From: a virus
Lineage: Duplodnaviria > Caudoviricetes
Length of the DNA stretch: 64,000 nucleotides
IMG/VR virus record: IMGVR_UViG_3300021400_000080
Span: 11,710-75,709 of that record
Reading direction: 5' to 3' (one strand)
The notes beneath the pieces were generated by a model, which saw only the letters and a list, made by a program, of their open reading frames with translations, did no database searches and was not told where the DNA came from. The translations under genes were made by a program, and so were the position numbers. Position 1 is the first letter of the stretch. Each line of letters opens with the position of its first letter. Positions 1 to 64,000 of this stretch are shown here, piece after piece.

Positions 1-259
1 TGTATTCATTGATGTTCCCCATCTGCGTGCGGTAGTAAGGATAATCTCTGAACACCTTTTTCGAGATCTTGCCGTCATCACCGACAAAATGGGACATCTC
101 GATGCGCCTTGCCGAACCGCACCAAACATCCACAAAGAAGTCGTTGATCCCGCGCTTGAGCAGTTTGCGGATGTACTCCCCTCCGGCATCGTTCTCACAA
201 TTCTTGGTGAACCAACGGCCAGTCGGCAGCTTGTATCCGATCGCGTAACTGATACTCAT
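1..259 (-). CDS. hypothetical protein, partial (runs off window start)
   Basis: ATG at 259 overlaps the stop of the upstream gene; open frame MSISYAIGYKLPTGRWFTKN... to the edge. Confidence 0.5.
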   Translation of the reverse strand, partial: MSISYAIGYKLPTGRWFTKNCENDAGGEYIRKLLKRGINDFFVDVWCGSARRIEMSHFVGDDGKISKKVFRDYPYYRTQMGNINEY

Positions 260-441
260 TCAACATCACCGGTTGAAACAGGGGGGTAGATGTTTGCCGT
301 GAACTTGTCGATGATGTGTGATTCGTATTCGCACCCGCAATACTCTGCGTATGCGAAAACGAAATCAATCTCGTTGTCGAACTTCTCCGTTCTCTCGTAT
401 TCCCCATTGTGTCCGAAGATGTGCAGCTTGTAGGTTGTCAT
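256..441 (-). CDS. hypothetical protein (61 aa)
   Basis: GAGGAATCGAAATG start context, also seen at 12989 and 13259; AT-rich promoter-like region upstream. Confidence 0.6.
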   Translation of the reverse strand: MTTYKLHIFGHNGEYERTEKFDNEIDFVFAYAEYCGCEYESHIIDKFTANIYPPVSTGDVE

Positions 442-535
442 TTCGATTCCTCTTTTTCCCTTGCGCTTCTGCGCTTGTTATTTGAGATATAGCATTAAGC
501 AATATAAATAATTTGTTATCAACCCCCCTTATTAT

Positions 536-547
536 TACGCGCGCGTA
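536..547. promoter_or_regulatory. 12-bp perfect palindrome TACGCGCGCGTA
   Basis: Identical copy at 13115-13126; both are intergenic and next to AT-rich promoter-like DNA. Confidence 0.5.
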
Positions 548-563
548 TAATCACGCGATTGTT

Positions 564-815
564 TCACTCATTGTTTTCTGATTCGACCTTTTCTGGTTCT
601 ACCGGACCCAAACCGTTCCACAATAGGATCGCGGTCTCGCGGTCCTGTGCCAGCGGTCCCCTGAATCCGCACCCGGCGCACTTGACCTGGATGCCGAGGG
701 GACGGAACGACCCCGTGGTCCATGTGCGGTCCGATCCGCACCGGGGACACGGCTGCACGTCCTCCCTCGGTCCGTGCTTCTCCCTGTGCGCTCTCCACTT
801 CTCTCCTATGCTCAT
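564..815 (-). CDS. Lar-like (restriction alleviation) zinc-ribbon protein
   Basis: PCPRCGS...VKCAGCGFRGP...ETAILLWN matches the Lar-family pattern. Confidence 0.6.
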   Translation of the reverse strand: MSIGEKWRAHREKHGPREDVQPCPRCGSDRTWTTGSFRPLGIQVKCAGCGFRGPLAQDRETAILLWNGLGPVEPEKVESENNE

Positions 816-1522
816 AATACCACCTTCTTGTCCAGTCTCTTGATGATGTTCTCGTCATTGACCATCCTCGGAGCCACATAGTAGGACATCCTTACACCGT
901 AGGCATCCCATGTGAACTTCGCAATAGATTGATTCTCCCAATCCACGGTCACGTCCCCCTTGACCATCCTTGCCAGCTTCTTGAGGTAGGCCGCAGCGAA
1001 CAACGTGTATCCGGGTTCCCCGATGTTCCCGTGCATCTTGACACGGATATTGTCCAGTATGCCCATGTAGTGACCTTCGGAGTCGTTCTTGATGTAAATC
1101 ACCGGATCGTCCTTGAGGTCTTGGGATGCCAGCACCTGGATGGTCTTGGAATCAACGGATGCCCGGTAAGGATAGGTCTTGACGAGGACCCTCTTGAGGT
1201 TCGGAGATAGACCCTCTATCACATACTGACGATGGCATACCGTGACATCCGCACCGATGTTGTGCGAACTGCCGTCCTCCGCGAAAGAGATGGTCCCCTT
1301 GAATCTGTTAAGGCCTCTGCCCAACGTTTCTGCCGAGATCGTGAACGGCTGCGTAGCGATTACCGGACCCGTCTCAATGTTCTCGATGGTCAGCATGGTA
1401 CTGCGTATGTTATCCAGCGCGTACATCATATCCTCGCCCAGCTGCGCTGCTGCATCCTTGTTCACGGTCATCAGACACTTGGCGATGTATTTGAGCCGGG
1501 TTGAATCAATTGCCGGATCCAT
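812..1522 (-). CDS. PCNA-like DNA sliding clamp
   Basis: 236 aa, the typical PCNA length; C-terminal MSYYVAPR resembles the archaeal PCNA YYLAPR end; AYLKKLARMVKGDVTV segment. Confidence 0.7.
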   Translation of the reverse strand: MDPAIDSTRLKYIAKCLMTVNKDAAAQLGEDMMYALDNIRSTMLTIENIETGPVIATQPFTISAETLGRGLNRFKGTISFAEDGSSHNIGADVTVCHRQYVIEGLSPNLKRVLVKTYPYRASVDSKTIQVLASQDLKDDPVIYIKNDSEGHYMGILDNIRVKMHGNIGEPGYTLFAAAYLKKLARMVKGDVTVDWENQSIAKFTWDAYGVRMSYYVAPRMVNDENIIKRLDKKVVL

Positions 1523-1772
1523 ATTCGTTCCCTCCGTAGCGGTTCGCCCAATCCAGGATTCCGTGTAATGCTATCCTGTCCTCGTCCGTGGTCGCGGATA
1601 TGCTCACGATGTCGGTTGAACGTATCAGCGTGGTACACGGCTCATCCTCATTATCGGTCGGCAGCTCCCATATCGGGATCCATACTTCCTCTTGCAGACT
1701 CGACAATATGTCCTCCCACAGATGAGGGGTAGCGAACTCCTTGCCGTCCCTTGTCCTGATTATTATGCTCAT
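1506..1772 (-). CDS. hypothetical protein
   Basis: ATGA-coupled ORF MSIIIRTRDGKEF... Confidence 0.55.
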   Translation of the reverse strand: MSIIIRTRDGKEFATPHLWEDILSSLQEEVWIPIWELPTDNEDEPCTTLIRSTDIVSISATTDEDRIALHGILDWANRYGGNEYGSGN

Positions 1773-2887
1773 TCCTTCTTCCTCTCCAATCTCTTGTATC
1801 TCTCGATGTCCTTCTCCGGGGGGTTGAAAACCCATCCCAGGAGCCATGTATCCTTATCGTCCTTGCCCTTCCTGTAAATCTGCCAACGGCTGCCCTTGAT
1901 GTCCCCTGAAAGGGCATCGCAGCCGTAACCCGTGCGCGTGTCCTCGATGTAGCGGGTGAACACCCGATCCTCGGTATATCCCTCCACACGGAGGAAATTA
2001 TCGAAATCGGTGAAATAATCCTCGGCTCCGTCCGACATGGTAGACCCCATGCTCGACCGCCATATCCAGTCGTTGCGCGGGGTCCTCGGTTTGTTCACGG
2101 GATCGGGATACGCTTGGGAACATACCTTGCAATACCTCTTCCCGTCCACCTGGATGTCCTCTCCGTACAATTCGTATCCGCGCCACTTCTTATGGCACAC
2201 GCAGCACTTCGGCTCGTAATCATCGGACAGATACTTGAAGTAGTCATTGACCGCATAGCACCACTTAGATATGTCGTAGTGCATCCCCCCGTTCTTGTCG
2301 CGGTATCCTCCGATACGGTGTCTCTTATCCCCTTCGGAGTCCTCAACGAATGTCAAGGGGAACAACTCGAACGGAATGTCCTCTTCTTTTCTTCCACACG
2401 GATGTTTGCCTCCGTTCCACGACACATCGCAGCGGTAGTCCTTATACTCCGGATTGCAGTACAGTACGTCCGGTATCTGATTGATAGGGTATGTTCCCCA
2501 ATAATTACCCGAACAATTCAGATGTTCGCACGTCTTGAGGTTGATACGGTACTTCTTGGGATCGGACCAATCCTCGCATGTAAATATACCGAGTGGCTTG
2601 TATTCGGGTATGATCTCCGCTTCTATCGTGGGTTCCTCTCCGCACCACGGACATACTTTTAAGTGAAGATCCAGCGACTCCTTGAGCCGGGCGGTAATCT
2701 CCTTCTCCATCTTCTTGGCCTTGAGGTACTGCTCGTGTTCCCTATCCTTCCTCTTCTTCTCCGTGTCTCTCAACTCCCGTAGGTTGTCTGCCGATTCCTG
2801 CAATAACCTCATAAGATTGTTATGGGCGCGTTGCTCCTTCTCGGCTTTCCTCTGCGCCCTTCTGTCCAGCATCCTTCTTACTCCCAT
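1769..2887 (-). CDS. coiled-coil and Cys-rich (zinc-binding) hypothetical protein
   Basis: CPWC and CCVC...CKVC motifs; start uncertain (2872 or 2887 rather than 3040). Confidence 0.6.
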   Translation of the reverse strand: MGVRRMLDRRAQRKAEKEQRAHNNLMRLLQESADNLRELRDTEKKRKDREHEQYLKAKKMEKEITARLKESLDLHLKVCPWCGEEPTIEAEIIPEYKPLGIFTCEDWSDPKKYRINLKTCEHLNCSGNYWGTYPINQIPDVLYCNPEYKDYRCDVSWNGGKHPCGRKEEDIPFELFPLTFVEDSEGDKRHRIGGYRDKNGGMHYDISKWCYAVNDYFKYLSDDYEPKCCVCHKKWRGYELYGEDIQVDGKRYCKVCSQAYPDPVNKPRTPRNDWIWRSSMGSTMSDGAEDYFTDFDNFLRVEGYTEDRVFTRYIEDTRTGYGCDALSGDIKGSRWQIYRKGKDDKDTWLLGWVFNPPEKDIERYKRLERKKE

Positions 2888-3230
2888 CAGTCCACTTCCT
2901 CTCGAAATCCAGTTTTCTCTTCTCCCTTTCCATTTCCCCTTCTTTCCAACATTCGTGCCGCCATTCATCGTACATCTTGGACAGTTTGGCCGCGCATCTC
3001 GGACATACGGTCTCATAAACCTTCGCACGGGGTCTCCCACGGGATTTGCCGTGAATGATAGGGGGATAGCGACATATATTGAAGAACGGTCCTCCGGTCA
3101 TCTTGATCTTCAGGGTCTTAGGGGACACATAGGACCAATCGTTGTATCCTCCGACGTACATGTTTTCTCTGTCAGCGATACGTCCACACACATCGCATAG
3201 CGTTCCCTCAAGAACGATCTTCTTCCTCAT
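2820..3230 (-). CDS. zinc-binding hypothetical protein, tandem paralog A
   Basis: MRKKIVLEGTLCDVCG...CPRC...LDFERKW, similar to 3227-3583. Confidence 0.7.
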   Translation of the reverse strand: MRKKIVLEGTLCDVCGRIADRENMYVGGYNDWSYVSPKTLKIKMTGGPFFNICRYPPIIHGKSRGRPRAKVYETVCPRCAAKLSKMYDEWRHECWKEGEMEREKRKLDFERKWTDGSKKDAGQKGAEESREGATRP

Positions 3231-3583
3231 TCCTCTCCCCCGGTTCTGCCTCCGTATTTCTGCTCGAAATCGAGTATGCGTTTGGCACGTTCCTCTTCGC
3301 CGGCCTTGTCACACTCTCTTATCCATTGATTATAATGGCTTAGAAAACGAGACACACATCTCGGACAGATCTGTTTCTTCCCCGTTCTGATGTTGTGGTA
3401 TCCGTATACCGTTTCGAGACCCCTGTACTTGAGGGGGGATGACATCTTCACGGTCAGTCTTTTTTCGCATACCCACGATATATCATGCCCTGTCACGGGA
3501 TCCTTCTCCACAAGGATGCCCGGGTCTATCACACACCCGCACGTTTCGCAGATCGCTCCGTCCAACACCATCTTCTTTCTCAT
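3227..3583 (-). CDS. zinc-binding hypothetical protein, tandem paralog B
   Basis: MRKKMVLDGAICETCG...CPRC...LDFEQKY. Confidence 0.7.
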   Translation of the reverse strand: MRKKMVLDGAICETCGCVIDPGILVEKDPVTGHDISWVCEKRLTVKMSSPLKYRGLETVYGYHNIRTGKKQICPRCVSRFLSHYNQWIRECDKAGEEERAKRILDFEQKYGGRTGGEE

Positions 3584-3945
3584 ATCCTCAACCTCAATTG
3601 CGTATCTATCGACATATCCCTCTGAACTTCATCGAGATGCTGGCTGATGGGATATGTTCCCCAATACGAATAATTCTCCGCATATTCCTTGATAGTGCCG
3701 CAGCCGTCACCACAATAGAACTGTCTGCGCCATGTCCTCTTGATGTACCACGGCTCCGGGTCCCTTTTTTCGGACAATCTCTTCTTCTTGGACCTCTGAC
3801 CGCATGCACATGTCCAAATGCGCTTGTACTCCGGTCTGTATCCGTTCAGATGATGTTTGCGGTATAAGGGCGAATAGTCGCAATACGGACAGTATGTCCA
3901 TTTGTAGTCGGGGTTGGTGATGTAGTCGGGGATGTAATCACTCAT
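3580..3945 (-). CDS. Cys-rich hypothetical protein
   Basis: CPYC, CACG; shares YWGTYPI(S/N)Q with 1769-2887. Confidence 0.6.
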   Translation of the reverse strand: MSDYIPDYITNPDYKWTYCPYCDYSPLYRKHHLNGYRPEYKRIWTCACGQRSKKKRLSEKRDPEPWYIKRTWRRQFYCGDGCGTIKEYAENYSYWGTYPISQHLDEVQRDMSIDTQLRLRI

Positions 3946-4147
3946 GTCTATCATCTGACACGATACGATGGATAGCGTACTTGATGTTGCACATCGGACA
4001 ATGGCACGGATACTCCCTTTCGTAGCTGTCCTTGTCGCAGCGTGAACAATGTCCGAGATAACGTTCCGCATATCCCTTGATAGGGATCTTCGTTCCGCAC
4101 CACGGACATACGGTCTCGCCGGGTTGTTCTTTCCACTCCCAGGTCAT
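3938..4147 (-). CDS. zinc-finger protein
   Basis: CPWC, CSRC and CPMC motifs; ATGA-coupled. Confidence 0.65.
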   Translation of the reverse strand: MTWEWKEQPGETVCPWCGTKIPIKGYAERYLGHCSRCDKDSYEREYPCHCPMCNIKYAIHRIVSDDRHE

Positions 4148-4725
4148 GCGGCCCACTCGTCCATCGACCTCTGCGGGGTCTTGCCGTCCATATCATCGAC
4201 GATCACACCTAGGATGGCCGCGAAACAATCCACGACCACACTGTTCCCTGCGAAACGGTAGATCGCACTGTTGGAGTAGGTCGGCTTTTCCGTGACCTTG
4301 CCGTTCTTGGCGGTCTTGACGGTCTTGGCATCCATCAGACGATCTATCTCATCGTCGTCGTACCCCATCAGGCGCATACATTCGCGCGGGGTCAGTTTAC
4401 GCACGCGCAATCTGGATACGTCGGTCTCATCGAGGGCATCTCCTATCTCTCCGGCATCGGACATCTTGTAGCTGCCCGACTTGTCGCGGTAGACATAGCC
4501 GACGTAGGGGTTGCCGTCCTTGTCGGTGAACACACCATCCGCGACATCGCCCATATAGCCGACATGCCCTATCTCGTGACCGATCCCGTCGTAAACGGGG
4601 ATGTCCGGACCGTGGACCTCGTGGATACCGTGGCGGTATTCCCATTCCGCGACCGCGCCCTTGAGGGCATCTGTCAGACTGTCGTATCTCTTCGCGTTCT
4701 CTTCCTTACTCAATGTGTATTCCAT
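4144..4725 (-). CDS. C5-cytosine DNA methyltransferase C-terminal subunit (motifs IX-X) fused to a small Tyr/Lys-family domain
   Basis: RKLTPRECMRLMGY (motif IX) and YRFAGNSVVV (motif X); the N-terminal ~100 aa has YDSLTDALKGA and YKMSDAGEIG. Confidence 0.85.
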   Translation of the reverse strand: MEYTLSKEENAKRYDSLTDALKGAVAEWEYRHGIHEVHGPDIPVYDGIGHEIGHVGYMGDVADGVFTDKDGNPYVGYVYRDKSGSYKMSDAGEIGDALDETDVSRLRVRKLTPRECMRLMGYDDDEIDRLMDAKTVKTAKNGKVTEKPTYSNSAIYRFAGNSVVVDCFAAILGVIVDDMDGKTPQRSMDEWAA

Positions 4726-4782
4726 TGTAGCACACTCGTTGTTCTATCCAGTGATTGTAGGTATAAATACAATTCCATACAA

Positions 4783-4968
4783 TCACATACAATCAATTGC
4801 CTTGACTACTACTCCTACCCCGCCGCCGGACCATGTGGTGATGGAGTTGCTTCTGCCGTGGGTGACGGGTGATTTGCTCTTACCGGGGAACTCCGTGAAG
4901 ATGGAATCTCCCTCGTATGCCTACATATATCCCGTAGGGTTATCGGCTCTGATCCTTATGCACTGCAT
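4783..4968 (-). CDS. stand-alone methyltransferase TRD module with in-frame TAG
   Basis: MQCIRIRADNPTGYM*AYEGDSIFTEFPGK...SNSITTWSGGGVGVVV; TAG at 4921-4923 lies inside the GYxxAxEGDSI motif. Confidence 0.75.
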
Positions 4969-5116
4969 CCTCTCTCTCCGTCATAACCATCACTGCCTGA
5001 CCCCCTCCGTTAATCGACGTTATCGTGGGGGATATTCCTCTCGGTGAATAGATCCTCTTCGCCATTATGTAACCCGATGGGATGTCCAATTCGGCTGCGA
5101 CGATTATCCGACACAT
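4940..5116 (-). CDS. stand-alone TRD module (58 aa, not in the ORF track)
   Basis: MCRIIVAAELDIPSGYIMAKRIYSPRGISPTITSINGGGQAVMVM... Confidence 0.8.
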   Translation of the reverse strand: MCRIIVAAELDIPSGYIMAKRIYSPRGISPTITSINGGGQAVMVMTEREDAVHKDQSR

Positions 5117-5288
5117 CCCAAACCACTACTCCCAATTCACCGGGTCTTGCCGTTACGGTTCCCGCTACCCCTCCCCCCATAACGGGGGTATGACGATCCC
5201 CTACATAGGTCAGGAACACACAATCCCAAACATGGGCCGTCTTGAACTTTCTCTCTTGGTTCGCCACTATCCTTACCACGTCGGACAT
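5010..5288 (-). CDS. stand-alone TRD module
   Basis: WDCVFLTYVGDRHTPVMGGGVAGTVTARPGELGVVV, similar to the 4783-4968 class. Confidence 0.65.
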   Translation of the reverse strand: MSDVVRIVANQERKFKTAHVWDCVFLTYVGDRHTPVMGGGVAGTVTARPGELGVVVWDVSDNRRSRIGHPIGLHNGEEDLFTERNIPHDNVD

Positions 5289-5458
5289 AATACCGTACCT
5301 CCTCCGTCCTTACTGCGGATCGTACTGCTCTATCCGTCTGCACTGATTATCGCCTCGCCTTTATAATGCGGGTCTGCTGCGATACGGATGATCCCCGATT
5401 GGGGGGATATACGACCCAGGTTGCTCACCTTCCAATGATTGCGGGTATCTTCTTCCAT
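5273..5458 (-). CDS. stand-alone TRD module with in-frame TAG
   Basis: ...IISADG*SSTIRSKDGGGTVL; TAG at 5330-5332 occupies the x of GxSPTI. Confidence 0.65.
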
Positions 5459-5459
5459 G

Positions 5460-5831
5460 TTAAACCTCCACCGCTATCCAACCCGGATGATTGGCGGTTA
5501 TGGTCGGGGACAATCCTCTTTCGTGATATGCTCTGCCGCCCATCTCGAACACGTTGGGAACGGGGATGCTCACCCCGACTGCATCCCATCCTTCGATGCC
5601 CAACAGATCGCGTACCCTCGGCCATATAGACACTTCCGGGGGTGCGTTGTATCTATCCGTCCTGAACCAATGTTCGGCCTCTGTGACAGGAACGGAAAGA
5701 GCATCCGCTACGCTGCGGATCGTCATCCCCTTACGCATACGCGCATCTTTAAGGACACGGGCGAGTTCTATGGAATCGAAATCCGGACGATGGGATACCG
5801 TGAACAACACATCCAATTCGATGAGTCTCAT
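5460..5831 (-). CDS. XRE-like HTH domain fused to a TRD module
   Basis: LKDARMRKGMTIRSVADALSVPVTEAEHWF followed by RAYHERGLSPTITANHPGWIAV. Confidence 0.75.
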   Translation of the reverse strand: MRLIELDVLFTVSHRPDFDSIELARVLKDARMRKGMTIRSVADALSVPVTEAEHWFRTDRYNAPPEVSIWPRVRDLLGIEGWDAVGVSIPVPNVFEMGGRAYHERGLSPTITANHPGWIAVEV

Positions 5832-5979
5832 ATCCTCTCACCAATATCTTCGGCATCACGTTACCTCCCCCGCCCGTAGGGATGGTCGGACAGATACCCT
5901 CATCGGAATAGACCCTCTTGAGACAGTCGTAGCCGTTGAGGGCGGGCAACGTGCATACCTGTTCACATCTCTTCGTCAT
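5749..5979 (-). CDS. stand-alone TRD module
   Basis: KRVYSDEGICPTIPTGGGGNVMPKILV. Confidence 0.8.
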   Translation of the reverse strand: MTKRCEQVCTLPALNGYDCLKRVYSDEGICPTIPTGGGGNVMPKILVRGYETHRIGCVVHGIPSSGFRFHRTRPCP

Positions 5980-6121
5980 GTATCAGCACCTTGATCTGTG
6001 TCGTTCTCCCGATTGCCGTGTGTATGGTCGGGGAACAATAATCGGGATCGTAGACCCTCCTGTGTTGTTCCAGCCAGCCGGGCCAATCGAGGATGGCTAT
6101 GACCTTGCAACGATTCTCCAT
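5963..6121 (-). CDS. stand-alone TRD module (52 aa, not in the ORF track)
   Basis: MENRCKVIAILDWPGWLEQHRRVYDPDYCSPTIHTAIGRTTQIKVLI. Confidence 0.8.
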   Translation of the reverse strand: MENRCKVIAILDWPGWLEQHRRVYDPDYCSPTIHTAIGRTTQIKVLIHDEEM

Positions 6122-6248
6122 ATACTGCCACCAGTTTAGGGTCCTTATAGTCCCTGGATTCTATCGTGGGGGATATTCCTCTCGAATCGTATATCCTCCC
6201 GGCTTTCTCATAGCTGCAATCAAGGGTCCCTATCTGTCTGCATCTCAT
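5976..6248 (-). CDS. stand-alone TRD module with an out-of-frame tail overlapping the next module
   Basis: MRCRQIGTLDCSYEKAGRIYDSRGISPTIESRDYKDPKLVAV. Confidence 0.8.
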   Translation of the reverse strand: MRCRQIGTLDCSYEKAGRIYDSRGISPTIESRDYKDPKLVAVYGESLQGHSHPRLARLAGTTQEGLRSRLLFPDHTHGNRENDTDQGADT

Positions 6249-6420
6249 CCTCTTCCCTCACGAATATCATGGGTTGGTTCGCCTTGGCGAAAGCCAATGT
6301 TATAGTAGGACACAAACCTCTTCCTCCCCATACGACATTACATTTGTCGAATCCGGACGGACGGTAGTTGGGGAGGACGGCTATCTTCACCAATGCCTTA
6401 ATCGGAGTCATCATCTTCAA
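6220..6420 (-). CDS. stand-alone TRD module
   Basis: CNVVWGGRGLCPTITLAFAKANQPMIFV. Confidence 0.75.
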   Translation of the reverse strand: MKMMTPIKALVKIAVLPNYRPSGFDKCNVVWGGRGLCPTITLAFAKANQPMIFVREEDEMQTDRDP

Positions 6421-6859
6421 TCCTCCTTATTATTCCAAGATGTCCGATGTCCGTAGGTACGAGGGTAGGACAGACACAATCCTCATCCAATAGGTGAGTC
6501 ACCTCGAAAGAGAGCTGCCCGAAAGCAATATCATACCCCATCGGTTCGGACTTATCGGCTACGCGATGCCCATTGGACCATTTTCTCGGATGTCTGTAAT
6601 CAAGATAACCTTTTGCCAACAAATCGTCCAACATGGCTTGCAGTCCGTCACAATCATACAATTCCCGGATCATCTCTGTTGTAAGAGGTCTGCCTTCCTC
6701 TCCGGGATAACGTCTCCATCTGGACAATCTGCGACCCCTCAATATTATGTCCAACAATTCCCTCTGTTCCTTAGAGACTTCTCCTTTCAAGCACATATCC
6801 CACGAATGGATGACATTCTCGCCTCCGCGCTTGTCCGTGACAGTCCATCCGAGATTCAT
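6398..6859 (-). CDS. larger stand-alone methyltransferase variable-region/TRD protein (153 aa)
   Basis: ATG at 6859 (ATGA overlap); DKRGGENVIHSWD...LDDLLAKGYL...LSFEVTHLLDEDCVCPTLV recalls C5-MTase variable regions. Confidence 0.75.
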   Translation of the reverse strand: MNLGWTVTDKRGGENVIHSWDMCLKGEVSKEQRELLDIILRGRRLSRWRRYPGEEGRPLTTEMIRELYDCDGLQAMLDDLLAKGYLDYRHPRKWSNGHRVADKSEPMGYDIAFGQLSFEVTHLLDEDCVCPTLVPTDIGHLGIIRRIEDDDSD

Positions 6860-7017
6860 TTTACACACTCTTCCGAGACCCATACAAGTATGAGGGGAGG
6901 GGGACACTTGATCCCCCAATTGGCTAAGACCGTTGGAGCATCCCCGGACGGGTCGAGGACGAGATCGCGGTTCCCGTAGGTTCCTTTACCCGTCAATCCC
7001 CGTCCGATGATCTTCAA
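6856..7017 (-). CDS. stand-alone TRD module (TTG start, 53 aa)
   Basis: GGTGA RBS then TTG; LKIIGRGLTGKGTYGNRDLVLDPSGDAPTVLANWGIKCPPPLILV. Confidence 0.7.
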   Translation of the reverse strand: MKIIGRGLTGKGTYGNRDLVLDPSGDAPTVLANWGIKCPPPLILVWVSEECVK

Positions 7018-7182
7018 TGCGTACTTCACCGACATAGACCAGACCCTCGATCACATTCTTAGCGAAATGTGCCGTGATAGTGGGTGCTAATCCCCCCCCC
7101 CGTAGACACGGCCGTTCTGACCGAAGTGATTATCACCGAACATAAAGACGATTATACTCTTTTTTGCTGCGGTGCGTGCCAT
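6986..7182 (-). pseudogene. TRD module frameshifted at a G10 homopolymer (7092-7101)
   Basis: ...GQNGRVYGGG then, in the shifted frame, GLAPTITAHFAKNVIEGLVYV; G8 or G11 would restore the frame. Confidence 0.7.
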
Positions 7183-8426
7183 TCCAGGTTGCCTTCCGTT
7201 ATGAGGTAATTGCTGGTCTTTCTGCCACCCTCATGACAACTTATGCACAATGCTTTCCGTTCTCCGTGTTGGGGGTTCCAGCAGAATCCTCGCCCATTCT
7301 CCTTCTCCCTCTCCGTGGACCATATCAGACCCTTCAGACGATCCTGACTAAGATAATACTTCTCGTCCACGGGTTCGGGTTCGAGGTAGTCCCTCATACA
7401 CTTGGTAAGCGGTACGGGTTTGGGCAGCTCCGGGGGTTTGCCATTCAGTTTGCTTATCACGAACAACCTCTTACGGTTCTGTGCAACTCCGTAGTCGCAC
7501 GCATTGAGGACCTTCCAGGTGTGCTGGTAGCCGATTGCGGATAACTCGTCCATCAACTCGTCGAAATTCGCCTTGAACTTCTTGGATACCATCATGGGTA
7601 CTTCTTCCATGACGAGGTACTTGGGTCTCTCCTTCTCTTCCGTATTGCGGAGGATACGAGGAACCTCGAAAGCCAGCGAGGATCTTGTTCCGCTGTCCTT
7701 CGCATTACCCGCCAACCGTCCGGCATTGGAGATGTCCTGACAGTTATGAACGATGATACCGTTCACCGTGAACGAATGGCTGTCCTTGACCGTGAGATCG
7801 TAGACATCCGTTTTCTCGAATCCGAAAGATAAATTCACTATTGGGAACCATGCGAATCCGTTTTTAAATGTGGACCCAGGATACAACGACCAATTCCCGG
7901 CGATAGCATCGGGCCGTCCGAGATAATGCGACATGGTAAGATTTTTCGCCTCTATCCATTCGGGTTCGGTAAGTGACCCATCTACTATCTTACAAGCATA
8001 GAATTTATGGTCGAAAGTGGCTCCGATTTCCTCATTACCGGATGCCTTGATACGCATAATCTCCTTATGTCCGGTCTTGCCCGCCCATTCCACGGGATGC
8101 CATTGGCCGTCGTGGGACATCACCATATTCCCGACCTCGACTTCCTCGATGGGGATGTATCCCCTCTCTTTCGTGAGGACCATATCACCCTTGCGGATGC
8201 ACGGGGGTGTCCAGAACAGAACGTCCACTTGATTCTCCCCTCCGATGTCGCGTACCTGGGTGATGTCCCCCAGGTTGCGGGTCTCTCCATGAAGGGTATC
8301 ATACGCGCGTGCGGTCGGAGGGTCGAACTCGCACTGGAATACCATCTGATAGTCGATCCCCAATCTGTCGGCAGCGGAATGGTGCGCTCCGATCCCGGAA
8401 AAGAATCCTCCGATACGCATCATCAC
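7152..8426 (-). CDS. C5-cytosine DNA methyltransferase catalytic subunit (motifs I-VIII) with a mini-intein; lacks motifs IX-X
   Basis: FFSGIGA (I), GDIT (III), TPP-[intein]-CQDIS (IV), MEEV (VI), AQNRKRLF (VIII). Confidence 0.92.
   Translation of the reverse strand: MMMRIGGFFSGIGAHHSAADRLGIDYQMVFQCEFDPPTARAYDTLHGETRNLGDITQVRDIGGENQVDVLFWTPPCIRKGDMVLTKERGYIPIEEVEVGNMVMSHDGQWHPVEWAGKTGHKEIMRIKASGNEEIGATFDHKFYACKIVDGSLTEPEWIEAKNLTMSHYLGRPDAIAGNWSLYPGSTFKNGFAWFPIVNLSFGFEKTDVYDLTVKDSHSFTVNGIIVHNCQDISNAGRLAGNAKDSGTRSSLAFEVPRILRNTEEKERPKYLVMEEVPMMVSKKFKANFDELMDELSAIGYQHTWKVLNACDYGVAQNRKRLFVISKLNGKPPELPKPVPLTKCMRDYLEPEPVDEKYYLSQDRLKGLIWSTEREKENGRGFCWNPQHGERKALCISCHEGGRKTSNYLITEGNLEWHAPQQKRV
7743..8201 (-). 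mobile_element. 153-aa mini-intein with no homing endonuclease
   Basis: Begins CIRKGDMVLT and ends VYDLTVKDSHSFTVNGIIVHN; the +1 residue is the Cys of PPCQ. Confidence 0.92.
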
Positions 8427-8569
8427 ACATACCTCTCTTCGTAGATGAGATCCCTCTTACAGCGCGGGCAGCGGTAGACCGTCCTGCATCTGATGACCTC
8501 TCCTGCCACGTCGTTCCTCTGTTCCGTAACGACCTCGCGGCCGCACATGCAACAAACCATCTTCGTCAT
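8423..8569 (-). CDS. small zinc-ribbon protein
   Basis: CCMCG...CPRC; ATGA-coupled to the MTase. Confidence 0.6.
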   Translation of the reverse strand: MTKMVCCMCGREVVTEQRNDVAGEVIRCRTVYRCPRCKRDLIYEERYV

Positions 8570-8742
8570 TTCTCTTCCTCTTCCTGTTCTTCCTTGGGTA
8601 TCTTGGTGAGTTTGACACGGACCATATCTCCGGGGTTGAGTCCCATCATGGCCATCTCCCTCGTGATACGCACGACATATCCCGTTCCGCACGGGACGAT
8701 CTTCTTGTCCGACTCAAGGCACTCCATATAGCCGTCGCTCAT
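8566..8742 (-). CDS. AbrB/MazE-like DNA-binding protein
   Basis: GTGYVVRITREMAMMGLNPGDMVRVKL. Confidence 0.7.
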   Translation of the reverse strand: MSDGYMECLESDKKIVPCGTGYVVRITREMAMMGLNPGDMVRVKLTKIPKEEQEEEEK

Positions 8743-8990
8743 TCCGTGCGCCTCCAATATGCGACCTTCATCTTGGAATCCGGGGAATAGTCCAGCCGGG
8801 TCTTGATGACCATCCCGTATTCAGCGAGTACCTTCAGGTATCCGTATGCTTTCGTGACCCTCATGGTCCTGTCCCCGTGGACACGGTTCTTCTCCCAATA
8901 GTCGGCCATGAGATCCGCAATCTCCTGGGTGGTGAACTCACGATCCCCCATTCCCTCGACCAACGTCCTTACATAGTCCAGATGTGACAT
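8739..8990 (-). CDS. winged-helix DNA-binding protein
   Basis: FTTQEIAD...YGYLKVLAEYGMVIK...YWR. Confidence 0.65.
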   Translation of the reverse strand: MSHLDYVRTLVEGMGDREFTTQEIADLMADYWEKNRVHGDRTMRVTKAYGYLKVLAEYGMVIKTRLDYSPDSKMKVAYWRRTE

Positions 8991-9143
8991 TTCACTTCTC
9001 TCCTGTTCTCCATTTCTTGACCTTGCCGCAGCTTGAACATACCGCTTGCCAGCGTTCCGGGGTCATATACCGGGTCTTGTAGACCGCCATCGTGTTGTGG
9101 CATTTCGGACACTCGATATACGAATCCAGGAACATCTTGACCT

Positions 9144-9635
9144 TCATCTCAATATCTCCGTGACGAATCTCCCGCTGTTCAGTCCCTTACGGAACCTGTC
9201 TGCCGAGATCGGCAGCTCGACTATCGTTCTCATCCCTCTTCCAGTAACCTCCGCTGGTATGTATACCCTCACGGGCGCACCGTCCTTGGTTATGCGGTCT
9301 ATCAGTCCGTTGTCGTTGATACGGACCGTGTAATCGTGGATTATATGATCCCCTTCGGACATGACCTTTGTCGGGCGGGTCCTTGCAGCCAGATCGGAAC
9401 GGTACTCGTACATGGTCTTGCGCTCCGATTTGTCGTGCGCGATGTGACCCTTCTTCAACAGATTGCACAGGACCCCCGATATTGTGCGCGCATACAGGGA
9501 ATAACGGGAATCCCCGACCTCGCAGCCGGACACGGCCTTCGTGATGTCGCGTATCGTCATCGGTCCCTCGTCCTTGAGGATGGAGATGATGATCTCTTCG
9601 TTCTCACGGCAGATGCTGTCCCTCTTGAATGTCAT
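9144..9635 (-). CDS. winged-helix protein with a C-terminal extra domain
   Basis: LKDEGPMTIRDIT...LCNLLKKGHI...YEY. Confidence 0.65.
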   Translation of the reverse strand: MTFKRDSICRENEEIIISILKDEGPMTIRDITKAVSGCEVGDSRYSLYARTISGVLCNLLKKGHIAHDKSERKTMYEYRSDLAARTRPTKVMSEGDHIIHDYTVRINDNGLIDRITKDGAPVRVYIPAEVTGRGMRTIVELPISADRFRKGLNSGRFVTEILR

Positions 9636-9758
9636 ACCTTCACTCCCTTGATTTCTAATTTAGTGACCTGAACGGTCTCGGTGTGACCCTCGATCCTCAC
9701 CACGGGGGTAGCATGGGGATAATGGAAACAGTAGATGTATCCCTTGGATTGGCATTTC

Positions 9759-10133
9759 TCACATCTCATCTCCGGTATCCTCCTTCGGCTTTTCATCCTC
9801 GGTATCTTCCTTCCGCTTTATCACGGAACGATAGAAGTCCGGCAAGTCGATGTTCTTCGCTGCATCTGACACATCCCTATTGAGTAAATCCATGCGTATC
9901 TTGAAGTAATCATCCATTTCTTTTTTTGCCGTGAGCATACCGTCCTTCGCCTTACGGATGGAAAGGGCGGTGTCTATCATCCCGGCCATGCAGCGGTCAC
10001 ACAGATAGAATACCTCTCCGCGATAAAGTATTCCTTCGGGTGCGAGACGGAGTTGCGGCTCGTGGATGAACCTATGCCAGAGTACGGTGTCCGTGCTGCC
10101 GCAGACCTTACATGCGGTGGGTGTGACATTCAT
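9759..10133 (-). CDS. zinc-binding hypothetical protein
   Basis: CKVCG...LCDRC. Confidence 0.6.
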   Translation of the reverse strand: MNVTPTACKVCGSTDTVLWHRFIHEPQLRLAPEGILYRGEVFYLCDRCMAGMIDTALSIRKAKDGMLTAKKEMDDYFKIRMDLLNRDVSDAAKNIDLPDFYRSVIKRKEDTEDEKPKEDTGDEM

Positions 10134-10414
10134 TCTACCTTCTCCCCCAGGTCGATGGTGTCTATCTGCTTCGGCTTGCTGCCGAACAATCCGTTGAGGG
10201 TCGCGCTGACGATCTGCTCGATCTCGGACGGTTCGCGCACGTCCTCTTCCTTGGCCTCGATGGCCGCGATGTTGCGTAGATTGATGAACACGGTGTTACC
10301 CTCGACGGTGCGTATGCGTATCCATTCCGTACCGGGTCTGAAAAGGTCGCACTCGATGTCCTGACTGGTCGTGTATGTGCGCCCGTTCCCGGCTATGATC
10401 TTGTAGAAGGTCAT
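10130..10414 (-). CDS. hypothetical protein
   Basis: ATGA-coupled; MTFYKIIAGNG... Confidence 0.55.
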   Translation of the reverse strand: MTFYKIIAGNGRTYTTSQDIECDLFRPGTEWIRIRTVEGNTVFINLRNIAAIEAKEEDVREPSEIEQIVSATLNGLFGSKPKQIDTIDLGEKVE

Positions 10415-10611
10415 CGGCTCATCTCCTGGATGATGTCCTCGACATGATAGAGCATATTGAGTTGATCGTCGAATCCCTCGATGCCGTGCTTGGCGCACAC
10501 ATCCTTGGCGACGGCTTCCATGAGGGAACGGTACTCGCCCGCGCGCCTTAACTCGTCCATCGTGTATTCCTTCATTATCCATTCCCTGCATATCTCCGGA
10601 TGGGGTAACAT
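10411..10611 (-). CDS. hypothetical protein
   Basis: Fits the operon packing; true start may be internal (MKEY). Confidence 0.5.
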   Translation of the reverse strand: MLPHPEICREWIMKEYTMDELRRAGEYRSLMEAVAKDVCAKHGIEGFDDQLNMLYHVEDIIQEMSR

Positions 10612-10968
10612 TCACATCACGTTCTCCTTAATCCATTTTTCAATGCAGATGTCTGCATGCTCTCCGCAGTGGATATAGGCACGCGGCATCTTGTATTCTT
10701 TCGCGTTTATCTTGATGATGATCTCTTCCTCGCACGGCCTGGCGGTCAATACGGAATCCGAGGGTCCGAACTTCATGAGGACGATCGCGTTGTTGTATTC
10801 ACACACATTGGATAGTCCCTTGAGGTCATCGGTCGTGTCCTCCGGGTTCATTGGGGGGTATCCGATGGGCGCGAACCCCATATCCTCAAGTGCCTGGATG
10901 TCGTGGTAGGTTGCCCATACCCTTACCCTCATCTCCTGTTCTCTCTCGATCTCGTTCTGTCTCATCAT
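10612..10968 (-). CDS. hypothetical protein
   Basis: ATGA-coupled; MMRQNEIERE... Confidence 0.55.
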   Translation of the reverse strand: MMRQNEIEREQEMRVRVWATYHDIQALEDMGFAPIGYPPMNPEDTTDDLKGLSNVCEYNNAIVLMKFGPSDSVLTARPCEEEIIIKINAKEYKMPRAYIHCGEHADICIEKWIKENVM

Positions 10969-11366
10969 GTGAACCTCACATCGTAGTCGGTATTGTACTT
11001 GACAACTCCGCTGACCGAGACCTTGCGCGCGTAGGTGATCTCCCCCCCGGTGTCGGAGTAGTCGCACCAATACGCGCCCGGATTGAGACCGCAGTAGTCC
11101 TCGCAGTCCTCCGGGGTTGCCCAAACCATCGCACCGATGGGCGCGTAGTGGTTCTCGGTCTTGTCCTTCTGCCCCTTGAACTGGAAGTAACCCAGGACGT
11201 AACCGGGGGTGTAGATGAGGACATCAGCGGTCAGTTGGGTGTCGCGGTCGATGTTGCCATGTCTTGCCAGCTTCTTATACTCGCGTATGAAGAACGCACG
11301 CACGCTGTTGATGTCGGTCGAGGTATATTCCTCCCCCGTAGGGGGAATGACGATCTTGAACTGCAT
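10965..11366 (-). CDS. hypothetical protein
   Basis: Shares DYxGLxPGAY with 11376-12167. Confidence 0.65.
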   Translation of the reverse strand: MQFKIVIPPTGEEYTSTDINSVRAFFIREYKKLARHGNIDRDTQLTADVLIYTPGYVLGYFQFKGQKDKTENHYAPIGAMVWATPEDCEDYCGLNPGAYWCDYSDTGGEITYARKVSVSGVVKYNTDYDVRFT

Positions 11367-11375
11367 TTTTCTCCC

Positions 11376-12167
11376 TCATGTGAATTTAACGTAAATCCTT
11401 CCGAGTCTGCCCTTGTCAGTGATGTTCTTGGCATATCCGTTGAGATCCCCGAAATATGCTCCGGGCCGCAGACCCCCGTAATCGGCTGCCCATTCCAGAT
11501 TGACCCAACTGCATGAGTCATAGTCGTACCATGATCCCGCAACGTACTGCTCGTACTTGCTCTCCGGTATGACGGGGACGTTGGCATACCCCTTGGGATC
11601 GTTCTTGTAGGTTTTCAGGCGGGTCTTGCAATTCTCTCTGAACGATGCCCTCAAGACATCAAGGTCATCGAAGATCTCGTCCTCGCCCAATCCGTCCTTG
11701 GACCACAACAGACGATACTTGGAGTCACGGTTGGCCTTATCGTCTCTCTCCCATAGAGATTTCCATTCCTCAACGGGGTATTCCGGATCCTCCAGCCACC
11801 TATCTTTCCATTCCTCCGTTTCGGTATTGTATAGGTAATGCGTGGACAGATTGCGACCCCACTCGATATGGAACTTCCCCCCTCTCTTGATGACCTTTCC
11901 GTAGCGTGTTCCCTTGTAGGTATCGCCATCATCGGTCTCGTCCACAGGACCGAAATAGATGGAGACGAACGACCCCTCCCCGGCTTCGGACAATTCCTCG
12001 ACCGCTTTAGCGGTCAGTTTCTCAAATGCCCAAAATTCAAATCTATGAATGAACCTCGGACCGTTGTCCATAGGGGTCTCGATGCTGTCAGCATCCATCC
12101 CGACAGAACTGAAATATCCCCACTCGTTTGAGGACCCATGATACCTCTCGTTGATCATTCGTTGCAC
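11376..12167 (-). CDS. hypothetical two-domain protein
   Basis: C-terminal half resembles 10965-11366 (DYGGLRPGAY). Confidence 0.65.
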   Translation of the reverse strand: MQRMINERYHGSSNEWGYFSSVGMDADSIETPMDNGPRFIHRFEFWAFEKLTAKAVEELSEAGEGSFVSIYFGPVDETDDGDTYKGTRYGKVIKRGGKFHIEWGRNLSTHYLYNTETEEWKDRWLEDPEYPVEEWKSLWERDDKANRDSKYRLLWSKDGLGEDEIFDDLDVLRASFRENCKTRLKTYKNDPKGYANVPVIPESKYEQYVAGSWYDYDSCSWVNLEWAADYGGLRPGAYFGDLNGYAKNITDKGRLGRIYVKFT

Positions 12168-12526
12168 TTCCTTTTATCGTAATAAATGTCCAACTTCTCG
12201 GCAGGTATCTCCTCGTAGGATACGCGGCATCCCGTCTCATCGAATACCTCCGAGGTATAGACAACAGGGCAATTACGCTCTACCTCCGATGTGAACGCGC
12301 CTCTCAATTCCCACGGGTCCTTGTATATGCTCACCAGTGCAAGACCACCCTTGTTACCGCGATCGAAATACAGGGCAAAATCCGGTTGGAGGATGTCATA
12401 GACCCCATCGAGGTAGATTCCCCACCTCATATCGTGTGCCTTGAGCAGCTCGATCTCCTTCACCGCCTCGGCCAAATGGAGATATGACCCCATAGGAATT
12501 CCACGGTCACGGACGATGTAGGTCAC
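12155..12526 (-). CDS. hypothetical protein, paralog of 12523-12750
   Basis: MGSYLHLAEAVKEIE...HDMRWG. Confidence 0.65.
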   Translation of the reverse strand: MTYIVRDRGIPMGSYLHLAEAVKEIELLKAHDMRWGIYLDGVYDILQPDFALYFDRGNKGGLALVSIYKDPWELRGAFTSEVERNCPVVYTSEVFDETGCRVSYEEIPAEKLDIYYDKRKCNE

Positions 12527-12750
12527 GCGACCACCCCTGTGTCTGCGGGATTGATAAGGTTGCCCTTGGAATCATAGACCTCCTCGGCACGAAATTCCTC
12601 GTTGAAATGGATGATTCTGTAACTGTCCTCAACGAACGCGCCAATGCGCCGGTCGTGTTGCTCGAACACTTCGATGGATTCAATCGCATCTTCGATGCAG
12701 CCGTAAGGACCCATCATTATCTCATCCATCTCACGGACGTAGAACGGCAT
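12523..12750 (-). CDS. hypothetical protein
   Basis: MGPYGCIEDAIESIE...HDRRIG. Confidence 0.65.
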   Translation of the reverse strand: MPFYVREMDEIMMGPYGCIEDAIESIEVFEQHDRRIGAFVEDSYRIIHFNEEFRAEEVYDSKGNLINPADTGVVA

Positions 12751-12755
12751 CCCTC

Positions 12756-12989
12756 TCAGGCCTCCTGTCCGGCGATGTATTCGCGGATCTCTCCGACGGT
12801 CACGGAACCGATACACTTACAGTCGATGTCGAACAGGTCCACCTGGGCATCGCTCTTGTAATTGTCGCAGATGATCTCCAAAATCAATGATAATCCGTAA
12901 CCATCAATCTCCTCTTCGGGGTAGTCGATTGCATCATCGCCCGCCCATACAAGAAGGGAGGCAATCTTGTCTGAATCAAGGGTTGTCAT
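12756..12989 (-). CDS. acidic hypothetical protein, first gene of the leftward operon
   Basis: GAGGAATCGAAAATG start context. Confidence 0.65.
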   Translation of the reverse strand: MTTLDSDKIASLLVWAGDDAIDYPEEEIDGYGLSLILEIICDNYKSDAQVDLFDIDCKCIGSVTVGEIREYIAGQEA

Positions 12990-13258
12990 TTTCGATTCCT
13001 CATTTGGCCGTTTCCGGCTTGTTGTGTATAAGTATTACTCGGTAGTATATATATCTATTGTCTATCCCCGTTCGGGTCCGATTGACCGCAGCCGTTCCGA
13101 TCCCCCGTCATATATACGCGCGCGTAACTATAATGCGCGAGTGTAAACAAATTGGTTGTAATTCCGTATCAATGCGAACTTATTTATATTAGCGAGTAAT
13201 ATATTCATTCAGAACCGCGAAAGGCGGCTCACCCGACAGGGATAAAAGAGGAATCGAA
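12990..13258. promoter_or_regulatory. divergent promoter region
   Basis: Strand switch; TATA-like TATATATA and TATTTATA on opposite sides; central TACGCGCGCGTA. Confidence 0.65.
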
Positions 13259-13717
13259 ATGACTGAAGAACTCAGAACTGTGCCGACCGGTCTCACCGGT
13301 CCGAAAGCGAACGACATCCTTAACTCCGTCATCGGACAGCTGTCCGACGGGATCTGGGAGGAAGCGAACAACCTAAGAAGGTTCTGGCATTACGCACACG
13401 TCGGAGAGGACAACTCCATCCTCGTGTCCGAGAGTTACGGCTCCGCTTACCGCGGCAAGACCGATGACTATGTGCGCGGATATTTCGCCAAGAAGATCGT
13501 CCAGATCGTCAAGATATGGAAGGAGGATAACCCCGGACTCGTTGGGGACGAGGATGCGGATGTCAGTTACCTCTCCTACGGAGAGCATATCACCGTTGCG
13601 GATGCCAAGGCCGTTGCCAAGGCACTCCGTCACTACGGGGAGACCTCCAAGGCGGCCGGAACGGTCAAGGACTGCGCCGCTGCGAAGAAGATCAGGACTC
13701 TGGACTGCTTTTTCTGA
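13259..13717 (+). CDS. hypothetical protein
   Basis: Strong RBS; NDILNSVIGQLSDGIWEE. Confidence 0.7.
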   Translation: MTEELRTVPTGLTGPKANDILNSVIGQLSDGIWEEANNLRRFWHYAHVGEDNSILVSESYGSAYRGKTDDYVRGYFAKKIVQIVKIWKEDNPGLVGDEDADVSYLSYGEHITVADAKAVAKALRHYGETSKAAGTVKDCAAAKKIRTLDCFF

Positions 13718-13727
13718 GGTGAGACGA

Positions 13728-14021
13728 ATGGATTACAAGGGGATGAAATTCGAGGTCGGCAAGGTCTATGAGGCCACAACCTACCATGGCAGCAAGAAAC
13801 TCTACAAGGTCATCAAGAGGTCCGAGTCCGGTTACATCACATTCGAGGAGGTATTCTCGACACAATACTGCAAGCCGAAGAAGTTTGCCAGAATCCCTCT
13901 CAAGGGATGGGAACACGCAGACGAGCGCGTGACTATCCAGAAGGGAACATTCGGAAGGGTCTGCTGGACCGGGGGATACGACCTCTACGCAAGAGACCTC
14001 GTGACCGAGCCGAACGAGTGA
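13728..14021 (+). CDS. hypothetical protein, paralog of 14031-14315
   Basis: KFEVGKVY...YKVIKRS. Confidence 0.7.
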   Translation: MDYKGMKFEVGKVYEATTYHGSKKLYKVIKRSESGYITFEEVFSTQYCKPKKFARIPLKGWEHADERVTIQKGTFGRVCWTGGYDLYARDLVTEPNE

Positions 14022-14030
14022 GGCGAGAAG

Positions 14031-14315
14031 ATGGGATCGAAATTTGAAGTCGGACAGATATATGCGGAACACAGGAAACACATCCTGGAGGAATACATCG
14101 TGAGGTATAAGGTAGTCAGGCGCACCGAAAAGACCGTGTGGGTCTGCCGTATCAAGGACGATGGGACGGAGTGTCTGCCGGAGGGTCATAGGGTAGAACC
14201 TTTCGGGGACTGCGAATATATCCACGGACGCGGCATCGGGAACCCCCGGTCCGTATGGTACTCCGACGGTCTCAATCTGTTCTCGAAGGACATAATCGAG
14301 GAGGGATCGGAATGA
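14031..14315 (+). CDS. hypothetical protein
   Basis: KFEVGQIY...YKVVRRTEKTV. Confidence 0.7.
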   Translation: MGSKFEVGQIYAEHRKHILEEYIVRYKVVRRTEKTVWVCRIKDDGTECLPEGHRVEPFGDCEYIHGRGIGNPRSVWYSDGLNLFSKDIIEEGSE

Positions 14316-14971
14316 TCACCGAAGAACGTCTCAACGAGATCATGTCGGAGGTCGGAGCCGAGTACGGCTACGAATCCGCAACCGCCTACCTCGTGCCGAT
14401 GACCGAGGTCAAGGCGAACTGGCGCAGAACGTCCGAATGGGTCCAGATGGACCTCCCGGACTATCTCGTCCACGCACCCGAAGATGCAATCAGGAGCATC
14501 ATCGTGACCGCTTTCCGTCATACCCAGGGCGAACACCCGAAGGGGTATGGGGATGCAGCCGACAAATGGCTCTGCTCCGATGATTTCGTCCGTCAGAACC
14601 AAGCCGTCTATCTGGCGCGCCGCGGCGCGGATACCGTGACGGATGCCGACAAGCTGCACGCGGCTCTGGAGAGGATCAAGGCATACACAACAGTCCCCCC
14701 TATGGCGGTTGTCGCATGGGACGATCCGGTCAATGCGAAGATCACCGGGATGTCCTCTCTGCTGATGAGGTCGGTACTCCTGAACCCGGATCTCAAGGAT
14801 GTCCCCGACTACGTTCTGGACTACATCCTCATCGAGAGGGTCGTTCCCCTGACCTGCCCGTATTTCTGCCGTCCGTTCACCATCGAACGGAGGACCGAGA
14901 AGGCATTGGCAACCTACCCCGACCGTGAGAGGGCGGCCGAATGGCTGGAGGACAGAGGGCTGCCGAGGTGA
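14312..14971 (+). CDS. YgjP/DUF45 (SprT-like) metalloprotease-like protein lacking HExxH
   Basis: WRRTSEWVQMDLPDYLVHAPE...SVLLNPDLKDVPDYVLDYILIE. Confidence 0.5.
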   Translation: MITEERLNEIMSEVGAEYGYESATAYLVPMTEVKANWRRTSEWVQMDLPDYLVHAPEDAIRSIIVTAFRHTQGEHPKGYGDAADKWLCSDDFVRQNQAVYLARRGADTVTDADKLHAALERIKAYTTVPPMAVVAWDDPVNAKITGMSSLLMRSVLLNPDLKDVPDYVLDYILIERVVPLTCPYFCRPFTIERRTEKALATYPDRERAAEWLEDRGLPR

Positions 14972-15197
14972 TCGGGATGGACTGGACTGCGATAAAGGTA
15001 AATCTGTTGAACATCATGGTATTCTGGAAGGTAAATGACTGAGTGAATACCATCCCCGGTACGGACGGAACGAGGGGTCTCGCGAGCATCCCCATTGTAC
15101 GCGCAGGTCCTATTCCTACCTGATCCCCGCCCCTCCCGTAAACCGTGCCGGGTATGTAATTATATACTTCAAACAAAATTCAAGAATGGTGAGCAAT

Positions 15198-15578
15198 ATG
15201 GCTACTGCGAAAAAGCAAGAGATCGGATTTTATGCCGGAGACATTCCCTCCAACGCGAAAATCTATGAAATATCCATCGAACAGATCAAGGTCGGTTCCA
15301 AGTGGCAGACTGTCAAGGTGAAAGGTTCGACGATCACCAAGGAATACTACCTCAACACCGTGTCCAATGACACTCTCAAGTGGTTCAGGGCAATCGGAGG
15401 AACGGAGGTCCGTAAGACTAACTTCACCCCCTACGGAGTCATCGCAACGCAGCTGAACTCTACCGACCCCACTAAGACCAACAGACACATCCGCGAATAC
15501 TACTTCAAGGGTCAGGAGGACTCCTACAAATTCTATCTGGAAAAATGGAAGAGTCAGATCAAGAAGGAGAAGAGGTGA
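15198..15578 (+). CDS. basic hypothetical protein
   Basis: TATA and GGTGA RBS upstream. Confidence 0.7.
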   Translation: MATAKKQEIGFYAGDIPSNAKIYEISIEQIKVGSKWQTVKVKGSTITKEYYLNTVSNDTLKWFRAIGGTEVRKTNFTPYGVIATQLNSTDPTKTNRHIREYYFKGQEDSYKFYLEKWKSQIKKEKR

Positions 15579-15583
15579 CGAAC

Positions 15584-15892
15584 ATGGGTTACTATATTCC
15601 AGTTGGAAACAGTCACAGGGTTTTCGAGAACAATCTCAAGGATGCATACCTGACCGCAGCCAAGGTTCTGATTGGCAAGTACCGTTTTACAAACGGACAG
15701 ATTCACAAGGAGATCCCCGAATATACTGGATCGTATGGTATTCCGATATACGATTCCGCGACCGGCAAGGCAACTTCCCATTGGGTCAAATTCCACAATG
15801 GGAGCAACCCCAAGGACGGCTACGAGGAGTGTTCTTACAACAAGAACATAGGGATGAGTACCAAATCCAAGTCGTTCCCGAAGAACTGGTAA
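15584..15892 (+). CDS. small Tyr/Lys-rich family protein
   Basis: MGYY...NNLKDAYLTAAK...IPIY. Confidence 0.7.
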   Translation: MGYYIPVGNSHRVFENNLKDAYLTAAKVLIGKYRFTNGQIHKEIPEYTGSYGIPIYDSATGKATSHWVKFHNGSNPKDGYEECSYNKNIGMSTKSKSFPKNW

Positions 15893-15931
15893 AACCTCTT
15901 CCCTTTAAAGGGGATCAAAAGGTGATCTCAA

Positions 15932-16312
15932 ATGGGCGCAGTAATATTCGTTGGGACAAGTTATGAGTCGTGGGTTGATCTCAAAAAGATTGCCCAAACG
16001 TCTAACCTGAACAAGAAGTATTCCAAGGTCGCTACAACATATCGGAGTCTGGAAGAATGTAGGCATCGCGTAGCCGATGTCGGCAGCTGGAGTGCTTTCC
16101 ATTCCGAGAGACAACAGGGTTTCGTTTATGATGCCAAGACCGGCAAACTGAAAGGGATGATTAAAGGAGACGGCTGGTATTTCTTCCGTGATGGTATGTG
16201 GTATCACAGATTCATCAACAAAGGCGGCAAATTGGATTCACGCTACCCCGCCCGCCCGCATCCCGAAATCAAGATTGACCCTGATTCAAGACTCAATGTG
16301 GGGAGAGAGTGA
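15932..16312 (+). CDS. small Tyr/Lys-rich family protein
   Basis: YRSLEECRHRVA...FINKGGKL. Confidence 0.7.
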   Translation: MGAVIFVGTSYESWVDLKKIAQTSNLNKKYSKVATTYRSLEECRHRVADVGSWSAFHSERQQGFVYDAKTGKLKGMIKGDGWYFFRDGMWYHRFINKGGKLDSRYPARPHPEIKIDPDSRLNVGRE

Positions 16313-16315
16313 AGT

Positions 16316-16606
16316 ATGTTCTACTTCTACGACGGTACGATCGACAAGGGGTTCCACGGATACAGGACGGAGAAGGCCGCCATCCGTGAGGCCATCATCT
16401 ATGCCAAGAGGTTCCCCCGGAGATACATCGGGGTCTATGAGGAACATAACTACGGAGGGGAGTTCCTCGGCCGTGTGTATATCGGCACTATCAAGGGTAA
16501 AGAAACGGCCAAATACGAGTCCCATTCGGGAACGTACCGGCTGAACAAGGACGGATCGCTCGGCAAATATCTGAACGGCAACAGATATTCCTGTCCGAGA
16601 AATTGA
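16316..16606 (+). CDS. small Tyr/Lys-rich family protein
   Basis: YRTEKAAIREA...YRLNKDGSLGK. Confidence 0.75.
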   Translation: MFYFYDGTIDKGFHGYRTEKAAIREAIIYAKRFPRRYIGVYEEHNYGGEFLGRVYIGTIKGKETAKYESHSGTYRLNKDGSLGKYLNGNRYSCPRN

Positions 16607-16662
16607 TCCTCGACCCCCTTCGGGGGTTTTCCTTTTAAATATGCCAATCGGGATTACTTATC

Positions 16663-17148
16663 ATGCCCTATAAAGTCGGATTCAAACTCGATGACGGAAG
16701 AACCTTATGGCTCAAACAGACCTACGCATCCAAGTCGTATGCGGAGAAGGTGATGAAGAGGGAACGCGCCAAGCTGCTCGAAATGGGGATCAAACTCACC
16801 ATCCCCTATGTGGTGAAGGTCGATGACGGCAATCTCAAACTGGCTACACGTTCGACCGCACCCTCCAGCACCTCGAAGGTCCCCTCCGGCAAGGCATCGT
16901 CCGAGATCTACATCAAACCGTGGTACTGCGCGAAATACCCCACGGATAGTATGGGTCAGGACATCAATCCCAAGGCAACGTTCAAGGGCGCGATGGATGT
17001 CCTGAAACATACCAAGACCTCTTCCGACTTCTATAACTATGTCGATGTCCACGACTCCGTTGTACGCGAACGCATCTTCGATGAACTGGCGAGGAGGAGG
17101 AACCAATCCTACGATACAATCTACCGCGCGTGGTTAGGAGAGATTTGA
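16663..17148 (+). CDS. shared N-terminal module plus distinct C-terminal domain (cassette 1)
   Basis: MPYKVGFKLDDG...LLEMGIK; C-terminal YPTDSMGQDIN...DSVVRERIF. Confidence 0.75.
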   Translation: MPYKVGFKLDDGRTLWLKQTYASKSYAEKVMKRERAKLLEMGIKLTIPYVVKVDDGNLKLATRSTAPSSTSKVPSGKASSEIYIKPWYCAKYPTDSMGQDINPKATFKGAMDVLKHTKTSSDFYNYVDVHDSVVRERIFDELARRRNQSYDTIYRAWLGEI

Positions 17149-17218
17149 TCCACTGAACTGTCTAAAAACCTTTTACCCTCTGGGGTCTTTTTTAATACCG
17201 GTATTCGGATTATCAACC

Positions 17219-17695
17219 ATGTCATATACTGTATATGCCAAGCTGCCTAACGGCAAGGTCATCAAGTACGGAAAACCGCTGCAGACTCTCCCGGAGGTCA
17301 ATAATGCTAAGGCCGAGATGAAATCCGATCTCGAAAAAGCCGGAATCAAGGCGAAGGTCGAGGTATCCATTGATGCCTACGCGACCGGGGGACCTACTGT
17401 CAAGAAACCATCCATCTGCACCGCCAAGAATCCGAGAGGAGGGGACATCGCTGTCAATGGCAACCCCTACAAGCACGATTACTCTGCCGTACTGAAAAAT
17501 GCCCGGAGATTCTACAAGGATGCCGTTGTCGTGGTATGCTATAATAAAGCGGAACTGTGGGGGAGCCGCAGGGATGCGATGTCCTTCTATATGGAGGGCA
17601 TCTATGCGTGCGAGGGAGCCGAACGCGAACGCTACGAGAACATCTACTTCGATCTCCAGGATAAGAAAGACGTTGCCCTCGATGAGTGGTACTGA
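17219..17695 (+). CDS. shared N-terminal module plus distinct C-terminal domain (cassette 2)
   Basis: MSYTVYAKLPNG...DLEKAGIK; C-terminal CEGAERERYENIY. Confidence 0.75.
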   Translation: MSYTVYAKLPNGKVIKYGKPLQTLPEVNNAKAEMKSDLEKAGIKAKVEVSIDAYATGGPTVKKPSICTAKNPRGGDIAVNGNPYKHDYSAVLKNARRFYKDAVVVVCYNKAELWGSRRDAMSFYMEGIYACEGAERERYENIYFDLQDKKDVALDEWY

Positions 17696-17755
17696 AACCC
17701 TTTACCCCTTCAAGGGGGATTTTCCTTTAAATATCTGAATGGGGATATTTTCATT

Positions 17756-18358
17756 ATGTCCGATGAGCGGCGCACATACGCTTTGATCTACGTCGATGGG
17801 GAGAGGAAACTTATCAAAACCAAACCCCATTCTTTTTATTATTCTGACGAAGCCAAAAATGAATTAATACGGGATTTAAAAAAATCCGGACTCAAATATA
17901 ATTTCCTTGGCGAAAGTAAGACCCATATAACAATGGCCTCCATAACCAGAGTAGAAAAACTCGCCAGCAGAATCAACCCTCCGGTCGGAACGTGGTTCGC
18001 TACAAACGCAACTCGCAATTACACAAAATACAATTTTATGAGGATTGCCAAGAAGTGCGGAAATCCTTTCCCCCTCCAAGTCTATGTAAACCAAACCCCA
18101 TATATTGTCCAAGAAGTCGTGATGTCCTTTTATTCCAGCAAACTTCTGAAATCAGAAGGGCCGGGTTACGACAATTACAGCTGGTATCTGCCCGATAAAA
18201 AGACAAACGAAACCGAAACCGGCTACATCAGAATCTCTCCCAATGGCGAACTTACCGTCAATCCCGCACCAACCATGCAGAGTTGGCCTATATGGGAACG
18301 GTGGGATGATCGCAAAAAGGAACCGATAGTTGTCCACACAGCTTACGACCCTTGGTGA
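17756..18358 (+). CDS. shared N-terminal module plus distinct C-terminal domain (cassette 3)
   Basis: YVDGERKLIKTK...AKNELIRDLKKSGLKY. Confidence 0.75.
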   Translation: MSDERRTYALIYVDGERKLIKTKPHSFYYSDEAKNELIRDLKKSGLKYNFLGESKTHITMASITRVEKLASRINPPVGTWFATNATRNYTKYNFMRIAKKCGNPFPLQVYVNQTPYIVQEVVMSFYSSKLLKSEGPGYDNYSWYLPDKKTNETETGYIRISPNGELTVNPAPTMQSWPIWERWDDRKKEPIVVHTAYDPW

Positions 18359-18370
18359 ACACCTTTTCAA

Positions 18371-18404
18371 ACCCTTTACCCCTTCGGGGGTTTTCCTTTT
18401 AATA
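18371..18404 (+). terminator. representative copy of the repeated post-stop hairpin AAACCYYTTA-CCCC-N4-GGGG(G), followed by a T-tract/TATA
   Basis: Similar copies follow stops at 15892, 16606, 17148, 17695, 18992, 32371, 39076, 41121 and 49674. Confidence 0.65.
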
Positions 18405-18425
18405 CGGAAACGTGGATTATCATCT

Positions 18426-18992
18426 ATGCCGCAATATGCATACGCAGTCGTAATCGTAGACGGGAAGAAGAAGGTCATCAAGACCAAGGGATATTCCGAT
18501 GCCAAGGTCATACTTGCCAAGAACGAATTGGAGAAGGATTTGAAAGCCGCCGGGATCAAATACACCTACATCGGCATCAGCGAACATCCCCCGACCGCTG
18601 CCGACTTGGATGCCTCGAAGAGAGAAATTCGCAGGACAGAAAAACAGAAGGACACCATATCGAAAATGGGGAAAAAGACCCCAAGAAAGAGTGCATACGA
18701 TGAAAAACTGCCCAAAAACGGAGATATTTATGTTTGCACCTACGGACCCTACTCAACCGTAGAATTTTATATGGTTAAAGGAACTAAAGAATCCTCTCTG
18801 TATAACCTCGTCTCCATATCGAAAGAGATGTATGATGATGAAAACGTAATCCCTGATCCTCACGATGTCTTGACAGTTGGAAAATGGTACAAATACAACC
18901 CCGAATCAAGATCGTTCCAGATATATCCCCATATTCACGCAATAAAATGGGATGGTAAACCCGTTTATACCAGCGATTTTGAATACGCATAA
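18426..18992 (+). CDS. shared N-terminal module plus distinct C-terminal domain (cassette 4)
   Basis: IVDGKKKVIKTK...AKNELEKDLKAAGIKY; C-terminal WDGKPVY. Confidence 0.75.
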   Translation: MPQYAYAVVIVDGKKKVIKTKGYSDAKVILAKNELEKDLKAAGIKYTYIGISEHPPTAADLDASKREIRRTEKQKDTISKMGKKTPRKSAYDEKLPKNGDIYVCTYGPYSTVEFYMVKGTKESSLYNLVSISKEMYDDENVIPDPHDVLTVGKWYKYNPESRSFQIYPHIHAIKWDGKPVYTSDFEYA

Positions 18993-19052
18993 ATCCATTC
19001 CCCCCTCCACGGGGGATTCATTCTTTTTATACTCCCGTGACCATCCGCAATC

Positions 19053-19268
19053 ATGGTATTCTTTGTCATCGGTGGACACTATCACAAGGACAACACGCAC
19101 ATAATCATCACCGGGATAAGCAAGGATCACGTCACCTATATGCGTGCCAACGGGCGCACGGAGTACCGCGCGAAACTCTATTGGGCGAAGATGAAACATT
19201 CCCAACACGTCCTCCAATACATCCGGCTGGACGGCAAGAGGATCTACTCGGTCAATGTGGGCGATTAA
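19053..19268 (+). CDS. hypothetical protein
   Basis: Own TATA; MVFFVIGGHYHKD... Confidence 0.55.
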   Translation: MVFFVIGGHYHKDNTHIIITGISKDHVTYMRANGRTEYRAKLYWAKMKHSQHVLQYIRLDGKRIYSVNVGD

Positions 19269-19352
19269 TGGTATTGCTTTAAATACGCACGCATTGATAA
19301 GGAGATTGCGGCCTACCGTTCAAGGGTTGTCGCGGGAGGCCGCCCTCGTACC

Positions 19353-20174
19353 ATGTCAAGGAGTCTTTCTGTTCTGACGGGAATATGTGTCGGAACGATC
19401 ATCTTCCTGACCATCGTTTTCCCCGCGCAGATATGCTCCTGTTACAAGGACGTGAAGGTCTCCGAATACGAAGGGGACAGTATCGTATCGTGGTATATGC
19501 CCGTGTTCGACGATTCCGGGATGGTGAAGTTACAATACCCCGTCACCACGGATACCGGTATCACCGAAGAGGATTTCCGGGAGGCGATGGATTCCCCCAT
19601 GTGCCGTAGGATCCTCGGCTCCACGGGGTACGGGATGTCCGACATACCCGACTGCCCTCAAGGGGTCGTGGACGGCATAGACGATGCCCTGGGACGGGTA
19701 GGGATGACCGCTGCGGACCTCACGGAGCATCAGCTGTGCGTGGTGATCTCGGCTTTCGTGAGGACGGGGATAGGATACGCTTACGATGACGATCTCTACG
19801 GCTGCCCGGATTACGCGGCATCGCCTACGGAGACGGTCTATCTCGGACGGGGTGACTGCGAGGACGTCGCCATATTGTTCGTGTCCATCGCGCGCGCATA
19901 CGGGATAGATGCCGTCCTGATAGGTTACTCGGACCATTGTAATGCCGGGATCAGGGTAAGCGGATGGGAAGGGTGGAACACCGTGGAGGGATACACGGTC
20001 GTGGAATGTACGTCCTCGTATTGGTACGTCGATAGGATCTTCTCACCGGACTGCGGAGAGGGAAGGGTACTCGGTCAATCCGCTGCGGACCGCATCGTGG
20101 ACTCCTATGTGACGTTCTGCGACCGTACCCTGCCGTTCAACCCCATTCTTTATATCGCACGGATGCTTTCGTAA
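19353..20174 (+). CDS. secreted or membrane-anchored transglutaminase-like cysteine protease
   Basis: N-terminal hydrophobic helix; GDCEDVAILF...DHC. Confidence 0.8.
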   Translation: MSRSLSVLTGICVGTIIFLTIVFPAQICSCYKDVKVSEYEGDSIVSWYMPVFDDSGMVKLQYPVTTDTGITEEDFREAMDSPMCRRILGSTGYGMSDIPDCPQGVVDGIDDALGRVGMTAADLTEHQLCVVISAFVRTGIGYAYDDDLYGCPDYAASPTETVYLGRGDCEDVAILFVSIARAYGIDAVLIGYSDHCNAGIRVSGWEGWNTVEGYTVVECTSSYWYVDRIFSPDCGEGRVLGQSAADRIVDSYVTFCDRTLPFNPILYIARMLS

Positions 20175-20254
20175 TTCCGCGATTAGAATGATCTCCGAAA
20201 TCGGTAGGAATTAACGATTTGCCCGCTTGACCGGGCGAAAAGGTCTCCCGGACC

Positions 20255-20562
20255 GTATTTTGTAATACGGAAGTCCGGTTCTGTATTTCATGTATTACGT
20301 TCTGTATTGCTTCTGTATTACTTCTGTATTGCACCCCGCTACAATCGCGCGCCTTTAAAGATTTAAACGCTCGCGCGTGCGCGCCCGCAGGAAAACCTAT
20401 TGTATGGATATGACCTATATCTGCCCTATATAGTTTTTATAAATTCCTTGTTCTGTATTACACTTTAAATACTCTTTAAATACTAACCTACTAAAATGAT
20501 AATACAGAAGTAATACAGAAGCACTACGGAAGGCAAAAATGTAATACAGAAGCACTACGGAA
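20255..20562. repeat. putative replication origin with 11-bp iterons TTCTGTATT(A/G)C in direct and inverted orientation around an AT-rich core
   Basis: Copies at about 20279, 20300, 20311, 20322 and 20451; inverted copies at about 20500, 20510 and 20541; directly upstream of the helicase. Confidence 0.7.
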
Positions 20563-20636
20563 CAAGGGATGCGAGCCGGAAATGTGGGAAAATTAGGTAT
20601 TTCGTTAAATAGTGTGAGAAACGATAAGTCCAACCG

Positions 20637-22142
20637 ATGCCCGAAAACGACAACCCGCAGACAGATTACCGCCCTATCGAGGTTCCCACTCCCGATCCCA
20701 CACGGTATTCGATTTTCAAGCAGGGTCCGAAGGGCGGTCTGACGTTCTATCCCAGGAACATCATCAAGTACCTCGCGGCGAAATGGATCGTCTACGACGG
20801 TCATACCCCACGCATATTCAACGGGCGGTCATATCAGGTCATCCCCGACAATAAGTTCGTCGCCATGGTCGCGGATTCCGTCGATGCCTACATGACGGAC
20901 ACGCTCGTATCGAAAGGGCAATACCAATCAATCTTCTTCAATGCCGAGGCGATCCTGGACTTCGACAGGGTCCCGTACTTCGAGGACCCCGAACAGAGGG
21001 ACGATTACTCCGTGGTCGAGGATCAGCGCATAGCCGGGGGTCTCTTCGCTTTCGAGAACGGCATCCTGAACACCGCCAACGACAAGTTCCTCCCCTTCAC
21101 CCATCATCTCATGGTGAGGTCGTGCTACAACTGCCGCTACGACCCCTCCGTGGAGACGTGCCGTGCGGAGAGCATAATCGAGGGGATATTGCCTGATGCC
21201 GACACGAGGAGGTTCTTCTTCGAGATGGTAGGGTCCATCCTCTTCGGGGACATGAACCCGCCCGCCATCTTTGTCATATACGGTCCGGGTGAGACGGGTA
21301 AATCCGCATTGGCGAACATGCTGACCACACTCATGGGCGACGATATGGTATCGAGGGAAACCCTCAAGCAGCTCGGCACGGATAAATACTCCCCCGCAGA
21401 ATTGGAGGGCAAACGTCTCAACGTGTCAGGGGAGACGGGTGCTGTGAAGAACAAGTACACCACCCCCGACGGGGAATTGATAAAACAGCTTTCGGACGGT
21501 CAGGAGATCTCGGTCCAGCGCAAATACGGGCATCCCTATAAGATCCGCAACACCGCCAAACTGTTGTTCCTCACCAACACCGTACCGGACTTCGGTGACA
21601 CATCCAGCGGTCTCTACCGCCGCCTTTATACCATCCCATGCCGCACGAAACAGGATCCGGCACTCAACATCTACAAACTCATGACAGACCCCCAATCCCT
21701 TTCATGGCTGACTAACCGCGCCCTTGAGGGATACATGAGGGTCAAATCCAGGGGATTCAAGTTCGAGCCGTCCGAAGAGATGCAGAAGGAATGGCAGAAC
21801 ATGAGGGTCCAGGACCCCGTGTTCGACTTCCTCTACACGACATTCGATTCCACGGACATCCACGATATATGCGGTCAGATCGTAGCGCACTCCGAGTACA
21901 AGAGGACGAAGTTCATCTACGACAGATACCGCGAGTTCTGTTACGCGAACAACGTGACCCCGTTGGGATCGCGCAAGTTCTACGAGAAGATGAGGAACGA
22001 GACCGAATTGGACATCGGGAAGAACCCCGTTATGTTCCGTGTGGACGGAGTACCTACGAGTACCCGTGTGTTCCAATGGAAAGAATCGGTCCTCAAGGCG
22101 CATTTACAGTCCAAGACGGGTAAGGACAAGGGGAAGCCATGA
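20637..22142 (+). CDS. D5/P4-type SF3 replicative helicase (no recognisable primase domain)
   Basis: FAFENGIL (D5_N), GPGETGKS Walker A, NTVPDFGDTSSGLYRRL, C-terminal winged helix. Confidence 0.9.
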   Translation: MPENDNPQTDYRPIEVPTPDPTRYSIFKQGPKGGLTFYPRNIIKYLAAKWIVYDGHTPRIFNGRSYQVIPDNKFVAMVADSVDAYMTDTLVSKGQYQSIFFNAEAILDFDRVPYFEDPEQRDDYSVVEDQRIAGGLFAFENGILNTANDKFLPFTHHLMVRSCYNCRYDPSVETCRAESIIEGILPDADTRRFFFEMVGSILFGDMNPPAIFVIYGPGETGKSALANMLTTLMGDDMVSRETLKQLGTDKYSPAELEGKRLNVSGETGAVKNKYTTPDGELIKQLSDGQEISVQRKYGHPYKIRNTAKLLFLTNTVPDFGDTSSGLYRRLYTIPCRTKQDPALNIYKLMTDPQSLSWLTNRALEGYMRVKSRGFKFEPSEEMQKEWQNMRVQDPVFDFLYTTFDSTDIHDICGQIVAHSEYKRTKFIYDRYREFCYANNVTPLGSRKFYEKMRNETELDIGKNPVMFRVDGVPTSTRVFQWKESVLKAHLQSKTGKDKGKP

Positions 22143-22188
22143 AAAATGCCTTAGAAGGCGATTCCGATAGATTAGGAGGGAGATCACG

Positions 22189-23685
22189 ATGACACGCACA
22201 TACGCACAACCGCTGCACAATCCGGAGAAGTTCACGCTCAAGGAACATCAGACCTTCGCATCAGAGATGATGGAGAACGTGGAATGTCTCGCCCTTTTCT
22301 ACGAGGCGGGAACAGGAAAGACCATGTGCGTACTCGATTGGGCCTACCGCGCGGTCGAGAGAGGGGATCTGAACTCCCTCCTGGTGATATGTCCCGCCAA
22401 CATCGTGGGGGTATGGACATCAGCGGTCGATAAGATGATCGAGTTCGAGGGATACACCAAGGACGGCATCGCCCGGCTCAAGAGCATCATGACCGTCCGT
22501 TCGTTCCAAAAGACCTACAAGACGGAGACCCGCGAGGTACAGCACAGGAACGGCAGCAAGGGACAGAAAAAGACCCGCGACATCCGTCCGGACATCAACC
22601 GCTATTGGGGAGCCATAGTCGTGGACGAGTCGCACAGTATTGGCGCGCACCAATCCGTCCAGACGAAGGCCGCCCTCGCCCTCGCCATGAAAGCATCCAA
22701 ACGGTTCATCCTCACAGGCACACCCGTGTCGGGAGGAGGAGGCGCGGGAGATTATAAGAAACTCTACGGACAACTGAAATTCCTGGACAACACGGTATGG
22801 GCATCGTGGACGGACTTCTGCAAGAGGTATGTGCTGGCTTTCGACGTGTTCCGCAACCCCGTCCGTTACCGCGAGGCCGAGTTGAAGAAACTGATGGAGG
22901 ACTACGGGATCGTCGCAAGACTGGACATGTGCTACGACATGCCGGATTCGTCCGAGATCGTCATCCCGTGCGAGTTGAAGGAACCCCAGGCATACAAGCG
23001 TATCCGTGAGGGAGATACCGCCACCTACGGATTCGAGATACGCACGGGAGGGGGTCAGTACATCAAGCTGCTGGAACTCGTGTCCGGATTCGTCAAGACC
23101 GACGATAAGGAGGTATCCCCCGGCAAATTCACCAAGGAAGTGCTGAAATTCAAGTGCGAGAAACAGGATGCCCTCAAGACCATCATCACGGGAACGGACG
23201 ATAAGGTCGTGGTATTCTGCAAATTCCGTGAGAGCATAGACGATGCCTACGAGGTATGCTCCAAGATGGGCGAGACGGTCGTGTTCGACGGTCGGTCCAA
23301 CAAGGACACATGGCGCGACTTCCAGTACGGGGATGCCCGCTATCTGATCTGCCAGTACCAGTCGGGAGGGGTCGGACTCGATCTCTACGCGAGTCACACG
23401 ATGGTATTCTACGAACCGGAATGGTCCTCCCTGCTGCTGGAACAGGCGAAGGCGCGTATCCGGAGGAAAGGTCAGACCAAACGCTGCATCTACTACTGGC
23501 TGTCCACGAAGGGGACCATCGAGGAAGATGCGATCCAGTCCGTGAGGAACGGAGTCACCGTCACCACCGAACTCCTTGAGATGTGGGCGAAACGCGAGAT
23601 GAAGAACACGGTCAGCAACGACGATGAAGATGAGGACAACCCCGACACCGACAACCCGGATGAGACGGGAGAATCCGAGATATGA
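22189..23685 (+). CDS. SNF2-like SF2 helicase
   Basis: EAGTGKT, VVDESH, LTGTP, GGVGLDL, QAKARIRRKGQ. Confidence 0.92.
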   Translation: MTRTYAQPLHNPEKFTLKEHQTFASEMMENVECLALFYEAGTGKTMCVLDWAYRAVERGDLNSLLVICPANIVGVWTSAVDKMIEFEGYTKDGIARLKSIMTVRSFQKTYKTETREVQHRNGSKGQKKTRDIRPDINRYWGAIVVDESHSIGAHQSVQTKAALALAMKASKRFILTGTPVSGGGGAGDYKKLYGQLKFLDNTVWASWTDFCKRYVLAFDVFRNPVRYREAELKKLMEDYGIVARLDMCYDMPDSSEIVIPCELKEPQAYKRIREGDTATYGFEIRTGGGQYIKLLELVSGFVKTDDKEVSPGKFTKEVLKFKCEKQDALKTIITGTDDKVVVFCKFRESIDDAYEVCSKMGETVVFDGRSNKDTWRDFQYGDARYLICQYQSGGVGLDLYASHTMVFYEPEWSSLLLEQAKARIRRKGQTKRCIYYWLSTKGTIEEDAIQSVRNGVTVTTELLEMWAKREMKNTVSNDDEDEDNPDTDNPDETGESEI

Positions 23686-24011
23686 CATGGAGAGAACGCA
23701 AGGCAAGGCGCACGATATGGAGATACTGGAACCGCAGGATGTCCCTCATCGGGCGCAGATTGAGGGAGACCACGACATCCGACGAGGATCTTGTGGGGTA
23801 GTGGGATGCGTGTTCCTCCGAGAGCAAGGACAGATTCGTGAAGGACATCAGGTCGCAGTTGGAGAACCAGCACACGGAATACGGGGAGGACTACCGCACG
23901 TTCGCCATCCTGGACGAGTCGTGCGCGGTCCTGTTGGGTATCGAGTACACCATAGCCATGGCGAGGGTGAGGATAGCCAAGAAGAGGGCATCCCGTGTAT
24001 TCCTCAATTGA
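23682..24011 (+). CDS. hypothetical protein with in-frame TAG (109 codons)
   Basis: ATGA-coupled to SNF2; TAG at 23799-23801, then 69 more sense codons to TGA. Confidence 0.65.
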
Positions 24012-24084
24012 CCGAGTATGTGATTGTATGGAAATGTATATAATCGTACGAGATAATCGAGGAATACCGAAAGGTGAAATGCGA

Positions 24085-24822
24085 ATGACAGACGAGAATA
24101 AAGCGATTCTGGATAAGGTCGCGCAACTGTCCGAGAGGATAGCCGCGTGCGACTGGACCCCGGACGGAGAGTACCCCGTGAAGGGCAAACCCCTCCGTTA
24201 TGTCACCGGGAAGAAGATCAAGCGCACCCTCCGTCCTATCCTCAACGAGATGGGCATCGTGTTCCGCTACGACATGGCAGACGTTCAGTCGCTACCGGCA
24301 TGCGGGGTCAAGGAGAACCACGTCCTCATCAGGGGATTCGTCACCCTGACCGACAAGGTAACGGGTCAGTCCATCCAATACTCCGTCATATCGGAGGGCG
24401 CGGATGCGGGCGATAAGGCGGTCATGTCGGGAGCCGCGTATGCGAAGAGGTTGTTCTGGATAAGCAATTTCGACATCGTGGACGGCATGGAGAACACCGA
24501 GGACGAGGGAGGGGTCTCATCCTCCGATGTCGCGGCCAATCTCATCAGACAGGCGATCCCCGAAACCCCCGCACCGACCCCGACCCCCGTCCATCCCGTC
24601 ACCGGATCCGCGGGCGAACCCGTCACATCGCCCGGAGAGGGCAACATCGCCAAGATGCAGGTCCGTGCTATGGACAACGCACTGGCGGCCATCAAGAGGG
24701 CAGACGACGAGGGACGTATCCTCCACGAATACTACGAGAAGGCACTTGAGATCCGCAAGAAGGCATCCTGCAAGGAGGATGTCGAAGCTCTGCTCAACAT
24801 CAAGAGGGAACTCGGACTATGA
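24085..24822 (+). CDS. ERF-family ssDNA-annealing protein
   Basis: LRPILNEMGIVF...GADAGDKAVMSGAAYAKR. Confidence 0.8.
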   Translation: MTDENKAILDKVAQLSERIAACDWTPDGEYPVKGKPLRYVTGKKIKRTLRPILNEMGIVFRYDMADVQSLPACGVKENHVLIRGFVTLTDKVTGQSIQYSVISEGADAGDKAVMSGAAYAKRLFWISNFDIVDGMENTEDEGGVSSSDVAANLIRQAIPETPAPTPTPVHPVTGSAGEPVTSPGEGNIAKMQVRAMDNALAAIKRADDEGRILHEYYEKALEIRKKASCKEDVEALLNIKRELGL

Positions 24823-25856
24823 GGAACTATGTGGCTCCCCGCTATCCGTTCACCATCGCGGATAACCGTGTCTACACGGAGGCCGACGAAGTATACCATG
24901 TGACGGGGACATCCATCGGTGCGCTGCTCGGTCAGTCACCGTGGGAATCCCCGTTCACGGCATCCGCGAAACTGCTCGGATTGTGGCTCGAAGCGGATGT
25001 CGGGGACAAGCCGGCAGTGAACACCGGAAAGGTACTCGAAGAGAGGATCATCGACTACGTTGCGGAGAAACACCCGGATGTCGGACAGTTCTTCCGTGCG
25101 GAGGATCTGTTCGCACCCCGCGAGGGGGACCATGAGAAGTGGCCCTCCGATTTCGAGGATGAGGATTTCCACGGCCATGTCGATGGTATAATCTCGAAGG
25201 ACGGAGTGGACTACATCCTTGAGGTCAAGACCGTGAACGAACGCGGCCTTTCCGCATGGAACGGCTCGATCCCCGCCCATTACCTCTGGCAAGTGTATCT
25301 CTACAATCACTTCCTGACCCAACAGGATAAGGCATATTTCGCTATCGGACTCGTGAACAGCGACACCTACGCGAACCCCTATGTGTGGGTCCCGAACAAG
25401 AACAACTGCCTGCTCATCGAGGTCCCGATAGACCGCGAGATGGTAGCCGCCAAGATCGAAGAGGTACGCGCTATCCGTCATAAGATCGTGGAGGAACGTG
25501 CTACGCTCCCCGCTGATTTCAACGATCCGCGCGATAAGGAACTCATGGTACATCTCATGGACATCTCCGGGGACACCGACAGACTGTTGGATGCCACCGC
25601 ACGTTATGAGGAACTCATGAGACAGATCGACGAGGCCGAGTCGAGGATAAAGCCGCTGAAGGACCAAGCCGAGGACTACAAGACACGCATCAAGGACATG
25701 ATGGTCGCACATTCGCTGTCCAGGTGCGCCAATCTCAATCTGACTACGCAGACCCGCGAAACGTTCGATTTCGCCAAGGCGCGCGCGGATGGATTGAACA
25801 TCGACCCGTACACCAAAACCACAACCACGAAGATATTAAGGAGGTCTAAGATATGA
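24819..25856 (+). CDS. YqaJ/lambda-exonuclease-like recombination nuclease
   Basis: GTSIGALLGQSPWESP, GHVDG, LEVKT, YLWQVYLY. Confidence 0.88.
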   Translation: MRNYVAPRYPFTIADNRVYTEADEVYHVTGTSIGALLGQSPWESPFTASAKLLGLWLEADVGDKPAVNTGKVLEERIIDYVAEKHPDVGQFFRAEDLFAPREGDHEKWPSDFEDEDFHGHVDGIISKDGVDYILEVKTVNERGLSAWNGSIPAHYLWQVYLYNHFLTQQDKAYFAIGLVNSDTYANPYVWVPNKNNCLLIEVPIDREMVAAKIEEVRAIRHKIVEERATLPADFNDPRDKELMVHLMDISGDTDRLLDATARYEELMRQIDEAESRIKPLKDQAEDYKTRIKDMMVAHSLSRCANLNLTTQTRETFDFAKARADGLNIDPYTKTTTTKILRRSKI

Positions 25857-26305
25857 TTACACCTACACCCTGGATTCTAAGCAGCATGGTCGCAAAAGCA
25901 ACCGTCCCTCTCTGCGAGGGCAACCACACCCTTCAGATCACGGAGGCATCGTTCAAGGACGATGAGAACTACTACTCCCTCACCCTCAAGTCCCTCGACG
26001 AAGAGGACGAGCAGTCCACCCTCCGCTACTACATCATCAAGAAGGACGGGACCAGGAACGAACAGGCCATCGGCACGCTGAACAAACTCGGACACTGCAT
26101 TTTCGGACTTCCGGAGGATCAGGTCGGAATCCCCAACCCGGAGGACATCGTGAACGGCATCGTCAGGGGATTCGTCAAGCACAATGTCTACGAGGGCAAG
26201 GAGTTCGTGAACATCTACGAGTACACCCCCGTAGACAAAAAGACCCTTGAGATCGCCAAGGAATCCGGCATCACCGTTCTGGACCAGTACGCAATCGAGG
26301 GATGA
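25853..26305 (+). CDS. putative single-stranded DNA-binding (DUF669-like) protein
   Basis: Follows the exonuclease/annealase pair; EGNHTLQITEAS beta pattern. Confidence 0.5.
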   Translation: MITPTPWILSSMVAKATVPLCEGNHTLQITEASFKDDENYYSLTLKSLDEEDEQSTLRYYIIKKDGTRNEQAIGTLNKLGHCIFGLPEDQVGIPNPEDIVNGIVRGFVKHNVYEGKEFVNIYEYTPVDKKTLEIAKESGITVLDQYAIEG

Positions 26306-26595
26306 GTATGGTATTCGTCCGTACATCCACCATCAAGAACAAGGGGAACGGACGGGTAATCTACATCCCCGCAGAATGGGGATTCAAGGCGGGGGATTGG
26401 GTCACTATCCGCATGGCTAAAACCGGTGCGACGTGGCCCTATTCCCTCACGACCCGTATCAAGCCGCAGAAAACGGGATCGGATTACATCAATATCCCCC
26501 CCGAATGGCCGTTGTTCATCGGGGATATGGTCGATGTGAAGATCACCTATGCAGACATCCCCAGGACGGAGATGGCGAAGGATGCCAACCCCTGA
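26302..26595 (+). CDS. tandem AbrB-like swapped-hairpin protein
   Basis: Two repeats: IYIPAEWGFKAGDWVTI and INIPPEWPLFIGDMVDV. Confidence 0.7.
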   Translation: MSMVFVRTSTIKNKGNGRVIYIPAEWGFKAGDWVTIRMAKTGATWPYSLTTRIKPQKTGSDYINIPPEWPLFIGDMVDVKITYADIPRTEMAKDANP

Positions 26596-26911
26596 ACAGC
26601 TCATCAAGAGGGACCTCAAGAGGTTCATCGAGGGCATCGGGGGTTATTGGGTATCCGTCCAAGGGGGACCCGGCTCCAAGCCGGGGGACCCCGACATCAT
26701 CGCATGTATCGACGGAAGGTTCATCGGCATCGAGGCCAAGACCGACACGGGAAGATAGTCGGAGATCCAAAAGCACCGCTGCGAACAGATAATGTCGGCA
26801 GGGGGAGTCTATCTTACTGTGCGGTCGTTGGAGGACCTTAGACAAGGACTCCGCGATGCGGGGATTCCCGGACTCCGAGACGGGCGCGAAACCCGTCCTA
26901 AAACCCCTTAA
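26582..26911 (+). CDS. VRR-NUC nuclease with in-frame TAG
   Basis: GDPDIIACIDGRFIGIEAKTDTGR*SEIQKHRCEQIMSAGGVYLTVRSLEDL; TAG at 26756-26758 splits the domain. Confidence 0.85.
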
Positions 26912-26983
26912 CCACTTTTCGATTATCCATTAGTCCTAACACCACGAAATACCTTAAATAGTCCATATTTTGATTCATTCATC

Positions 26984-27226
26984 ATGGCAGATATGATGGA
27001 CAAAACCATTAGCGCGATACTCACTGCGTTCGTCGCGGTGATATTGATCGCTTCTGCGTTCATCCCTACTGCCATTCAGCAGATCGACACTCTCAACGAC
27101 AAGTACGGGTCGGATGTAGCGGGTTACACCGCACTCATCTCGACGGTCATCATTGTGACGATTGTCGGTATCATAATCGGCATAGTGAAAACCTACTCCT
27201 CCGGAAAAGGCGATGGAGACCGTTGA
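26984..27226 (+). CDS. two-helix hydrophobic capsid-like protein (minor, VP3-like)
   Basis: Hydrophobic helix-Pro-loop-hydrophobic helix, 80 aa. Confidence 0.6.
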   Translation: MADMMDKTISAILTAFVAVILIASAFIPTAIQQIDTLNDKYGSDVAGYTALISTVIIVTIVGIIIGIVKTYSSGKGDGDR

Positions 27227-27253
27227 TCTGACGAATATCGGAAGGTATGAACA

Positions 27254-27496
27254 ATGAACACCGAAGATTTCACCAGCAAAGTTGTCGGCATCGTGATTGC
27301 CGTCATCGTGATCGCGGTCGTTGCCATCCCCATCATCAATGGCATGATCGGAACCGACGGAACCCCTGAGGGATCCACCTACCCCATCCAGTCCGGCTCC
27401 ACCGAAGCTACCATCATCAAGGTCATCCCCATCTTCCTCATCCTGGCCGTCCTGATGGGAGTCGTCTACATGTTCCTCAACGGAAAGAAGAACTGA
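27254..27496 (+). CDS. putative major capsid protein of spindle-shaped-virus type
   Basis: IVIAVIVIAVVAIPIIN...ATIIKVIPIFLILAVL parallels the SSV1 VP1 pattern (LLPVIVSQV...ATLLNLVPLFYIL). Confidence 0.7.
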   Translation: MNTEDFTSKVVGIVIAVIVIAVVAIPIINGMIGTDGTPEGSTYPIQSGSTEATIIKVIPIFLILAVLMGVVYMFLNGKKN

Positions 27497-27503
27497 AGGA
27501 GGC

Positions 27504-27725
27504 ATGAAAATGAACACCGAAGATTTCACCAGCAAGGTTGTCACCGTTGTCATCGCGGTCATCGTGATTGCTGTCGTGGCCATCCCCGTCATCAATCAGG
27601 CGGCCGAGGAAAGCGGAGCCGACAACACCACCAAGACCATCCTGGGAGTCATTCCCATCTTCCTCATCCTGGCCGTCCTCATGACCGTGGTCTACATGTT
27701 CATGAACGGCAAGAAGGACAACTGA
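27504..27725 (+). CDS. putative major capsid protein paralog with a shorter loop
   Basis: Near-identical helices to 27254-27496; different loop. Confidence 0.7.
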   Translation: MKMNTEDFTSKVVTVVIAVIVIAVVAIPVINQAAEESGADNTTKTILGVIPIFLILAVLMTVVYMFMNGKKDN

Positions 27726-27907
27726 TCGCAGAACCACGGGGGGTAGGGTTTACCCCCCAACCTTTTTTCACGACTGCGTAGTTTTTATACATCCCACTCA
27801 TTAGGAGGATTGAGGTTGCCTACATCCTCCGGGGGGTTCTCGATTCCTCCCCCCGATATTCCTTTTTTGTATGCACGTTTTATAAACCACGTTTCCGATA
27901 ATCGAGT

Positions 27908-30418
27908 ATGCAGACAGGAATGAAAGCGGGTCTTGCAATCGTCCTCGCGGTATTCCTCACGGGCATCGTGGGGTTCCTCACCGCAGTCGTGCCGGAGGAC
28001 GAGGAAAGGACCTATTACGACCAAGTGAGCGATCTGACTCCGATTGTGGATGCCAGCGCAATCGACTCGTACACGGAATATAACCCGGTGACGAATGTCA
28101 GCGGATGGGCGAACATAGAAGGTGTGACGATCCCCACATTAACGACTGGCATATCTGCATATCCGTACAGATATACCACTGCCGGAGAGGATAGCGATAT
28201 ATCCAGATCGGTGAAGTTCGCAGCAGTCCTCGATGAATATCCTGATGATCCAGAGAAGTCATATTTCTGGCCCGTTGCTAAAATCTATTCGTTGTATGAA
28301 TCCTCAATCCCTAACAGTATCGAGTACAACGATGTAGAGATAGCAACGTCGGGCAGAGGTAATATAAGCGTAACCAAGGAGTATCAGGAAGGGGAATCGT
28401 TCGCAATCTGCATACTCCACATAGATACGCAAACGGCACAGCCAATCCATCAATTCACATACGAGGTCCACGTTAGTCCAACGTCTCAAAACAATTTCCG
28501 TCAGACCATCTCGACACTGGCGGTATTGGATAACCAGACATCGAGGACGATAACCGTGGGATGGGGGGAGAACTTCGAGTTACAGATCAATGTGTCATTG
28601 GGCGCACATCAGACCATCCGTGTGGACATGTTATCCCACGAAGGATATAGAGGACAGAATATCTTGTTAGATAATGGCGAGATCGTCAATGGTTTTTCAT
28701 CGAATCCGGTATCGCCTAAAGAATATTACGGAGGGGGATTGGATCAGCAGTATGCCCAAGGCGCACCTTCCACACGCACGACCTCTATCTCCAATTATCT
28801 TGTAGTGGACGGCCGCCATCTGACTACCGAATACGGAGCATACACCGTATATCCGCTGTCCATGTATTTCCCGCAGTCGGCATCCATCCAGGACGGGACC
28901 TTCATATCCATAGCCGGACTGAAATATGCGATGCCCACAACGTTCTATCATGGCACACGGACATGGGACGGCGGAGATTCAGGAGATGATGTATCGGGAA
29001 CGTGCCGTACCAACATATCCTCGATAGGGTATGACCATCTTGTTTATGTCAAGGATAACGAGAAGTGGTATCCGGGAGTATTGTCCGAGAACGGGTTGTA
29101 TTATGAGGCCGACATGACTAAACCGGGATATGGTATCGACGAGATATTCATGTTCGCATACGGGTTCAAGCAAGCTGCGACAATCAATGCAACGGAGATC
29201 GAGGTACAGTACGAATATATCGACGGTACTAAATTCGTTACAGTTGCAGACGGTATCACTGCGAAATGGTCCAATTACATGGACAGTACGGTAGGCGGCA
29301 AGACGGTGACGGTTCCCTATAACAACGGAGCAATCGTGCTTTTGACCGAGCCGGGAACAACCATATCGTCCGATAAAGTGTTCTATAAGGACACCGACGG
29401 CAACGTGACCCAAGGTAGTATGACACTTACCGTTCCTACATCCATCCCCTACTCGATGGCCCGTGTGACGTTGGACTTCCAGAACAATACCTACTATGCA
29501 CAGGGTATCGTGTGGGGATCCATCGACGAGGACGAGAGGGGAACGGGCAACTGGACCCTCCGTCCTTACCAGTATCCGATCTCAATCGGACTGAATGGCA
29601 TCCCTGACGTATCCTACGTCCAGGGGATCTCCGTTGAAAAAGCCGGGGGAACCAAGGTATTCGTTCTTGAGACCAGCGTGCAGACCGACCCGATGGGCAG
29701 ATTATGGGGTGATCCCACCATCTATCTCGGATACTTCTTCCCTGACTACTTCACCCACGACAGTGCAACCGGCAACACGGGAGTACCTACGACCGCCATC
29801 CGTATGCTCATCAACGGAGTTGTGAGTTACGGGACCTCGCTGACTATCAACGGACAGTATATGCCCGTGGCAGACGGGAACATCACGTTCACCTACTACA
29901 CCTACGAGACGGAGACCATTCCCTCCACCGACCCGAACGTCCCGCCTACAACCAACACGATCACCGTCACCAACGAGGGCAACATGCCGGTCAAGGGTAT
30001 GGCGATAGATTGGGAGGATGGGCATGTCTATCTTGTGTTCACCGAACAGGGTAAGACCCGTTACGATCTCGGAGAATACGATACGACCGCGGCCAATGTG
30101 GTCATCGCGGGTACGGACACAGGGAAGGACACCGTTGTAACGGACATCATAAGCGGAACGGGGACATGGTATTGGCAGTCCAACCTCTACACGATTAACC
30201 ACGAGATCGAAACGGTCCTCAAACTCGACCTCACACAAGGTTTGTCGGGTTGGGGAATGACGTTACAGGTCTCGATGCTGCTCTTCGCGGGTATGCTCAT
30301 CGTGGGGGTTGCCATCGTCCACTACTACTACCGCGACTCCGACGAACCGATGGGAATCCTTGATTGGGTTATTATAGGATTAGCGATATTGTTATGCTTA
30401 GGAGTTGCAGCAATATGA
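27908..30418 (+). CDS. large virion surface or tip protein (836 aa) with an N-terminal TM and two C-terminal TMs
   Basis: Hydrophobic ends and a Thr/Tyr-rich beta ectodomain; directly follows the capsid genes. Confidence 0.7.
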   Translation: MQTGMKAGLAIVLAVFLTGIVGFLTAVVPEDEERTYYDQVSDLTPIVDASAIDSYTEYNPVTNVSGWANIEGVTIPTLTTGISAYPYRYTTAGEDSDISRSVKFAAVLDEYPDDPEKSYFWPVAKIYSLYESSIPNSIEYNDVEIATSGRGNISVTKEYQEGESFAICILHIDTQTAQPIHQFTYEVHVSPTSQNNFRQTISTLAVLDNQTSRTITVGWGENFELQINVSLGAHQTIRVDMLSHEGYRGQNILLDNGEIVNGFSSNPVSPKEYYGGGLDQQYAQGAPSTRTTSISNYLVVDGRHLTTEYGAYTVYPLSMYFPQSASIQDGTFISIAGLKYAMPTTFYHGTRTWDGGDSGDDVSGTCRTNISSIGYDHLVYVKDNEKWYPGVLSENGLYYEADMTKPGYGIDEIFMFAYGFKQAATINATEIEVQYEYIDGTKFVTVADGITAKWSNYMDSTVGGKTVTVPYNNGAIVLLTEPGTTISSDKVFYKDTDGNVTQGSMTLTVPTSIPYSMARVTLDFQNNTYYAQGIVWGSIDEDERGTGNWTLRPYQYPISIGLNGIPDVSYVQGISVEKAGGTKVFVLETSVQTDPMGRLWGDPTIYLGYFFPDYFTHDSATGNTGVPTTAIRMLINGVVSYGTSLTINGQYMPVADGNITFTYYTYETETIPSTDPNVPPTTNTITVTNEGNMPVKGMAIDWEDGHVYLVFTEQGKTRYDLGEYDTTAANVVIAGTDTGKDTVVTDIISGTGTWYWQSNLYTINHEIETVLKLDLTQGLSGWGMTLQVSMLLFAGMLIVGVAIVHYYYRDSDEPMGILDWVIIGLAILLCLGVAAI

Positions 30419-30681
30419 TGTCACCGCAGGAGTTCATCGACATGCTTGCCCAGGCCTTCTTCCAGGGCAATACGCAGATCGCGGGCATAGTCGTGTTCAC
30501 CGCTGTCCTCGCCATCATATACCTCCTGTTCGCGCAGAGGAATATCACCGTAGGTCTTATCCTTACCCTCCCTACGACCCTCGTGTTCTCGCTGATGGGT
30601 ATTCTGCCGGAGGTCCTGACCATCCTCGTGGTGATCGTAACCATCCTCGCCCTCGTCCATAAGTTCAAGGAGATGTCGTGA
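30415..30681 (+). CDS. small 3-TM membrane protein
   Basis: Hydrophobic; ATGA-coupled. Confidence 0.75.
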   Translation: MMSPQEFIDMLAQAFFQGNTQIAGIVVFTAVLAIIYLLFAQRNITVGLILTLPTTLVFSLMGILPEVLTILVVIVTILALVHKFKEMS

Positions 30682-31910
30682 TGATAAGCAGTATGGGGGG
30701 TTCCATGCTCGCCAATGCCCTTTCGGGCGGCGGCGGAGCATCGGAATGGATGCACAAATGGATGCTCATAGGTTTGGGTATCCTGGTATTCACCCCCCTG
30801 CTGTTCAGTCTGTGGTTCCCTACGGAGTATGAAGGCGAATATGCGGATGTTCAGAACGATATAGAGGAACAGTACCTCCACATGACCGGATCCTACTCCA
30901 CACCCCAACAGAACATCTGGACCCTGACGGGAATCTATACACCATACAATTCCGAGAAATTCGGCTGGACCGATGATGGCTGGCTGTATGGTTCGGAGGT
31001 CAAGACCTATTCCCCGTCGCAGTATCAATCGACCGATCAATTCCCCGGAACGCTGACAGTGAAAAAAGCGGATAACGGGATCTGGTATTACACGTCCGTA
31101 CCCAACAACTTCCAGGGGATAACCCTCGCCACATGGGACGGGGATAAGGTCACCAATCCGAAGGAGGCATCCGTCTATTCGAGCATCTATTTCGATAATG
31201 CCCACAAGTCGGACAGATTCTTCACCACTACCACGAAAACGGAGACCGCCCAGGGATACTACTACGATTATTCGGGATACAGATACACCTATCAGCCGTT
31301 GAGCAACTACAATATCGACGTGTCAGGTACGATCACCAAGGTGGATAGGGATACGACATCCCTTTCCCTGATATGGTATCAGTATTCCACGTTAAGCGGC
31401 ATAGCCGGGCAGCTCACTATATCGGGCAGCGATTCAGGGGTCAGTTATATCACGTCGGATGACATCATAAGAGTGTTCAACTCCGCGAACAGCACCGCAG
31501 TGTTCGACATGACCTTCAACGGGGTTCCCATGCATCTCCTTATCAGAATGGATCCCTCGCGCCTCGCGTGGTTGAGCGTAGCGGATTGTTACAACAGCGG
31601 ATACTGGAACGTCATGGTATACAGCGATGCGGTCGCGGCATCCCTCTCCGGGGACACCTACGAGTTCAACATCAATACGATGTGGGACACCATCGTCAAT
31701 ATCTTCACATTCAACCTCGCCAATGAATACGACATCGACGGTTGGGAGGGATTCGTGGTATCCGTCCTGTTCTCGATGGTCCTCTACTCCGTCCTGCTCA
31801 TCATCGCTATGGATCACCCCTTCGTGTTCATAATCATCGGACTGATAGGACTCATTCAGGCAGCTACATCGTTCCTCGGCAGCGGTTCGGGGTTGTTCGA
31901 TTTCCTGTGA
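30678..31910 (+). CDS. membrane protein with an extracellular domain (N-terminal TM, two C-terminal TMs)
   Basis: Hydrophobic segments at both ends. Confidence 0.75.
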   Translation: MMISSMGGSMLANALSGGGGASEWMHKWMLIGLGILVFTPLLFSLWFPTEYEGEYADVQNDIEEQYLHMTGSYSTPQQNIWTLTGIYTPYNSEKFGWTDDGWLYGSEVKTYSPSQYQSTDQFPGTLTVKKADNGIWYYTSVPNNFQGITLATWDGDKVTNPKEASVYSSIYFDNAHKSDRFFTTTTKTETAQGYYYDYSGYRYTYQPLSNYNIDVSGTITKVDRDTTSLSLIWYQYSTLSGIAGQLTISGSDSGVSYITSDDIIRVFNSANSTAVFDMTFNGVPMHLLIRMDPSRLAWLSVADCYNSGYWNVMVYSDAVAASLSGDTYEFNINTMWDTIVNIFTFNLANEYDIDGWEGFVVSVLFSMVLYSVLLIIAMDHPFVFIIIGLIGLIQAATSFLGSGSGLFDFL

Positions 31911-31954
31911 TAAACCTCTTAATCCTTTTATATGGACAACCGCGATACGAAAGT

Positions 31955-32371
31955 ATGGCAGAATATTGGCTCTATTGGAGCAAGTTCGAGGACAACAATA
32001 AACGTCCCGGACTGCCCGGAGGATTCAGGACCCTAAAGGATGCGCGCGAATGTGCGTATGAGAACGTTGTCACCAACCATCCCATCGAGATCGACGGGTC
32101 GGGCGAGGTCATCAAGAAGATCAAGGGCATCGTCTACTCCGAGAAGTCGGGTCGTTCGGGACCTGTCCGTCAGCGTGTCCTCAAGGACGGTTCCGTGTCC
32201 AAGACCAAGATTTTCGTCAATCCCGTCAATACCGCAGCCAAACTTAAAGCCAAGACTGCATCCAAGACATCCTCCAAGACCAAGACCGCGCCCAAGAAGA
32301 AACGCAAATACGGGGAGATCCTGGGCGATGCAGCGGTCGAGTTCGGGTCCGGACTCCTTTCACATCTCTGA
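31955..32371 (+). CDS. small Tyr/Lys-rich family protein with a Lys/Thr/Ala tail
   Basis: FRTLKDARECA...VLKDGSV. Confidence 0.75.
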   Translation: MAEYWLYWSKFEDNNKRPGLPGGFRTLKDARECAYENVVTNHPIEIDGSGEVIKKIKGIVYSEKSGRSGPVRQRVLKDGSVSKTKIFVNPVNTAAKLKAKTASKTSSKTKTAPKKKRKYGEILGDAAVEFGSGLLSHL

Positions 32372-32442
32372 AACCCCTTATCCCCCCTACGGGGGGAATC
32401 TACCCGTCCTTTTTATATGCGCTATCGTGATTACTTCATAAA

Positions 32443-34035
32443 GTGATAGCCATGCTCAACAAGAAGATCGTATCCGTCCTCGCAGTCACGCTCATGCTGA
32501 CTATGGGGGTCGGAGTTGTTTTCATCGGTAATGACGAGTCGGAGGCAGTCACGTCCGAAATGCCTGTTTCGTCAGTCGTGGGGGACGTGGAGACGTTGTT
32601 CTATACTTCCGTCCCGCCTGTACTGACAATGACTCAAAAGGTCGCTAACGGTACTTATTTCAATATCACCAACACATATAACGGACCTTGGGAATTTCTC
32701 ATCAAAGGGATTAACGGCACGGCTACGGCAATCGGTTCGACTTCAGATGGCCTTCTTCATACTGCCCAGGGAATCTCTGGAACGTTATCGACCAACCTGT
32801 CCACCCTTTCTATCGAGTGGGTGGCGCACAATGAGACAGAGGGAGTGGTTGAAGAAGAAGAATATTCATCTGTTTTCACCGTGGTAGACACGGGAAGTTC
32901 GCAGAACAACCCCTATCTCGATACAATCTCCCTACCAGTCAAGATCTTCCAAATGACACAGGACTACTATGCTAACGTGGGAATCACGGTCAACCTCACC
33001 CACGAGACTGTGAACGGTCTTGAATACGGTGTGACTTCAGTCACATCTGGTTTCGGCTTGACTGTGGACAGCAACACTACAAGTCTATCGGGAACAATCT
33101 CGCACGCTGGAACGATTACCGTGGAGACTTATGTTACGGATGGACATGATATTGAGGAAGAAACTCACACAATCTACGTTACCGACTATACTCACGCGGA
33201 TGTCCGTATGATCGGAGGGGAGACGTGGACGTACACCCCCTCGACCAATATGACCTCTGTCCTGTCCATCTCCGGCACGGCTACCTCCTGGGTCTCCCTG
33301 ACATCGGGAACGGTCAGTGGGACCGCGCCCACGAACACTTCCGTTGGGCAGACCTACGACCTCACCATAACCGCCTCGACCTCCGACCCCAATCAGAACG
33401 TCACGCAGACGGTCACGTTCACCGTGGACCCGCAGATCACCCTGACCGCACCCGCCACTTACACCGTCCAGTTCGGCACGGATACCAGCAACGTCCTCGG
33501 CAGCAACTTCGAGGACGGAACCAGGAACATCTACTCCATCACCGGGGGTACTGCCACGGGATTCACCGTGAACGCGGCAACGGGGGTATTGGGATGGAAT
33601 AACCCCTCTGCGGGAACGATCACATTCACCGCTGCATCCCCCTACACATACACCAGCGGCGCGACCAACACGGCAACGGCTACCGTGGACGTGACCGTGA
33701 CGGGTATCCTCACGGCATCCGTCTCCAGCACGCTCTACCTCGTTACGGGGAAAACGGTTCCCAACACCCCTGCCGAGGCAGTCACCCTCAACCACAATGA
33801 TGTCGGGGTTGGAACCTACACCTGGGCGGTCGTGGGAACGAACAACAGCGGAGTCACAGTGGCATCGGACGGCACATTGGGGGGTACTCCGGGAGCCGTC
33901 GGCAGCTACACCGTAACCATTCGCTGCACGTCCGTGGTAGGGAGTACGACACAGACCGCTGACACTACCCTCAACATCGTCATCGTCCAGGTCCTCGCTT
34001 TCACGTCCTTGCCCTCTTCGGGAACCGTCAGGTGA
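32443..34035 (+). CDS. secreted Thr-rich Ig-like repeat (putative Ig/He_PIG-type) adhesin
   Basis: Signal peptide ending ESEA; repeated LSGT/ISGT...Y.LTITA modules. Confidence 0.7.
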   Translation: MIAMLNKKIVSVLAVTLMLTMGVGVVFIGNDESEAVTSEMPVSSVVGDVETLFYTSVPPVLTMTQKVANGTYFNITNTYNGPWEFLIKGINGTATAIGSTSDGLLHTAQGISGTLSTNLSTLSIEWVAHNETEGVVEEEEYSSVFTVVDTGSSQNNPYLDTISLPVKIFQMTQDYYANVGITVNLTHETVNGLEYGVTSVTSGFGLTVDSNTTSLSGTISHAGTITVETYVTDGHDIEEETHTIYVTDYTHADVRMIGGETWTYTPSTNMTSVLSISGTATSWVSLTSGTVSGTAPTNTSVGQTYDLTITASTSDPNQNVTQTVTFTVDPQITLTAPATYTVQFGTDTSNVLGSNFEDGTRNIYSITGGTATGFTVNAATGVLGWNNPSAGTITFTAASPYTYTSGATNTATATVDVTVTGILTASVSSTLYLVTGKTVPNTPAEAVTLNHNDVGVGTYTWAVVGTNNSGVTVASDGTLGGTPGAVGSYTVTIRCTSVVGSTTQTADTTLNIVIVQVLAFTSLPSSGTVR

Positions 34036-34039
34036 CGGA

Positions 34040-34312
34040 ATGAAAGTGGATCCCGTAGCGATATTGGCCGTCGCCCTCTTCCTCGCGGGGATGGCTGGCA
34101 TAGCGATAGCGCACGCAGAAACCTACGACAACCCTCAAGACGAACCTAACCCCGTTGAACCGGAGATCGTGTCGCAGACGGAGGGATAGACCCTCTACCG
34201 CCTTGACCTTCAGGGCGGTCCTCTCTACTACTACGAATGTGACACCGAGGACGGCACGATCACCAAGATAGTGGCGATAAAGACCGTCACGATGGATATA
34301 GAAGTCGCGTAA
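34040..34312 (+). CDS. small exported protein with in-frame TAG
   Basis: Signal-like N-terminus; TAG at 34187-34189; frame continues to TAA, directly followed by the AACCTCTT motif. Confidence 0.7.
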
Positions 34313-34373
34313 AACCTCTTAAAAATCCCCCTTCCTCAATATATCTATAATAAATGTTGCAGATAAGTTCAAC

Positions 34374-37300
34374 ATGGCATTGAACACGGCTTGTTCGTTG
34401 AATGAGCAAGGCATGAGCATAAAATGGGTCGGTATCCTGATTTTAGGTATGGCCGCCCTATTTGGATGTATCGTAGCATTTGAATCGGATGATGCGGATG
34501 CAGCTACCGCCAACCCCAATTATAGGGATGGGGATTGGGGTTATGATCTCGTTACGGAAAACGGTCTTACTACCGCCAAGATCGTATCATACTCCGGAAC
34601 AGGCGGGGGTGCGATAACCATCCCCACTACAATCGGAGGATATACCGTAACCCAGGTCGGTAAAAATGCAGACTACGGTAACAACAATGTTTTTGAACCG
34701 ACATTGGTCGCAACCGATCTCATAATCCCCGATGGGATTTTGAAAATCAATAAGTTCGCATGTCAGAATCTTTCCAATTTCACGGGTACGTTAAGTCTCG
34801 GTAACACAGTAACTACGCTTGGGCTTAGTTGTTTTAGTAATGGTGGTTTTACAGGAACTCTGACACTGCCAAGAAGTATTACCACAATTATTTATTCAAC
34901 AGGTAATTACGCAGCATTTTACAATTGTGCCGGTTTCACGGAATTAGTTATCGAGAACGGTATGTCGGGGGACATCGGACATGATATGTTCCGTAATTGT
35001 ACGGGATTCACGGGTGCATTGGTGATACCGGATAGTGTAACTTATATCGGAATGAGGGCATTTCAGGGTTGTTCCGGATTCACATCCTTGTCGATAGGAT
35101 CCAACGTGACTACGATATATGATAGCGCATTTTACAATTGTACCGGATTCAAGGGCAGTCTCACGATTCCCGACAGTGTTACGACATTCGGAGGATATTA
35201 TTCGAGTACCAACCAGGGTATATTCCAGAATTGCAGAGGATTCGACGGAGTATTGAAAATCGGTAATGGAATCACTAAAATTCCAGCAGCATGTTTCATG
35301 AATTGCAGCGGATTCACCGAATTGATCTTAGGAAATTCCTTGACCGAGATTCAGGATTATTCGGATTATGGTGTATTTAAAGGTTGTACGGGATTGACGG
35401 GTAATCTTACGCTACCGAATACGCTTACCAAGATAGGTAACAGTGCGTTCGATGGATGCAGCGGCCTTACTGGAGCATTAGTGATACCCAACAATGTAAC
35501 ATACATCGGATCAGTGGCTTTCAGGAATTGCAGCGGTTTCACTTCATTGACATTGAGTAACAGTCTTACCGAAATCAAGTCAAGTACGTTCAGCGGATGC
35601 ACATCCATGACGGGTGATCTGATCATCCCTGACAGTGTGACAACCATATACTACCCATTCAGTTCTTCTTCTTCTACGAGCAGTCCTTTTTACAATTGCG
35701 GTTTCGGAGGATCGTTGATTATAGGCGATGGACTTACAGCGGTTGGACAATACATGTTCGACGGATGCGTGTTCAACGATAATCTGGTTATCGGAGATTC
35801 GATTACGGACATCCCATCTGGTGCATTTGCATGTTGTAAGACTGCGACAGGTACGCTTACCATCGGAAGCGGGGTTCAATCAATCGGAAACAGCGTATTC
35901 TATCAGTATAAATTCACAGGGTCTCTCGTATTACCCAACGGTCTGAAAACCATCAGGGATCAGGCATTTGCTCAATGCACCGGATTCACGGGATCTCTTG
36001 TAATCCCGTCCACCGTGACAACGATCGGAGTCCATAGTTCATCCACATCAAATTCATCCGGAGCATTTAGAGGATGTACCGGATTCACGGGTGCATTGGT
36101 GATACCGGATAGCGTGACTTTACTCGGAGATAGGACATTCCAGGGATGCACGGGACTTACCGGAACATTGACGATAGGTACGGGGGTCACGGACATCAAT
36201 CCGTATTGTTTCTATGGTTGTAAATTCACGGGTAATCTGAATATTCCCGGGAACGTGGTTAAGATTCTTGATTATGCGTTCGGCAACAATACCGGATTCA
36301 CATCCCTTACATTACAGGAAGGTCTCGATCTGATTTGGACCCGTGCATTTTCGGAGTGTACCGGGATGACGGGAGTGTTGGCAATACCTGATTCCGTGAC
36401 CACGTTGGGTCCGAAGTCGTATGCGAATGGTTGTTTCTACAATTGTTCCGGATTCACCGGACTGAACCTTGGAGACGGAGTGGAAATCATCGGGGATACC
36501 TGTTTCTGGAATTGTACCGCTATGGCAGGAAGTCTGATCATCCCGGATAGTGTGGAATATATCGGAAAGTGTGCATTTTATGAATGTGCCTTCGATGGTA
36601 CTCTTACTATCGGGAATAATGTATCGGAGATAGGATACGGAGCATTTTACAGTTATAATCACGGATCGTTCATAGGCGATCTGGTAATCCCTGATAGTGT
36701 GACTGTGTTCGGGAATCCCAACAGTCAGGGTTATAATCAAGAGCCGATTTTCTGGTATGCGGGATTCACGGGTTCGCTGACTATCGGGAACGGGATAACC
36801 GTCATTCCCCAAGGCACGTTCTATGGATGCGGATTCACAGGTACGCTTACCATCGGGAATAACGTGACACAGATAGGATCATACGATGGAAATACAGGTG
36901 CTTTTGAGAATGTACCGTTCACAGGCGCATTGGTCATCCCGGATAGTGTGACTAAGATCATGGGACGTTCATTCAAGGGATGCAGCGGATTCACGACATT
37001 ATCCCTCGGTTCGGGATTGACACAGATCACGGGATATGATACATTTAGGGATTGCACCGGATTCACGGGTGCATTGGTGATACCCGATACCGTCCAGTAT
37101 CTCGGACCCAAAAATACATCAGGTACTACCTTTACAGGAGGTCGTGCGTTCATGGGATGTACGGGATTCACATTCCTTACCATCGGTAAGAATGTGGAAC
37201 TCATCGGACCCGGAACGTTCAGTGGATGTACGGGATTCAGAGGGGACCTGGTGATTCCCGACAGTGTTGTAGAGATCGCGTATGGATCATATTATCATCC

Positions 37301-38378
37301 GGATACAACCACTCCCTTCTATAATTGCGGATTCGACGGTTCGCTCATCATCGGAGACGGGTTGTCAGCTGTTTATGACTATATGTTCAACGGCTGTGCG
37401 TTCCAGAACGACCTTGTAATCGGAGATTCCATCGTAGGTATTCCCATAGGTACTTTTGACAGTTGCAGGAATTGTACGGGTACTCTGACCCTGGGAAACG
37501 GTCTGAAATCAATAGAGAGACAAGCGTTCAGCGGTTATAAATTCACAGGGGAATTGATACTTCCCGAAGGAATGACTGAATTGAAATACGGTGCTTTTGA
37601 GAATTGCAAGGGATTCACGGGACCTCTTGTCATTCCGGATAGCATGATAACCTTGGGTAATAACAATTCATCGAATAATGATGGGGTATTCGCAGGTTGT
37701 TCCGGATTCACATCCCTTGTCCTCGGCAGCTCGCTTGAGATGATAGGCCGCAGTACTTTTGCATCATGCACCGGTATGACAGGCGATCTGATAATCCCGG
37801 ATAGCGTGACTGTGATCGGATACAATGCGTTCAACGGTTGTTCATTCACATCATTGGATATAGGCAGCGGATTAACGTCCATTCCCGGACAGGCATTTTA
37901 CGGAAATAAATTCGCAGGAACACTGGTGATCCCGGATAATATACAGACGATAGCAAGCCACGCATTTTATTTCAATAATAATTCAAGAGTGGATACATTG
38001 GTGTTGGGTAGGGGACTCACATCCATCGGAACTTACTCATTCGATACAGCGTATGCAGCACAATCCAGACTGGATAATATCGTGGCATTATCCGACCCCA
38101 CTATCGGCACGGGTGCGTTCAGAGGATCAACAGTATCCCAAATCCTGAATCTGACTGGTTCGGATCTGACCAATGTCGTACCTGGAAACGGAGACATCCC
38201 CTCGACAGCTACGATCCGCACAGCTTTCGAGGATACGGCTATGCTCCAACACACTACCGAGACCATCGTGGTAGATAAAGAAGGGATGGAATACAGTATC
38301 ATGCGGGTGATCCCGATTATAATGGCATTGGCAATACTGATCGGGGTTGCATATTACATCAGGGGGAATAAGATATGA
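34374..38378 (+). CDS. BspA-type leucine-rich-repeat (LRR_5) adhesin anchored by a capsid-like helix 2
   Basis: Many CTGFTG.L.IPDSVT.IG..AF repeats; signal peptide (start probably 34413); C-terminus SIMRVIPIIMALAILIGVAYYIRGNKI. Confidence 0.9.
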   Translation: MALNTACSLNEQGMSIKWVGILILGMAALFGCIVAFESDDADAATANPNYRDGDWGYDLVTENGLTTAKIVSYSGTGGGAITIPTTIGGYTVTQVGKNADYGNNNVFEPTLVATDLIIPDGILKINKFACQNLSNFTGTLSLGNTVTTLGLSCFSNGGFTGTLTLPRSITTIIYSTGNYAAFYNCAGFTELVIENGMSGDIGHDMFRNCTGFTGALVIPDSVTYIGMRAFQGCSGFTSLSIGSNVTTIYDSAFYNCTGFKGSLTIPDSVTTFGGYYSSTNQGIFQNCRGFDGVLKIGNGITKIPAACFMNCSGFTELILGNSLTEIQDYSDYGVFKGCTGLTGNLTLPNTLTKIGNSAFDGCSGLTGALVIPNNVTYIGSVAFRNCSGFTSLTLSNSLTEIKSSTFSGCTSMTGDLIIPDSVTTIYYPFSSSSSTSSPFYNCGFGGSLIIGDGLTAVGQYMFDGCVFNDNLVIGDSITDIPSGAFACCKTATGTLTIGSGVQSIGNSVFYQYKFTGSLVLPNGLKTIRDQAFAQCTGFTGSLVIPSTVTTIGVHSSSTSNSSGAFRGCTGFTGALVIPDSVTLLGDRTFQGCTGLTGTLTIGTGVTDINPYCFYGCKFTGNLNIPGNVVKILDYAFGNNTGFTSLTLQEGLDLIWTRAFSECTGMTGVLAIPDSVTTLGPKSYANGCFYNCSGFTGLNLGDGVEIIGDTCFWNCTAMAGSLIIPDSVEYIGKCAFYECAFDGTLTIGNNVSEIGYGAFYSYNHGSFIGDLVIPDSVTVFGNPNSQGYNQEPIFWYAGFTGSLTIGNGITVIPQGTFYGCGFTGTLTIGNNVTQIGSYDGNTGAFENVPFTGALVIPDSVTKIMGRSFKGCSGFTTLSLGSGLTQITGYDTFRDCTGFTGALVIPDTVQYLGPKNTSGTTFTGGRAFMGCTGFTFLTIGKNVELIGPGTFSGCTGFRGDLVIPDSVVEIAYGSYYHPDTTTPFYNCGFDGSLIIGDGLSAVYDYMFNGCAFQNDLVIGDSIVGIPIGTFDSCRNCTGTLTLGNGLKSIERQAFSGYKFTGELILPEGMTELKYGAFENCKGFTGPLVIPDSMITLGNNNSSNNDGVFAGCSGFTSLVLGSSLEMIGRSTFASCTGMTGDLIIPDSVTVIGYNAFNGCSFTSLDIGSGLTSIPGQAFYGNKFAGTLVIPDNIQTIASHAFYFNNNSRVDTLVLGRGLTSIGTYSFDTAYAAQSRLDNIVALSDPTIGTGAFRGSTVSQILNLTGSDLTNVVPGNGDIPSTATIRTAFEDTAMLQHTTETIVVDKEGMEYSIMRVIPIIMALAILIGVAYYIRGNKI

Positions 38379-39076
38379 GCCAAGAGGAACTGTCCAATAA
38401 CATAGCCGGTATCGCGGTGTGCGTGGTCGTGTTCGCGGTCATAGCCATACCGATCTTCTACGGACTTACCACCGAACCGTATACCAATGTGAATGAAGAT
38501 GCGATAGGTGAATTACGTCTCGGATACCAGGAACAGGTTTTCAGGGAGGAGATCATAGAAGCCGAGACGGAGGAAGAAGAGGACGAAGTGATATTGGTCG
38601 ATATTACTGCCTATGTTGCAAAATCGTATCTCTTCACGATCAACGGAGATACTATATCGGTATCGGGTGATTGGACGGGCGAATTATCCTTGTCCGACAA
38701 TCAGATCATCATCGGCTCCGACAATTACCAATTGACCATCCAGTACGGAAAACTGATCGAGTCTGTCGATGGATATGGTGTGGAAGTGTTTTCACCCCTC
38801 CAAGTGTCCATCCACGACGGTTCCGTGAAGGATGTTCCGTACACGTTCCTCTATTATCCGGATGCGAAAGGCCCGTATGCCAATTACCAATCCTATCGGT
38901 ATGACATCACCGACCACTATTCTGTCGGAACATTCGCAGGGGTAACGGTTTCCGCGATCAATGACGAGGTAAAGGGCGATAACCAATACGGTTTCGGAGC
39001 CGAGACACAGACCGAAGATGGTACAACGACCGGAGTGGTATATTCGCCAAGAACGGAAGAACAGACCGAATCGTAA
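38375..39076 (+). CDS. capsid-like helix 1 plus ectodomain (no helix 2)
   Basis: IAGIAVCVVVFAVIAIPIFYGL matches the capsid helix 1; ATGA-coupled to the LRR gene. Confidence 0.75.
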   Translation: MSQEELSNNIAGIAVCVVVFAVIAIPIFYGLTTEPYTNVNEDAIGELRLGYQEQVFREEIIEAETEEEEDEVILVDITAYVAKSYLFTINGDTISVSGDWTGELSLSDNQIIIGSDNYQLTIQYGKLIESVDGYGVEVFSPLQVSIHDGSVKDVPYTFLYYPDAKGPYANYQSYRYDITDHYSVGTFAGVTVSAINDEVKGDNQYGFGAETQTEDGTTTGVVYSPRTEEQTES

Positions 39077-39162
39077 ACCTCTTACCCCCCTACGGGGGAT
39101 TTATATTCTATCACCATAATTTCCGTTCCATAGGGTATTTATAACCTTACGAGGCCGAGAAT

Positions 39163-41121
39163 ATGGCAGAAGAAAAGAGCATAACGAGTATGGCGATCAC
39201 CGTGGTCATCGCGTTGGTCGTGACATGCACCGTACTCTTCCCGGTCATCAACAGTGTTAATGATGGCGGGAACGGGGGAGGCAGCGGAGGTGGAAGTGCA
39301 GTAGGGTCCGCAGCCGGTCCGCTGACCTACACCAACGAGGGGGACTACTACTACCAGGATTATGATAAGGCAACGGCAGATGCTATGGCGATCAGTATGT
39401 CCTTGTCCAGTGGCAGCGATGTCGGAATGAGCATCAATGTAGGGGGAGATGTGATCAACACCCCCACATATCCTGCAACCTGGACATCAGCAGTAGGAGA
39501 CCCCAACGAATGTCAGATTATTCTGCCTCTCTTATACATCGAGCAAATTCCTGGGAATTTTAGCGGAATTTTGATGTATCTCAACGGGCATTATGAACTG
39601 CCTGGTCCTGCATATACATTCGACATATGTTTCCTTGCAACTGGGACATCCGGCGGGAATCCGATGGCGATTTCGATGGGTATGCCACTCACTAACGAGA
39701 TGCTTGCAGGGGTTACATCGGTAAACACACTTTTGGGATTGTTGCCATTCTTCCCTCCAGGTACAACGATAAGTTACGATACCATTCGCCTACTGGCTTC
39801 TGAAGGAGATTATGTTTCAGCCAAGAATCCTGTGGTCGGGAACGAAAGCGATGCGTGGCTGTTCAATGCAACGTATGATTATTCCTGGGATGAAAGTGAG
39901 ATTTACGGCATATACAAGTATTATGTATGGTGGATTGATGGTGTGGAGACTCATACCGAGATTTCATACAATGGTGGATCCGGATACAGCCAGTATGGGA
40001 ACGATCCTACAATAGTCGTGAACAGATCTACAATCAACGATTTGTCAAGAGTGGATAGCTTCACGGTCCAGTATGTCGGAACTTCCTCTGATCGTCACGC
40101 GTATCTCGATTATTCCGATGTTTATGCGATTATACCTAAGACCGTAGAATACACGCTTGCATCGGGCGATAATTCAGATAATGTGACCGCACATGCGACA
40201 TATTATGAGACTGCACCTAATCTGAATATCGCAGTGTCCTATACCACGGAAACACGCGAGGCCGCTGTTTGGGGTGAAACTAATACTGTGACTTCAGTTG
40301 ATACTCTTACATTATCCTATGACGGACATTCAATCACAGTCGATAACCGCGCTAATCTTAATGAGTATTTCACCAGGATGGCGAGTGCAACGACCAATGA
40401 TGAGTGGACCGAGATAGATAATTGGATGTATTCGGTTAATTCTGTTCCTATCTTATTCAATCCACCTATCAATAATGAGACAAGTTCGTTGAGTGATAGG
40501 ATAGTCACGATTTGGCTACCTTATGCAGTGCCACAAGGGGAGTTTGAAAATGTTTCTTCCGACATACCCACCTCAATATCCATTACCCCTACGCAGGTCA
40601 CTGTAACATCGCCTAACGACTCGCGGGATTATCCCATAGATGGCCCGTGCTATATTATCAGTGACACGGGGGATTACGGAGTATTCACCCAAAACAATCT
40701 GTCCGAGGGAGTTTATGTGGGTTCCGATATTCTGACCGATTTCAACGGCCCTATTACCGGACAAGATTCGGTTTTGAGATTCGTTCAGATATTCAATATG
40801 AATTTCAGTACGAGTATGTATGAGACTTCCTCACGTCTCCAGGACACCTATGCCTTGACCATCGAGGACGGTATGCTCAAGGACATAGGATGGGAGGGAG
40901 GATACAGGCAGACGGGCAACAATCCCATGGCCGAATACGGACACATCTCCGCGCAGTATGTCATTCTGCCCTTATCCGCAGACAACGGTTCGGGAGGCGG
41001 TTCCTCCGGCAACGGAAACCTCGGAGTAGCCGGAACGATCCTCGCGGTCGTACCAATCTTCGTGGTCCTGGGCATCCTAATGTATGCCGTCCAGTATTTC
41101 CGCGATCCCCGGAAGCTTTGA
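39163..41121 (+). CDS. capsid-hairpin paralog with an ~570-aa passenger between Gly linkers
   Basis: ITVVIALVVTCTVLFPVINS-GGNGGGSGGG...GGGSSGNG-VAGTILAVVPIFVVLGILM. Confidence 0.85.
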   Translation: MAEEKSITSMAITVVIALVVTCTVLFPVINSVNDGGNGGGSGGGSAVGSAAGPLTYTNEGDYYYQDYDKATADAMAISMSLSSGSDVGMSINVGGDVINTPTYPATWTSAVGDPNECQIILPLLYIEQIPGNFSGILMYLNGHYELPGPAYTFDICFLATGTSGGNPMAISMGMPLTNEMLAGVTSVNTLLGLLPFFPPGTTISYDTIRLLASEGDYVSAKNPVVGNESDAWLFNATYDYSWDESEIYGIYKYYVWWIDGVETHTEISYNGGSGYSQYGNDPTIVVNRSTINDLSRVDSFTVQYVGTSSDRHAYLDYSDVYAIIPKTVEYTLASGDNSDNVTAHATYYETAPNLNIAVSYTTETREAAVWGETNTVTSVDTLTLSYDGHSITVDNRANLNEYFTRMASATTNDEWTEIDNWMYSVNSVPILFNPPINNETSSLSDRIVTIWLPYAVPQGEFENVSSDIPTSISITPTQVTVTSPNDSRDYPIDGPCYIISDTGDYGVFTQNNLSEGVYVGSDILTDFNGPITGQDSVLRFVQIFNMNFSTSMYETSSRLQDTYALTIEDGMLKDIGWEGGYRQTGNNPMAEYGHISAQYVILPLSADNGSGGGSSGNGNLGVAGTILAVVPIFVVLGILMYAVQYFRDPRKL

Positions 41122-41186
41122 AACCTCTTACCCCCTATGGGGGTTCATGGGATAATCTAATATCCGACAACCCTGTTTTTCACATT

Positions 41187-41447
41187 ATGAGATATATCCT
41201 GTCATATTCGGATAAAGCTGCGGAACAGATAGACGGCACGGCAACCTTCGACGATCTGGACAAGGCGAGGAAGAGGGCATGCTCCCTGCTCCGCGCGGAA
41301 TCGCTGGTGCGCGTGCATCTGTTCCGCAACGGACGTTATATGGGGTGGGTATCGCACAACACGGCCTACAACTGGTTCCCCCATCACGACGGTCAGAAGG
41401 AGTGGGAAGTCTATCAACTCGACCCCGCAACGGGCAAGGTCGTGTAA
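41187..41447 (+). CDS. small Tyr/Lys-rich family protein
   Basis: FDDLDKARKRAC...YQLDPATGKV. Confidence 0.75.
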   Translation: MRYILSYSDKAAEQIDGTATFDDLDKARKRACSLLRAESLVRVHLFRNGRYMGWVSHNTAYNWFPHHDGQKEWEVYQLDPATGKVV

Positions 41448-41465
41448 GACGTTTTTATACCGCAA

Positions 41466-41996
41466 TTGGGATATGAGTCTATGGACATGCAGAAGAGCAT
41501 CAACCCCATCATACTGGCATTTATCGGTATGGTCATAGTGGGTATGCTCCTGATCCCGTTCCTGCTGGATGTCACCCATGAGCCGGACATCAACCAGGGC
41601 AGTACGGTCAGTTACCAACCCCGTACCAACCTCGATGCCGACTTCACCTATTCGGGTACGCTGCTCGAACATTCGCAGTACACTATCGACCCGGAGACGG
41701 ACGGGATAACGATCACATTCACCGAAGAGGGAACATTCACCCTTATAGTGACCGCGACATCCCATAACCCCTATCAGACCGCCACACAGACGATAGAATA
41801 CGAAGTAGGGGAATACGGGGAATACCACGATTACAAACCGCTGCTGCTCCTCGTTCCCACTATGTTCCTCGTAGCGTTCATGATGCTGGTCCTCGGACGT
41901 AAATCAGGCGGTGACGGGTTCGGGGATGACTCCGGGTTCGGAGGGGGATCGGACATCGCCGGGAAGTTCGGCAGAGGCGGATTCGGGAAACGCTGA
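41466..41996 (+). CDS. capsid-hairpin-like protein with a single Ig-like passenger and a Gly-rich tail
   Basis: IGMVIVGMLLIPFL...Ig module...KPLLLLVPTMFLVAFMM. Confidence 0.7.
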   Translation: MGYESMDMQKSINPIILAFIGMVIVGMLLIPFLLDVTHEPDINQGSTVSYQPRTNLDADFTYSGTLLEHSQYTIDPETDGITITFTEEGTFTLIVTATSHNPYQTATQTIEYEVGEYGEYHDYKPLLLLVPTMFLVAFMMLVLGRKSGGDGFGDDSGFGGGSDIAGKFGRGGFGKR

Positions 41997-42064
41997 TACC
42001 GTTCATCTTATATATGGTCGGGAACGATTAATCTGCATAGAACCTACAAGGTTTGGTGATTAAT

Positions 42065-42400
42065 ATGGCAGAGACCAAATATGCGGTTGTCAAGGGATTG
42101 AGTTGTAACGATCCCTCTAAATTGAAGAAGATGACCTTGACTGAGGCGCGTATAGAAGCGTGCAGACTGGCGAAAAAGCATCTTAATTCTCACACGAGGA
42201 TCGGTATTTTCGCAGAGGACAAATATCACATCTCCGGCGGCAGATATATGCCGAAATGTATTGAGGATGTGCGTTATGTTGATGATGGGATAGGCCGTAA
42301 GGGGTTCTATCTGCTTCAGTGGGAAAAGAACAGGAATTATAGGGTATCCCCTACATCCGGACGTTTGATGGATTACAGCCGCGAGTGGAAGTACATTTGA
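42065..42400 (+). CDS. small Tyr/Lys-rich family protein
   Basis: MTLTEARIEACRLA...YRVSPTSGRL. Confidence 0.75.
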   Translation: MAETKYAVVKGLSCNDPSKLKKMTLTEARIEACRLAKKHLNSHTRIGIFAEDKYHISGGRYMPKCIEDVRYVDDGIGRKGFYLLQWEKNRNYRVSPTSGRLMDYSREWKYI

Positions 42401-42410
42401 GGCGAAAGAT

Positions 42411-42752
42411 ATGGCGAAACGCGGCTCCGATCTGCTCCCCCACAATGCGCCCGGTTATGTCTGGAAACTCGGTTCGAGGTTCGGCACGGGGAAGAAGATG
42501 ACCTACGGTCAGTACCTCAAGACGGGCAGCGGATTCAGTTGGGGAGGTCAGGACGGTCCGCAGATAACGAGGGATCGTAAGGTCTACAACTACTCCGATG
42601 AGTTCATAACCAAGACCTATCGTGGCGAGGAATATGTGTTCTACTCCGTCCAGGTGTATGTGGATGGTTCCCGCAGATACATCCTACCCGGAACAAGGAC
42701 GGGAAGAGGATACAAGGACTGGAAGAAGGACGGCATCGTGAGGTTCTATTAA
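42411..42752 (+). CDS. hypothetical protein
   Basis: In operon; Gly/Tyr/Lys-rich. Confidence 0.65.
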   Translation: MAKRGSDLLPHNAPGYVWKLGSRFGTGKKMTYGQYLKTGSGFSWGGQDGPQITRDRKVYNYSDEFITKTYRGEEYVFYSVQVYVDGSRRYILPGTRTGRGYKDWKKDGIVRFY

Positions 42753-42761
42753 GGTGAAGAT

Positions 42762-43127
42762 ATGGTGTATAGCATCGAGACATATTCAATGGGGGATAGG
42801 AAGTTCATCGTACTTAGAGACGATATAAAGACCATCAAGACCGCAAGGATTTTAGCATGCAGATATGCTAAAGAATACAGTAAGGTTGCAATCTACCCCG
42901 CACGCAAAAGCGATCTTCAAAAATTCGGACAAAAAGTTTTCACGGAAGGAGCATTTGCGAAAGAGGAAATCTATTATAACAGGTCGAAAGCGTGTTATAT
43001 CTCTGAAAAAAAGGAAGAGATCCTCGATGGAAAAAAGGGTTACAGTCCCATTGTCAATAAGTATTACAAGGTCAATGGAAGAACAGGGGAGATCACACTT
43101 ATTGAAGAATATCGCAAAAAATGGTAA
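42762..43127 (+). CDS. small Tyr/Lys-rich family protein
   Basis: IKTIKTARILAC...YKVNGRTGEI. Confidence 0.75.
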   Translation: MVYSIETYSMGDRKFIVLRDDIKTIKTARILACRYAKEYSKVAIYPARKSDLQKFGQKVFTEGAFAKEEIYYNRSKACYISEKKEEILDGKKGYSPIVNKYYKVNGRTGEITLIEEYRKKW

Positions 43128-43144
43128 ACTATCGAGGTGATGAT

Positions 43145-43498
43145 ATGGCATATTACGTCCGTAATGCTAAATGGTGGAACAGGGAGAGCAAAAGCGAATA
43201 CACATCCTACTCTACGCTTTCGGAGGCGAGGGTTGCAGCGGCCCGTCTCCTATCCCACGAATACTATGACGGAGAGAGTGTTCCGATCTACATCAAGAAA
43301 AGCAACAGATATTCCATCTATGCTTTCGTCCGTGAGGTCATTGGATCTTACGAGGGAGAGGATGAGGACATTCCTGTGGGTTCATCCAAATTCGTATATC
43401 GTACCGCTTCCGGAACGGAATGTCTCATGTCCAAATCGGGTGAGTTGGGCAAGACCAGATGGAGATCGTGGTTCAAACTCGAATATCCGAGACACTGA
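43145..43498 (+). CDS. small Tyr/Lys-rich family protein
   Basis: YSTLSEARVAAA...MSKSGELGK. Confidence 0.75.
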   Translation: MAYYVRNAKWWNRESKSEYTSYSTLSEARVAAARLLSHEYYDGESVPIYIKKSNRYSIYAFVREVIGSYEGEDEDIPVGSSKFVYRTASGTECLMSKSGELGKTRWRSWFKLEYPRH

Positions 43499-43511
43499 AA
43501 GGCGAAACAAG

Positions 43512-43847
43512 ATGGCTGGATGTGAGGACGTTTTGGAGAAGATCGTTAAGCCGGGGTATTTGGAGATTCCGTCCCTGGATGCCTACGTTGAGGTCACGGG
43601 CGATGATGATTTCGATGATGAATATCTTAGCGTGACCCTTGGCGGGTGGATCTCGTTCCTATTCACAAGGGACGGTTCCAGATGTATCGAGATATGGGAC
43701 ATCCATACCGGGGAGGAAACGATCTTCGAGGAGGATGAGGTCGGGGATGCCATAAAGGAATGGTATTCGGCCGCATACGAGAAGAGGGTATTGCCGACTC
43801 TCCGTGAGTTCTTGAAGGGGGAAAAGAATGAAGATACCCAACAGTGA
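43512..43847 (+). CDS. acidic hypothetical protein
   Basis: D/E-rich, 111 aa. Confidence 0.65.
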   Translation: MAGCEDVLEKIVKPGYLEIPSLDAYVEVTGDDDFDDEYLSVTLGGWISFLFTRDGSRCIEIWDIHTGEETIFEEDEVGDAIKEWYSAAYEKRVLPTLREFLKGEKNEDTQQ

Positions 43848-44136
43848 AGCGCGTTTGATGATCGGGAAAAGGGTACTCTACGAGGTCTGCCGTACCGTGC
43901 AGGCAGAGGTAAGGCACGAAGGGGATAATGTCAAGGCATATCATTACTTCTACTCCGATCGGGATTCCGCTATCGCCAAGTATGATGAGCTGTGCTGCAA
44001 ATATCCGTATCCGAAGTCCAGACATATCACGTTGAAGAGATGGAATACATCAGGGATGCTCGTTACCGACATCTATACGAACAGATTTCTTCATAACGAC
44101 GGCAAGACGTACCGTGATGTTTCGAAACTGAAATGA
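43828..44136 (+). CDS. hypothetical protein
   Basis: In operon; RBS upstream. Confidence 0.6.
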   Translation: MKIPNSEARLMIGKRVLYEVCRTVQAEVRHEGDNVKAYHYFYSDRDSAIAKYDELCCKYPYPKSRHITLKRWNTSGMLVTDIYTNRFLHNDGKTYRDVSKLK

Positions 44137-44184
44137 TCGTTTTAAACCCCTTCTTTTTTTATATGATGATTCGGATTATTTATT

Positions 44185-44541
44185 ATGTCCAAAACATCGA
44201 AAGTCCACGGACCTTATTATCTGGAGTACAAGGGATGGAGTGGCGGTTACAAACCCGTCAGGGATGCCAAGACACCCGGATATGCGACACAGTACAAGAC
44301 CATCACCGAGGCGAGGAAGAAGGCGGTCCTCTTCATCAAGCACAACTCCTGCCAGTTGGTCGGGATTCAGGGAGAGGTCGGCAAGAGGACATACGGCCGC
44401 GATGGGAGGCCCATCGTCCAGGGCGGCACCGCCGGTATCGTGGAGAGGGAGTACGACGGATACACGTTCATCTACCGCGACTACAATTCCGGCAATACCT
44501 ACCGTATCAACAAGGACGGATCGGTCAAGAAGATGGAGTGA
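44185..44541 (+). CDS. small Tyr/Lys-rich family protein
   Basis: YKTITEARKKAV...YRINKDGSV. Confidence 0.78.
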   Translation: MSKTSKVHGPYYLEYKGWSGGYKPVRDAKTPGYATQYKTITEARKKAVLFIKHNSCQLVGIQGEVGKRTYGRDGRPIVQGGTAGIVEREYDGYTFIYRDYNSGNTYRINKDGSVKKME

Positions 44542-44546
44542 GAGAT

Positions 44547-45263
44547 ATGGGAAGATTCACAGTCAAGATCGGCGGCGAGGAAAAGGTATTCAAGGATGCC
44601 GACAACCTCCGCAGATACGTTATGCGTTACGGAGACAAGACCAAGAGATATACCTATCAGGGAGAGGGCGGTCAGTTCATTGACGGCTATGGGGTCATGT
44701 ATTACACGCAGAAGGACGGTTGGAAAGTCAAACTCAAGACCGGAAGCATATATCAGATTGACAGAAGGTCTGGAGAGATTTTCGAGGGTGGCAGATACAC
44801 AGTCAGGATGGCAGGAAAGGGTGAGTCAAATCCTCGCATCTTCTCTACTGATGATTTCTCCGATGCGATCAACAAGGCAATCACTCAGTATGCCCGGAAC
44901 CGTGGAAGAAAAGTCTATATCTACGATAAGGACAAGAAACTCGGACGTATCGGAGAGAGAAGCGGATACGCAACGTGGATAGACCACAAGACCAAGAGAA
45001 CGACATCGTTCAAGGATGATGATTACGAAGTGCCGAGGAAACCCGCCGGACTTACCCCCAAGCAGCCCGGTTGGATCATCGCCGGCAGGAGAGCCGGAAG
45101 CAAGGGCGCGTTCAAATACTTCTCCGGAGAGTCATTCGCGGCCAAGAAGTATGCGATGGTATGGCCTTACAACAAGTACGAACAGGCAGAGAAAACCATC
45201 GAGGAGCTGCGCTGGTACGGTGAGTATGAACATTACGAGTTCAAGATCGTAAGAGAGTCTTGA
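44547..45263 (+). CDS. multi-module Tyr/Lys-rich family protein
   Basis: Tandem units: FKDADNLRRYV...YQIDRRSGEI and DDFSDAINKA. Confidence 0.7.
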   Translation: MGRFTVKIGGEEKVFKDADNLRRYVMRYGDKTKRYTYQGEGGQFIDGYGVMYYTQKDGWKVKLKTGSIYQIDRRSGEIFEGGRYTVRMAGKGESNPRIFSTDDFSDAINKAITQYARNRGRKVYIYDKDKKLGRIGERSGYATWIDHKTKRTTSFKDDDYEVPRKPAGLTPKQPGWIIAGRRAGSKGAFKYFSGESFAAKKYAMVWPYNKYEQAEKTIEELRWYGEYEHYEFKIVRES

Positions 45264-45283
45264 TTTCGGAAAGGTGTCCAAAT

Positions 45284-45640
45284 ATGGCAGAATATCAGTT
45301 CAGACTGGAACAGTGGGTTCTACATTCTGTTAAGAACAGTCGTGGATACTACGATTACACATCGGAATACACCCCCATCGGTAAGATGTCCAAGAAGTAT
45401 AAGTCTCTTCAAGAGTGCCGTGCCGCTGCCCGGAAGTATCTTATCGACAATAAGATCTCGTCAGGCACATCAAGTCCGAGGAAAGTGGCCGTCATCTATC
45501 TCAATGGGAAAAAGAGTACCGGGTACGATCTGGTATGTTATGGTGGTATGGTCTTGCTTTTCGGAGCATCGGGCGAGACGGTCGTTTCCGAGAACGGCAA
45601 CACGTTCAAATTGAGGACATTCGGTGGAATGTATCACTGA
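45284..45640 (+). CDS. small Tyr/Lys-rich family protein
   Basis: YKSLQECRAAAR...VSENGN. Confidence 0.75.
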   Translation: MAEYQFRLEQWVLHSVKNSRGYYDYTSEYTPIGKMSKKYKSLQECRAAARKYLIDNKISSGTSSPRKVAVIYLNGKKSTGYDLVCYGGMVLLFGASGETVVSENGNTFKLRTFGGMYH

Positions 45641-45968
45641 TTGGGAATTGATGGGATTTCCTTAAATACCCAATGTCCGATTCTATCTATGCCGTCCTTG
45701 AAGGATGGGTCAGGGACGGCAATCCGATAGTAGCGATCGTGTCACTTTTCCTATGCACCTCTCCCATCCGCTTATCACACTTTTATATACCCCGACACGG
45801 ATTCATAATACGGAGGATAGCCGCGGTCCGTCTCCTCCTAACGCAGTCCGAACATCAGACGGCCGCGCGACGAGGGTTCCTTGTAGCCACGATGCCGGGT
45901 CCCGAAGTCGGTCATTTCGCCCGGCATCAACACTTTTCTTTTTATATAGCCATTCTAATTTATGAACT

Positions 45969-46322
45969 ATGCCGCCATCGTCGATTCGCAGATTCAAACC
46001 TTCGACATTCTATTTCTACGACTATCCCCACAACGGAGATATGATATACGTCCTCAAGAGGGAACTTGTGAAATCCAGTCCGGACACTTGGCGCATCACA
46101 TTCGTGGATACGGACAATTATTTTGACGAAGAAGATGGAATGATGCGTATCACAAGCGCAACCGTAAGTCTGGCAGATTATGGGTATTACATTACCGAAG
46201 TGTTGAACAGCCATAGGGTTTCTGCAACCAGAAGTATGTCCAATAAGGACAGTTACTACAAACCTTTCAAAAAGCACGTTCAGTCTTTTTTAAAGCGTTC
46301 TAAAGCGAAAGGCAAGTATTAA
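45969..46322 (+). CDS. hypothetical protein
   Basis: TTTTATATA promoter upstream. Confidence 0.6.
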   Translation: MPPSSIRRFKPSTFYFYDYPHNGDMIYVLKRELVKSSPDTWRITFVDTDNYFDEEDGMMRITSATVSLADYGYYITEVLNSHRVSATRSMSNKDSYYKPFKKHVQSFLKRSKAKGKY

Positions 46323-46375
46323 TCTGATAAACAACCCCCCATCTATGATGGGGGGAAAGGGGATAATACATACTA

Positions 46376-47011
46376 TCAATCGTTCTTGAGGATCACATAC
46401 AAGAACACGTTTTGCGCGGTCCTTCCGCTGCCGTCATCGTAGTGTGCAGTAATGGATATGTCCACAACTCCGTCAGCGGAATAATACCAGCCGTCATGAT
46501 CCACGACATCCTTGAAGTTGGATCTGTTCCACTGTTCCGTGCCGTCGATGTAGTGGCAGAGATACCTGTTGAATCCGCTTAGCTGCGTGTTCGCACCATA
46601 GGAATGGGAACTGGACTGACCGTTGATGATCACATTGTCAATATCCACATAGGTCACTATACGGTAGTCCTCCCCGTTGTATATCCTTATCACGAACGGG
46701 GTGTTCTCCGGGATGCTCAATGCGACATTCACATTCCCGTCGGAGTCTGCGATACCTCCGTTGGCATTGTCCTTACTGGATATGGTTATCATGTCGTATT
46801 CGACCCCTTTATAGGTTGTGGAACCGCCCTCCGTGTTATAATCGGGGGTAGAAGGGTCAATCGTTATGGGGATGTTCGAGGATATGTACGTCACGGAGAT
46901 CGTGTTGCCGTCTATCGTGGTGACGGACGTAATAGGAAGTGCGGAGACGATTGTGACGGGAACGAGCAGCAAGGCGGTCAGAAGAACACATGCGACGATT
47001 CCTTTTCTCAT
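46376..47011 (-). CDS. exported beta-rich protein, paralog of 47063-47698
   Basis: N-terminal hydrophobic helix, then SVTTIDGNTISVTYI. Confidence 0.7.
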   Translation of the reverse strand: MRKGIVACVLLTALLLVPVTIVSALPITSVTTIDGNTISVTYISSNIPITIDPSTPDYNTEGGSTTYKGVEYDMITISSKDNANGGIADSDGNVNVALSIPENTPFVIRIYNGEDYRIVTYVDIDNVIINGQSSSHSYGANTQLSGFNRYLCHYIDGTEQWNRSNFKDVVDHDGWYYSADGVVDISITAHYDDGSGRTAQNVFLYVILKND

Positions 47012-47062
47012 TCCTTCGTCCTCCGAGATAGAATAGATGGGGTCCGAGGACCCCTAAAGGGT

Positions 47063-47698
47063 TTAAGGTTCGGGGATCTCCGCAACGAATGTGAAGATAC
47101 TGCCGGGGTTCTGTGCATCCTGGTAGTTGGTGAATCCGAGGGTAGCACCGGGGTTGGTGTCGATGGACTGCGCCTGTGCGTTGGTATACGCAACGTAGAG
47201 TTCAACATCGTATTCCGTGGAGAGGGCAAGACTCGTGAAGAGCCATCCCGACTGGCCGCGGTCGTTGTGTGCCTGGTATGTGGCAACTTCGCTGCCGACG
47301 GTCATGATGTAGTCCAGTCCGGTAACGGGGGTGAACAGGGTGCAGGTGACGAACAGGTCGAAAGAGGACCCGACATCGCCCGTGGGGGTGACGGTGAAGG
47401 ATATGGCATCCGTGTTGGAGATCTTCGCACATGCCTTTCCGTCCACGGTATTGTCCGTGTTCAGTTTGTATGTGATGGTCTGCGTGTTCCCGGCGGGTCC
47501 ATTGACAACGGTGTCGAATTTCGCGCTGCCCAGGAAGTCGGACGTGTCGGTCGCAGAGATGACGATGTACTCGTTGTCGAGAGTGTTGTCCGTGACATCC
47601 GTCTGCGACTTGATGAGATATGCGGCAGTGACCGATCCGGCAGTGAACAGAATCACGAACAGGACAACGGCCACGATAGCGGTTGTTTTCTTGATCAT
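47063..47698 (-). CDS. exported protein with a TasA/SipW-substrate-like N-terminus
   Basis: Hydrophobic helix, then TAAYLIKSQTDVTDNTLDNEYIVI. Confidence 0.65.
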   Translation of the reverse strand: MIKKTTAIVAVVLFVILFTAGSVTAAYLIKSQTDVTDNTLDNEYIVISATDTSDFLGSAKFDTVVNGPAGNTQTITYKLNTDNTVDGKACAKISNTDAISFTVTPTGDVGSSFDLFVTCTLFTPVTGLDYIMTVGSEVATYQAHNDRGQSGWLFTSLALSTEYDVELYVAYTNAQAQSIDTNPGATLGFTNYQDAQNPGSIFTFVAEIPEP

Positions 47699-47814
47699 AG
47701 AGATACCTCTTGTCAGCAGTCTGACATATTACAATCTGTGTGAGGGATTAAAAGCATATCCCAACAATCCCCATTTCCGCAATCCTTTTTATTCCCTCCC
47801 TCCCATACTTATTC

Positions 47815-49674
47815 ATGGAACAGAATGTTCTTATTACGAAAATGATAGGGATAATCGTTGCCGTTATCGTGGCAGCGGTTGTCCTTGTACCGATATGCAA
47901 CTCCCTGACCGAAGGGAACGGGGGTAGCGGAGGAGGAGGAGTAACAGGGATTCAGGTTGCCAATCCCAACTATGTTTCCCCCTCCGTATTCATGACAGAT
48001 GAGATAGGTTGGACGGCTATGACAAATACGGATATGGAGGCATATTTCCCCACATCCGGAGATTACATCGAAGGATATTCCAATATCGTATCCGGGAGGA
48101 ACAAGATCGCATTTGTAGATGATATTTCCATGACCGAATGTACCCTTACCTATTGGAACAGATACCTTGATTCAAGCAGTAATGGTAATCCTATATGGTA
48201 TATCTCATTCCCCGGACAGGTGGAAGGATTCGGAGATGCGTCCTCTTGGAGTCTTTCGTCCGATGGTAATATCACGATAACCTACAAGGTTTCAGGAATG
48301 TCGAATTATACCACAAAAACATTCAAGGCATTGTATCTATGGTATGATGCTCCCACGGGTAATTACCACAACCTTAGTGGTATCACATACGATCAGAATC
48401 TTGAAAAACTCGGAGGTTTCGCTGGTGTCGGTGATTACATCGGAATATCCGGACAAGTCCAGAGTCAGTATAACCCCGGAATGTTACCGTTCGTATATAT
48501 GGGTCAGATTCCTGAAAGCATGAATGTATCCATATCATACACGGACTATCAGTTCGATCAAGCCACTGAAACTATCACCCCTATCCCGTCCACGGCCAAT
48601 ATCGACCTGACGGCTATATCCTACTCGGTTCAGTTGGAGGATGGCAGATACTATTTCCCTACTGCGTTCGCGGTTGCTCCGACCTATACGTTCGAGGGTC
48701 ACTACGAGGATCGTGTCATGACACTGGATTGGATAAAACAGAAAATGTCGGAGGACGATGGTCTATGGGGATTCGATTATTCTGATGCACCGGGATACGA
48801 GGATACTATCCTATGTTTCAACGGGTTCGGTAAGATCGGGACGATGGCGCAGTATTGGGTCTATCCTACGGACGGTCAATGGAGTGAAGGCAGAATGGAA
48901 CGTGTAGCCACTACCGCAGCGGATTTCGCTATGGTTTTCGACAATGGTTATGGAACCGGATGCCTTTTGCAGATTGAACGTGAAAAAGAAGTAGGTAGTG
49001 AGACTTGGAGTTATCAGGGTCTTGAGATAACAGAGGATATTGTATTGGGTGAGGTCAATATCAGTTCTTACGACACTGCATATCTCTCGAAAGCGAATAT
49101 GGGGAATGTGATGTACTATCGTGATACATTCATGAACAATCAGTTTACAGGACAGTATATCGCGCAGTTCTCGGAAAATGCTAACGGATTTTGGCTCATT
49201 CCTAATTCGGAGGTCATATCGGATGAGGATTTCGATTGGAGCAGTGTTCCTGAAGATTTCCTTATCCCCAATCCCGTATCGTGGGAAACCGCGCTTGCTA
49301 ACAACCCAATAACCATAACAAATCTGGCGGTAAAGGATGCTATCTACCCCTATTATGATTTCATCCTTGATAATACAGGAAAGGCATACATGTTTGAATC
49401 TCCTTCTTCGGAGTATGAGCGTCAGGGACCCGAATACAATGAAGTTGCAATTTGGACACCTGGAACGTCTCCGTTGAATTGTGCAATACCCATGTCATAC
49501 GATTATAGGGTACTCGCAGCCGGAGAGGGGGATTCGTCTAATGGCGGCGGTTCTTCGGGAGGTAACGACCTCGGAGTAGCCGGAACGATCATCGGCATCA
49601 TCCCCGTGTTCGTGATACTCGCCATCCTAATGGGAGCTGCCGGACTGTTCTACCAGAACCGTAAGACGATCTGA
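47815..49674 (+). CDS. capsid-hairpin paralog with an ~540-aa passenger between Gly linkers
   Basis: IGIIVAVIVAAVVLVPICNS-GNGGSGGGG...GGGSSGGN-VAGTIIGIIPVFVILAILMG. Confidence 0.85.
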   Translation: MEQNVLITKMIGIIVAVIVAAVVLVPICNSLTEGNGGSGGGGVTGIQVANPNYVSPSVFMTDEIGWTAMTNTDMEAYFPTSGDYIEGYSNIVSGRNKIAFVDDISMTECTLTYWNRYLDSSSNGNPIWYISFPGQVEGFGDASSWSLSSDGNITITYKVSGMSNYTTKTFKALYLWYDAPTGNYHNLSGITYDQNLEKLGGFAGVGDYIGISGQVQSQYNPGMLPFVYMGQIPESMNVSISYTDYQFDQATETITPIPSTANIDLTAISYSVQLEDGRYYFPTAFAVAPTYTFEGHYEDRVMTLDWIKQKMSEDDGLWGFDYSDAPGYEDTILCFNGFGKIGTMAQYWVYPTDGQWSEGRMERVATTAADFAMVFDNGYGTGCLLQIEREKEVGSETWSYQGLEITEDIVLGEVNISSYDTAYLSKANMGNVMYYRDTFMNNQFTGQYIAQFSENANGFWLIPNSEVISDEDFDWSSVPEDFLIPNPVSWETALANNPITITNLAVKDAIYPYYDFILDNTGKAYMFESPSSEYERQGPEYNEVAIWTPGTSPLNCAIPMSYDYRVLAAGEGDSSNGGGSSGGNDLGVAGTIIGIIPVFVILAILMGAAGLFYQNRKTI

Positions 49675-49733
49675 AACCTCTTACCCCCGAAAGGGGGTTT
49701 ACTTTTTTTATATATCTATCTACATTTTCAATT

Positions 49734-50045
49734 ATGGTAAAATACTACCTATGTTACATGAAAGATGACCGTCATGGGGGTAACAATCTGAAAAAGAGTA
49801 CCCTCATTGAAGTCAGCAGTATCGTGGTTGCGCGTGCAAAAGCGATAAAGTACCTAAAGGACAACATGAAGAGCAATCGGGATTATGTAGAGATTCAGAA
49901 GGTTGTCCGTAACGGGGTTAAGGATGTTTGCGAGGTCTATTTCAAGAAGGGAAATTACGTTGCCTATTATTACGATAGAAACGGTGAGATCGTCAGCAAA
50001 TACCTGAATGTGAAAGGATCATTGGGTAAATCATTCTCTTATTGA
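49734..50045 (+). CDS. small Tyr/Lys-rich family protein
   Basis: SSIVVARAKAI...YLNVKGSLGK. Confidence 0.75.
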   Translation: MVKYYLCYMKDDRHGGNNLKKSTLIEVSSIVVARAKAIKYLKDNMKSNRDYVEIQKVVRNGVKDVCEVYFKKGNYVAYYYDRNGEIVSKYLNVKGSLGKSFSY

Positions 50046-50134
50046 GATTCGAGGGGGGATTCCTCCCCCCATAAACGGTTTACTTTTTTCCTTTTTCCAT
50101 AATTTATATATTCTCTACCCCCGATATTTTTATC

Positions 50135-50434
50135 ATGGTATCATACTACCTTGTCAGATATAAAAACAAGAAGAGGATCGAGGACCCCCGTGAGTTCTCT
50201 ACCCTTGATGCAGCACGCAAGGCCGCGATGCGTATGGGTATTCCCGAAGGGGAAAACGTATATGTGTTCCGTTTGGTTGATTCCAAGTCCGAGGATAAGA
50301 AATTCGGGATTGTGGAAAACTACGGAGACCATTGGGTATGGGTCAAGTACGTCCCCGGTAAAGGCGGCCGTCTTTCATACCCCTCATACCCGATTTACAG
50401 AAACGGCAGTATAGGTAAAGAATTCAGATATTGA
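50135..50434 (+). CDS. small Tyr/Lys-rich family protein
   Basis: FSTLDAARKAA...IYRNGSIGK. Confidence 0.78.
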   Translation: MVSYYLVRYKNKKRIEDPREFSTLDAARKAAMRMGIPEGENVYVFRLVDSKSEDKKFGIVENYGDHWVWVKYVPGKGGRLSYPSYPIYRNGSIGKEFRY

Positions 50435-50460
50435 GGGGGTTCTACCCCCTCATAAACGGT

Positions 50461-51522
50461 TTAATCCTTTTTCCCGTCCTCGTTCTCCGTCCTCGGATCG
50501 CACAGCTCTTTTGCATAGCCGTCCGTGTCGAAGAAGGCGAACACATGGCCGTTGTGCTTGTTATTGAGTGTGACGAGCAGATAGGTCATCAGGAAGAACA
50601 GGAACACATTGGAGATCGCCATCACATATCCCCAAATATCCCATACCGGCTTGATCGGTTCGATGACGATATACGAAAGGACGGTACAGAGTACCGAATA
50701 CCCGACCATCATCAGCAGACCGTATTTCGCACCCTCCTCATAGCGCATCGCACCGTGGAGGACCGCGCTGGACACAGGCCAATAGACGTATGTGCGGAGC
50801 ATGAAAGCACCCACGATGAAAGCGAGGAAGAACGCAACGGTCGCTCCGTCCCCGGAATCGAGATGCTTCCCGATTGTCGCAACGATGGACAGTAAGACCA
50901 TCATGGAGATGAACGCGGCAGAATACCTCTTGACGTTCACATAGGTGCGATGACCGTCCCAACTGACCTCGGCCTTGCCCGGATTGGGCAGATCCATTTC
51001 CGACCGGGACTCCATGACCTCTCTCTCGGTGAACCGCTTGATGCGGAGTTTCAGGGTTTTCTCTTTGGCTTCCCTCTCGATCCTGTCCTCGTATTTCTCT
51101 CCGTTCTTATCCTTGCGTTGGAGCATGTATACCCATACCCCGATTATCACGGTTGCAGCAAGGAGATAGAGTCCGATCTCTACCCAATCAACGTCATCCC
51201 TTTTCATCACGTCAAGCATCGCAATAAGGAATACCGCGAACAGGATCCAATAGAATATTTTAAGGGTCAGACGGATCAACGGATGGATGTTGTCGCATCC
51301 GTTGATGAATCTGTCGGAAATCAGATTGATAAACAGTCCACAGGCCAATGCGGAGATATAGATCACATCTTCCGGGGAGTATCTCTCTCTCGGTTCCATC
51401 CATCCGTAATGGGTGCAAATGGCGATGATGGTGAATATCATGCACAGAACACTCAAATATCCGTAGTACAACAACTGAGTTGGATTCTTTTCTCTTTTTT
51501 CGTTTTCAGTCATTTTTCTCAC
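50461..51522 (-). CDS. polytopic membrane protein (two blocks of about 4 TMs)
   Basis: About 8 hydrophobic segments. Confidence 0.75.
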   Translation of the reverse strand: MRKMTENEKREKNPTQLLYYGYLSVLCMIFTIIAICTHYGWMEPRERYSPEDVIYISALACGLFINLISDRFINGCDNIHPLIRLTLKIFYWILFAVFLIAMLDVMKRDDVDWVEIGLYLLAATVIIGVWVYMLQRKDKNGEKYEDRIEREAKEKTLKLRIKRFTEREVMESRSEMDLPNPGKAEVSWDGHRTYVNVKRYSAAFISMMVLLSIVATIGKHLDSGDGATVAFFLAFIVGAFMLRTYVYWPVSSAVLHGAMRYEEGAKYGLLMMVGYSVLCTVLSYIVIEPIKPVWDIWGYVMAISNVFLFFLMTYLLVTLNNKHNGHVFAFFDTDGYAKELCDPRTENEDGKKD

Positions 51523-51533
51523 CTTATAATCAG

Positions 51534-51944
51534 TTAGTCAGTTAGGTGCGTTACGTTCCAAATGTGGATCACTCTAAGTATAGCGTACCCTATCAAGGGT
51601 AATGGGTAGCCGAAGGCCACGAATACGAGTCCCGCGACCGCATCCATCATATCGAACAGGGCGAGTATACTTAGAATCGCCGCGCATCCGATCATTACGA
51701 CCAGATATACATCAAGGACGGTAAGGGCGATCAGATAACGGTCTATGTATCCGTTTTTCGGCATCATCAGACATCTGCCGCCTGTCAGCATACCAAGAAG
51801 GATTGAGCATATCGCTATGCACCCTACGGCCAATCTTGAATCCTCCTCGTCTATCACCGATGCTATGGATAACACGATGAATCCGAATAGGAAGAAGAAC
51901 AGGATCGTAACCGTTCTCTTGTCAGCGATTATCGACTTGCACAT
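51534..51944 (-). CDS. 4-TM membrane protein
   Basis: Hydrophobic segments. Confidence 0.7.
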   Translation of the reverse strand: MCKSIIADKRTVTILFFFLFGFIVLSIASVIDEEDSRLAVGCIAICSILLGMLTGGRCLMMPKNGYIDRYLIALTVLDVYLVVMIGCAAILSILALFDMMDAVAGLVFVAFGYPLPLIGYAILRVIHIWNVTHLTD

Positions 51945-52183
51945 TTTTCAGCACCTATAATTAGTTGGATGTATATTCCACCCAAAAACCTACACACGCG
52001 CACGCGCATACGCACGCACGGGCGCGGATGCCCGGCAGATCGCTTTTCTCCGGGGGGAGGGGGGAGGCAACCCCGACCGACACGGGAATGGTGACGGAGG
52101 GGTTATCGGGAAGTCCGAAAGGGTTATCGTCAAGGACCCCACAATCGAACACGGCACGATTACCCCTAACCGAACACATTACC

Positions 52184-53008
52184 TTACTCCTCCTTACCCT
52201 TACCGATTACTACCCTTGCCGAACACTCGTATGCGGCCTTCACGGCCTCCAATCTGCCCGTTGCTTTCAGCAGCTCGTAGAAGGTCGATTGAGGGACATA
52301 CAACTTGGTAAGGGCGATAGCACGGAGACTCAATCCTTCGGATGCCCATGCTAACACTTCGGGCATAGTCGTGATCTTCGTCTTGTGCTTGACGTTATCA
52401 TCGAACCGCAGCAATCCCTCGGCCTTGTAGAGTCCGGCATCAATGTCCTCTTGGAACACGATCCTCATCGGGCGGGAATTGTGCTTTCCGGCGGCCTTAC
52501 GCTGACGGAGGGCCATCTTGGTGTTCTCGCTGATCTTCTTCCTTTCCTGTTCGGCTTGCCATGCTCCGATGGTAGCGATCAATTGACCTTCCATCGTCTC
52601 CGGCTTGGTCGATTCATTGACGAACCTGATACGGCATCCGAACTGTTCGACCTGATGCTGGATGTTCATGTAGTCGCGCTGATCCCTCGATATGCGTGAG
52701 ATGTTCCACGCTATGAGCAGATCGACCTTACATGTTTCGGGGTCGAAAGGTGCTGGATGGTCGGGGTCGGATTCCACATACTTGGATGCGAAATAACCCT
52801 TGGACAACCTTGCTATCATATCCAGGAATTGTGGACGGTTGATGTCCTTCCCGGATTTCTCGTCTATGAACCGTCCTACGATGGTTATACCCTCGTTACG
52901 GCAATATTCTTCCATGACCGCTATCTGCGCTGCGGTATCCTGTCCTTTATCGTCCGTGGATACCCTCGCGTATAAGACGGCCGTCTGACCTGCGTATTCG
53001 CCCGTCAT
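52184..53008 (-). CDS. serine recombinase (resolvase family)
   Basis: LYARVSTDDKGQ, SGKDINRPQF, ISRISRD, IKENTK-like helix. Confidence 0.92.
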   Translation of the reverse strand: MTGEYAGQTAVLYARVSTDDKGQDTAAQIAVMEEYCRNEGITIVGRFIDEKSGKDINRPQFLDMIARLSKGYFASKYVESDPDHPAPFDPETCKVDLLIAWNISRISRDQRDYMNIQHQVEQFGCRIRFVNESTKPETMEGQLIATIGAWQAEQERKKISENTKMALRQRKAAGKHNSRPMRIVFQEDIDAGLYKAEGLLRFDDNVKHKTKITTMPEVLAWASEGLSLRAIALTKLYVPQSTFYELLKATGRLEAVKAAYECSARVVIGKGKEE

Positions 53009-53064
53009 ACCACGCTATTCGATTATCGGTATATAGAACGTGGACTTACCGATAAGATAATAGA

Positions 53065-53165
53065 GGGAGTGCCGGACCGATAGTGGGTACACATCCCATA
53101 CCTGCTTGTATGGCGATAAGGTTCCCGTCCGGCACAGGGGTTAGCCGCTAAGAGCCGCATCTCCC
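53065..53165 (-). ncRNA. candidate structured non-coding RNA
   Basis: GGGAG/CTCCC, TGCCGGAC/GTCCGGCA and CCATAC/GTATGG nested stems; TATA-like element ~25 nt upstream on the minus strand. Confidence 0.3.
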
Positions 53166-53301
53166 TATTTTTTCCATCCTTGTCTATGGATATATGCTTT
53201 TCCTAACGTCTACGGCTCCGTAGGAGCCGTCAAAAGGGGTCAAAAGGTATGGATGGGTGGGTTAAGCGGTTTTGAGGGGTTTTAACGGGCGATAGAGACG
53301 T

Positions 53302-53607
53302 TCACCACCATTCTTCGATTTTTCTGGATTTTGCGGGATTAGGATTCTTACGGCTTTTCGCATGGAGAGATGCCTTGGACGGACCGAGATCGACCTTGAT
53401 AAGCTGTACGCAACGGGGGTCCTGACGGTGAAGATGGACGTTCATATCCCCGTCATAGGCATCCAGTATGGCATCCAGCATAACGAATCCGTCACCGTAT
53501 TGGGCATCGGTTTTTCTCTTCCTGGGGGTTGTAGATCTAAGAATCTTCTCTCTGCCTTTATCGTCATAAAAAGTAACACTGGCGATATATCCGATCATTA
53601 ATATCAC
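53302..53607 (-). CDS. hypothetical protein
   Basis: ORF in the leftward cluster. Confidence 0.55.
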   Translation of the reverse strand: MILMIGYIASVTFYDDKGREKILRSTTPRKRKTDAQYGDGFVMLDAILDAYDGDMNVHLHRQDPRCVQLIKVDLGPSKASLHAKSRKNPNPAKSRKIEEWW

Positions 53608-53643
53608 CCCGTAGGGGTGAGGGGGTAGAACCCCCTTATGGTT

Positions 53644-54090
53644 TCACTCGATGACATACTTGCCGCTGGCAAGCAGTTTCTCGAAGTTGGTCTTGGGCGC
53701 AGAAGCACGGCTGCCAGTCTTTCTGGAAGTCCTCGGTGCGGAGGTAGTGGGAGCCGTGGTCTTGGATCTGGCTTTCGTTCCGGTCGTGGTCTTGGCCTTG
53801 GGGGTCTTGGCAGCGGCCTTCTTCTTCGCCTCAGCGGCCTTTTTCTTCTCAGCCAGTGCCTTCTCGGTCCTCTTCTTGGCGGCGGCGCGCCTTTCAGCGT
53901 ATGCCTGTTCGCGGGTCTTGTATCCCTTGGGGACCTTTCCGGTGCGTGCCTTGACCTTACTGGCGAAGTCCTCGTTGGACTCACCGTGGGTCTTGATCGT
54001 GAGTTCACGGTCATTGTAGTAAACAATGGTCTCTCCGGGTTTGACGTATTTGACCTCGCGGTATCCGGTGTTGCCCTTGGGGTTGCTCAC
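53644..54090 (-). CDS. Lys/Ala/Thr-rich histone-H1-like basic protein
   Basis: AAAKKRTEKALAEKKKAAEAKKKAAAKTPKAK. Confidence 0.7.
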   Translation of the reverse strand: MSNPKGNTGYREVKYVKPGETIVYYNDRELTIKTHGESNEDFASKVKARTGKVPKGYKTREQAYAERRAAAKKRTEKALAEKKKAAEAKKKAAAKTPKAKTTTGTKARSKTTAPTTSAPRTSRKTGSRASAPKTNFEKLLASGKYVIE

Positions 54091-54362
54091 TGTCTACCCC
54101 TCCTGTCGCTGTAATACTCAACGGTCTTTTTACCGATCTTGGCCTGTCCAGCGCGGTAGCCGTACTTGGTTCCGTGCATGACTCCCTGCTTGTGGGTAGA
54201 CCCATTGGATCTGCGAACAGTCCTCTGGTGCAGCTTGCTCTTGTCATCGCGGAGTTGTCTGGATGAAACGGGCCTGGGGGACCTCTTGGAGATGCTGCCG
54301 CCACTCCTGTTTTCACCCATATATGTGCCGGTAAACGGCTTGTACTTCTTTGCAACGCTCAT
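54087..54362 (-). CDS. small highly basic (Arg/Lys/Ser/Gly-rich) protein
   Basis: Composition; coupled to the H1-like gene. Confidence 0.65.
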   Translation of the reverse strand: MSVAKKYKPFTGTYMGENRSGGSISKRSPRPVSSRQLRDDKSKLHQRTVRRSNGSTHKQGVMHGTKYGYRAGQAKIGKKTVEYYSDRRGRQ

Positions 54363-54856
54363 AGTACCACTCCTGTCTTTATAGACGGATATAATAGAAT
54401 CTCCATCCTTTTATATAAAATTCAAGGTGGTATGGGGGTCAAATGTGCCTTTTTCGACCATCCAGTATCCTTCGATATGCATTTTCCCCTCTATCTCCTC
54501 CTGATCCCCCGGTATCCTCCTTTTCCCCGACCCGATCCCCTTGTCCGTTCTTGTTCCCTTTATATACTCCCCCTTCTCCCGGCAGTTCTCGATCGCCTTG
54601 TGTCGTATCGTGTTCCAAACCCATTTTTCACACAATCTGGAACACAAATCGGCATCCCCCTCGGCAAAAATCAACAAAAGGTACTACGAACACCGAATTT
54701 CGAGGTAACATGACCTCGGTTAGACCTCTGGGCGAAACCGCGCTACCCCCCCTCGCGTAAGCCACACCTACCGACGGGCGCGTGCGAAAATTTTTTTTCG
54801 AGATTTTTGCGAACAAGTTGTGCGCGCTTTAAATAAAAAAACTGCAATCCCCAAAC

Positions 54857-55096
54857 ATGGCCGAAATCGTCATAATCCTTTTTCTCGCCGCGGTGGCGAT
54901 TTTTCTCGCGCGCTATGTGCTGCGTGCCGAAGGGGTCGAGTACCTTTCGATGGTCGTATCCGCGATGGCGATGTTCTCGTCCCTTTTGGACGAAACTCTG
55001 GTGAATATGGACAAAATGTTCATTTTCATACCCACACTGTTCATGATGATGATCTCCGCGCTTTCGCTCACGAAAGGCGGTAAGAAGAGGTGGTGA
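54857..55096 (+). CDS. small 3-TM membrane protein
   Basis: Hydrophobic; TTTAAATA promoter upstream. Confidence 0.75.
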   Translation: MAEIVIILFLAAVAIFLARYVLRAEGVEYLSMVVSAMAMFSSLLDETLVNMDKMFIFIPTLFMMMISALSLTKGGKKRW

Positions 55097-55494
55097 AGTT
55101 GGCAGACCCGCGCCCGGCTACCGACCTCTTGGATGACCCGATCATCCAGGAAGGTGACATCGAGGACCTTAATGAAGTCGAAGGGGTCACTCCGTTCGAT
55201 AAAGCGTATGGCGCGCTGATGACCATCAACGGTCCGAGGTTGGAGCTGCTTACGCGCACGACCCCGAAACTGGCGGTAGCCATCGACCATGCGTTCAACC
55301 GTATCGCTAACTACGGCTCCATCTATCTGACGAGGCGCATAGCCACGATTGAGAGGTTATCCGTCTCTATGGACGGTAAGGGACGTGCCGAGTTGATTCA
55401 GGCACTGCAAGCAGGTGCGGGAGTACCGGGCGAGTTCTACTCCGAAGGTGCTACCCGTGTAAGTGCGTTCAGCGATGATGCACCGGACGAGTGA
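55090..55494 (+). CDS. hypothetical protein preceding the ATPase
   Basis: Operon packing. Confidence 0.7.
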   Translation: MVKLADPRPATDLLDDPIIQEGDIEDLNEVEGVTPFDKAYGALMTINGPRLELLTRTTPKLAVAIDHAFNRIANYGSIYLTRRIATIERLSVSMDGKGRAELIQALQAGAGVPGEFYSEGATRVSAFSDDAPDE

Positions 55495-55495
55495 T

Positions 55496-56338
55496 ATGGC
55501 AGAAAAACAGTACAAGGGTAGGCGCGTGCGTAACACCCACACGAACAAGTACATGCATCTGGTCGCACGTTATAAATTCCAGGGACGTATCGAGGGGATT
55601 TACTCCGATGCTTTCGACATATTCGTGGATGAGTTAGCGAAGCGTATCAGACGTGATCAGCAGAACGTTGTCGTGGTCGAGGGGGATACGGGTTCGGGCA
55701 AATCGGCTTTCGCCCTGAATCTCTGCGTGGCACTATCCCGTAAGTTGGGAAAATCATTCGATCTTTCGAAGGATTACATCTACGCGAGTTCAGACCTATG
55801 GGCGAAATTGGCAGACCCCGATGCCGGACCCATATCCCTACTCGATGAGGGATCGGTCACTATCGCAAGTATGAACGCAACCCGTAAGGACGATAAGGAC
55901 ATCATGACCCTCTTCAATACGATGAGGTCGAGGGGGTGGACCACGATCATCTGCAACCCCTCTATCATGAGGATCAATCAAGCCGTGAGGATGGACCACG
56001 TTGATTACAAGATAAGGTGCAACTCCCCGGAGAAACCCCTCATCCGTGGATTCGGTCGCGGGTTCTTCCAATGCCGTAAGGCGAACCGCCACGAGTTCAA
56101 GAAGGGCGATCCGTTTTGGGAATTGATCTACACGGGGGTGTTCGGAGATTACCCCGCCAGTCTTAAGGACGAGTATCTGGCAATCAAGAACAGTCACCAG
56201 GATGAATTGATGGAAAGAATGGTAAGACGTGCCAAGACCGAAGAGGCCCAGGAGAGGGCGAAAGCGGAGAAGTATCTCAATACTCCCCCCGAAGATCCCT
56301 CCGAAAGACCTCCCCCGGCATGGGCAGATGAGGAATGA
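55496..56338 (+). CDS. P-loop ATPase, candidate packaging/assembly ATPase (SSV1 B251- or Zot-like)
   Basis: EGDTGSGKS Walker A, LLDEG Walker B, TMRSRG. Confidence 0.8.
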   Translation: MAEKQYKGRRVRNTHTNKYMHLVARYKFQGRIEGIYSDAFDIFVDELAKRIRRDQQNVVVVEGDTGSGKSAFALNLCVALSRKLGKSFDLSKDYIYASSDLWAKLADPDAGPISLLDEGSVTIASMNATRKDDKDIMTLFNTMRSRGWTTIICNPSIMRINQAVRMDHVDYKIRCNSPEKPLIRGFGRGFFQCRKANRHEFKKGDPFWELIYTGVFGDYPASLKDEYLAIKNSHQDELMERMVRRAKTEEAQERAKAEKYLNTPPEDPSERPPPAWADEE

Positions 56339-56754
56339 ATATGAGCAGACAGATTATATTGATCATAGGCAAGAACCGTGCGGAGTTCTGCCGCCCGAAA
56401 CCGAAGGATGTCGATGTCAAACATTTCTTCGTGACCCGCAACCAACTGTACAAGGTCTACCCCGACATGTATGTGAAGTGCCGTTGGTACTGGTGCGATG
56501 TCGAGATGGGTACGGACGAGTTCGTGGTCTATCCGGAGAATGGTATCCGTCCCCACATTCAGGCGGGCGCGTACACGAATTTCGACAAACTGATGATGGA
56601 TATTGACGAGCATAAAATGAGTGCCAACGGCATACACAAAAAACCGTTCGGCATGTTGAGCAGCAAGACCGTAGGCCACTTGAAGGATCTGTTCCCGTTC
56701 ATAATCCTGGGAGCTGTGCTGGCATACGCTTTCCTGTCTAACGGAGGACTGTAA
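56335..56754 (+). CDS. C-terminally anchored membrane protein
   Basis: FPFIILGAVLAYAFL at the C-terminus. Confidence 0.7.
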   Translation: MNMSRQIILIIGKNRAEFCRPKPKDVDVKHFFVTRNQLYKVYPDMYVKCRWYWCDVEMGTDEFVVYPENGIRPHIQAGAYTNFDKLMMDIDEHKMSANGIHKKPFGMLSSKTVGHLKDLFPFIILGAVLAYAFLSNGGL

Positions 56755-56755
56755 G

Positions 56756-57700
56756 ATGGTTGTAGAGGACATACCCGATTGGGCGAAGGACGAGAACGAC
56801 CCCCCCAAGAAGATGTGGGAGAAAAAAGAGGTCAAGGACGAGGACTCCGAGGGAATCCCGGAAGATGATGCCAAGGACACCAAGGAGGAAACCGTAAAGG
56901 ATGATACCGAGGAAATCCCGGAGGACGAGGATACCGATGATGAGGAATCCGAGGATGATCCCGAAGAGGGCGATGAGGACGAGGACATGGGCGAACCCAT
57001 CGACGAGGACGAAGAATCGAAAGAAGAAGAAGGGGAAGAACCGGAAGAGGACGAGGATGATACCGAGGACGATGAGGACGAAGAACCCGTTGTCGAAATC
57101 GACCCCGATGATGATCTACCCCCGTCACGCGACACGGCATCCCTTGACTCCCTTGTTCCCGTCGAAGAGAACGATAAGGACATAATTACGACACCCCTAA
57201 ATCCCGAAAAAGGTACTGACACACAGACCGAGGGCGAAAATGCCCGTAAAAAGCGTCCTAAGAGGTCATTTAAAAACTGGCTCAACGGAACCCCGGAGAA
57301 TCCATTACCGTTATTCAGTTTGAGGGCGAGATTCAAGAGATGGAGGTTGATTAAATTCCACAACCACGTCTGGCTCCGCATCATGTCCTACGACAAGAAC
57401 ACGAATGAGTACACGATCTGCGAGAATCTTATCCCCAGGAGCAGATTACCCAAGACCGCTGTCCACTGCACGAATGAGAAACATGTGTGGTTCGACAAAC
57501 TGTTCGAGGTCCCCTATGAGCCGTGGAAGGACAATGGGTTCGGAGCCATGAACGCATACCTATACATGAAGGATACATCAATCGACGAGGCCCTACTCCT
57601 ATTGTGGCAGGGACCCAAGATGAATATGAGGACGATGGCAATCATCGGCATTATCGCGGTCGCAGCCATATTCTACATATTCTACATGATGCAGGGATGA
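56756..57700 (+). CDS. membrane-anchored protein with a very acidic N-terminal ~130 aa
   Basis: D/E low-complexity tract; C-terminal TM. Confidence 0.75.
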   Translation: MVVEDIPDWAKDENDPPKKMWEKKEVKDEDSEGIPEDDAKDTKEETVKDDTEEIPEDEDTDDEESEDDPEEGDEDEDMGEPIDEDEESKEEEGEEPEEDEDDTEDDEDEEPVVEIDPDDDLPPSRDTASLDSLVPVEENDKDIITTPLNPEKGTDTQTEGENARKKRPKRSFKNWLNGTPENPLPLFSLRARFKRWRLIKFHNHVWLRIMSYDKNTNEYTICENLIPRSRLPKTAVHCTNEKHVWFDKLFEVPYEPWKDNGFGAMNAYLYMKDTSIDEALLLLWQGPKMNMRTMAIIGIIAVAAIFYIFYMMQG

Positions 57701-57704
57701 TACG

Positions 57705-58343
57705 ATGGAAGAATACAAGGGATTGACCGAAGAAGAGATCGCAGCTATGAACATAGATGTATCCGAGGACGATGAGGATGAGCCGGAACACATCATGACC
57801 GAAGAAGAACTGGAGCAGACCGAAGAATATCAGAATCTTGACGAAGAACAGAAGGGCGCGCTGAAAGGATTGCGCGAGAGGTTCAAGGGCAGGATGGAAA
57901 GAGGACAGGCGAAAGCCGCATCCAATTTCCTCCAACGCTGGTCCGAGTTATCCGGCTATCCCGGTGACTATGACCGCATAGACTACGACAACCCCTACAT
58001 CCGGTTGGAATATGCCATGTGCGATCCCAAGACACTGATGAAACTGTCATCGCCCAAGTTGAGGGAAAAAACGCTGGCTACATTCCCCGAAGATGTCCAA
58101 AAAATATTCTACGAGAAGGGTCCCGGCAACTCCAAGAGGTATTGCGACACCATCCTGACACCGGGGATGGTCAGGCGCAGCGCAAAAACGCAGATCAGAC
58201 ACGACCGCAAGATAGCCAAGCGCACGTCCTCGTTATCGGATGATGAGAAGGAGAAATACAAGCAGCTCAAGGCCGAACAAAAAGCCATCAATAAAATGCG
58301 TATGAAAGAAGCACGGCTGGCTAAGAAGAACAAGAGGAAATGA
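57705..58343 (+). CDS. hypothetical protein (acidic N-terminus, basic C-terminus)
   Basis: Operon packing. Confidence 0.7.
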   Translation: MEEYKGLTEEEIAAMNIDVSEDDEDEPEHIMTEEELEQTEEYQNLDEEQKGALKGLRERFKGRMERGQAKAASNFLQRWSELSGYPGDYDRIDYDNPYIRLEYAMCDPKTLMKLSSPKLREKTLATFPEDVQKIFYEKGPGNSKRYCDTILTPGMVRRSAKTQIRHDRKIAKRTSSLSDDEKEKYKQLKAEQKAINKMRMKEARLAKKNKRK

Positions 58344-58344
58344 G

Positions 58345-58554
58345 ATGTTCGACCCGCTGGACCTTATGTATAAGGATATGGAAATCGGATTATTCGTGGC
58401 ATCCCATGTCATAGACGTGGAACAATCCGTTGCAAAAGTCATGCGCGATAAACTGACACAAGAGGAACGTGATATGTACTTCGACGAGGATATGGCATTT
58501 GACGATGGATACGAGGTATACCGATGTTGGACATATTCGAGTTATCCCCATTGA
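58345..58554 (+). CDS. hypothetical protein
   Basis: Operon packing. Confidence 0.5.
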   Translation: MFDPLDLMYKDMEIGLFVASHVIDVEQSVAKVMRDKLTQEERDMYFDEDMAFDDGYEVYRCWTYSSYPH

Positions 58555-58703
58555 CCGAGGACGATCTGGAATTGATAGACAAGGGCATCGAGGACGAGGA
58601 AGCGATGTGTTCCTGTATCGCATATCTGTTATGGGAAGAACACAAGATGGAGATTATCGAAAAACTGAATGAAAGTTTGAAGAACGTCAATCTCAAGGCA
58701 TAA
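58524..58703 (+). CDS. acidic hypothetical protein (59 aa)
   Basis: GAGGT RBS; MLDIFELSPLTEDDLELIDKG; ends at the AAACCTTTT motif. Confidence 0.55.
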   Translation: MLDIFELSPLTEDDLELIDKGIEDEEAMCSCIAYLLWEEHKMEIIEKLNESLKNVNLKA

Positions 58704-58736
58704 AACCTTTTAAACGACAACCCACATTCTTTTCGT

Positions 58737-59096
58737 ATGGCAACTTACTATTATGCCGCGTTCCAGGATGAATACACCGGGTTCGGTAAACCCGGCAAGA
58801 CAGACTCCATATCCGCAGCCAGGAAGAATCTCATCGCACGCATGAAGAGGAATTATGCCGAGGCGGGAGTGATCGCCACCGTTCCCGACCTGGACGGTAT
58901 CTCCGAACGTGACCGTGCTTTTGTCGGCTCAATCAATGCCAGTGCCGGACCCGTGATCAACGGGAAGATGACCGCAGATTACTACATCTGGTTCCCGAAA
59001 GGAAGCAAAAAGAAATACCTCGTCAAGTCCGATGGCAGCGTGGTCGAATATCAGGGAATGAAACAGATCATCGAAATGAGAACTAAAAGGAAATGA
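58737..59096 (+). CDS. small Tyr/Lys-rich family protein
   Basis: DSISAARKNL...YLVKSDGSV. Confidence 0.75.
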   Translation: MATYYYAAFQDEYTGFGKPGKTDSISAARKNLIARMKRNYAEAGVIATVPDLDGISERDRAFVGSINASAGPVINGKMTADYYIWFPKGSKKKYLVKSDGSVVEYQGMKQIIEMRTKRK

Positions 59097-59150
59097 ATTG
59101 ATCGGAGAATTTGCTGAAACCTTTTAAACCCCCCATTCTATTCAATTTGT

Positions 59151-59432
59151 ATGTACTACACATACTACAACAAACCCTGCTGTTCAAGTATAACCTACCG
59201 TACGAAAATCATCGAGATACCCAATGCGACATCCATCAACGCAGCCCGCAAGGGAGCGATAATGATGTGCAACCGGGGGATACTCGACCCTCACGAGGTA
59301 TTCATCAGTCGTGGGGGATGGGGTCAAGGCACTCTGTCAAAAAAGAACGGGATCTGGTATTGGAGCCGTGCCAAAACCCACAACCGCTATGTCGTAGACC
59401 CCGACACAGGACAGATTTCCAAACAGGATTAA
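59151..59432 (+). CDS. small Tyr/Lys-rich family protein
   Basis: TSINAARKGA...YVVDPDTGQI. Confidence 0.75.
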   Translation: MYYTYYNKPCCSSITYRTKIIEIPNATSINAARKGAIMMCNRGILDPHEVFISRGGWGQGTLSKKNGIWYWSRAKTHNRYVVDPDTGQISKQD

Positions 59433-59457
59433 ATAAGATAATCTTCATTTTTGTATC

Positions 59458-59787
59458 ATGACCTACTATACCGTAGTGATGGAGAATTTCAACGATAAAT
59501 CTCGTAATCCCCATACCACCAGGAAGATGTTTGATACAGTGGACGAGGCGCGCAGATTCGCGTGCAGGGAACTTGTGAATAGCGGTCATCCGAGGAACTA
59601 CCTTGCCGGCATTTATAGGATTGCCGAAGAACTCGCCTGGACCGATGTTCCTCCCAAGAAGAACCGTGTCGGAGAAGTCCACAGATGGGCAGATGGCAAA
59701 TTCATGTACTACCACGAGCATCCGGTCAAATACCGTAAAGCGTGGGTCAATCCGCGGACCGGCAAGATCGGAAAAGGAATGTGGTGA
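59458..59787 (+). CDS. small Tyr/Lys-rich family protein
   Basis: FDTVDEARRFAC...VNPRTGKIGK. Confidence 0.78.
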   Translation: MTYYTVVMENFNDKSRNPHTTRKMFDTVDEARRFACRELVNSGHPRNYLAGIYRIAEELAWTDVPPKKNRVGEVHRWADGKFMYYHEHPVKYRKAWVNPRTGKIGKGMW

Positions 59788-59824
59788 AAAATTAAAAAGG
59801 GGGTCATCCCCCCTATCTTTTTTT

Positions 59825-60334
59825 TTAATTCGGACGGCAGATTATGAATTTGCCTTTCCGGATCGCGTTTGCAAAAGGAGTCATAAACCTAAGATACGAT
59901 AGGGTCGGTTCATTCCTCTGATAACCCTTGATCGTAGGTTTTCCGACTCCTGTCTTATTTCCCTCGTATATGGCGAATATCACGATGGTATCCTTATCAC
60001 ACAATCCCTTGATCTCCTTGACTATGCCCTTGATTACCGATTCTTCCTGTATCACATTAAGGACATTACTGCACACGATGACATCCGGAGGGGTTCTCTT
60101 GAACTTCTGCATAACCGCCTTGTTATGAGATGGGGTACGATTGAATGGATCATAGATACTTACATCCACTCCATATCCTTTCATAAACTCCTTACCGAGA
60201 TCGTATTTCCCACCGCCATAATCCAATACCCTATCGCCCTTGCGGAATAACCGATTATTGGGTTTGGTGAACGTGGTATAGACCGCACACACTTGCACCA
60301 GGGATGTATCCTTGGATTCGTACTTCTGCACCAT
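59825..60334 (-). CDS. class I SAM-dependent methyltransferase-like protein
   Basis: VLDYGGG, SIYDP, CSNVLNVI. Confidence 0.75.
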   Translation of the reverse strand: MVQKYESKDTSLVQVCAVYTTFTKPNNRLFRKGDRVLDYGGGKYDLGKEFMKGYGVDVSIYDPFNRTPSHNKAVMQKFKRTPPDVIVCSNVLNVIQEESVIKGIVKEIKGLCDKDTIVIFAIYEGNKTGVGKPTIKGYQRNEPTLSYLRFMTPFANAIRKGKFIICRPN

Positions 60335-60367
60335 TTTTCTCCTCTACGATATAATGGGATTATAGTA

Positions 60368-60417
60368 TTTTAAGGAACTTTAGGGAATTTTAAGGAATTT
60401 TAAGGAATTTTAAAGAG
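60368..60417. repeat. tandem 10-bp repeat TTTTAAGGAA (about 5 imperfect copies)
   Basis: Directly visible; intergenic. Confidence 0.8.
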
Positions 60418-60922
60418 GATTGGAAATCCTACCGAATATCCAGTATGCGGCCATAAGGGAAAGGCCGTCTATGAGGATGGTATCATACATCGTCATGGGT
60501 ATGCCGAACAAGGTCATAGGGAACTCCCTCATACCGAGGTCGGCTCCCCACAGATGGGATATGACCCATAAGACTCCGATAACTGCCATGAGGACACACG
60601 ACATGTACCATTCCCGGTTGTCTTTATGGTACTGGACCGTAAGAGTATCCATTATCTCCCCGATCTCCGCAGCAGACTTCTTGACCCATCCCTCTTCGGT
60701 TCTGATGAGGGATCCGTCCTCTCCGCACATGTCGTTAAGCACGGTCTCCACGGAAGGATCTATGTCCTCCGGGGTGAATCCATCGAGGTCGGTCATAGCG
60801 ATTATATCGGCCACGACAACGGGTGCATCGAACGGAAGGGTATCTACATACATCCGTGCAACTGGTTGTATGCGCGTGCGTATCTCGTACCTCCGCATCG
60901 GGGGAGTCCAATTCTCCATCAC
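60410..60922 (-). CDS. winged-helix-like N-terminus with two C-terminal TMs
   Basis: Hydrophobic C-terminal segments. Confidence 0.6.
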   Translation of the reverse strand: MMENWTPPMRRYEIRTRIQPVARMYVDTLPFDAPVVVADIIAMTDLDGFTPEDIDPSVETVLNDMCGEDGSLIRTEEGWVKKSAAEIGEIMDTLTVQYHKDNREWYMSCVLMAVIGVLWVISHLWGADLGMREFPMTLFGIPMTMYDTILIDGLSLMAAYWIFGRISNPL

Positions 60923-61194
60923 CGGAACATCACATCCTCTTTATCGTGGATGATACGGAATGTGAGGACGGCCCTCTGATTGTTCTTATTGTCATTCACA
61001 TTCAGGACGTATTCAGGGATGTCCTCGTCCTTGATATGAAGGGACATATAATTGACAACGGCATCCAGGACCTCCCTTGTCACATTGACCCTACGATCCT
61101 TGTGAAAATGGTCCTTGCCCTTCTTGACCTCTCCGAGATATATCTCTCCGTCATCCAGGCACATGATGTCCAGTCCTACGTCCTTCTTGCTCAT
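60919..61194 (-). CDS. hypothetical protein
   Basis: ATGA-coupled. Confidence 0.6.
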   Translation of the reverse strand: MSKKDVGLDIMCLDDGEIYLGEVKKGKDHFHKDRRVNVTREVLDAVVNYMSLHIKDEDIPEYVLNVNDNKNNQRAVLTFRIIHDKEDVMFR

Positions 61195-61253
61195 CGTATC
61201 ACAATCACGGTTCTATTTTATTGGCTTTTGCCCATTCTTCCCACGAATGGTCA

Positions 61254-61433
61254 TCAGTCATCAAAACACCGTTCATAGCATGTTTCCATCTCATCGAACT
61301 GCCCGTCCACACCCAATCCGGTAGTATCGGATGCAGTGTCCATCAGCGCACCCAACATGTCCTCGTAGTCCGTTATATCCGCATTGGACGGGTATTTGAC
61401 GTAGATCGTGAACTTCACGAATTTGTCAGGCAT
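61254..61433 (-). CDS. acidic hypothetical protein
   Basis: GGAGT RBS; MPDKFVKF. Confidence 0.55.
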   Translation of the reverse strand: MPDKFVKFTIYVKYPSNADITDYEDMLGALMDTASDTTGLGVDGQFDEMETCYERCFDD

Positions 61434-61669
61434 CACTCCTCCCTCCAACGTGCCATGACTATCCTATCGGTCTCTCCGCGCACTTCCCTGCCGCAGCCCG
61501 GACATGTGATGACCCACTCCGCTTTTGCGAAATCGTAGTAGTAGTCCGGCTCGTCCTCACAGTCGCATTGACCGCACGGAGGAACGTTCTCGACATTCCC
61601 GATAACGTCCTCTTCCAGATCGTGTACGGCATCCTCCTTGAATCTCTCGATGTCGTAGGGGTCGTTCAT
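61433..61669 (-). CDS. Lar-like zinc-ribbon protein
   Basis: PPCGQC...ITCPGCG...MARW. Confidence 0.55.
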   Translation of the reverse strand: MNDPYDIERFKEDAVHDLEEDVIGNVENVPPCGQCDCEDEPDYYYDFAKAEWVITCPGCGREVRGETDRIVMARWREE

Positions 61670-61941
61670 TCGATCACCTTGATACCCATCACGCAGTACC
61701 CTTCGGGGATACCGTCGGGGAACATGTCGTGGGTGATTATGTATGTGACCGCTACTCTCACATCCCTTCCCGTGAACCTCTCCGCATCCAGATCGGTCTC
61801 CAGGTCGGGGTTGTATTCGCGTAGGCGCAGCGTATCGCCCACTTTATAGTCACGGTCGCTTTTGCGTATCTCGAACGTCTTGATGCCATTCTTGACGGCA
61901 TCGTAGTATTGTGGTACTATCTTCAATACATGCAGTGTCAT
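61666..61941 (-). CDS. ASCH-superfamily (DUF3850-like) protein
   Basis: HVLKIVPQYYDAVKNGIKTFEIRKSDRDYKVGDTLRLREY. Confidence 0.85.
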   Translation of the reverse strand: MTLHVLKIVPQYYDAVKNGIKTFEIRKSDRDYKVGDTLRLREYNPDLETDLDAERFTGRDVRVAVTYIITHDMFPDGIPEGYCVMGIKVIE

Positions 61942-61965
61942 TTCATCTCTCTCCTGTCGTTTATC

Positions 61966-62130
61966 TCATTCCATGAATCCTTCCCAAATACAGAACTATG
62001 CTACGGCATCACATTTGGGACAAGTCAGATAGGTCACGCTGCCCATCCCGGAATCTTCTCCGCACGCTTCATCATAATTGAAATCCGATCTCCAAGTCAT
62101 CTCTGCTCCGCAGAACCAACAAGTTGTCAT
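61966..62130 (-). CDS. zinc-ribbon protein with in-frame TAG
   Basis: MTTCWFCGAEMTWRSDF...YLTCPKCDAVA*FCIWE; TAG at 61996-61998. Confidence 0.6.
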
Positions 62131-62286
62131 TCAATCTCCCTCATCAATGCCGCGATACTGGATCATACTCGACCAAACATCGGCATCCATATCGAGACTG
62201 ATATTGGTTGCGATCTCGTCTGCATCTTCTTTCGTAGGTGCTTGTATCACAACATCGTATTCCAGATGGTATAGGTATGCAGTCAT
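62131..62286 (-). CDS. small acidic protein (51 aa)
   Basis: ATGA-coupled; MTAYLYHLEYDVVIQAPTKEDADEIA. Confidence 0.55.
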   Translation of the reverse strand: MTAYLYHLEYDVVIQAPTKEDADEIATNISLDMDADVWSSMIQYRGIDEGD

Positions 62287-63206
62287 TCCTCCTCACTCCT
62301 GTCGTTTCCCCTCAATGTCAATCCTACGATGGTCTTGCATCTCGCACACTGATACTCGTAGGTCCAGCGCGCGTCCCTGTCTGCCGGAACGGTCTGCGCG
62401 AATGTATCGAACTCTCCGCATCCGCACCTCGGACATGTGAAATACACCGTACCATCGTGGTCGGGCAGATAATCTTTCCCTCTATCGGTCATTCTTTCAC
62501 TCTTCATCTTCTTGTAAGCCAATCTCTCGTAAACCGTATACAGCTCATCGGCTTCTTCCTTCGTGACATATCCGTAGGATTTGAATGGACGGTAATTGTT
62601 GGAGGTCATCTCCCATGCGAATCCTTCGACATCGAACTCCCTCTTATCACGGTCGGGTTGATCATCCCTGAATGTGACGATGCACACGCACTTCGCTTTA
62701 TTACCGTCGGATGCCGTGTAATCCGTGGGTATCCAATGGATGTCCGGCACGGTCACGATGACTATGCGGCCTTTCCCCAACATATCGTCTATGGCCGCCC
62801 TGAAATCCTTGGTGAACGCAGTAAGGTATGTGTCGAGTTGAAATGCTCTTCCGTCCTTCGGGATGGTCCCATATCTCGGATTGCCGGGTACGGCATCGCT
62901 TACGTCTATTATCATATCGGGATCGTCATAACCGTTGAACTCCCTCAAGAGTTTCAGAGCCAGCGTACTCTTTCCGCACCCTACCTTTCCGCAGATGATC
63001 ACCAACGTGCCGTGGCTGGCATGTTTGATACGCTGCATAACATCATTGAACATCATTATCGTTGCCGTATCCTCGTCCTCCTTCTTGATGATATAACGGT
63101 TCTCCCATCTAACCTTACATTCAGGGCAGAACTGGACCCATCCGTAGATCGTCCTCAATCTTTTCGTACCCTTGATGTTACGGTGACAGATGTCGCACCT
63201 CATCAT
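62283..63206 (-). CDS. P-loop NTPase flanked by zinc fingers
   Basis: CDIC...CPEC, CGKVGCGKST, CPRC...CARC. Confidence 0.75.
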   Translation of the reverse strand: MMRCDICHRNIKGTKRLRTIYGWVQFCPECKVRWENRYIIKKEDEDTATIMMFNDVMQRIKHASHGTLVIICGKVGCGKSTLALKLLREFNGYDDPDMIIDVSDAVPGNPRYGTIPKDGRAFQLDTYLTAFTKDFRAAIDDMLGKGRIVIVTVPDIHWIPTDYTASDGNKAKCVCIVTFRDDQPDRDKREFDVEGFAWEMTSNNYRPFKSYGYVTKEEADELYTVYERLAYKKMKSERMTDRGKDYLPDHDGTVYFTCPRCGCGEFDTFAQTVPADRDARWTYEYQCARCKTIVGLTLRGNDRSEEE

Positions 63207-63658
63207 TTCCTCTCCCGGAAAGCCGCTGACACTGAAAGGCGCACGGCATCGTCGATACCCTGTTCCATATTCCTGTGTACCTCATCGTGGCACTCCACAC
63301 ACAATCCGATGAGGTTGCACGGATCGGATTCACTCCCCTTGAGGTATCTCGGACGGATGTGGTGTATCTCCACGGTCCTGCGCTGCCCACATATCGCACA
63401 CACGGGATAACGCATACGCATGACCTTGGTTATCGGCTCCCATAACGAACCGAACGTAAACGTATAGTCGGGCATCCTTATGCGCGTTCCGGTCGGCTCC
63501 GGACCCTTCTTCATCCTGTCGATGATCCAGTCTATCGTCCTCTCCTTGTCCATCTCCCTCTTGCGGTTGATTTCGGGGTCCTTGACGTACCAAACCTCGA
63601 TGTCGTGTTCCAGCTGTTCCTTTATTTCGTTCCAATCATAGATCGTATCCATCTTCAT
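63203..63658 (-). CDS. HNH endonuclease
   Basis: CAICG...EIHHIRP...NLIGLCVECHDEVH. Confidence 0.88.
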   Translation of the reverse strand: MKMDTIYDWNEIKEQLEHDIEVWYVKDPEINRKREMDKERTIDWIIDRMKKGPEPTGTRIRMPDYTFTFGSLWEPITKVMRMRYPVCAICGQRRTVEIHHIRPRYLKGSESDPCNLIGLCVECHDEVHRNMEQGIDDAVRLSVSAAFRERK

Positions 63659-63839
63659 CCCTCTTGAATTGAATGACGAACATAGCCACGCAGAATATGG
63701 CAGCGACCACACCCACGGCTATCACTCCCGTCTTGTCAAGCCAGTGGTAGATCCAGTTCATACGGAGTACGGTAATGGCAACGGCTATGCTCCCGATCCC
63801 GATACCCCGGAATATCCCGACTTCCTCTATGTCAAACAT
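63636..63839 (-). CDS. small 2-TM membrane protein
   Basis: Two hydrophobic segments. Confidence 0.6.
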   Translation of the reverse strand: MFDIEEVGIFRGIGIGSIAVAITVLRMNWIYHWLDKTGVIAVGVVAAIFCVAMFVIQFKRDEDGYDL

Positions 63840-64000
63840 TCTTGGTCCTCTCCTTCTCGCGCTCACGCGCCTTGACTTTCTCTAACATCTCGCGGGATTG
63901 TTCCAGCATACGCTCGTATCCCTTGTCGATGGAATCCGAGACTTCAATATCGTACTCATACATATCCAGAATGTCGAACACCGTGGGTTCGTTACAATAT

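Follow-up and report, generated by a model that had tools for sequence, protein, structure and literature searches.

Capsid-like helical hairpins as candidate anchors of exchangeable passenger domains in a putative spindle-type virus

The window, i.e., the whole analysed stretch of 64,000 nucleotides, contains three adjacent genes encoding small two-helix proteins and, further along the same strand, several larger genes whose products carry one or both of these helices or have a similar topology (Table 1). The p619 gene is located outside the main structural block, among genes for small soluble proteins.

Table 1. Coordinates and organisation of the genes discussed (residue numbers refer to the products)
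Product	Coordinates	Strand	Organisation
Third, more distant capsid-like paralog	26984..27226	+	80 aa; two helices; His1-capsid-like
Putative capsid paralog A	27254..27496	+	80 aa; helix 1, residues 3-31; ~18-aa loop; helix 2, residues 50-79
Putative capsid paralog B	27504..27725	+	73 aa; loop 10 aa shorter than in paralog A (pairwise and family alignment)
p1334	34374..38378	+	N-terminal signal-like helix; BspA-type LRR ectodomain; C-terminal helix 2 only (residues ~1303-1333, nt ~38280-38375)
p233	38375..39076	+	Helix 1 only (residues 1-34); ~200-aa domain; no C-terminal helix
p652	39163..41121	+	Helix 1, residues ~7-32; linker DGGNGGGSGGGS (34-45); passenger, ~560 aa; linker DNGSGGGSSGNGN (607-619); helix 2, residues ~620-648
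p176	41466..41996	+	TM; ~85-aa beta domain; TM; Gly/Arg-rich tail
p619	47815..49674	+	Helix 1, residues ~6-31; linker EGNGGSGGGG (33-42); passenger, ~530 aa; second linker (572-585); helix 2, residues ~586-615

Paralog A was modelled by AF2 as a helical hairpin (pLDDT 81.6), and together with the alignment of 44 relatives this model fits a pattern of ~70-100 aa with two long hydrophobic helices and a short turn. The relatives of paralog A itself numbered 42. Among the 44 small capsid relatives, the length of the loop varies by up to about 27 residues, and the loop often contains N-x-T sites. The top PDB match of the small-capsid family profile was SSV19 VP1 (7xdi_A, E 0.006), with both helices covered. 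In a fold search with paralog A, the same chain ranked first of 48,161 chains (Z 7.7, rmsd 2.5 Å, 69 of 69 residues), with generic hairpins within 1 Z of it. The Pfam matches of the small proteins were VP1_VP3 (E 0.014) and His1_capsid (E 0.009 to 2e-5), all under the curated cut-offs; for the third paralog, the match to His1_capsid (PF25665) had an E of 2.1e-5 and 24.8 bits, under the cut-off of 27. This third protein gave no significant match to the helix 1 and helix 2 profiles and is kept at the same position in G002, a related genome. No match to paralog A was found by tblastn in GenBank phage records, and no longer protein in a set of 5.8e9 matched it at E<=1, a database size at which helix matches of 20 bits cannot pass. 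Because SSV19 VP1 ranked first by both sequence and fold and paralog A was modelled as a helical hairpin, the small proteins are supported as predicted spindle-virus-type capsid proteins. The earlier note had made the same identification, and SSV19 VP1 is indeed their best solved-structure match, albeit tied with generic hairpins by fold.

The small proteins resemble fusellovirus VP1/VP3 (SSV1, SSV19; PF06281; PDB 7XDI chain A) in being curved hydrophobic helical hairpins of ~80 aa with a proline in each helix and in occurring as tandem paralogs, although the similarity is weak (14% identity, Pfam scores under the cut-off). The turn of SSV19 VP1 comprises 9 residues (PMC9351363).

An HMM was built from paralogs A and B and searched against all 879 ORFs of the window. 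It matched both termini of p619 (E 6e-13) and both termini of p652 (E 1.6e-9), in agreement with the earlier claim that the capsid helices recur at the ends of these two proteins. In the ATG-started p619, HMM positions 4-48 corresponded to residues 2-47, and positions 53-81 corresponded to residues 589-617. Furthermore, 54 N-terminal and 57 C-terminal segments of the family were compared with 44 small capsid proteins by profile-profile alignment. The N-terminal segments matched capsid residues 1-37 (Prob 97.6%, E 4e-12), and the C-terminal segments matched residues 47-80 (Prob 97.8%, E 1.2e-12). These two matches scored 58-59. The real alignments as a whole gave 57-61, whereas those of the controls were 9-20 (reversed profiles, 18-20; column-shuffled profiles, at most 16.5; N-terminal segments against helix 2, 14.0; C-terminal segments against helix 1, 9.4). 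The alignment of the termini spans the capsid protein from its first Met to its last residues, with the helices in collinear order, and the DNA coding for helix 2 is 61-82% identical among four genes (repeat family D7). In the rest of this 75.7-kb genome of a presumed gut archaeal virus, nothing beyond p652, p619, p233 and p1334 matched either helix profile; for the other membrane proteins, p836, p410 and p530, Prob was <=1%. The termini are therefore taken as homologous to the capsid hairpin and distinct from generic TM anchors, and the refuting outcome that the earlier note had named for this comparison did not occur.

The insert takes the place of capsid protein residues ~38-46, and this insertion point is the loop in which paralogs A and B differ by 10 aa. 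The Gly-rich linkers said to flank the inserts of p652 and p619 at this loop were seen as described. The proline of each helix is 100% conserved in small capsid proteins and large family alike, and the same holds for A/V/V in helix 1 and for T, IPxF and F in helix 2. At the same time, the anchors show fixed differences from the capsid protein: A is replaced by L before the helix 1 proline, PIFL is changed to PxFV, and a conserved Tyr is lost. These substitutions could indicate a different packing site. Judging from the alignments, the predicted major capsid protein of this virus has old paralogs in p652 and p619, in which the turn has given way to a large domain on two flexible G/S/N/D-rich linkers (230-800 aa in the family). 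A type I viral spike, such as pleolipovirus VP4 with its cleaved signal peptide and single C-terminal anchor, was also considered for p619 and p652 and was rejected, since at both N-termini the alignment with capsid helix 1 begins at residue 1.

The variability of the passengers was studied by searching p619 against 1.84 billion proteins (1.84e9). This search yielded 59 relatives, most of which matched only residues ~1-45 and ~572-619. Both anchor motifs were present in 55 of the 60 family members, with inserts of 233-796 aa between them. The G/S/N/D content was 73-80% in the linkers of these 55 members and 31% in the interiors, and the interiors fell into 29 unrelated groups. For pairs with at least 80% identical flanks, the interior was shared in only 3 of 44 cases, the relatives being 50%-identity cluster representatives, which enriches by construction for pairs with the same flanks and different interiors. 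In some pairs, the flanks were 94-100% identical and the interiors were unrelated. The survey of related metagenomic viruses that had been proposed thus revealed constant flanks with swapped inserts. Related genomes contain 1-4 hairpin-insert genes each, adjoining the same capsid genes, and this layout is common to dozens of related metagenomic viruses. The distant family members are found on short contigs without capsid genes. In a related-locus search of p619 against viral contigs, no relative was detected, and the sole match on a genome contig was a 1.4-kb contig binned in a Methanomicrobiales MAG, too short for a host to be assigned.

Pfam and PHROGs searches of the p652 and p619 passengers and of p233, p836, p410 and p530 gave nothing significant. 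AF2 modelling of whole p619 from a 5-sequence alignment gave no usable fold (pLDDT 32.7), and the ESM Atlas offered no usable look-alikes for p652 and p619, the proteins' own models having pLDDT of 0.32 and 0.28, respectively. The K+R content of the passengers was 3-4% compared with 6-20% for replication proteins, and the number of N-x-S/T sites per 100 aa was 0.8-1.7 compared with 0-0.7. By composition, the passengers look extracellular. Their most likely role would be to attach the virus to host cells or to surfaces in the gut; the argument for such an adhesin role consists of their variability, their composition and the LRR case described below.

In p1334 and p233, the two helices were found on separate proteins. 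The C-terminal helix of p1334 matched the helix 2 profile (E 5e-6; hhalign Prob 88.6%), and its ectodomain matched Pfam LRR_5 (PF13306) in 11 stretches with an E of 1e-166 and 546 bits, above the Pfam cut-off. It is the only capsid-anchored protein here with a signal-like N-terminus, and its L012 ortholog is 60% identical. The p233 gene overlaps that of p1334 by ATGA; its product matched the helix 1 profile (E 2e-7; hhalign Prob 94.1%), and the gene shares DNA repeat family D8. Two adjacent genes are found in the present genome, L012 and G002; instead of these, provirus G001 has a single 1148-aa ORF composed of helix 1, a p233-like domain, LRR_5 (353 bits) and a helix 2-like TM helix. As a Rosetta-stone case, this arrangement suggests that p1334 and the translationally coupled p233 carry the capsid anchor in split form. 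The p1334 passenger shares its LRR_5 repeats with BspA-type LRR surface proteins (PF13306), but here capsid helix 2 anchors the LRR domain, whose partner protein has helix 1 only, and in G001 it is inserted in the full hairpin. The split pair and its fused counterpart are an addition to the examples given in the earlier note, and the LRR protein, with its fused, split and order-swapped versions, is a clean example of gene fission affecting a two-helix module.

The capsid relationship could not be extended to p176, which had been proposed as a third large paralog of the hairpin. This protein has the same TM-domain-TM topology only: its E with the two-paralog HMM was 2.8, and its hhalign scores against the helix profiles were 22.7 and 18.4 (Prob 25% and 7%), barely over the controls. 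Its domain has a weak PKD-like match (E 0.025, under the cut-off), and its C-terminal part is 38% identical to the C-terminus of p768 of G002.

Taken as a whole, the gene layouts and alignments make it fairly probable that the capsid-derived hairpins are minor constituents packed into the virion shell, with the variable passengers exposed outside. The hairpin would first enter the host membrane in the same way as the capsid protein, its two termini on the inner side and the passenger on the outer side, and would then pack among the capsid protein hairpins, so that the passenger would be exposed on the outside of the particle. The outer surface of the SSV19 capsid is made up of the VP1 turns, and both VP1 termini lie inside (PMC9351363); therefore, an insertion in the turn would point outward. 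Predicted capsid glycosylation sites also fall on the turn (PMC10866085). The passengers would be the variable, exchangeable part, and the constant flanks would allow them to be swapped by recombination with the anchor undisturbed. The BspA-LRR adhesin would use the same anchor in split form, p1334 supplying helix 2 and p233 supplying helix 1. In a tightly packed hairpin lattice, passengers of ~60 kDa could fit only sparsely.

Alternatively, the anchors may be capsid-derived and the proteins located at one pole only, where they would start or cap the helical capsid strands as tail fibres or spikes; VP4/B210 in SSV19 and pIII at the tip of Ff phage would be the models. This arrangement is rather unlikely, although it has several points in its favour. 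In each of the seven SSV19 strands, the first VP1 is stacked onto bundles of hydrophobic helices that belong to the tail proteins (PMC9351363). The only spindle virus whose tail structure has been solved, SSV19, contacts its host via the tail at one pole (PMC9351363; PMC10791045), so body-wide display would be unusual. The fixed, class-specific anchor substitutions and the small number of such genes per genome point in the same direction. However, the conserved membrane proteins p836 and p410, whose genes immediately follow those of the capsid, are just as plausible for the tail or nozzle; to fit at any place in the lattice, a protein would need a complete two-helix capsid-like hairpin; and no pole-specifying feature was seen in the sequence.

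It is less probable still that the hairpin serves as a membrane anchor only and that the proteins act outside virions on the infected cell surface, in adhesion of infected cells, superinfection exclusion or organisation of the budding site. Sulfolobus spindle-shaped viruses are reported to bud through the cell membrane (PMC10791045), which makes it plausible for any capsid paralog to reside in the membrane of the infected cell, and the composition of the passengers fits an extracellular site either way. Nevertheless, nearly all lattice-relevant invariant residues are kept throughout a diverse family, including both prolines, which exceeds what a plain TM anchor would require; cassette-like passenger turnover is typical of virion receptor-binding proteins; and the genes lie in or adjoin the structural block. 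The idea that the terminal helices are ordinary signal-anchor and stop-transfer segments, with a compositional or convergent likeness to the capsid, was tested and rejected as very improbable: all of the segments are strongly hydrophobic, and p176 and His1 ORF23, VP26 and VP27 show TM-domain-TM without detectable capsid likeness, but the margin over the reversed, shuffled and cross-helix controls, the negligible Prob of p836, p410 and p530, the end-to-end alignment with the capsid protein, the DNA identity in helix 2 and the finding of only 59 matches in so large a protein set all argue against it.

The display reading was also compared with known systems. No prior description of a capsid paralog with a domain in the turn was found in the literature covered, which was incomplete, and such a paralog of fusellovirus VP1/VP3 is unreported in the literature found. 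Like the hairpin-insert proteins, SSV19 VP4/B210 are large host-contacting proteins anchored by hydrophobic helices; they are glycosylated, and VP1 stacks on their helices (PMC9351363). They differ in forming three-helix bundles, in not being capsid paralogs, in occurring only in the sevenfold tail and in lacking the layout of constant flanks and swapped inserts. In His1 (Halspiviridae), ORF23, ORF26 and ORF27, near the two-helix ORF21, are annotated with an N-terminal hydrophobic segment and a C-terminal anchor. VP26 and VP27 are virion proteins. Comparison of the His1 VP21 capsid protein with the termini of ORF23, VP26 and VP27 by phmmer gave no detectable similarity (E 0.2-4.6), and the hairpin-insert layout is therefore not demonstrably general.

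The coat protein of Ff phage is comparable in being a small hydrophobic helical protein assembled at the membrane. In pIII and in engineered pVIII display, binding domains are carried on a coat-like anchor via Gly/Ser linkers, and large passengers are tolerated only when they are a minority among wild-type subunits. These are terminal fusions, in contrast to the loop insertions here, and concern bacterial, unrelated proteins, pVIII display being man-made. Engineered hepatitis B core antigen is comparable to the inserts here in that flexible linkers are used to place whole proteins at the tip of a helical hairpin of the capsid. In 'SplitCore', each half of the hairpin is on a chain of its own, which in formal terms is the solution seen in p1334 and p233; both are engineered and belong to an unrelated fold family and an icosahedral capsid. 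Engineered loop-insertion and split-capsid display would thus have a counterpart in nature in the architecture described here, which could be of interest for particle engineering.

What is known of host recognition by spindle-shaped viruses comes largely from the Sulfolobus models, and no isolate of the gut-associated virus group studied here is known. Provided that the hairpin anchors the proteins in the shell, these genes would identify the receptor-binding repertoire of the whole group, would account for functional domains on a lattice built of tiny hydrophobic hairpins and would provide a simple two-anchor search rule for such proteins in metagenomes. In studies of SMV1, the capsid was described as membrane-like and self-healing (PMC10589707). 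More tentatively, and with slightly less than even confidence, the hairpin may be a universal shell plug in a group of large spindle-type viruses of gut methanogens, with receptor-binding or adhesion domains swapped between its constant flanks through recombination and with split hairpins that reassemble when a passenger is non-insertable. If such modular display is true, host range or tissue tropism could be reprogrammed by cassette swapping, and a single particle could carry several different passengers.

The earlier note had proposed that the helices of the small two-helix capsid-like proteins recur at both ends of two large proteins, p652 and p619, around inserts placed exactly where the capsid loop differs in length. 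When an HMM built from capsid-like paralogs A and B was compared with all 879 ORFs of the window, p619 and p652 were indeed matched at both ends (E 6e-13 and 1.6e-9, respectively). The protein p233 was matched at the N-terminus only, the BspA-LRR protein p1334 at the C-terminus only, and the His1-like protein was a weak match; other TM proteins (p836, p410 and a multi-TM ORF) were absent from the matches among these ORFs. Over the whole 75.7-kb genome, a broader helix 1 profile recovered paralogs A and B, p619, p652 and p233 (2e-7), and a broader helix 2 profile recovered paralogs A and B, p619, p652 and p1334 (5e-6). No further proteins in the genome were matched by these profiles.

Profile-profile comparison aligned the N-terminal segments with residues 1-37 of the capsid protein (Prob 97.6%, E 4e-12) and the C-terminal segments with residues 47-80 (Prob 97.8%, E 1.2e-12), so that the alignments extended from its first Met through its last residues. 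True pairs scored 57-61, compared with 18-20 for reversed profiles, at most 16.5 for column-shuffled profiles, and 14.0 and 9.4 for cross comparisons. The membrane or secreted-looking proteins p836, p410 and p530 did not exceed Prob 1%. Helix 2 coding DNA was 61-82% identical among four genes, and comparison of the p652 interior with that of p619 revealed nothing in common. Because true scores were high and controls low, other membrane proteins failed to match, helix 2 was alike at the DNA level and the interiors were unlike, the terminal likeness of p652 and p619 to the capsid protein is, as judged from sequence, specific homology. Generic TM anchoring through hydrophobic composition was ruled out by the reversed, shuffled and cross controls and by p836, p410 and p530. 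The alignments also confirmed that the inserts lie at the site of length variation in the capsid protein loop.

The identity of the small proteins themselves was also studied. Paralogs A (80 aa) and B (73 aa) aligned over their full length apart from a 10-aa loop difference, and 42 metagenomic relatives were found at E<=2e-12, several of them on 44-74-kb contigs; no relative of the capsid paralog was found in the GenBank phage records searched. The comparison with SSV capsid proteins suggested earlier placed SSV19 VP1 (7xdi_A) first by both sequence and fold. A 27-member capsid-family profile gave it as the best match among 177,635 PDB sequences (E 0.006), spanning both helices and both Pro-containing motifs. 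The AF2 model of paralog A was a hairpin (pLDDT 81.6, helices 3-31 and 50-79), for which 7xdi_A ranked first among 48,161 chains (Z 7.7, rmsd 2.5 A, 69/69 residues), with generic hairpins tying within one Z unit. Matches to Pfam VP1_VP3 and His1_capsid were below their cut-offs. These profile and model comparisons give good but not conclusive support for a spindle-virus-type capsid protein.

A phmmer search with p619 against 1.84 billion representatives of 50%-identity clusters yielded 59 proteins of 140-867 aa, the majority of which matched in two stretches only (approximately residues 1-45 and 572-619, at up to 88% identity). With p619 and p652 counted, both anchor motifs were present in 55 of 60 proteins, and the inserts were 233-796 aa long (median 326). 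G/S/N/D residues made up 73% of the 15 positions after helix 1 and 80% of the 15 before helix 2, compared with 31% of the interiors. The interiors fell into 29 BLAST groups, and only 3 of 44 pairs with flanks at least 80% identical had a common interior, a ratio inflated by the use of 50%-identity representatives. Several pairs combined 94-100% identical flanks with unrelated interiors; therefore, exchange of passengers is required despite the representative bias, and the swapping of inserts between constant flanks foreseen in the earlier note was found.

Both helix prolines showed 100% conservation across the small capsid proteins and the large family alike, and several further residues that are invariant in the capsid proteins were also retained. 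The large family had a few fixed differences: the residue preceding the helix 1 proline is L instead of A, PIFL has become PxFV, and a Tyr has been lost. Because the invariant residues were retained while these differed, the large proteins form a separate paralog line that is old and subject to similar structural constraint. In related genomes, hairpin-insert genes stood beside the corresponding capsid trio. Four complete hairpin-insert genes and the LRR pair were present in 62-74-kb ENA contigs (L009-L012), and two copies in each of contigs L024 and L027. More divergent versions were found in a provirus (G001) and in a 60.9-kb genome with terminal repeats and a 49% identical capsid protein (G002).

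The two helices were also found on separate proteins. In p1334, a signal-like N-terminus is followed by a BspA LRR domain (Pfam 1e-166) and helix 2; its gene shares an ATGA overlap with that of p233, in which helix 1 is joined to a domain of 200 aa. The L012 orthologs of this pair were 60% and 56% identical, with the helix 2 gene first as in the window. In G001, a single 1148-aa ORF combined helix 1 (E 5e-7) and LRR_5 (4e-107) with a p233-like domain (40% identity) and a TM helix at the C-terminus, the latter inside its BLAST alignment to p1334. The p233 homolog of G002 has helix 1 only (E 6e-10); it lay upstream of, and slightly overlapped, a protein that has both a signal peptide and a helix 2-like anchor. 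These arrangements suggest that the gene for a two-helix anchor has undergone fission and permutation. Since fused, split and order-swapped forms occur, the halves can be argued to function jointly; in the simplest view, p233 and p1334 would re-form the hairpin.

The small protein p176, named earlier as a third example, was not counted as a capsid paralog (E 2.8 with the A and B HMM; Prob 25% and 7% in profile-profile comparison). It has the TM-domain-TM topology of the large proteins, and a G002 protein has an anchor similar to the C-terminal part of p176. Its tail after the second TM helix is Gly/Arg/Phe-rich (…GKFGRGGFGKR) and is found in G001 as well; it would lie on the DNA side if the topology equals that of the capsid protein.

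The annotation of His1 ORF23, ORF26 and ORF27 places a hydrophobic segment at each terminus, as in the large proteins here; unlike those of p652 and p619, the termini of these His1 proteins had no detectable likeness to their own capsid protein, VP21. The hairpin-with-insert topology may be wider than detected, masked by divergence. Full-text searches and papers on spindle viruses of ANME-1, Bathyarchaeia, Thermococcales, nanohaloarchaea and thaumarchaea yielded descriptions of capsid proteins that are hairpins, of capsid paralogs and of separate lectin/adhesin genes. In agreement with the earlier note, which knew of no description, none of these sources reports a domain placed in the turn of a capsid hairpin. 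According to the Eurekaviridae ICTV proposal (submitted 2024, ratified March 2025), spindle-shaped viruses of methanogens had been absent from the classification before that point.

The 75,709-bp record, of which the window covers bases 11710-75709, has 107-nt direct terminal repeats and was judged complete. Its DNA was present in animal gut metagenomes; a look for RNA datasets containing it gave none. After the replication block, the two-helix trio is followed by the conserved membrane proteins p836 and p410, secreted-looking p530 and the large hairpin genes.

Features of the genome and of compared sequences (window coordinates unless a contig is named)
Feature	Position	Strand	Remark
C5 cytosine DNA methyltransferase	7152-8426	-	split by intein
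D5-like primase-helicase	20637-22142		replication block, upstream of capsid-hairpin genes
SNF2 helicase	22189-23685		replication block, upstream of capsid-hairpin genes
YqaJ nuclease	24819-25856		replication block, upstream of capsid-hairpin genes
Nuclease ORF	26582-26911	+	in-frame TAG at 26756-26758
Two-helix trio	26984; 27254; 27504		gene starts
C/G hairpin motif	32373; 39077; 41123; 49676
LRR adhesin module	34374-39076
LRR adhesin module	L022:191-3634	-
LRR adhesin module	L019:16826-19863	+
p176	41466-41996	+	TM-domain-TM
Small soluble proteins	42053-46322; 49734-50434	+	flanking p619 on both sides
211-aa ORFs	46376-47011; 47063-47698	-	divergently upstream of p619
Multi-TM ORF	50461-51522
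Serine recombinase	52184-53008	-	downstream of structural region
P-loop ATPase	55463-56338	+	downstream of structural region
His1 ORF23, ORF26, ORF27	L028 (AF191796):7862-11253

Several other features of this genome were observed. Among 28 checked genes, TGA was the stop codon in 24, TAA in 4 and TAG in 0. Read through its TAG, the nuclease ORF gave a Pfam Hjc match that spans the codon (E 5e-5, above cut-off), and its G002 homolog has Leu at this position; a host that decodes pyrrolysine (Methanomassiliicoccales-like) would be consistent with this, as would a recent nonsense mutation. The methyltransferase matched DNA_methylase (7e-36), Intein_splicing (6e-10) and Hint_2. Approximately nine soluble proteins (99-126 aa) around p619 look like a multi-copy paralog family, with an apparent common motif …ARxxAxxxxK… and then a beta-rich part (read by eye from unaligned translations). 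Each 211-aa ORF has a signal-like N-terminal helix and a beta-rich body. The P-loop ATPase, with a weak Zot/STAND-like match, is a possible morphogenesis ATPase. The C/G hairpin motif, AAACCYCTTAYCCCC(C)-N3-4-GGGGG, occurs after the stop codon of each of p233, p652 and p619, with a further copy ahead of p530; it is probably a common terminator, and it lengthens the conserved DNA flank of the cassettes.

In SSV19 VP1, the turn faces outward and both termini face inward (PMC9351363), and PMC10866085 also assigns the turn, together with the glycosylation sites that it predicts, to the exterior. In the capsid family, the loop was S/T/G-rich with frequent N-x-T, and the C-termini were basic. The passengers contained 3-4% K+R, compared with 6-20% in the replication proteins, and more numerous N-x-S/T sites; in composition they match extracellular proteins of archaea. 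Because of the outward turn, these loop and C-terminal features and this composition, we infer that the hairpin would sit as a plug in the lattice of capsid proteins, with the passenger hanging outside on its linkers. Confinement of the large proteins to one pole, rather than scattering, is a serious alternative by analogy, since SSV19 attaches via a tail, where hydrophobic helix bundles of the tail proteins carry the first VP1 subunits (PMC9351363). A purely cellular role, also conceivable, agrees less well with the pattern of conservation. For passengers carried outside on a lattice-plugged hairpin, their fast turnover and the LRR case point to a role in attachment.

Follow-up and report, generated by a model that had tools for sequence, protein, structure and literature searches.

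The window analysed here is a stretch of 64,000 nt, positions 11,710-75,709 of the record IMGVR_UViG_3300021400_000080, and all coordinates are given in this window. It carries three tandem genes for small two-helix proteins, followed by genes for large and small membrane proteins, with a replication module upstream and a P-loop ATPase with membrane partners further downstream. The features named in the first-pass annotation (the capsid-like trio, a large surface protein, small membrane proteins and the ATPase with its partners) were all recovered in place. The full record, of 75,709 bp, has a direct terminal overlap of 107 bp, which indicates a complete circular genome; the first-pass annotation had given at least 64 kb. 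Most of the genome, a closed circle of 75.6 kb from an archaeal virus not described before, falls within the window; about 60% of the ORFs are without annotation. The gene order is seen again in metagenome and IMG/VR contigs of independent origin, with amino acid identities of 40-95%, and the arrangement is therefore not due to chance.

Features of the window, with positions, strand and the evidence for each assignment.
Feature	Position	Strand	Evidence
Soluble protein, 423 aa, fold without assignment	1769-3040
Replication/recombination module	20637..26911	+	D5-type primase-helicase, SNF2 helicase, Erf-like annealing protein, RecE/YqaJ-like exonuclease, Hjc-like resolvase
Capsid paralogue 1, 80-aa two-helix hairpin, most His1-like of the three	26984..27226	+	Pfam His1_capsid
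Capsid paralogue 2, 80 aa	27254..27496	+	PDB profile search, AlphaFold2 structural match, Pfam VP1_VP3
Capsid paralogue 3, 73 aa	27504..27725	+	Alignment; 73% identity to paralogue 2, loop shorter
Membrane-anchored protein, variable, 836 aa; one TM at the N-terminus, two at the C-terminus	27908..30418	+	TM prediction
Small multi-TM protein, 88 aa	30415..30681	+	Sequence; 88-aa ORF at the same place in relatives
Core membrane protein, 410 aa; one N-terminal and two C-terminal TMs	30678..31910	+	Conservation
BspA-type LRR surface protein, 1334 aa	34374..38378	+	Pfam LRR_5 1.1e-166
Protein of 233 aa, N-terminus similar to capsid helix 1	38375..39076	+	Capsid HMM
Protein of 652 aa, N-terminal capsid helix 1 and C-terminal capsid helix 2	39163..41121	+	hmmsearch
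Soluble protein, 376 aa, fold without assignment	44133-45263
Protein of 619 aa, capsid-hairpin-plus-insert architecture as in the 652-aa protein	47815..49674	+	hmmsearch, hhalign
Serine recombinase, resolvase/invertase type	52184..53008	-	Pfam Resolvase 7.9e-32
79-aa 2-TM protein (54857-55096) and 134-aa protein, upstream of ATPase	54857..55494	+	TM prediction, synteny
P-loop ATPase, 291 aa, morphogenesis-type, His1 ORF16 / SSV1 B251 family	55463..56338	+	PHROG, hhalign
ATPase partners: 139 aa (56335-56754), 314 aa (56756-57700), 212 aa	56335..58343	+	Synteny

Each of the three tandem ORFs encodes two hydrophobic helices, and their description as capsid-like was upheld by the profile searches. 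Paralogue 1 matched the Pfam family His1_capsid over profile positions 2-64 of 73 (E = 2.1e-5), with a score of 24.8 bits that falls under the curated cut-off of 27 bits. The corresponding value for paralogue 3 was E = 0.24, and paralogue 2 matched VP1_VP3 (E = 0.014). His1_capsid was matched by 8 of 18 paralogues and orthologues (best E = 3.4e-6), and no other family was comparably recurrent. With a profile made from 35 homologues of paralogue 2, SSV19 VP1 (7xdi_A) ranked top of 177,635 PDB sequences (E = 1.7e-4), with both helices covered. Alignment of the capsid family by hhalign gave E = 1.5e-3 for His1 VP21 and E = 4.6e-4 for SSV1 VP3. The AlphaFold2 model of the hairpin has helices at residues 3-31 and 50-79 (pLDDT 79.5). 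In the structure-based comparison that the first-pass annotation had proposed, the model of paralogue 2 found 7xdi_A as the best of 48,161 chains (rmsd 2.3 Å, 69/69 residues), and with Z = 8.0 this was the only match with Z >= 8, unrelated helical hairpins following less than 1 Z unit behind. Foldseek returned nothing significant for the hairpin. Judged from these matches, the homology of the small proteins to the capsid family of His1 VP21 and fusellovirus VP1 is detectable.

Among relatives, the position of the 836-aa gene is conserved and both the length (669-1104 aa) and the sequence of its product vary. This putative terminal or receptor-binding protein had no match in Pfam, PHROG or PDB and did not resemble SSV1 VP4 or His1 ORF27. 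It had been proposed that the locus carries the same kind of module as fuselloviruses and His1; homology supports this for the capsid proteins and the ATPase, but the share of the large protein, without VP4/ORF27 homology, is analogy only. The 88-aa gene is translationally coupled to the 836-aa gene, its ATG overlapping the preceding stop (ATGA). The 410-aa protein has a beta-rich ectodomain (residues ~60-320), modelled by AlphaFold2 with a pLDDT of about 85-90 and without a convincing fold match, and a C-terminal helical hairpin. In the most remote relatives its identity is still 24%. At least 425 clusters of its homologues occur in metagenomes, and at 50% identity there are 87 representatives.

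Capsid-like helices recur in larger proteins of the same region. The C-terminal anchor of the LRR protein resembles capsid helix 2 (residues 1294-1328 against capsid profile positions 39-73), and residues 2-33 of the 233-aa protein align with profile positions 4-35 (domain E = 2.3e-5). In the 652-aa protein the two hmmsearch domains (5-37 and 621-649; whole-protein E = 4.7e-13) are separated by an insert of ~580 aa bordered by Gly/Ser linkers. The domains of the 619-aa protein lie at 5-40 and 585-617 (E = 1.5e-15), helix 2 being matched by hhalign with a probability of 88%.

The first-pass annotation had also described a P-loop ATPase with membrane partners, and this block is present as such. 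The ATPase, with the Walker A motif GDTGSGKS, has phrog_5484 as its best PHROG (1.2e-7), the family to which His1 ORF16 belongs at 2.8e-62. Compared by hhalign, it matched His1 ORF16 with a probability of 92.9% (E = 3.7e-7) and SSV1 B251 with 85.5% (E = 5.8e-6, 179 columns). The 139-aa and 314-aa partners are C-terminally anchored. Here 28 kb separate the ATPase from the capsid genes; in the distant relative G001:C372 the block is directly upstream of the latter, with the 134-aa protein (41% identity) adjoining the ATPase and the three downstream partners in the same order between ATPase and capsid genes. In another relative, G169:C56, a stretch of 11.6 kb holds the ATPase together with a capsid gene and the gene for the 410-aa core protein.

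Synteny of the replication module with the capsid genes is kept in all relatives, and many DNA methyltransferases are encoded in the genome. When the 132 ORFs of the entire contig were searched against Pfam and PHROGs, none was assigned to a terminase, portal, HK97, tail, PolB, VirB4 or VirD4 family, which extends to the complete genome what had been reported for terminase, portal and HK97 capsid in the window. Head-tail and conjugation genes, which the first-pass annotation had named as the evidence against its own reading, are both lacking from the 75.7-kb contig. The only TM-less ORFs above 350 aa are the primase-helicase, the SNF2 helicase, an intein-bearing methyltransferase and the two unannotated soluble proteins.

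The host is probably a pyrrolysine-using methanogen of the Methanomassiliicoccales, as had been suggested, on the basis of stop-codon usage, a conserved in-frame TAG and co-binning. TAG is avoided (TGA 99, TAA 26, TAG 7); for 'Ca. M. alvus' the stop usage is 17% TAA and 1.6% TAG (PMC4153887). An in-frame TAG at 26756, inside the Hjc domain of the Hjc-like resolvase, is common to four genomes from different samples with the frame beyond it conserved, and this codon reads Q or L in more distant relatives. Binned in the metagenome-assembled genome G001 are an identical capsid contig and a second contig, of 23.9 kb, that is related. G001 contains McrA and PylS and is without the PylS N-domain and MtrA; PylS was found in 160/261 species of its order. 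The NCBI label of G001 is, however, 'Methanomicrobiales'. Taken alone, the 1.4-kb binned contig makes a weak link, and CRISPR spacers, also proposed as a check, gave no match.

BLAST searches of the GenBank virus set with the capsid protein, the ATPase and the 410-aa core protein recovered no relatives. With His1 (Halspiviridae, Salterprovirus His1) the genome shares the VP21-type two-helix capsid protein (Pfam His1_capsid), the ORF16-type ATPase of the PHROG family phrog_5484 and signal- or TM-anchored large proteins 3' of the capsid gene. His1, however, infects a haloarchaeon and has a linear genome of 14.5 kb with repeats at its ends and the gene for a protein-primed PolB, whereas the present genome is circular, 75.6 kb long, lacks PolB, encodes a D5 primase-helicase and three capsid paralogues, and belongs to a methanogen virus; apart from capsid and ATPase, the other proteins compared showed no similarity to their His1 counterparts. 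Shared with the Fuselloviridae (SSV1, SSV19) are the VP1/VP3-type hairpin, for which 7xdi_A is best by both sequence and structure, capsid paralogues, a B251-type ATPase and circular dsDNA. Fuselloviruses, with genomes of about 15-24 kb, have a tyrosine integrase and the end-filament protein VP4. Here there is no VP4 homologue, a serine recombinase replaces the SSV integrase, the capsid proteins are without an N-terminal propeptide, and the host is of the Thermoplasmatota rather than the Sulfolobales. The Tepeuviridae/Itzamnaviridae, predicted spindle viruses of ANME-1 and also metagenomic, likewise have large genomes, several paralogues of hydrophobic alpha-helical capsid proteins and a structural arm split from an enzymatic arm (PMC9894754); from their descriptions they are set apart by family-B DNA polymerases and by their Methanophagales hosts. 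The Eurekaviridae (Methanosarcina spindle-shaped virus 1) are likewise predicted spindle-shaped methanogen viruses known from metagenomes only, but of another host order, and the proposal places Methanosarcina spindle-shaped virus 1 with small spindle-shaped archaeal viruses (PMC12451623); no DNA or protein similarity to the present genome was found at BLAST level. Bicaudaviruses, of about 63 kb, have a different coat protein (ATV, 62,730 bp; PMC12662068). The earlier description of this virus as a much larger member of its morphotype goes too far: against its 75.6 kb, the predicted ANME-1 spindle virus PBV144 (Tepeuviridae), with 72.6 kb (PMC9894754), is of comparable size.

Both signature genes of the spindle type are present: the tiny two-helix coat protein, which is encoded three times, and the His1/SSV1-type ATPase. 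A large spindle-type virus, presumably lemon-shaped, of a pyrrolysine-decoding Methanomassiliicoccales host is a reading in which we place good though not full confidence; the lemon shape itself is inferred from the homology of an 80-aa hydrophobic hairpin. An unlikely but still credible alternative is a pleomorphic membrane-vesicle-type virus or vesicle-forming plasmid that is not lemon-shaped, in which the hairpins would sit in the envelope or membrane and the large anchored proteins would serve as spikes. Pleolipovirus-like proviruses have been reported in Methanomassiliicoccales (PMC10919331). Small membrane proteins followed by a large protein with a C-terminal anchor, and a P-loop NTPase besides, make a layout like that of pleolipoviruses, and the many anchored adhesin-like proteins would suit an envelope too; however, the small proteins specifically match the His1 and SSV capsid families, the ATPase that of His1 ORF16 / SSV1 B251, and the large proteins showed no homology to a fusogen family. 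Pleolipovirus genomes are 7-17 kb, and 75.6 kb is far above any of them.

A highly divergent virus of the head-tailed or double-jelly-roll kind, with true capsid genes that went undetected and the hairpins as accessory membrane proteins, is improbable. The large unannotated fraction and the 376-aa and 423-aa proteins leave some room for it, but after removal of annotated and membrane proteins no ORF is sized and composed like a large terminase or portal, and the 376-aa protein has no BLASTP match in two distant-relative contigs that keep the capsid hairpin, the 410-aa protein and the ATPase. At least four other proteins of the structural module reuse the capsid helices as anchors, which fits a lattice protein. 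A conjugative or pilus-forming plasmid with VirB2/CedA1-like pilins is hardly tenable, for although archaeal conjugation pilins are helical hairpins of about 80 aa too and the Aeropyrum conjugation pilus (8dfu) is among the non-significant Foldseek rows (E = 5.6), the VirB4/HerA/CedB, VirD4/TraG and relaxase families were found in none of the 132 ORFs, the PDB-sequence profile search gives SSV19 VP1 with the Ced pilin missing even at E <= 10, and the 410-aa core protein is without a homologue in 72,556 plasmid records.

The workings of the spindle-type virus may be depicted as follows: The genome would replicate via its own D5-type primase-helicase, SNF2 helicase and Erf/exonuclease/resolvase recombination set. 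The three hairpin paralogues, which we infer to be the major virion proteins, would form the coat; by analogy with SSV19 and His1 they would be packed next to one another in a helical lattice resembling a membrane, closing into a lemon- or spindle-shaped shell enclosing the DNA. The ATPase, with a presumed part in morphogenesis, its small membrane partners and the lineage-specific 410-aa membrane protein would be the morphogenetic core. Attachment would probably be mediated by the 836-aa variable protein and served also by the several surface proteins anchored via capsid-like helices. The lineage is widespread, with at least 425 protein clusters in metagenomes and relatives' contigs of 55-75.3 kb, never longer, and the present genome is among the largest known with the two-helix spindle coat type.

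The virus record IMGVR_UViG_3300021400_000080 is a single sequence of 75,709 bp, and the window corresponds to its bases 11710-75709. The first and last 107 bases of the record are identical, forming a direct overlap with no inverted repeat at the termini, and the genome is therefore complete and either circular or terminally redundant. A simple codon-usage gene call gave approximately 132 ORFs for the whole contig. The gene features described in the first-pass annotation, namely three two-helix genes, a large anchored protein, small membrane proteins and an ATPase with membrane partners, were all present and are listed in the table together with the other loci discussed here.

Features of the virus genome, in window coordinates; (-) marks the opposite strand and TM a transmembrane segment
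Feature	Position	Description
C5 cytosine methyltransferase	7152-8426 (-)	split by an intein
Transglutaminase-like protein	19353-20174	cysteine protease fold, with TMs; upstream of the primase-helicase
Hjc-like Holliday-junction resolvase	26549-26911	in-frame TAG at 26756, inside the domain
Capsid paralogue 1	26984-27226	80 aa, two hydrophobic helices
Capsid paralogue 2	27254-27496	80 aa, two hydrophobic helices
Capsid paralogue 3	27504-27725	73 aa, two hydrophobic helices
836-aa protein	27908-30418	one N-terminal and two C-terminal TMs
88-aa multi-TM protein	30415-30681	
410-aa core protein	30678-31910	one N-terminal and two C-terminal TMs
1334-aa BspA-LRR adhesin	34374-38378	capsid helix 2 only, C-terminal
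233-aa protein	38375-39076	capsid helix 1 only, N-terminal; overlaps the LRR adhesin gene, translationally coupled
652-aa protein	39163-41121	capsid helix 1 N-terminal, helix 2 C-terminal; whole-protein E 4.7e-13
Further locus	41466-41996	capsid helix 1 and/or helix 2 at protein ends
619-aa protein	47815-49674	capsid helix 1 N-terminal, helix 2 C-terminal; whole-protein E 1.5e-15
353-aa and 136-aa proteins	50461-51944 (-)	seven and four predicted TMs, respectively
ATPase	55463-56338	flanked by a 79-aa two-TM protein and two C-terminally anchored proteins
Second P-loop ATPase	62283-63206 (-)	307 aa, C-terminal zinc ribbon

Pfam and PHROG searches of the 132 ORFs identified the replication protein as a D5-type primase-helicase, and matched an SNF2 helicase, an Erf-like annealing protein, a RecE/YqaJ-like exonuclease, a serine recombinase, a BspA-type LRR protein and a transglutaminase-like protein, the last of which is kept in the relatives at 43-80% identity. 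The three C5 and one N6/N4 methyltransferases, one of them bearing the intein (Pfam Intein_splicing, 5.6e-10, and Hint_2), make up a heavy anti-restriction load together with two Lar-like restriction-alleviation proteins. At the end of the structural arm, the two multi-TM proteins encoded on the opposite strand had no informative family match.

The three capsid paralogues are proteins of 73-80 aa in which two hydrophobic helices are joined by a short loop and followed by a basic C-terminal tail (...NGKKN). AlphaFold2 predicted a hairpin with helices at residues 3-31 and 50-79 (pLDDT 79.5). The reference for this family is formed by His1 VP21 and the fusellovirus VP1-VP3 proteins (Pfam PF25665 and PF06281). 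Paralogue 1 was matched by the Pfam His1_capsid profile with an E of 2.1e-5 and 24.8 bits (the curated cut-off is 27) over profile positions 2-64 of 73, and paralogue 2 weakly by the fusellovirus VP1_VP3 profile (E 0.014). Among the paralogues and their orthologues in this and related genomes, 8 of 18 matched His1_capsid (best E 3.4e-6), and other families appeared only as scattered noise. A profile of 35 homologues, searched against 177,635 distinct PDB sequences, had as its top match the major capsid protein VP1 of SSV19 (7xdi_A, E 1.7e-4); the alignment included helix 1, the conserved proline that follows it, and helix 2, which starts with 'AT..(V/I)P(I/L)F.IL'. Comparison by hhalign placed His1 VP21 (E 1.5e-3) and SSV1 VP3 (E 4.6e-4) in the identical register.

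The structural comparison of the capsid proteins proposed in the first-pass annotation placed the same protein first, by a small margin. With VIA-align, 7xdi_A ranked first of 48,161 PDB chains (Z 8.0, rmsd 2.3 Å, 69 of 69 residues) and was the sole chain with Z >= 8, the next being unrelated hairpins at Z 7.2. Foldseek with the same model returned nothing significant and was uninformative. The structural match is insufficient alone and consistent when joined with the sequence evidence, and the several independent tests point the same way, to small proteins that probably are capsid proteins of the spindle-virus type.

The ATPase had phrog_5484 as its best PHROG (1.2e-7), the family that His1 ORF16 matches at 2.8e-62, and the ATPases of two more distant relatives also had this family as best match (2.6e-12 and 4.4e-9). 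Profile-sequence comparison by hhalign related it to His1 ORF16 (92.9% probability, E 3.7e-7) and to SSV1 B251 (85.5% probability, E 5.8e-6, 179 columns), and both alignments reached well past the Walker motifs. Direct BLASTP against His1 ORF16 gave nothing, the relation being visible with profiles only. Small spindle-shaped viruses have a morphogenetic module defined by two genes, one for a hairpin capsid protein and one for such an ATPase (10.1101/2025.02.15.638363). The two lie 28 kb apart in this genome. A 23.9-kb contig of a distant relative, G001:C372, carries in order an ATPase-associated protein, an ATPase 51% identical to the one described here, three partners, the capsid paralogues, a variable region and a 410-aa homologue, and on the 11.6-kb contig of a still more distant relative, G169:C56, a capsid gene, a 410-aa homologue and the ATPase are again found together. 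This linkage identifies the capsid gene, the 410-aa protein and the ATPase as a conserved core. The 'DnaA-like' PHROG families that the morphogenesis ATPase matches were also matched, weakly, by the second P-loop ATPase of the genome.

The only serious rival to a spindle-type virus is a pleomorphic, vesicle-type particle, for which the large anchored proteins were considered as fusogenic spikes of the Pleolipoviridae VP4 type. These proteins, the 836-aa protein included, had no match in general searches of Pfam, PHROGs and PDB. The small hairpins and the ATPase match spindle-virus families specifically, which speaks against such a particle. A head-tail virus fares worse. The absence of terminase, portal and HK97 capsid genes, first reported for the 64-kb window, holds over the whole 75,709-bp contig, in whose 132 ORFs Pfam and PHROGs found no terminase, portal, HK97 or other capsid, tail, PolB, VirB4 or VirD4/TraG. 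The rows labelled 'terminase' were weak P-loop matches only (E 0.001 or weaker), one in ATPase g130 and one in the ATPase of a relative. Besides annotated enzymes and membrane proteins, only two soluble ORFs exceed 350 aa (376 and 423 aa, both without an assigned family), which leaves no room for a large terminase and a portal. Finally, a conjugation system with the hairpins as pilins is opposed by the capsid profile, which retrieved no Ced conjugation pilin at E <= 10, and by the complete contig, where Pfam and PHROGs found no VirB4/HerA-class ATPase or coupling protein in any ORF. The first-pass annotation had named head-tail or conjugation genes elsewhere on the contig as the finding that would count against a spindle-type virus, and none were matched among the 132 ORFs.

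The remaining large proteins of the genome gave little by way of fold. The family profile of the 836-aa protein reached a probability of 0.1% against SSV1 VP4 in hhalign, the comparison of the protein with His1 ORF27 was negative, and its ESM Atlas model was poor (pLDDT 0.31). No convincing fold was obtained for the 410-aa core protein with Foldseek against PDB and BFVD or with VIA-align; the best match to its ectodomain, flavivirus E at Z 4.5, was within noise. The 376-aa protein was without a Pfam, PHROG or Atlas match.

When the capsid-family HMM was run against the proteins of the structural arm, capsid helices were found at the ends of several of them (table). In the 652-aa and 619-aa proteins the two helices are separated by inserts of approximately 550-580 aa with Gly/Ser linkers on each side, and surface proteins of like design are carried by the relatives. 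The occurrence of capsid helices at protein ends favours a role of the hairpin as a subunit of a lattice, and the sequences suggest a capsid-anchored display of adhesins. The 652-aa and 619-aa proteins, the LRR adhesin and its 233-aa neighbour could slot into the capsid lattice as subunits, with the adhesins decorating the particle. His1 ORF23, tried as a precedent for an insert-bearing capsid hairpin, showed no similarity to VP21.

Metagenome contigs of 44-74 kb and four IMG/VR contigs of 46-61 kb carry homologues of the capsid protein. Gene order is constant in these relatives: primase-helicase, SNF2, Erf-like protein, exonuclease, two small genes, three capsid paralogues, the variable protein (669-1104 aa) and the 410-aa core protein, the 88-aa gene before the latter being retained in the closer relatives. 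Clustering of the 410-aa protein gave at least 425 clusters at 90% and 87 representatives at 50%. Contigs that carry this protein measure 55-75.3 kb at their longest and none exceeds this, which suggests an episomal element of that size class and not a provirus in large chromosomal contigs. BLAST-level relatives of the DNA, the core protein, the ATPase or capsid paralogue 1 were absent from 50,697 GenBank phage and virus records, and a BLAST search of PLSDB did not detect the core protein. Two loci in other genomes of the host order, L043 (G168:C2:50000-69999) and L044 (G171:C1:8000-27999), carry the primase-helicase, SNF2, Erf-like and exonuclease genes and the next small gene on 84-91-kb contigs at 25-45% amino-acid identity, with no capsid-hairpin genes near the set. 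The replication/recombination module seems common to different mobile elements of these hosts.

A host in Methanomassiliicoccales, as put forward in the first-pass annotation, fits the stop codons, a conserved in-frame TAG, and the binning and gene content of one metagenome-assembled genome. The 132 predicted genes end in TGA (99), TAA (26) and TAG (7), and the TAG-ended ORFs are mostly short or doubtful; in 'Ca. Methanomethylophilus alvus' 17% of the stop codons are TAA and only 1.6% TAG (PMC4153887). With the TAG of the Hjc-like resolvase read through, the Pfam Hjc match is above the cut-off and spans the TAG. The same codon is TAG in three related genomes from other samples (L002, L003 and L013), where the downstream frame is conserved, and Gln or Leu in more distant relatives. 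Such a pattern would be expected if the codon is decoded as pyrrolysine or read through.

Among 185,579 species genomes the capsid protein had one match, 100% identical, on a 1.4-kb contig in the metagenome-assembled genome G001. The related 23.9-kb contig and two additional fragments of virus belong to the same assembly. At least two different viruses of this lineage have contigs in G001 (L010, CALAVG010000109.1). This genome encodes McrA and a PylS catalytic domain that scores above the curated cut-off, and neither the PylS N-terminal domain nor MtrA was found in it. Among methanogens this combination fits Methanomassiliicoccales, and the NCBI label of G001, 'uncultured Methanomicrobiales archaeon', looks wrong. 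PylS was detected in 160 of the 261 species genomes of the GTDB order of G001, mostly as open frames of 275-300 aa. Replication modules with 38-45% protein identity are found on 84-91-kb contigs in other genomes of the host order. Spacer matches, also proposed as a check on the host, were not obtained: when positions 20001-40000 of the window were searched by BLAST against the 261 host-order species genomes, many short matches arose, and none of the 20 inspected lay in a repeat array. This search scored only two candidates per genome over 20 kb of the virus genome, and spacers may have been missed. A gut or rumen habitat, put forward in the first-pass annotation, is a possibility; run ERR1278105 is cited in PMC6408512 solely as a metagenome for comparison.

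In its capsid protein and ATPase the element resembles both His1 and the fuselloviruses, and it falls outside both families. Being circular and not linear with a PolB, it is not a halspivirus, and no DNA_pol_B family occurred among the Pfam matches of all ORFs; the lack of a VP4 homologue sets it apart from the fuselloviruses. With a genome three to five times the size of theirs or of that of His1, it equals the ANME-1 tepeuvirus PBV144 (72.6 kb, incomplete; PMC9894754). The description of the spindle-type genome as unusually large accordingly stands at 75.6 kb, and 'unprecedented' does not. Of the spindle viruses of methanogens only one has been classified, a small virus of Methanosarcina (PMC12451623). 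No published spindle-type virus of Methanomassiliicoccales was found in a literature search that did not include the main methanogen-virus survey, which may list members. The element represents a new lineage, probably of family rank, within a known kind of virus, and two of its side features are unusual and deserve following up. We propose tentatively, with somewhat less than even confidence, the fuller reading of a first recognised spindle-type lineage of Methanomassiliicoccales (55-75 kb) that uses the hairpin as a display scaffold and relies on host pyrrolysine decoding, keeping in-frame TAGs.

The virion may be depicted as follows. On the model of SSV19 and His1, the hairpins would line up side by side in a hydrophobic, membrane-like helical lattice that forms a lemon-shaped shell, with the three paralogues perhaps at its body and its tips. 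At the membrane, the ATPase of ORF16/B251 type and its membrane partners would serve virion assembly or the loading of DNA, and the large variable protein and the 410-aa core protein could form a terminal structure or lie on the surface and serve attachment or entry. If DNA were packed as densely as in His1, 5.2 times as much of it would require only an approximately 1.7-fold increase in linear dimensions, and lemon-shaped particles would then measure roughly 75 x 130 nm.

Methanomassiliicoccales use pyrrolysine, consume methylamines and live as methanogens in guts and rumens, and the host range of the spindle type would be extended to them. A complete genome of 75.6 kb with a two-helix coat raises the known upper size for this capsid type, and is relevant to how 80-residue hairpins can form a lattice large enough for five times the DNA of His1 or SSV1. 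Capsid-helix-anchored adhesins and a conserved in-frame TAG are testable leads. The lineage could also provide replication, recombination and anchoring parts for a host group without genetic tools, and its abundance in metagenomes, with at least 425 core-protein clusters, means that it may matter for the ecology of these methane producers.
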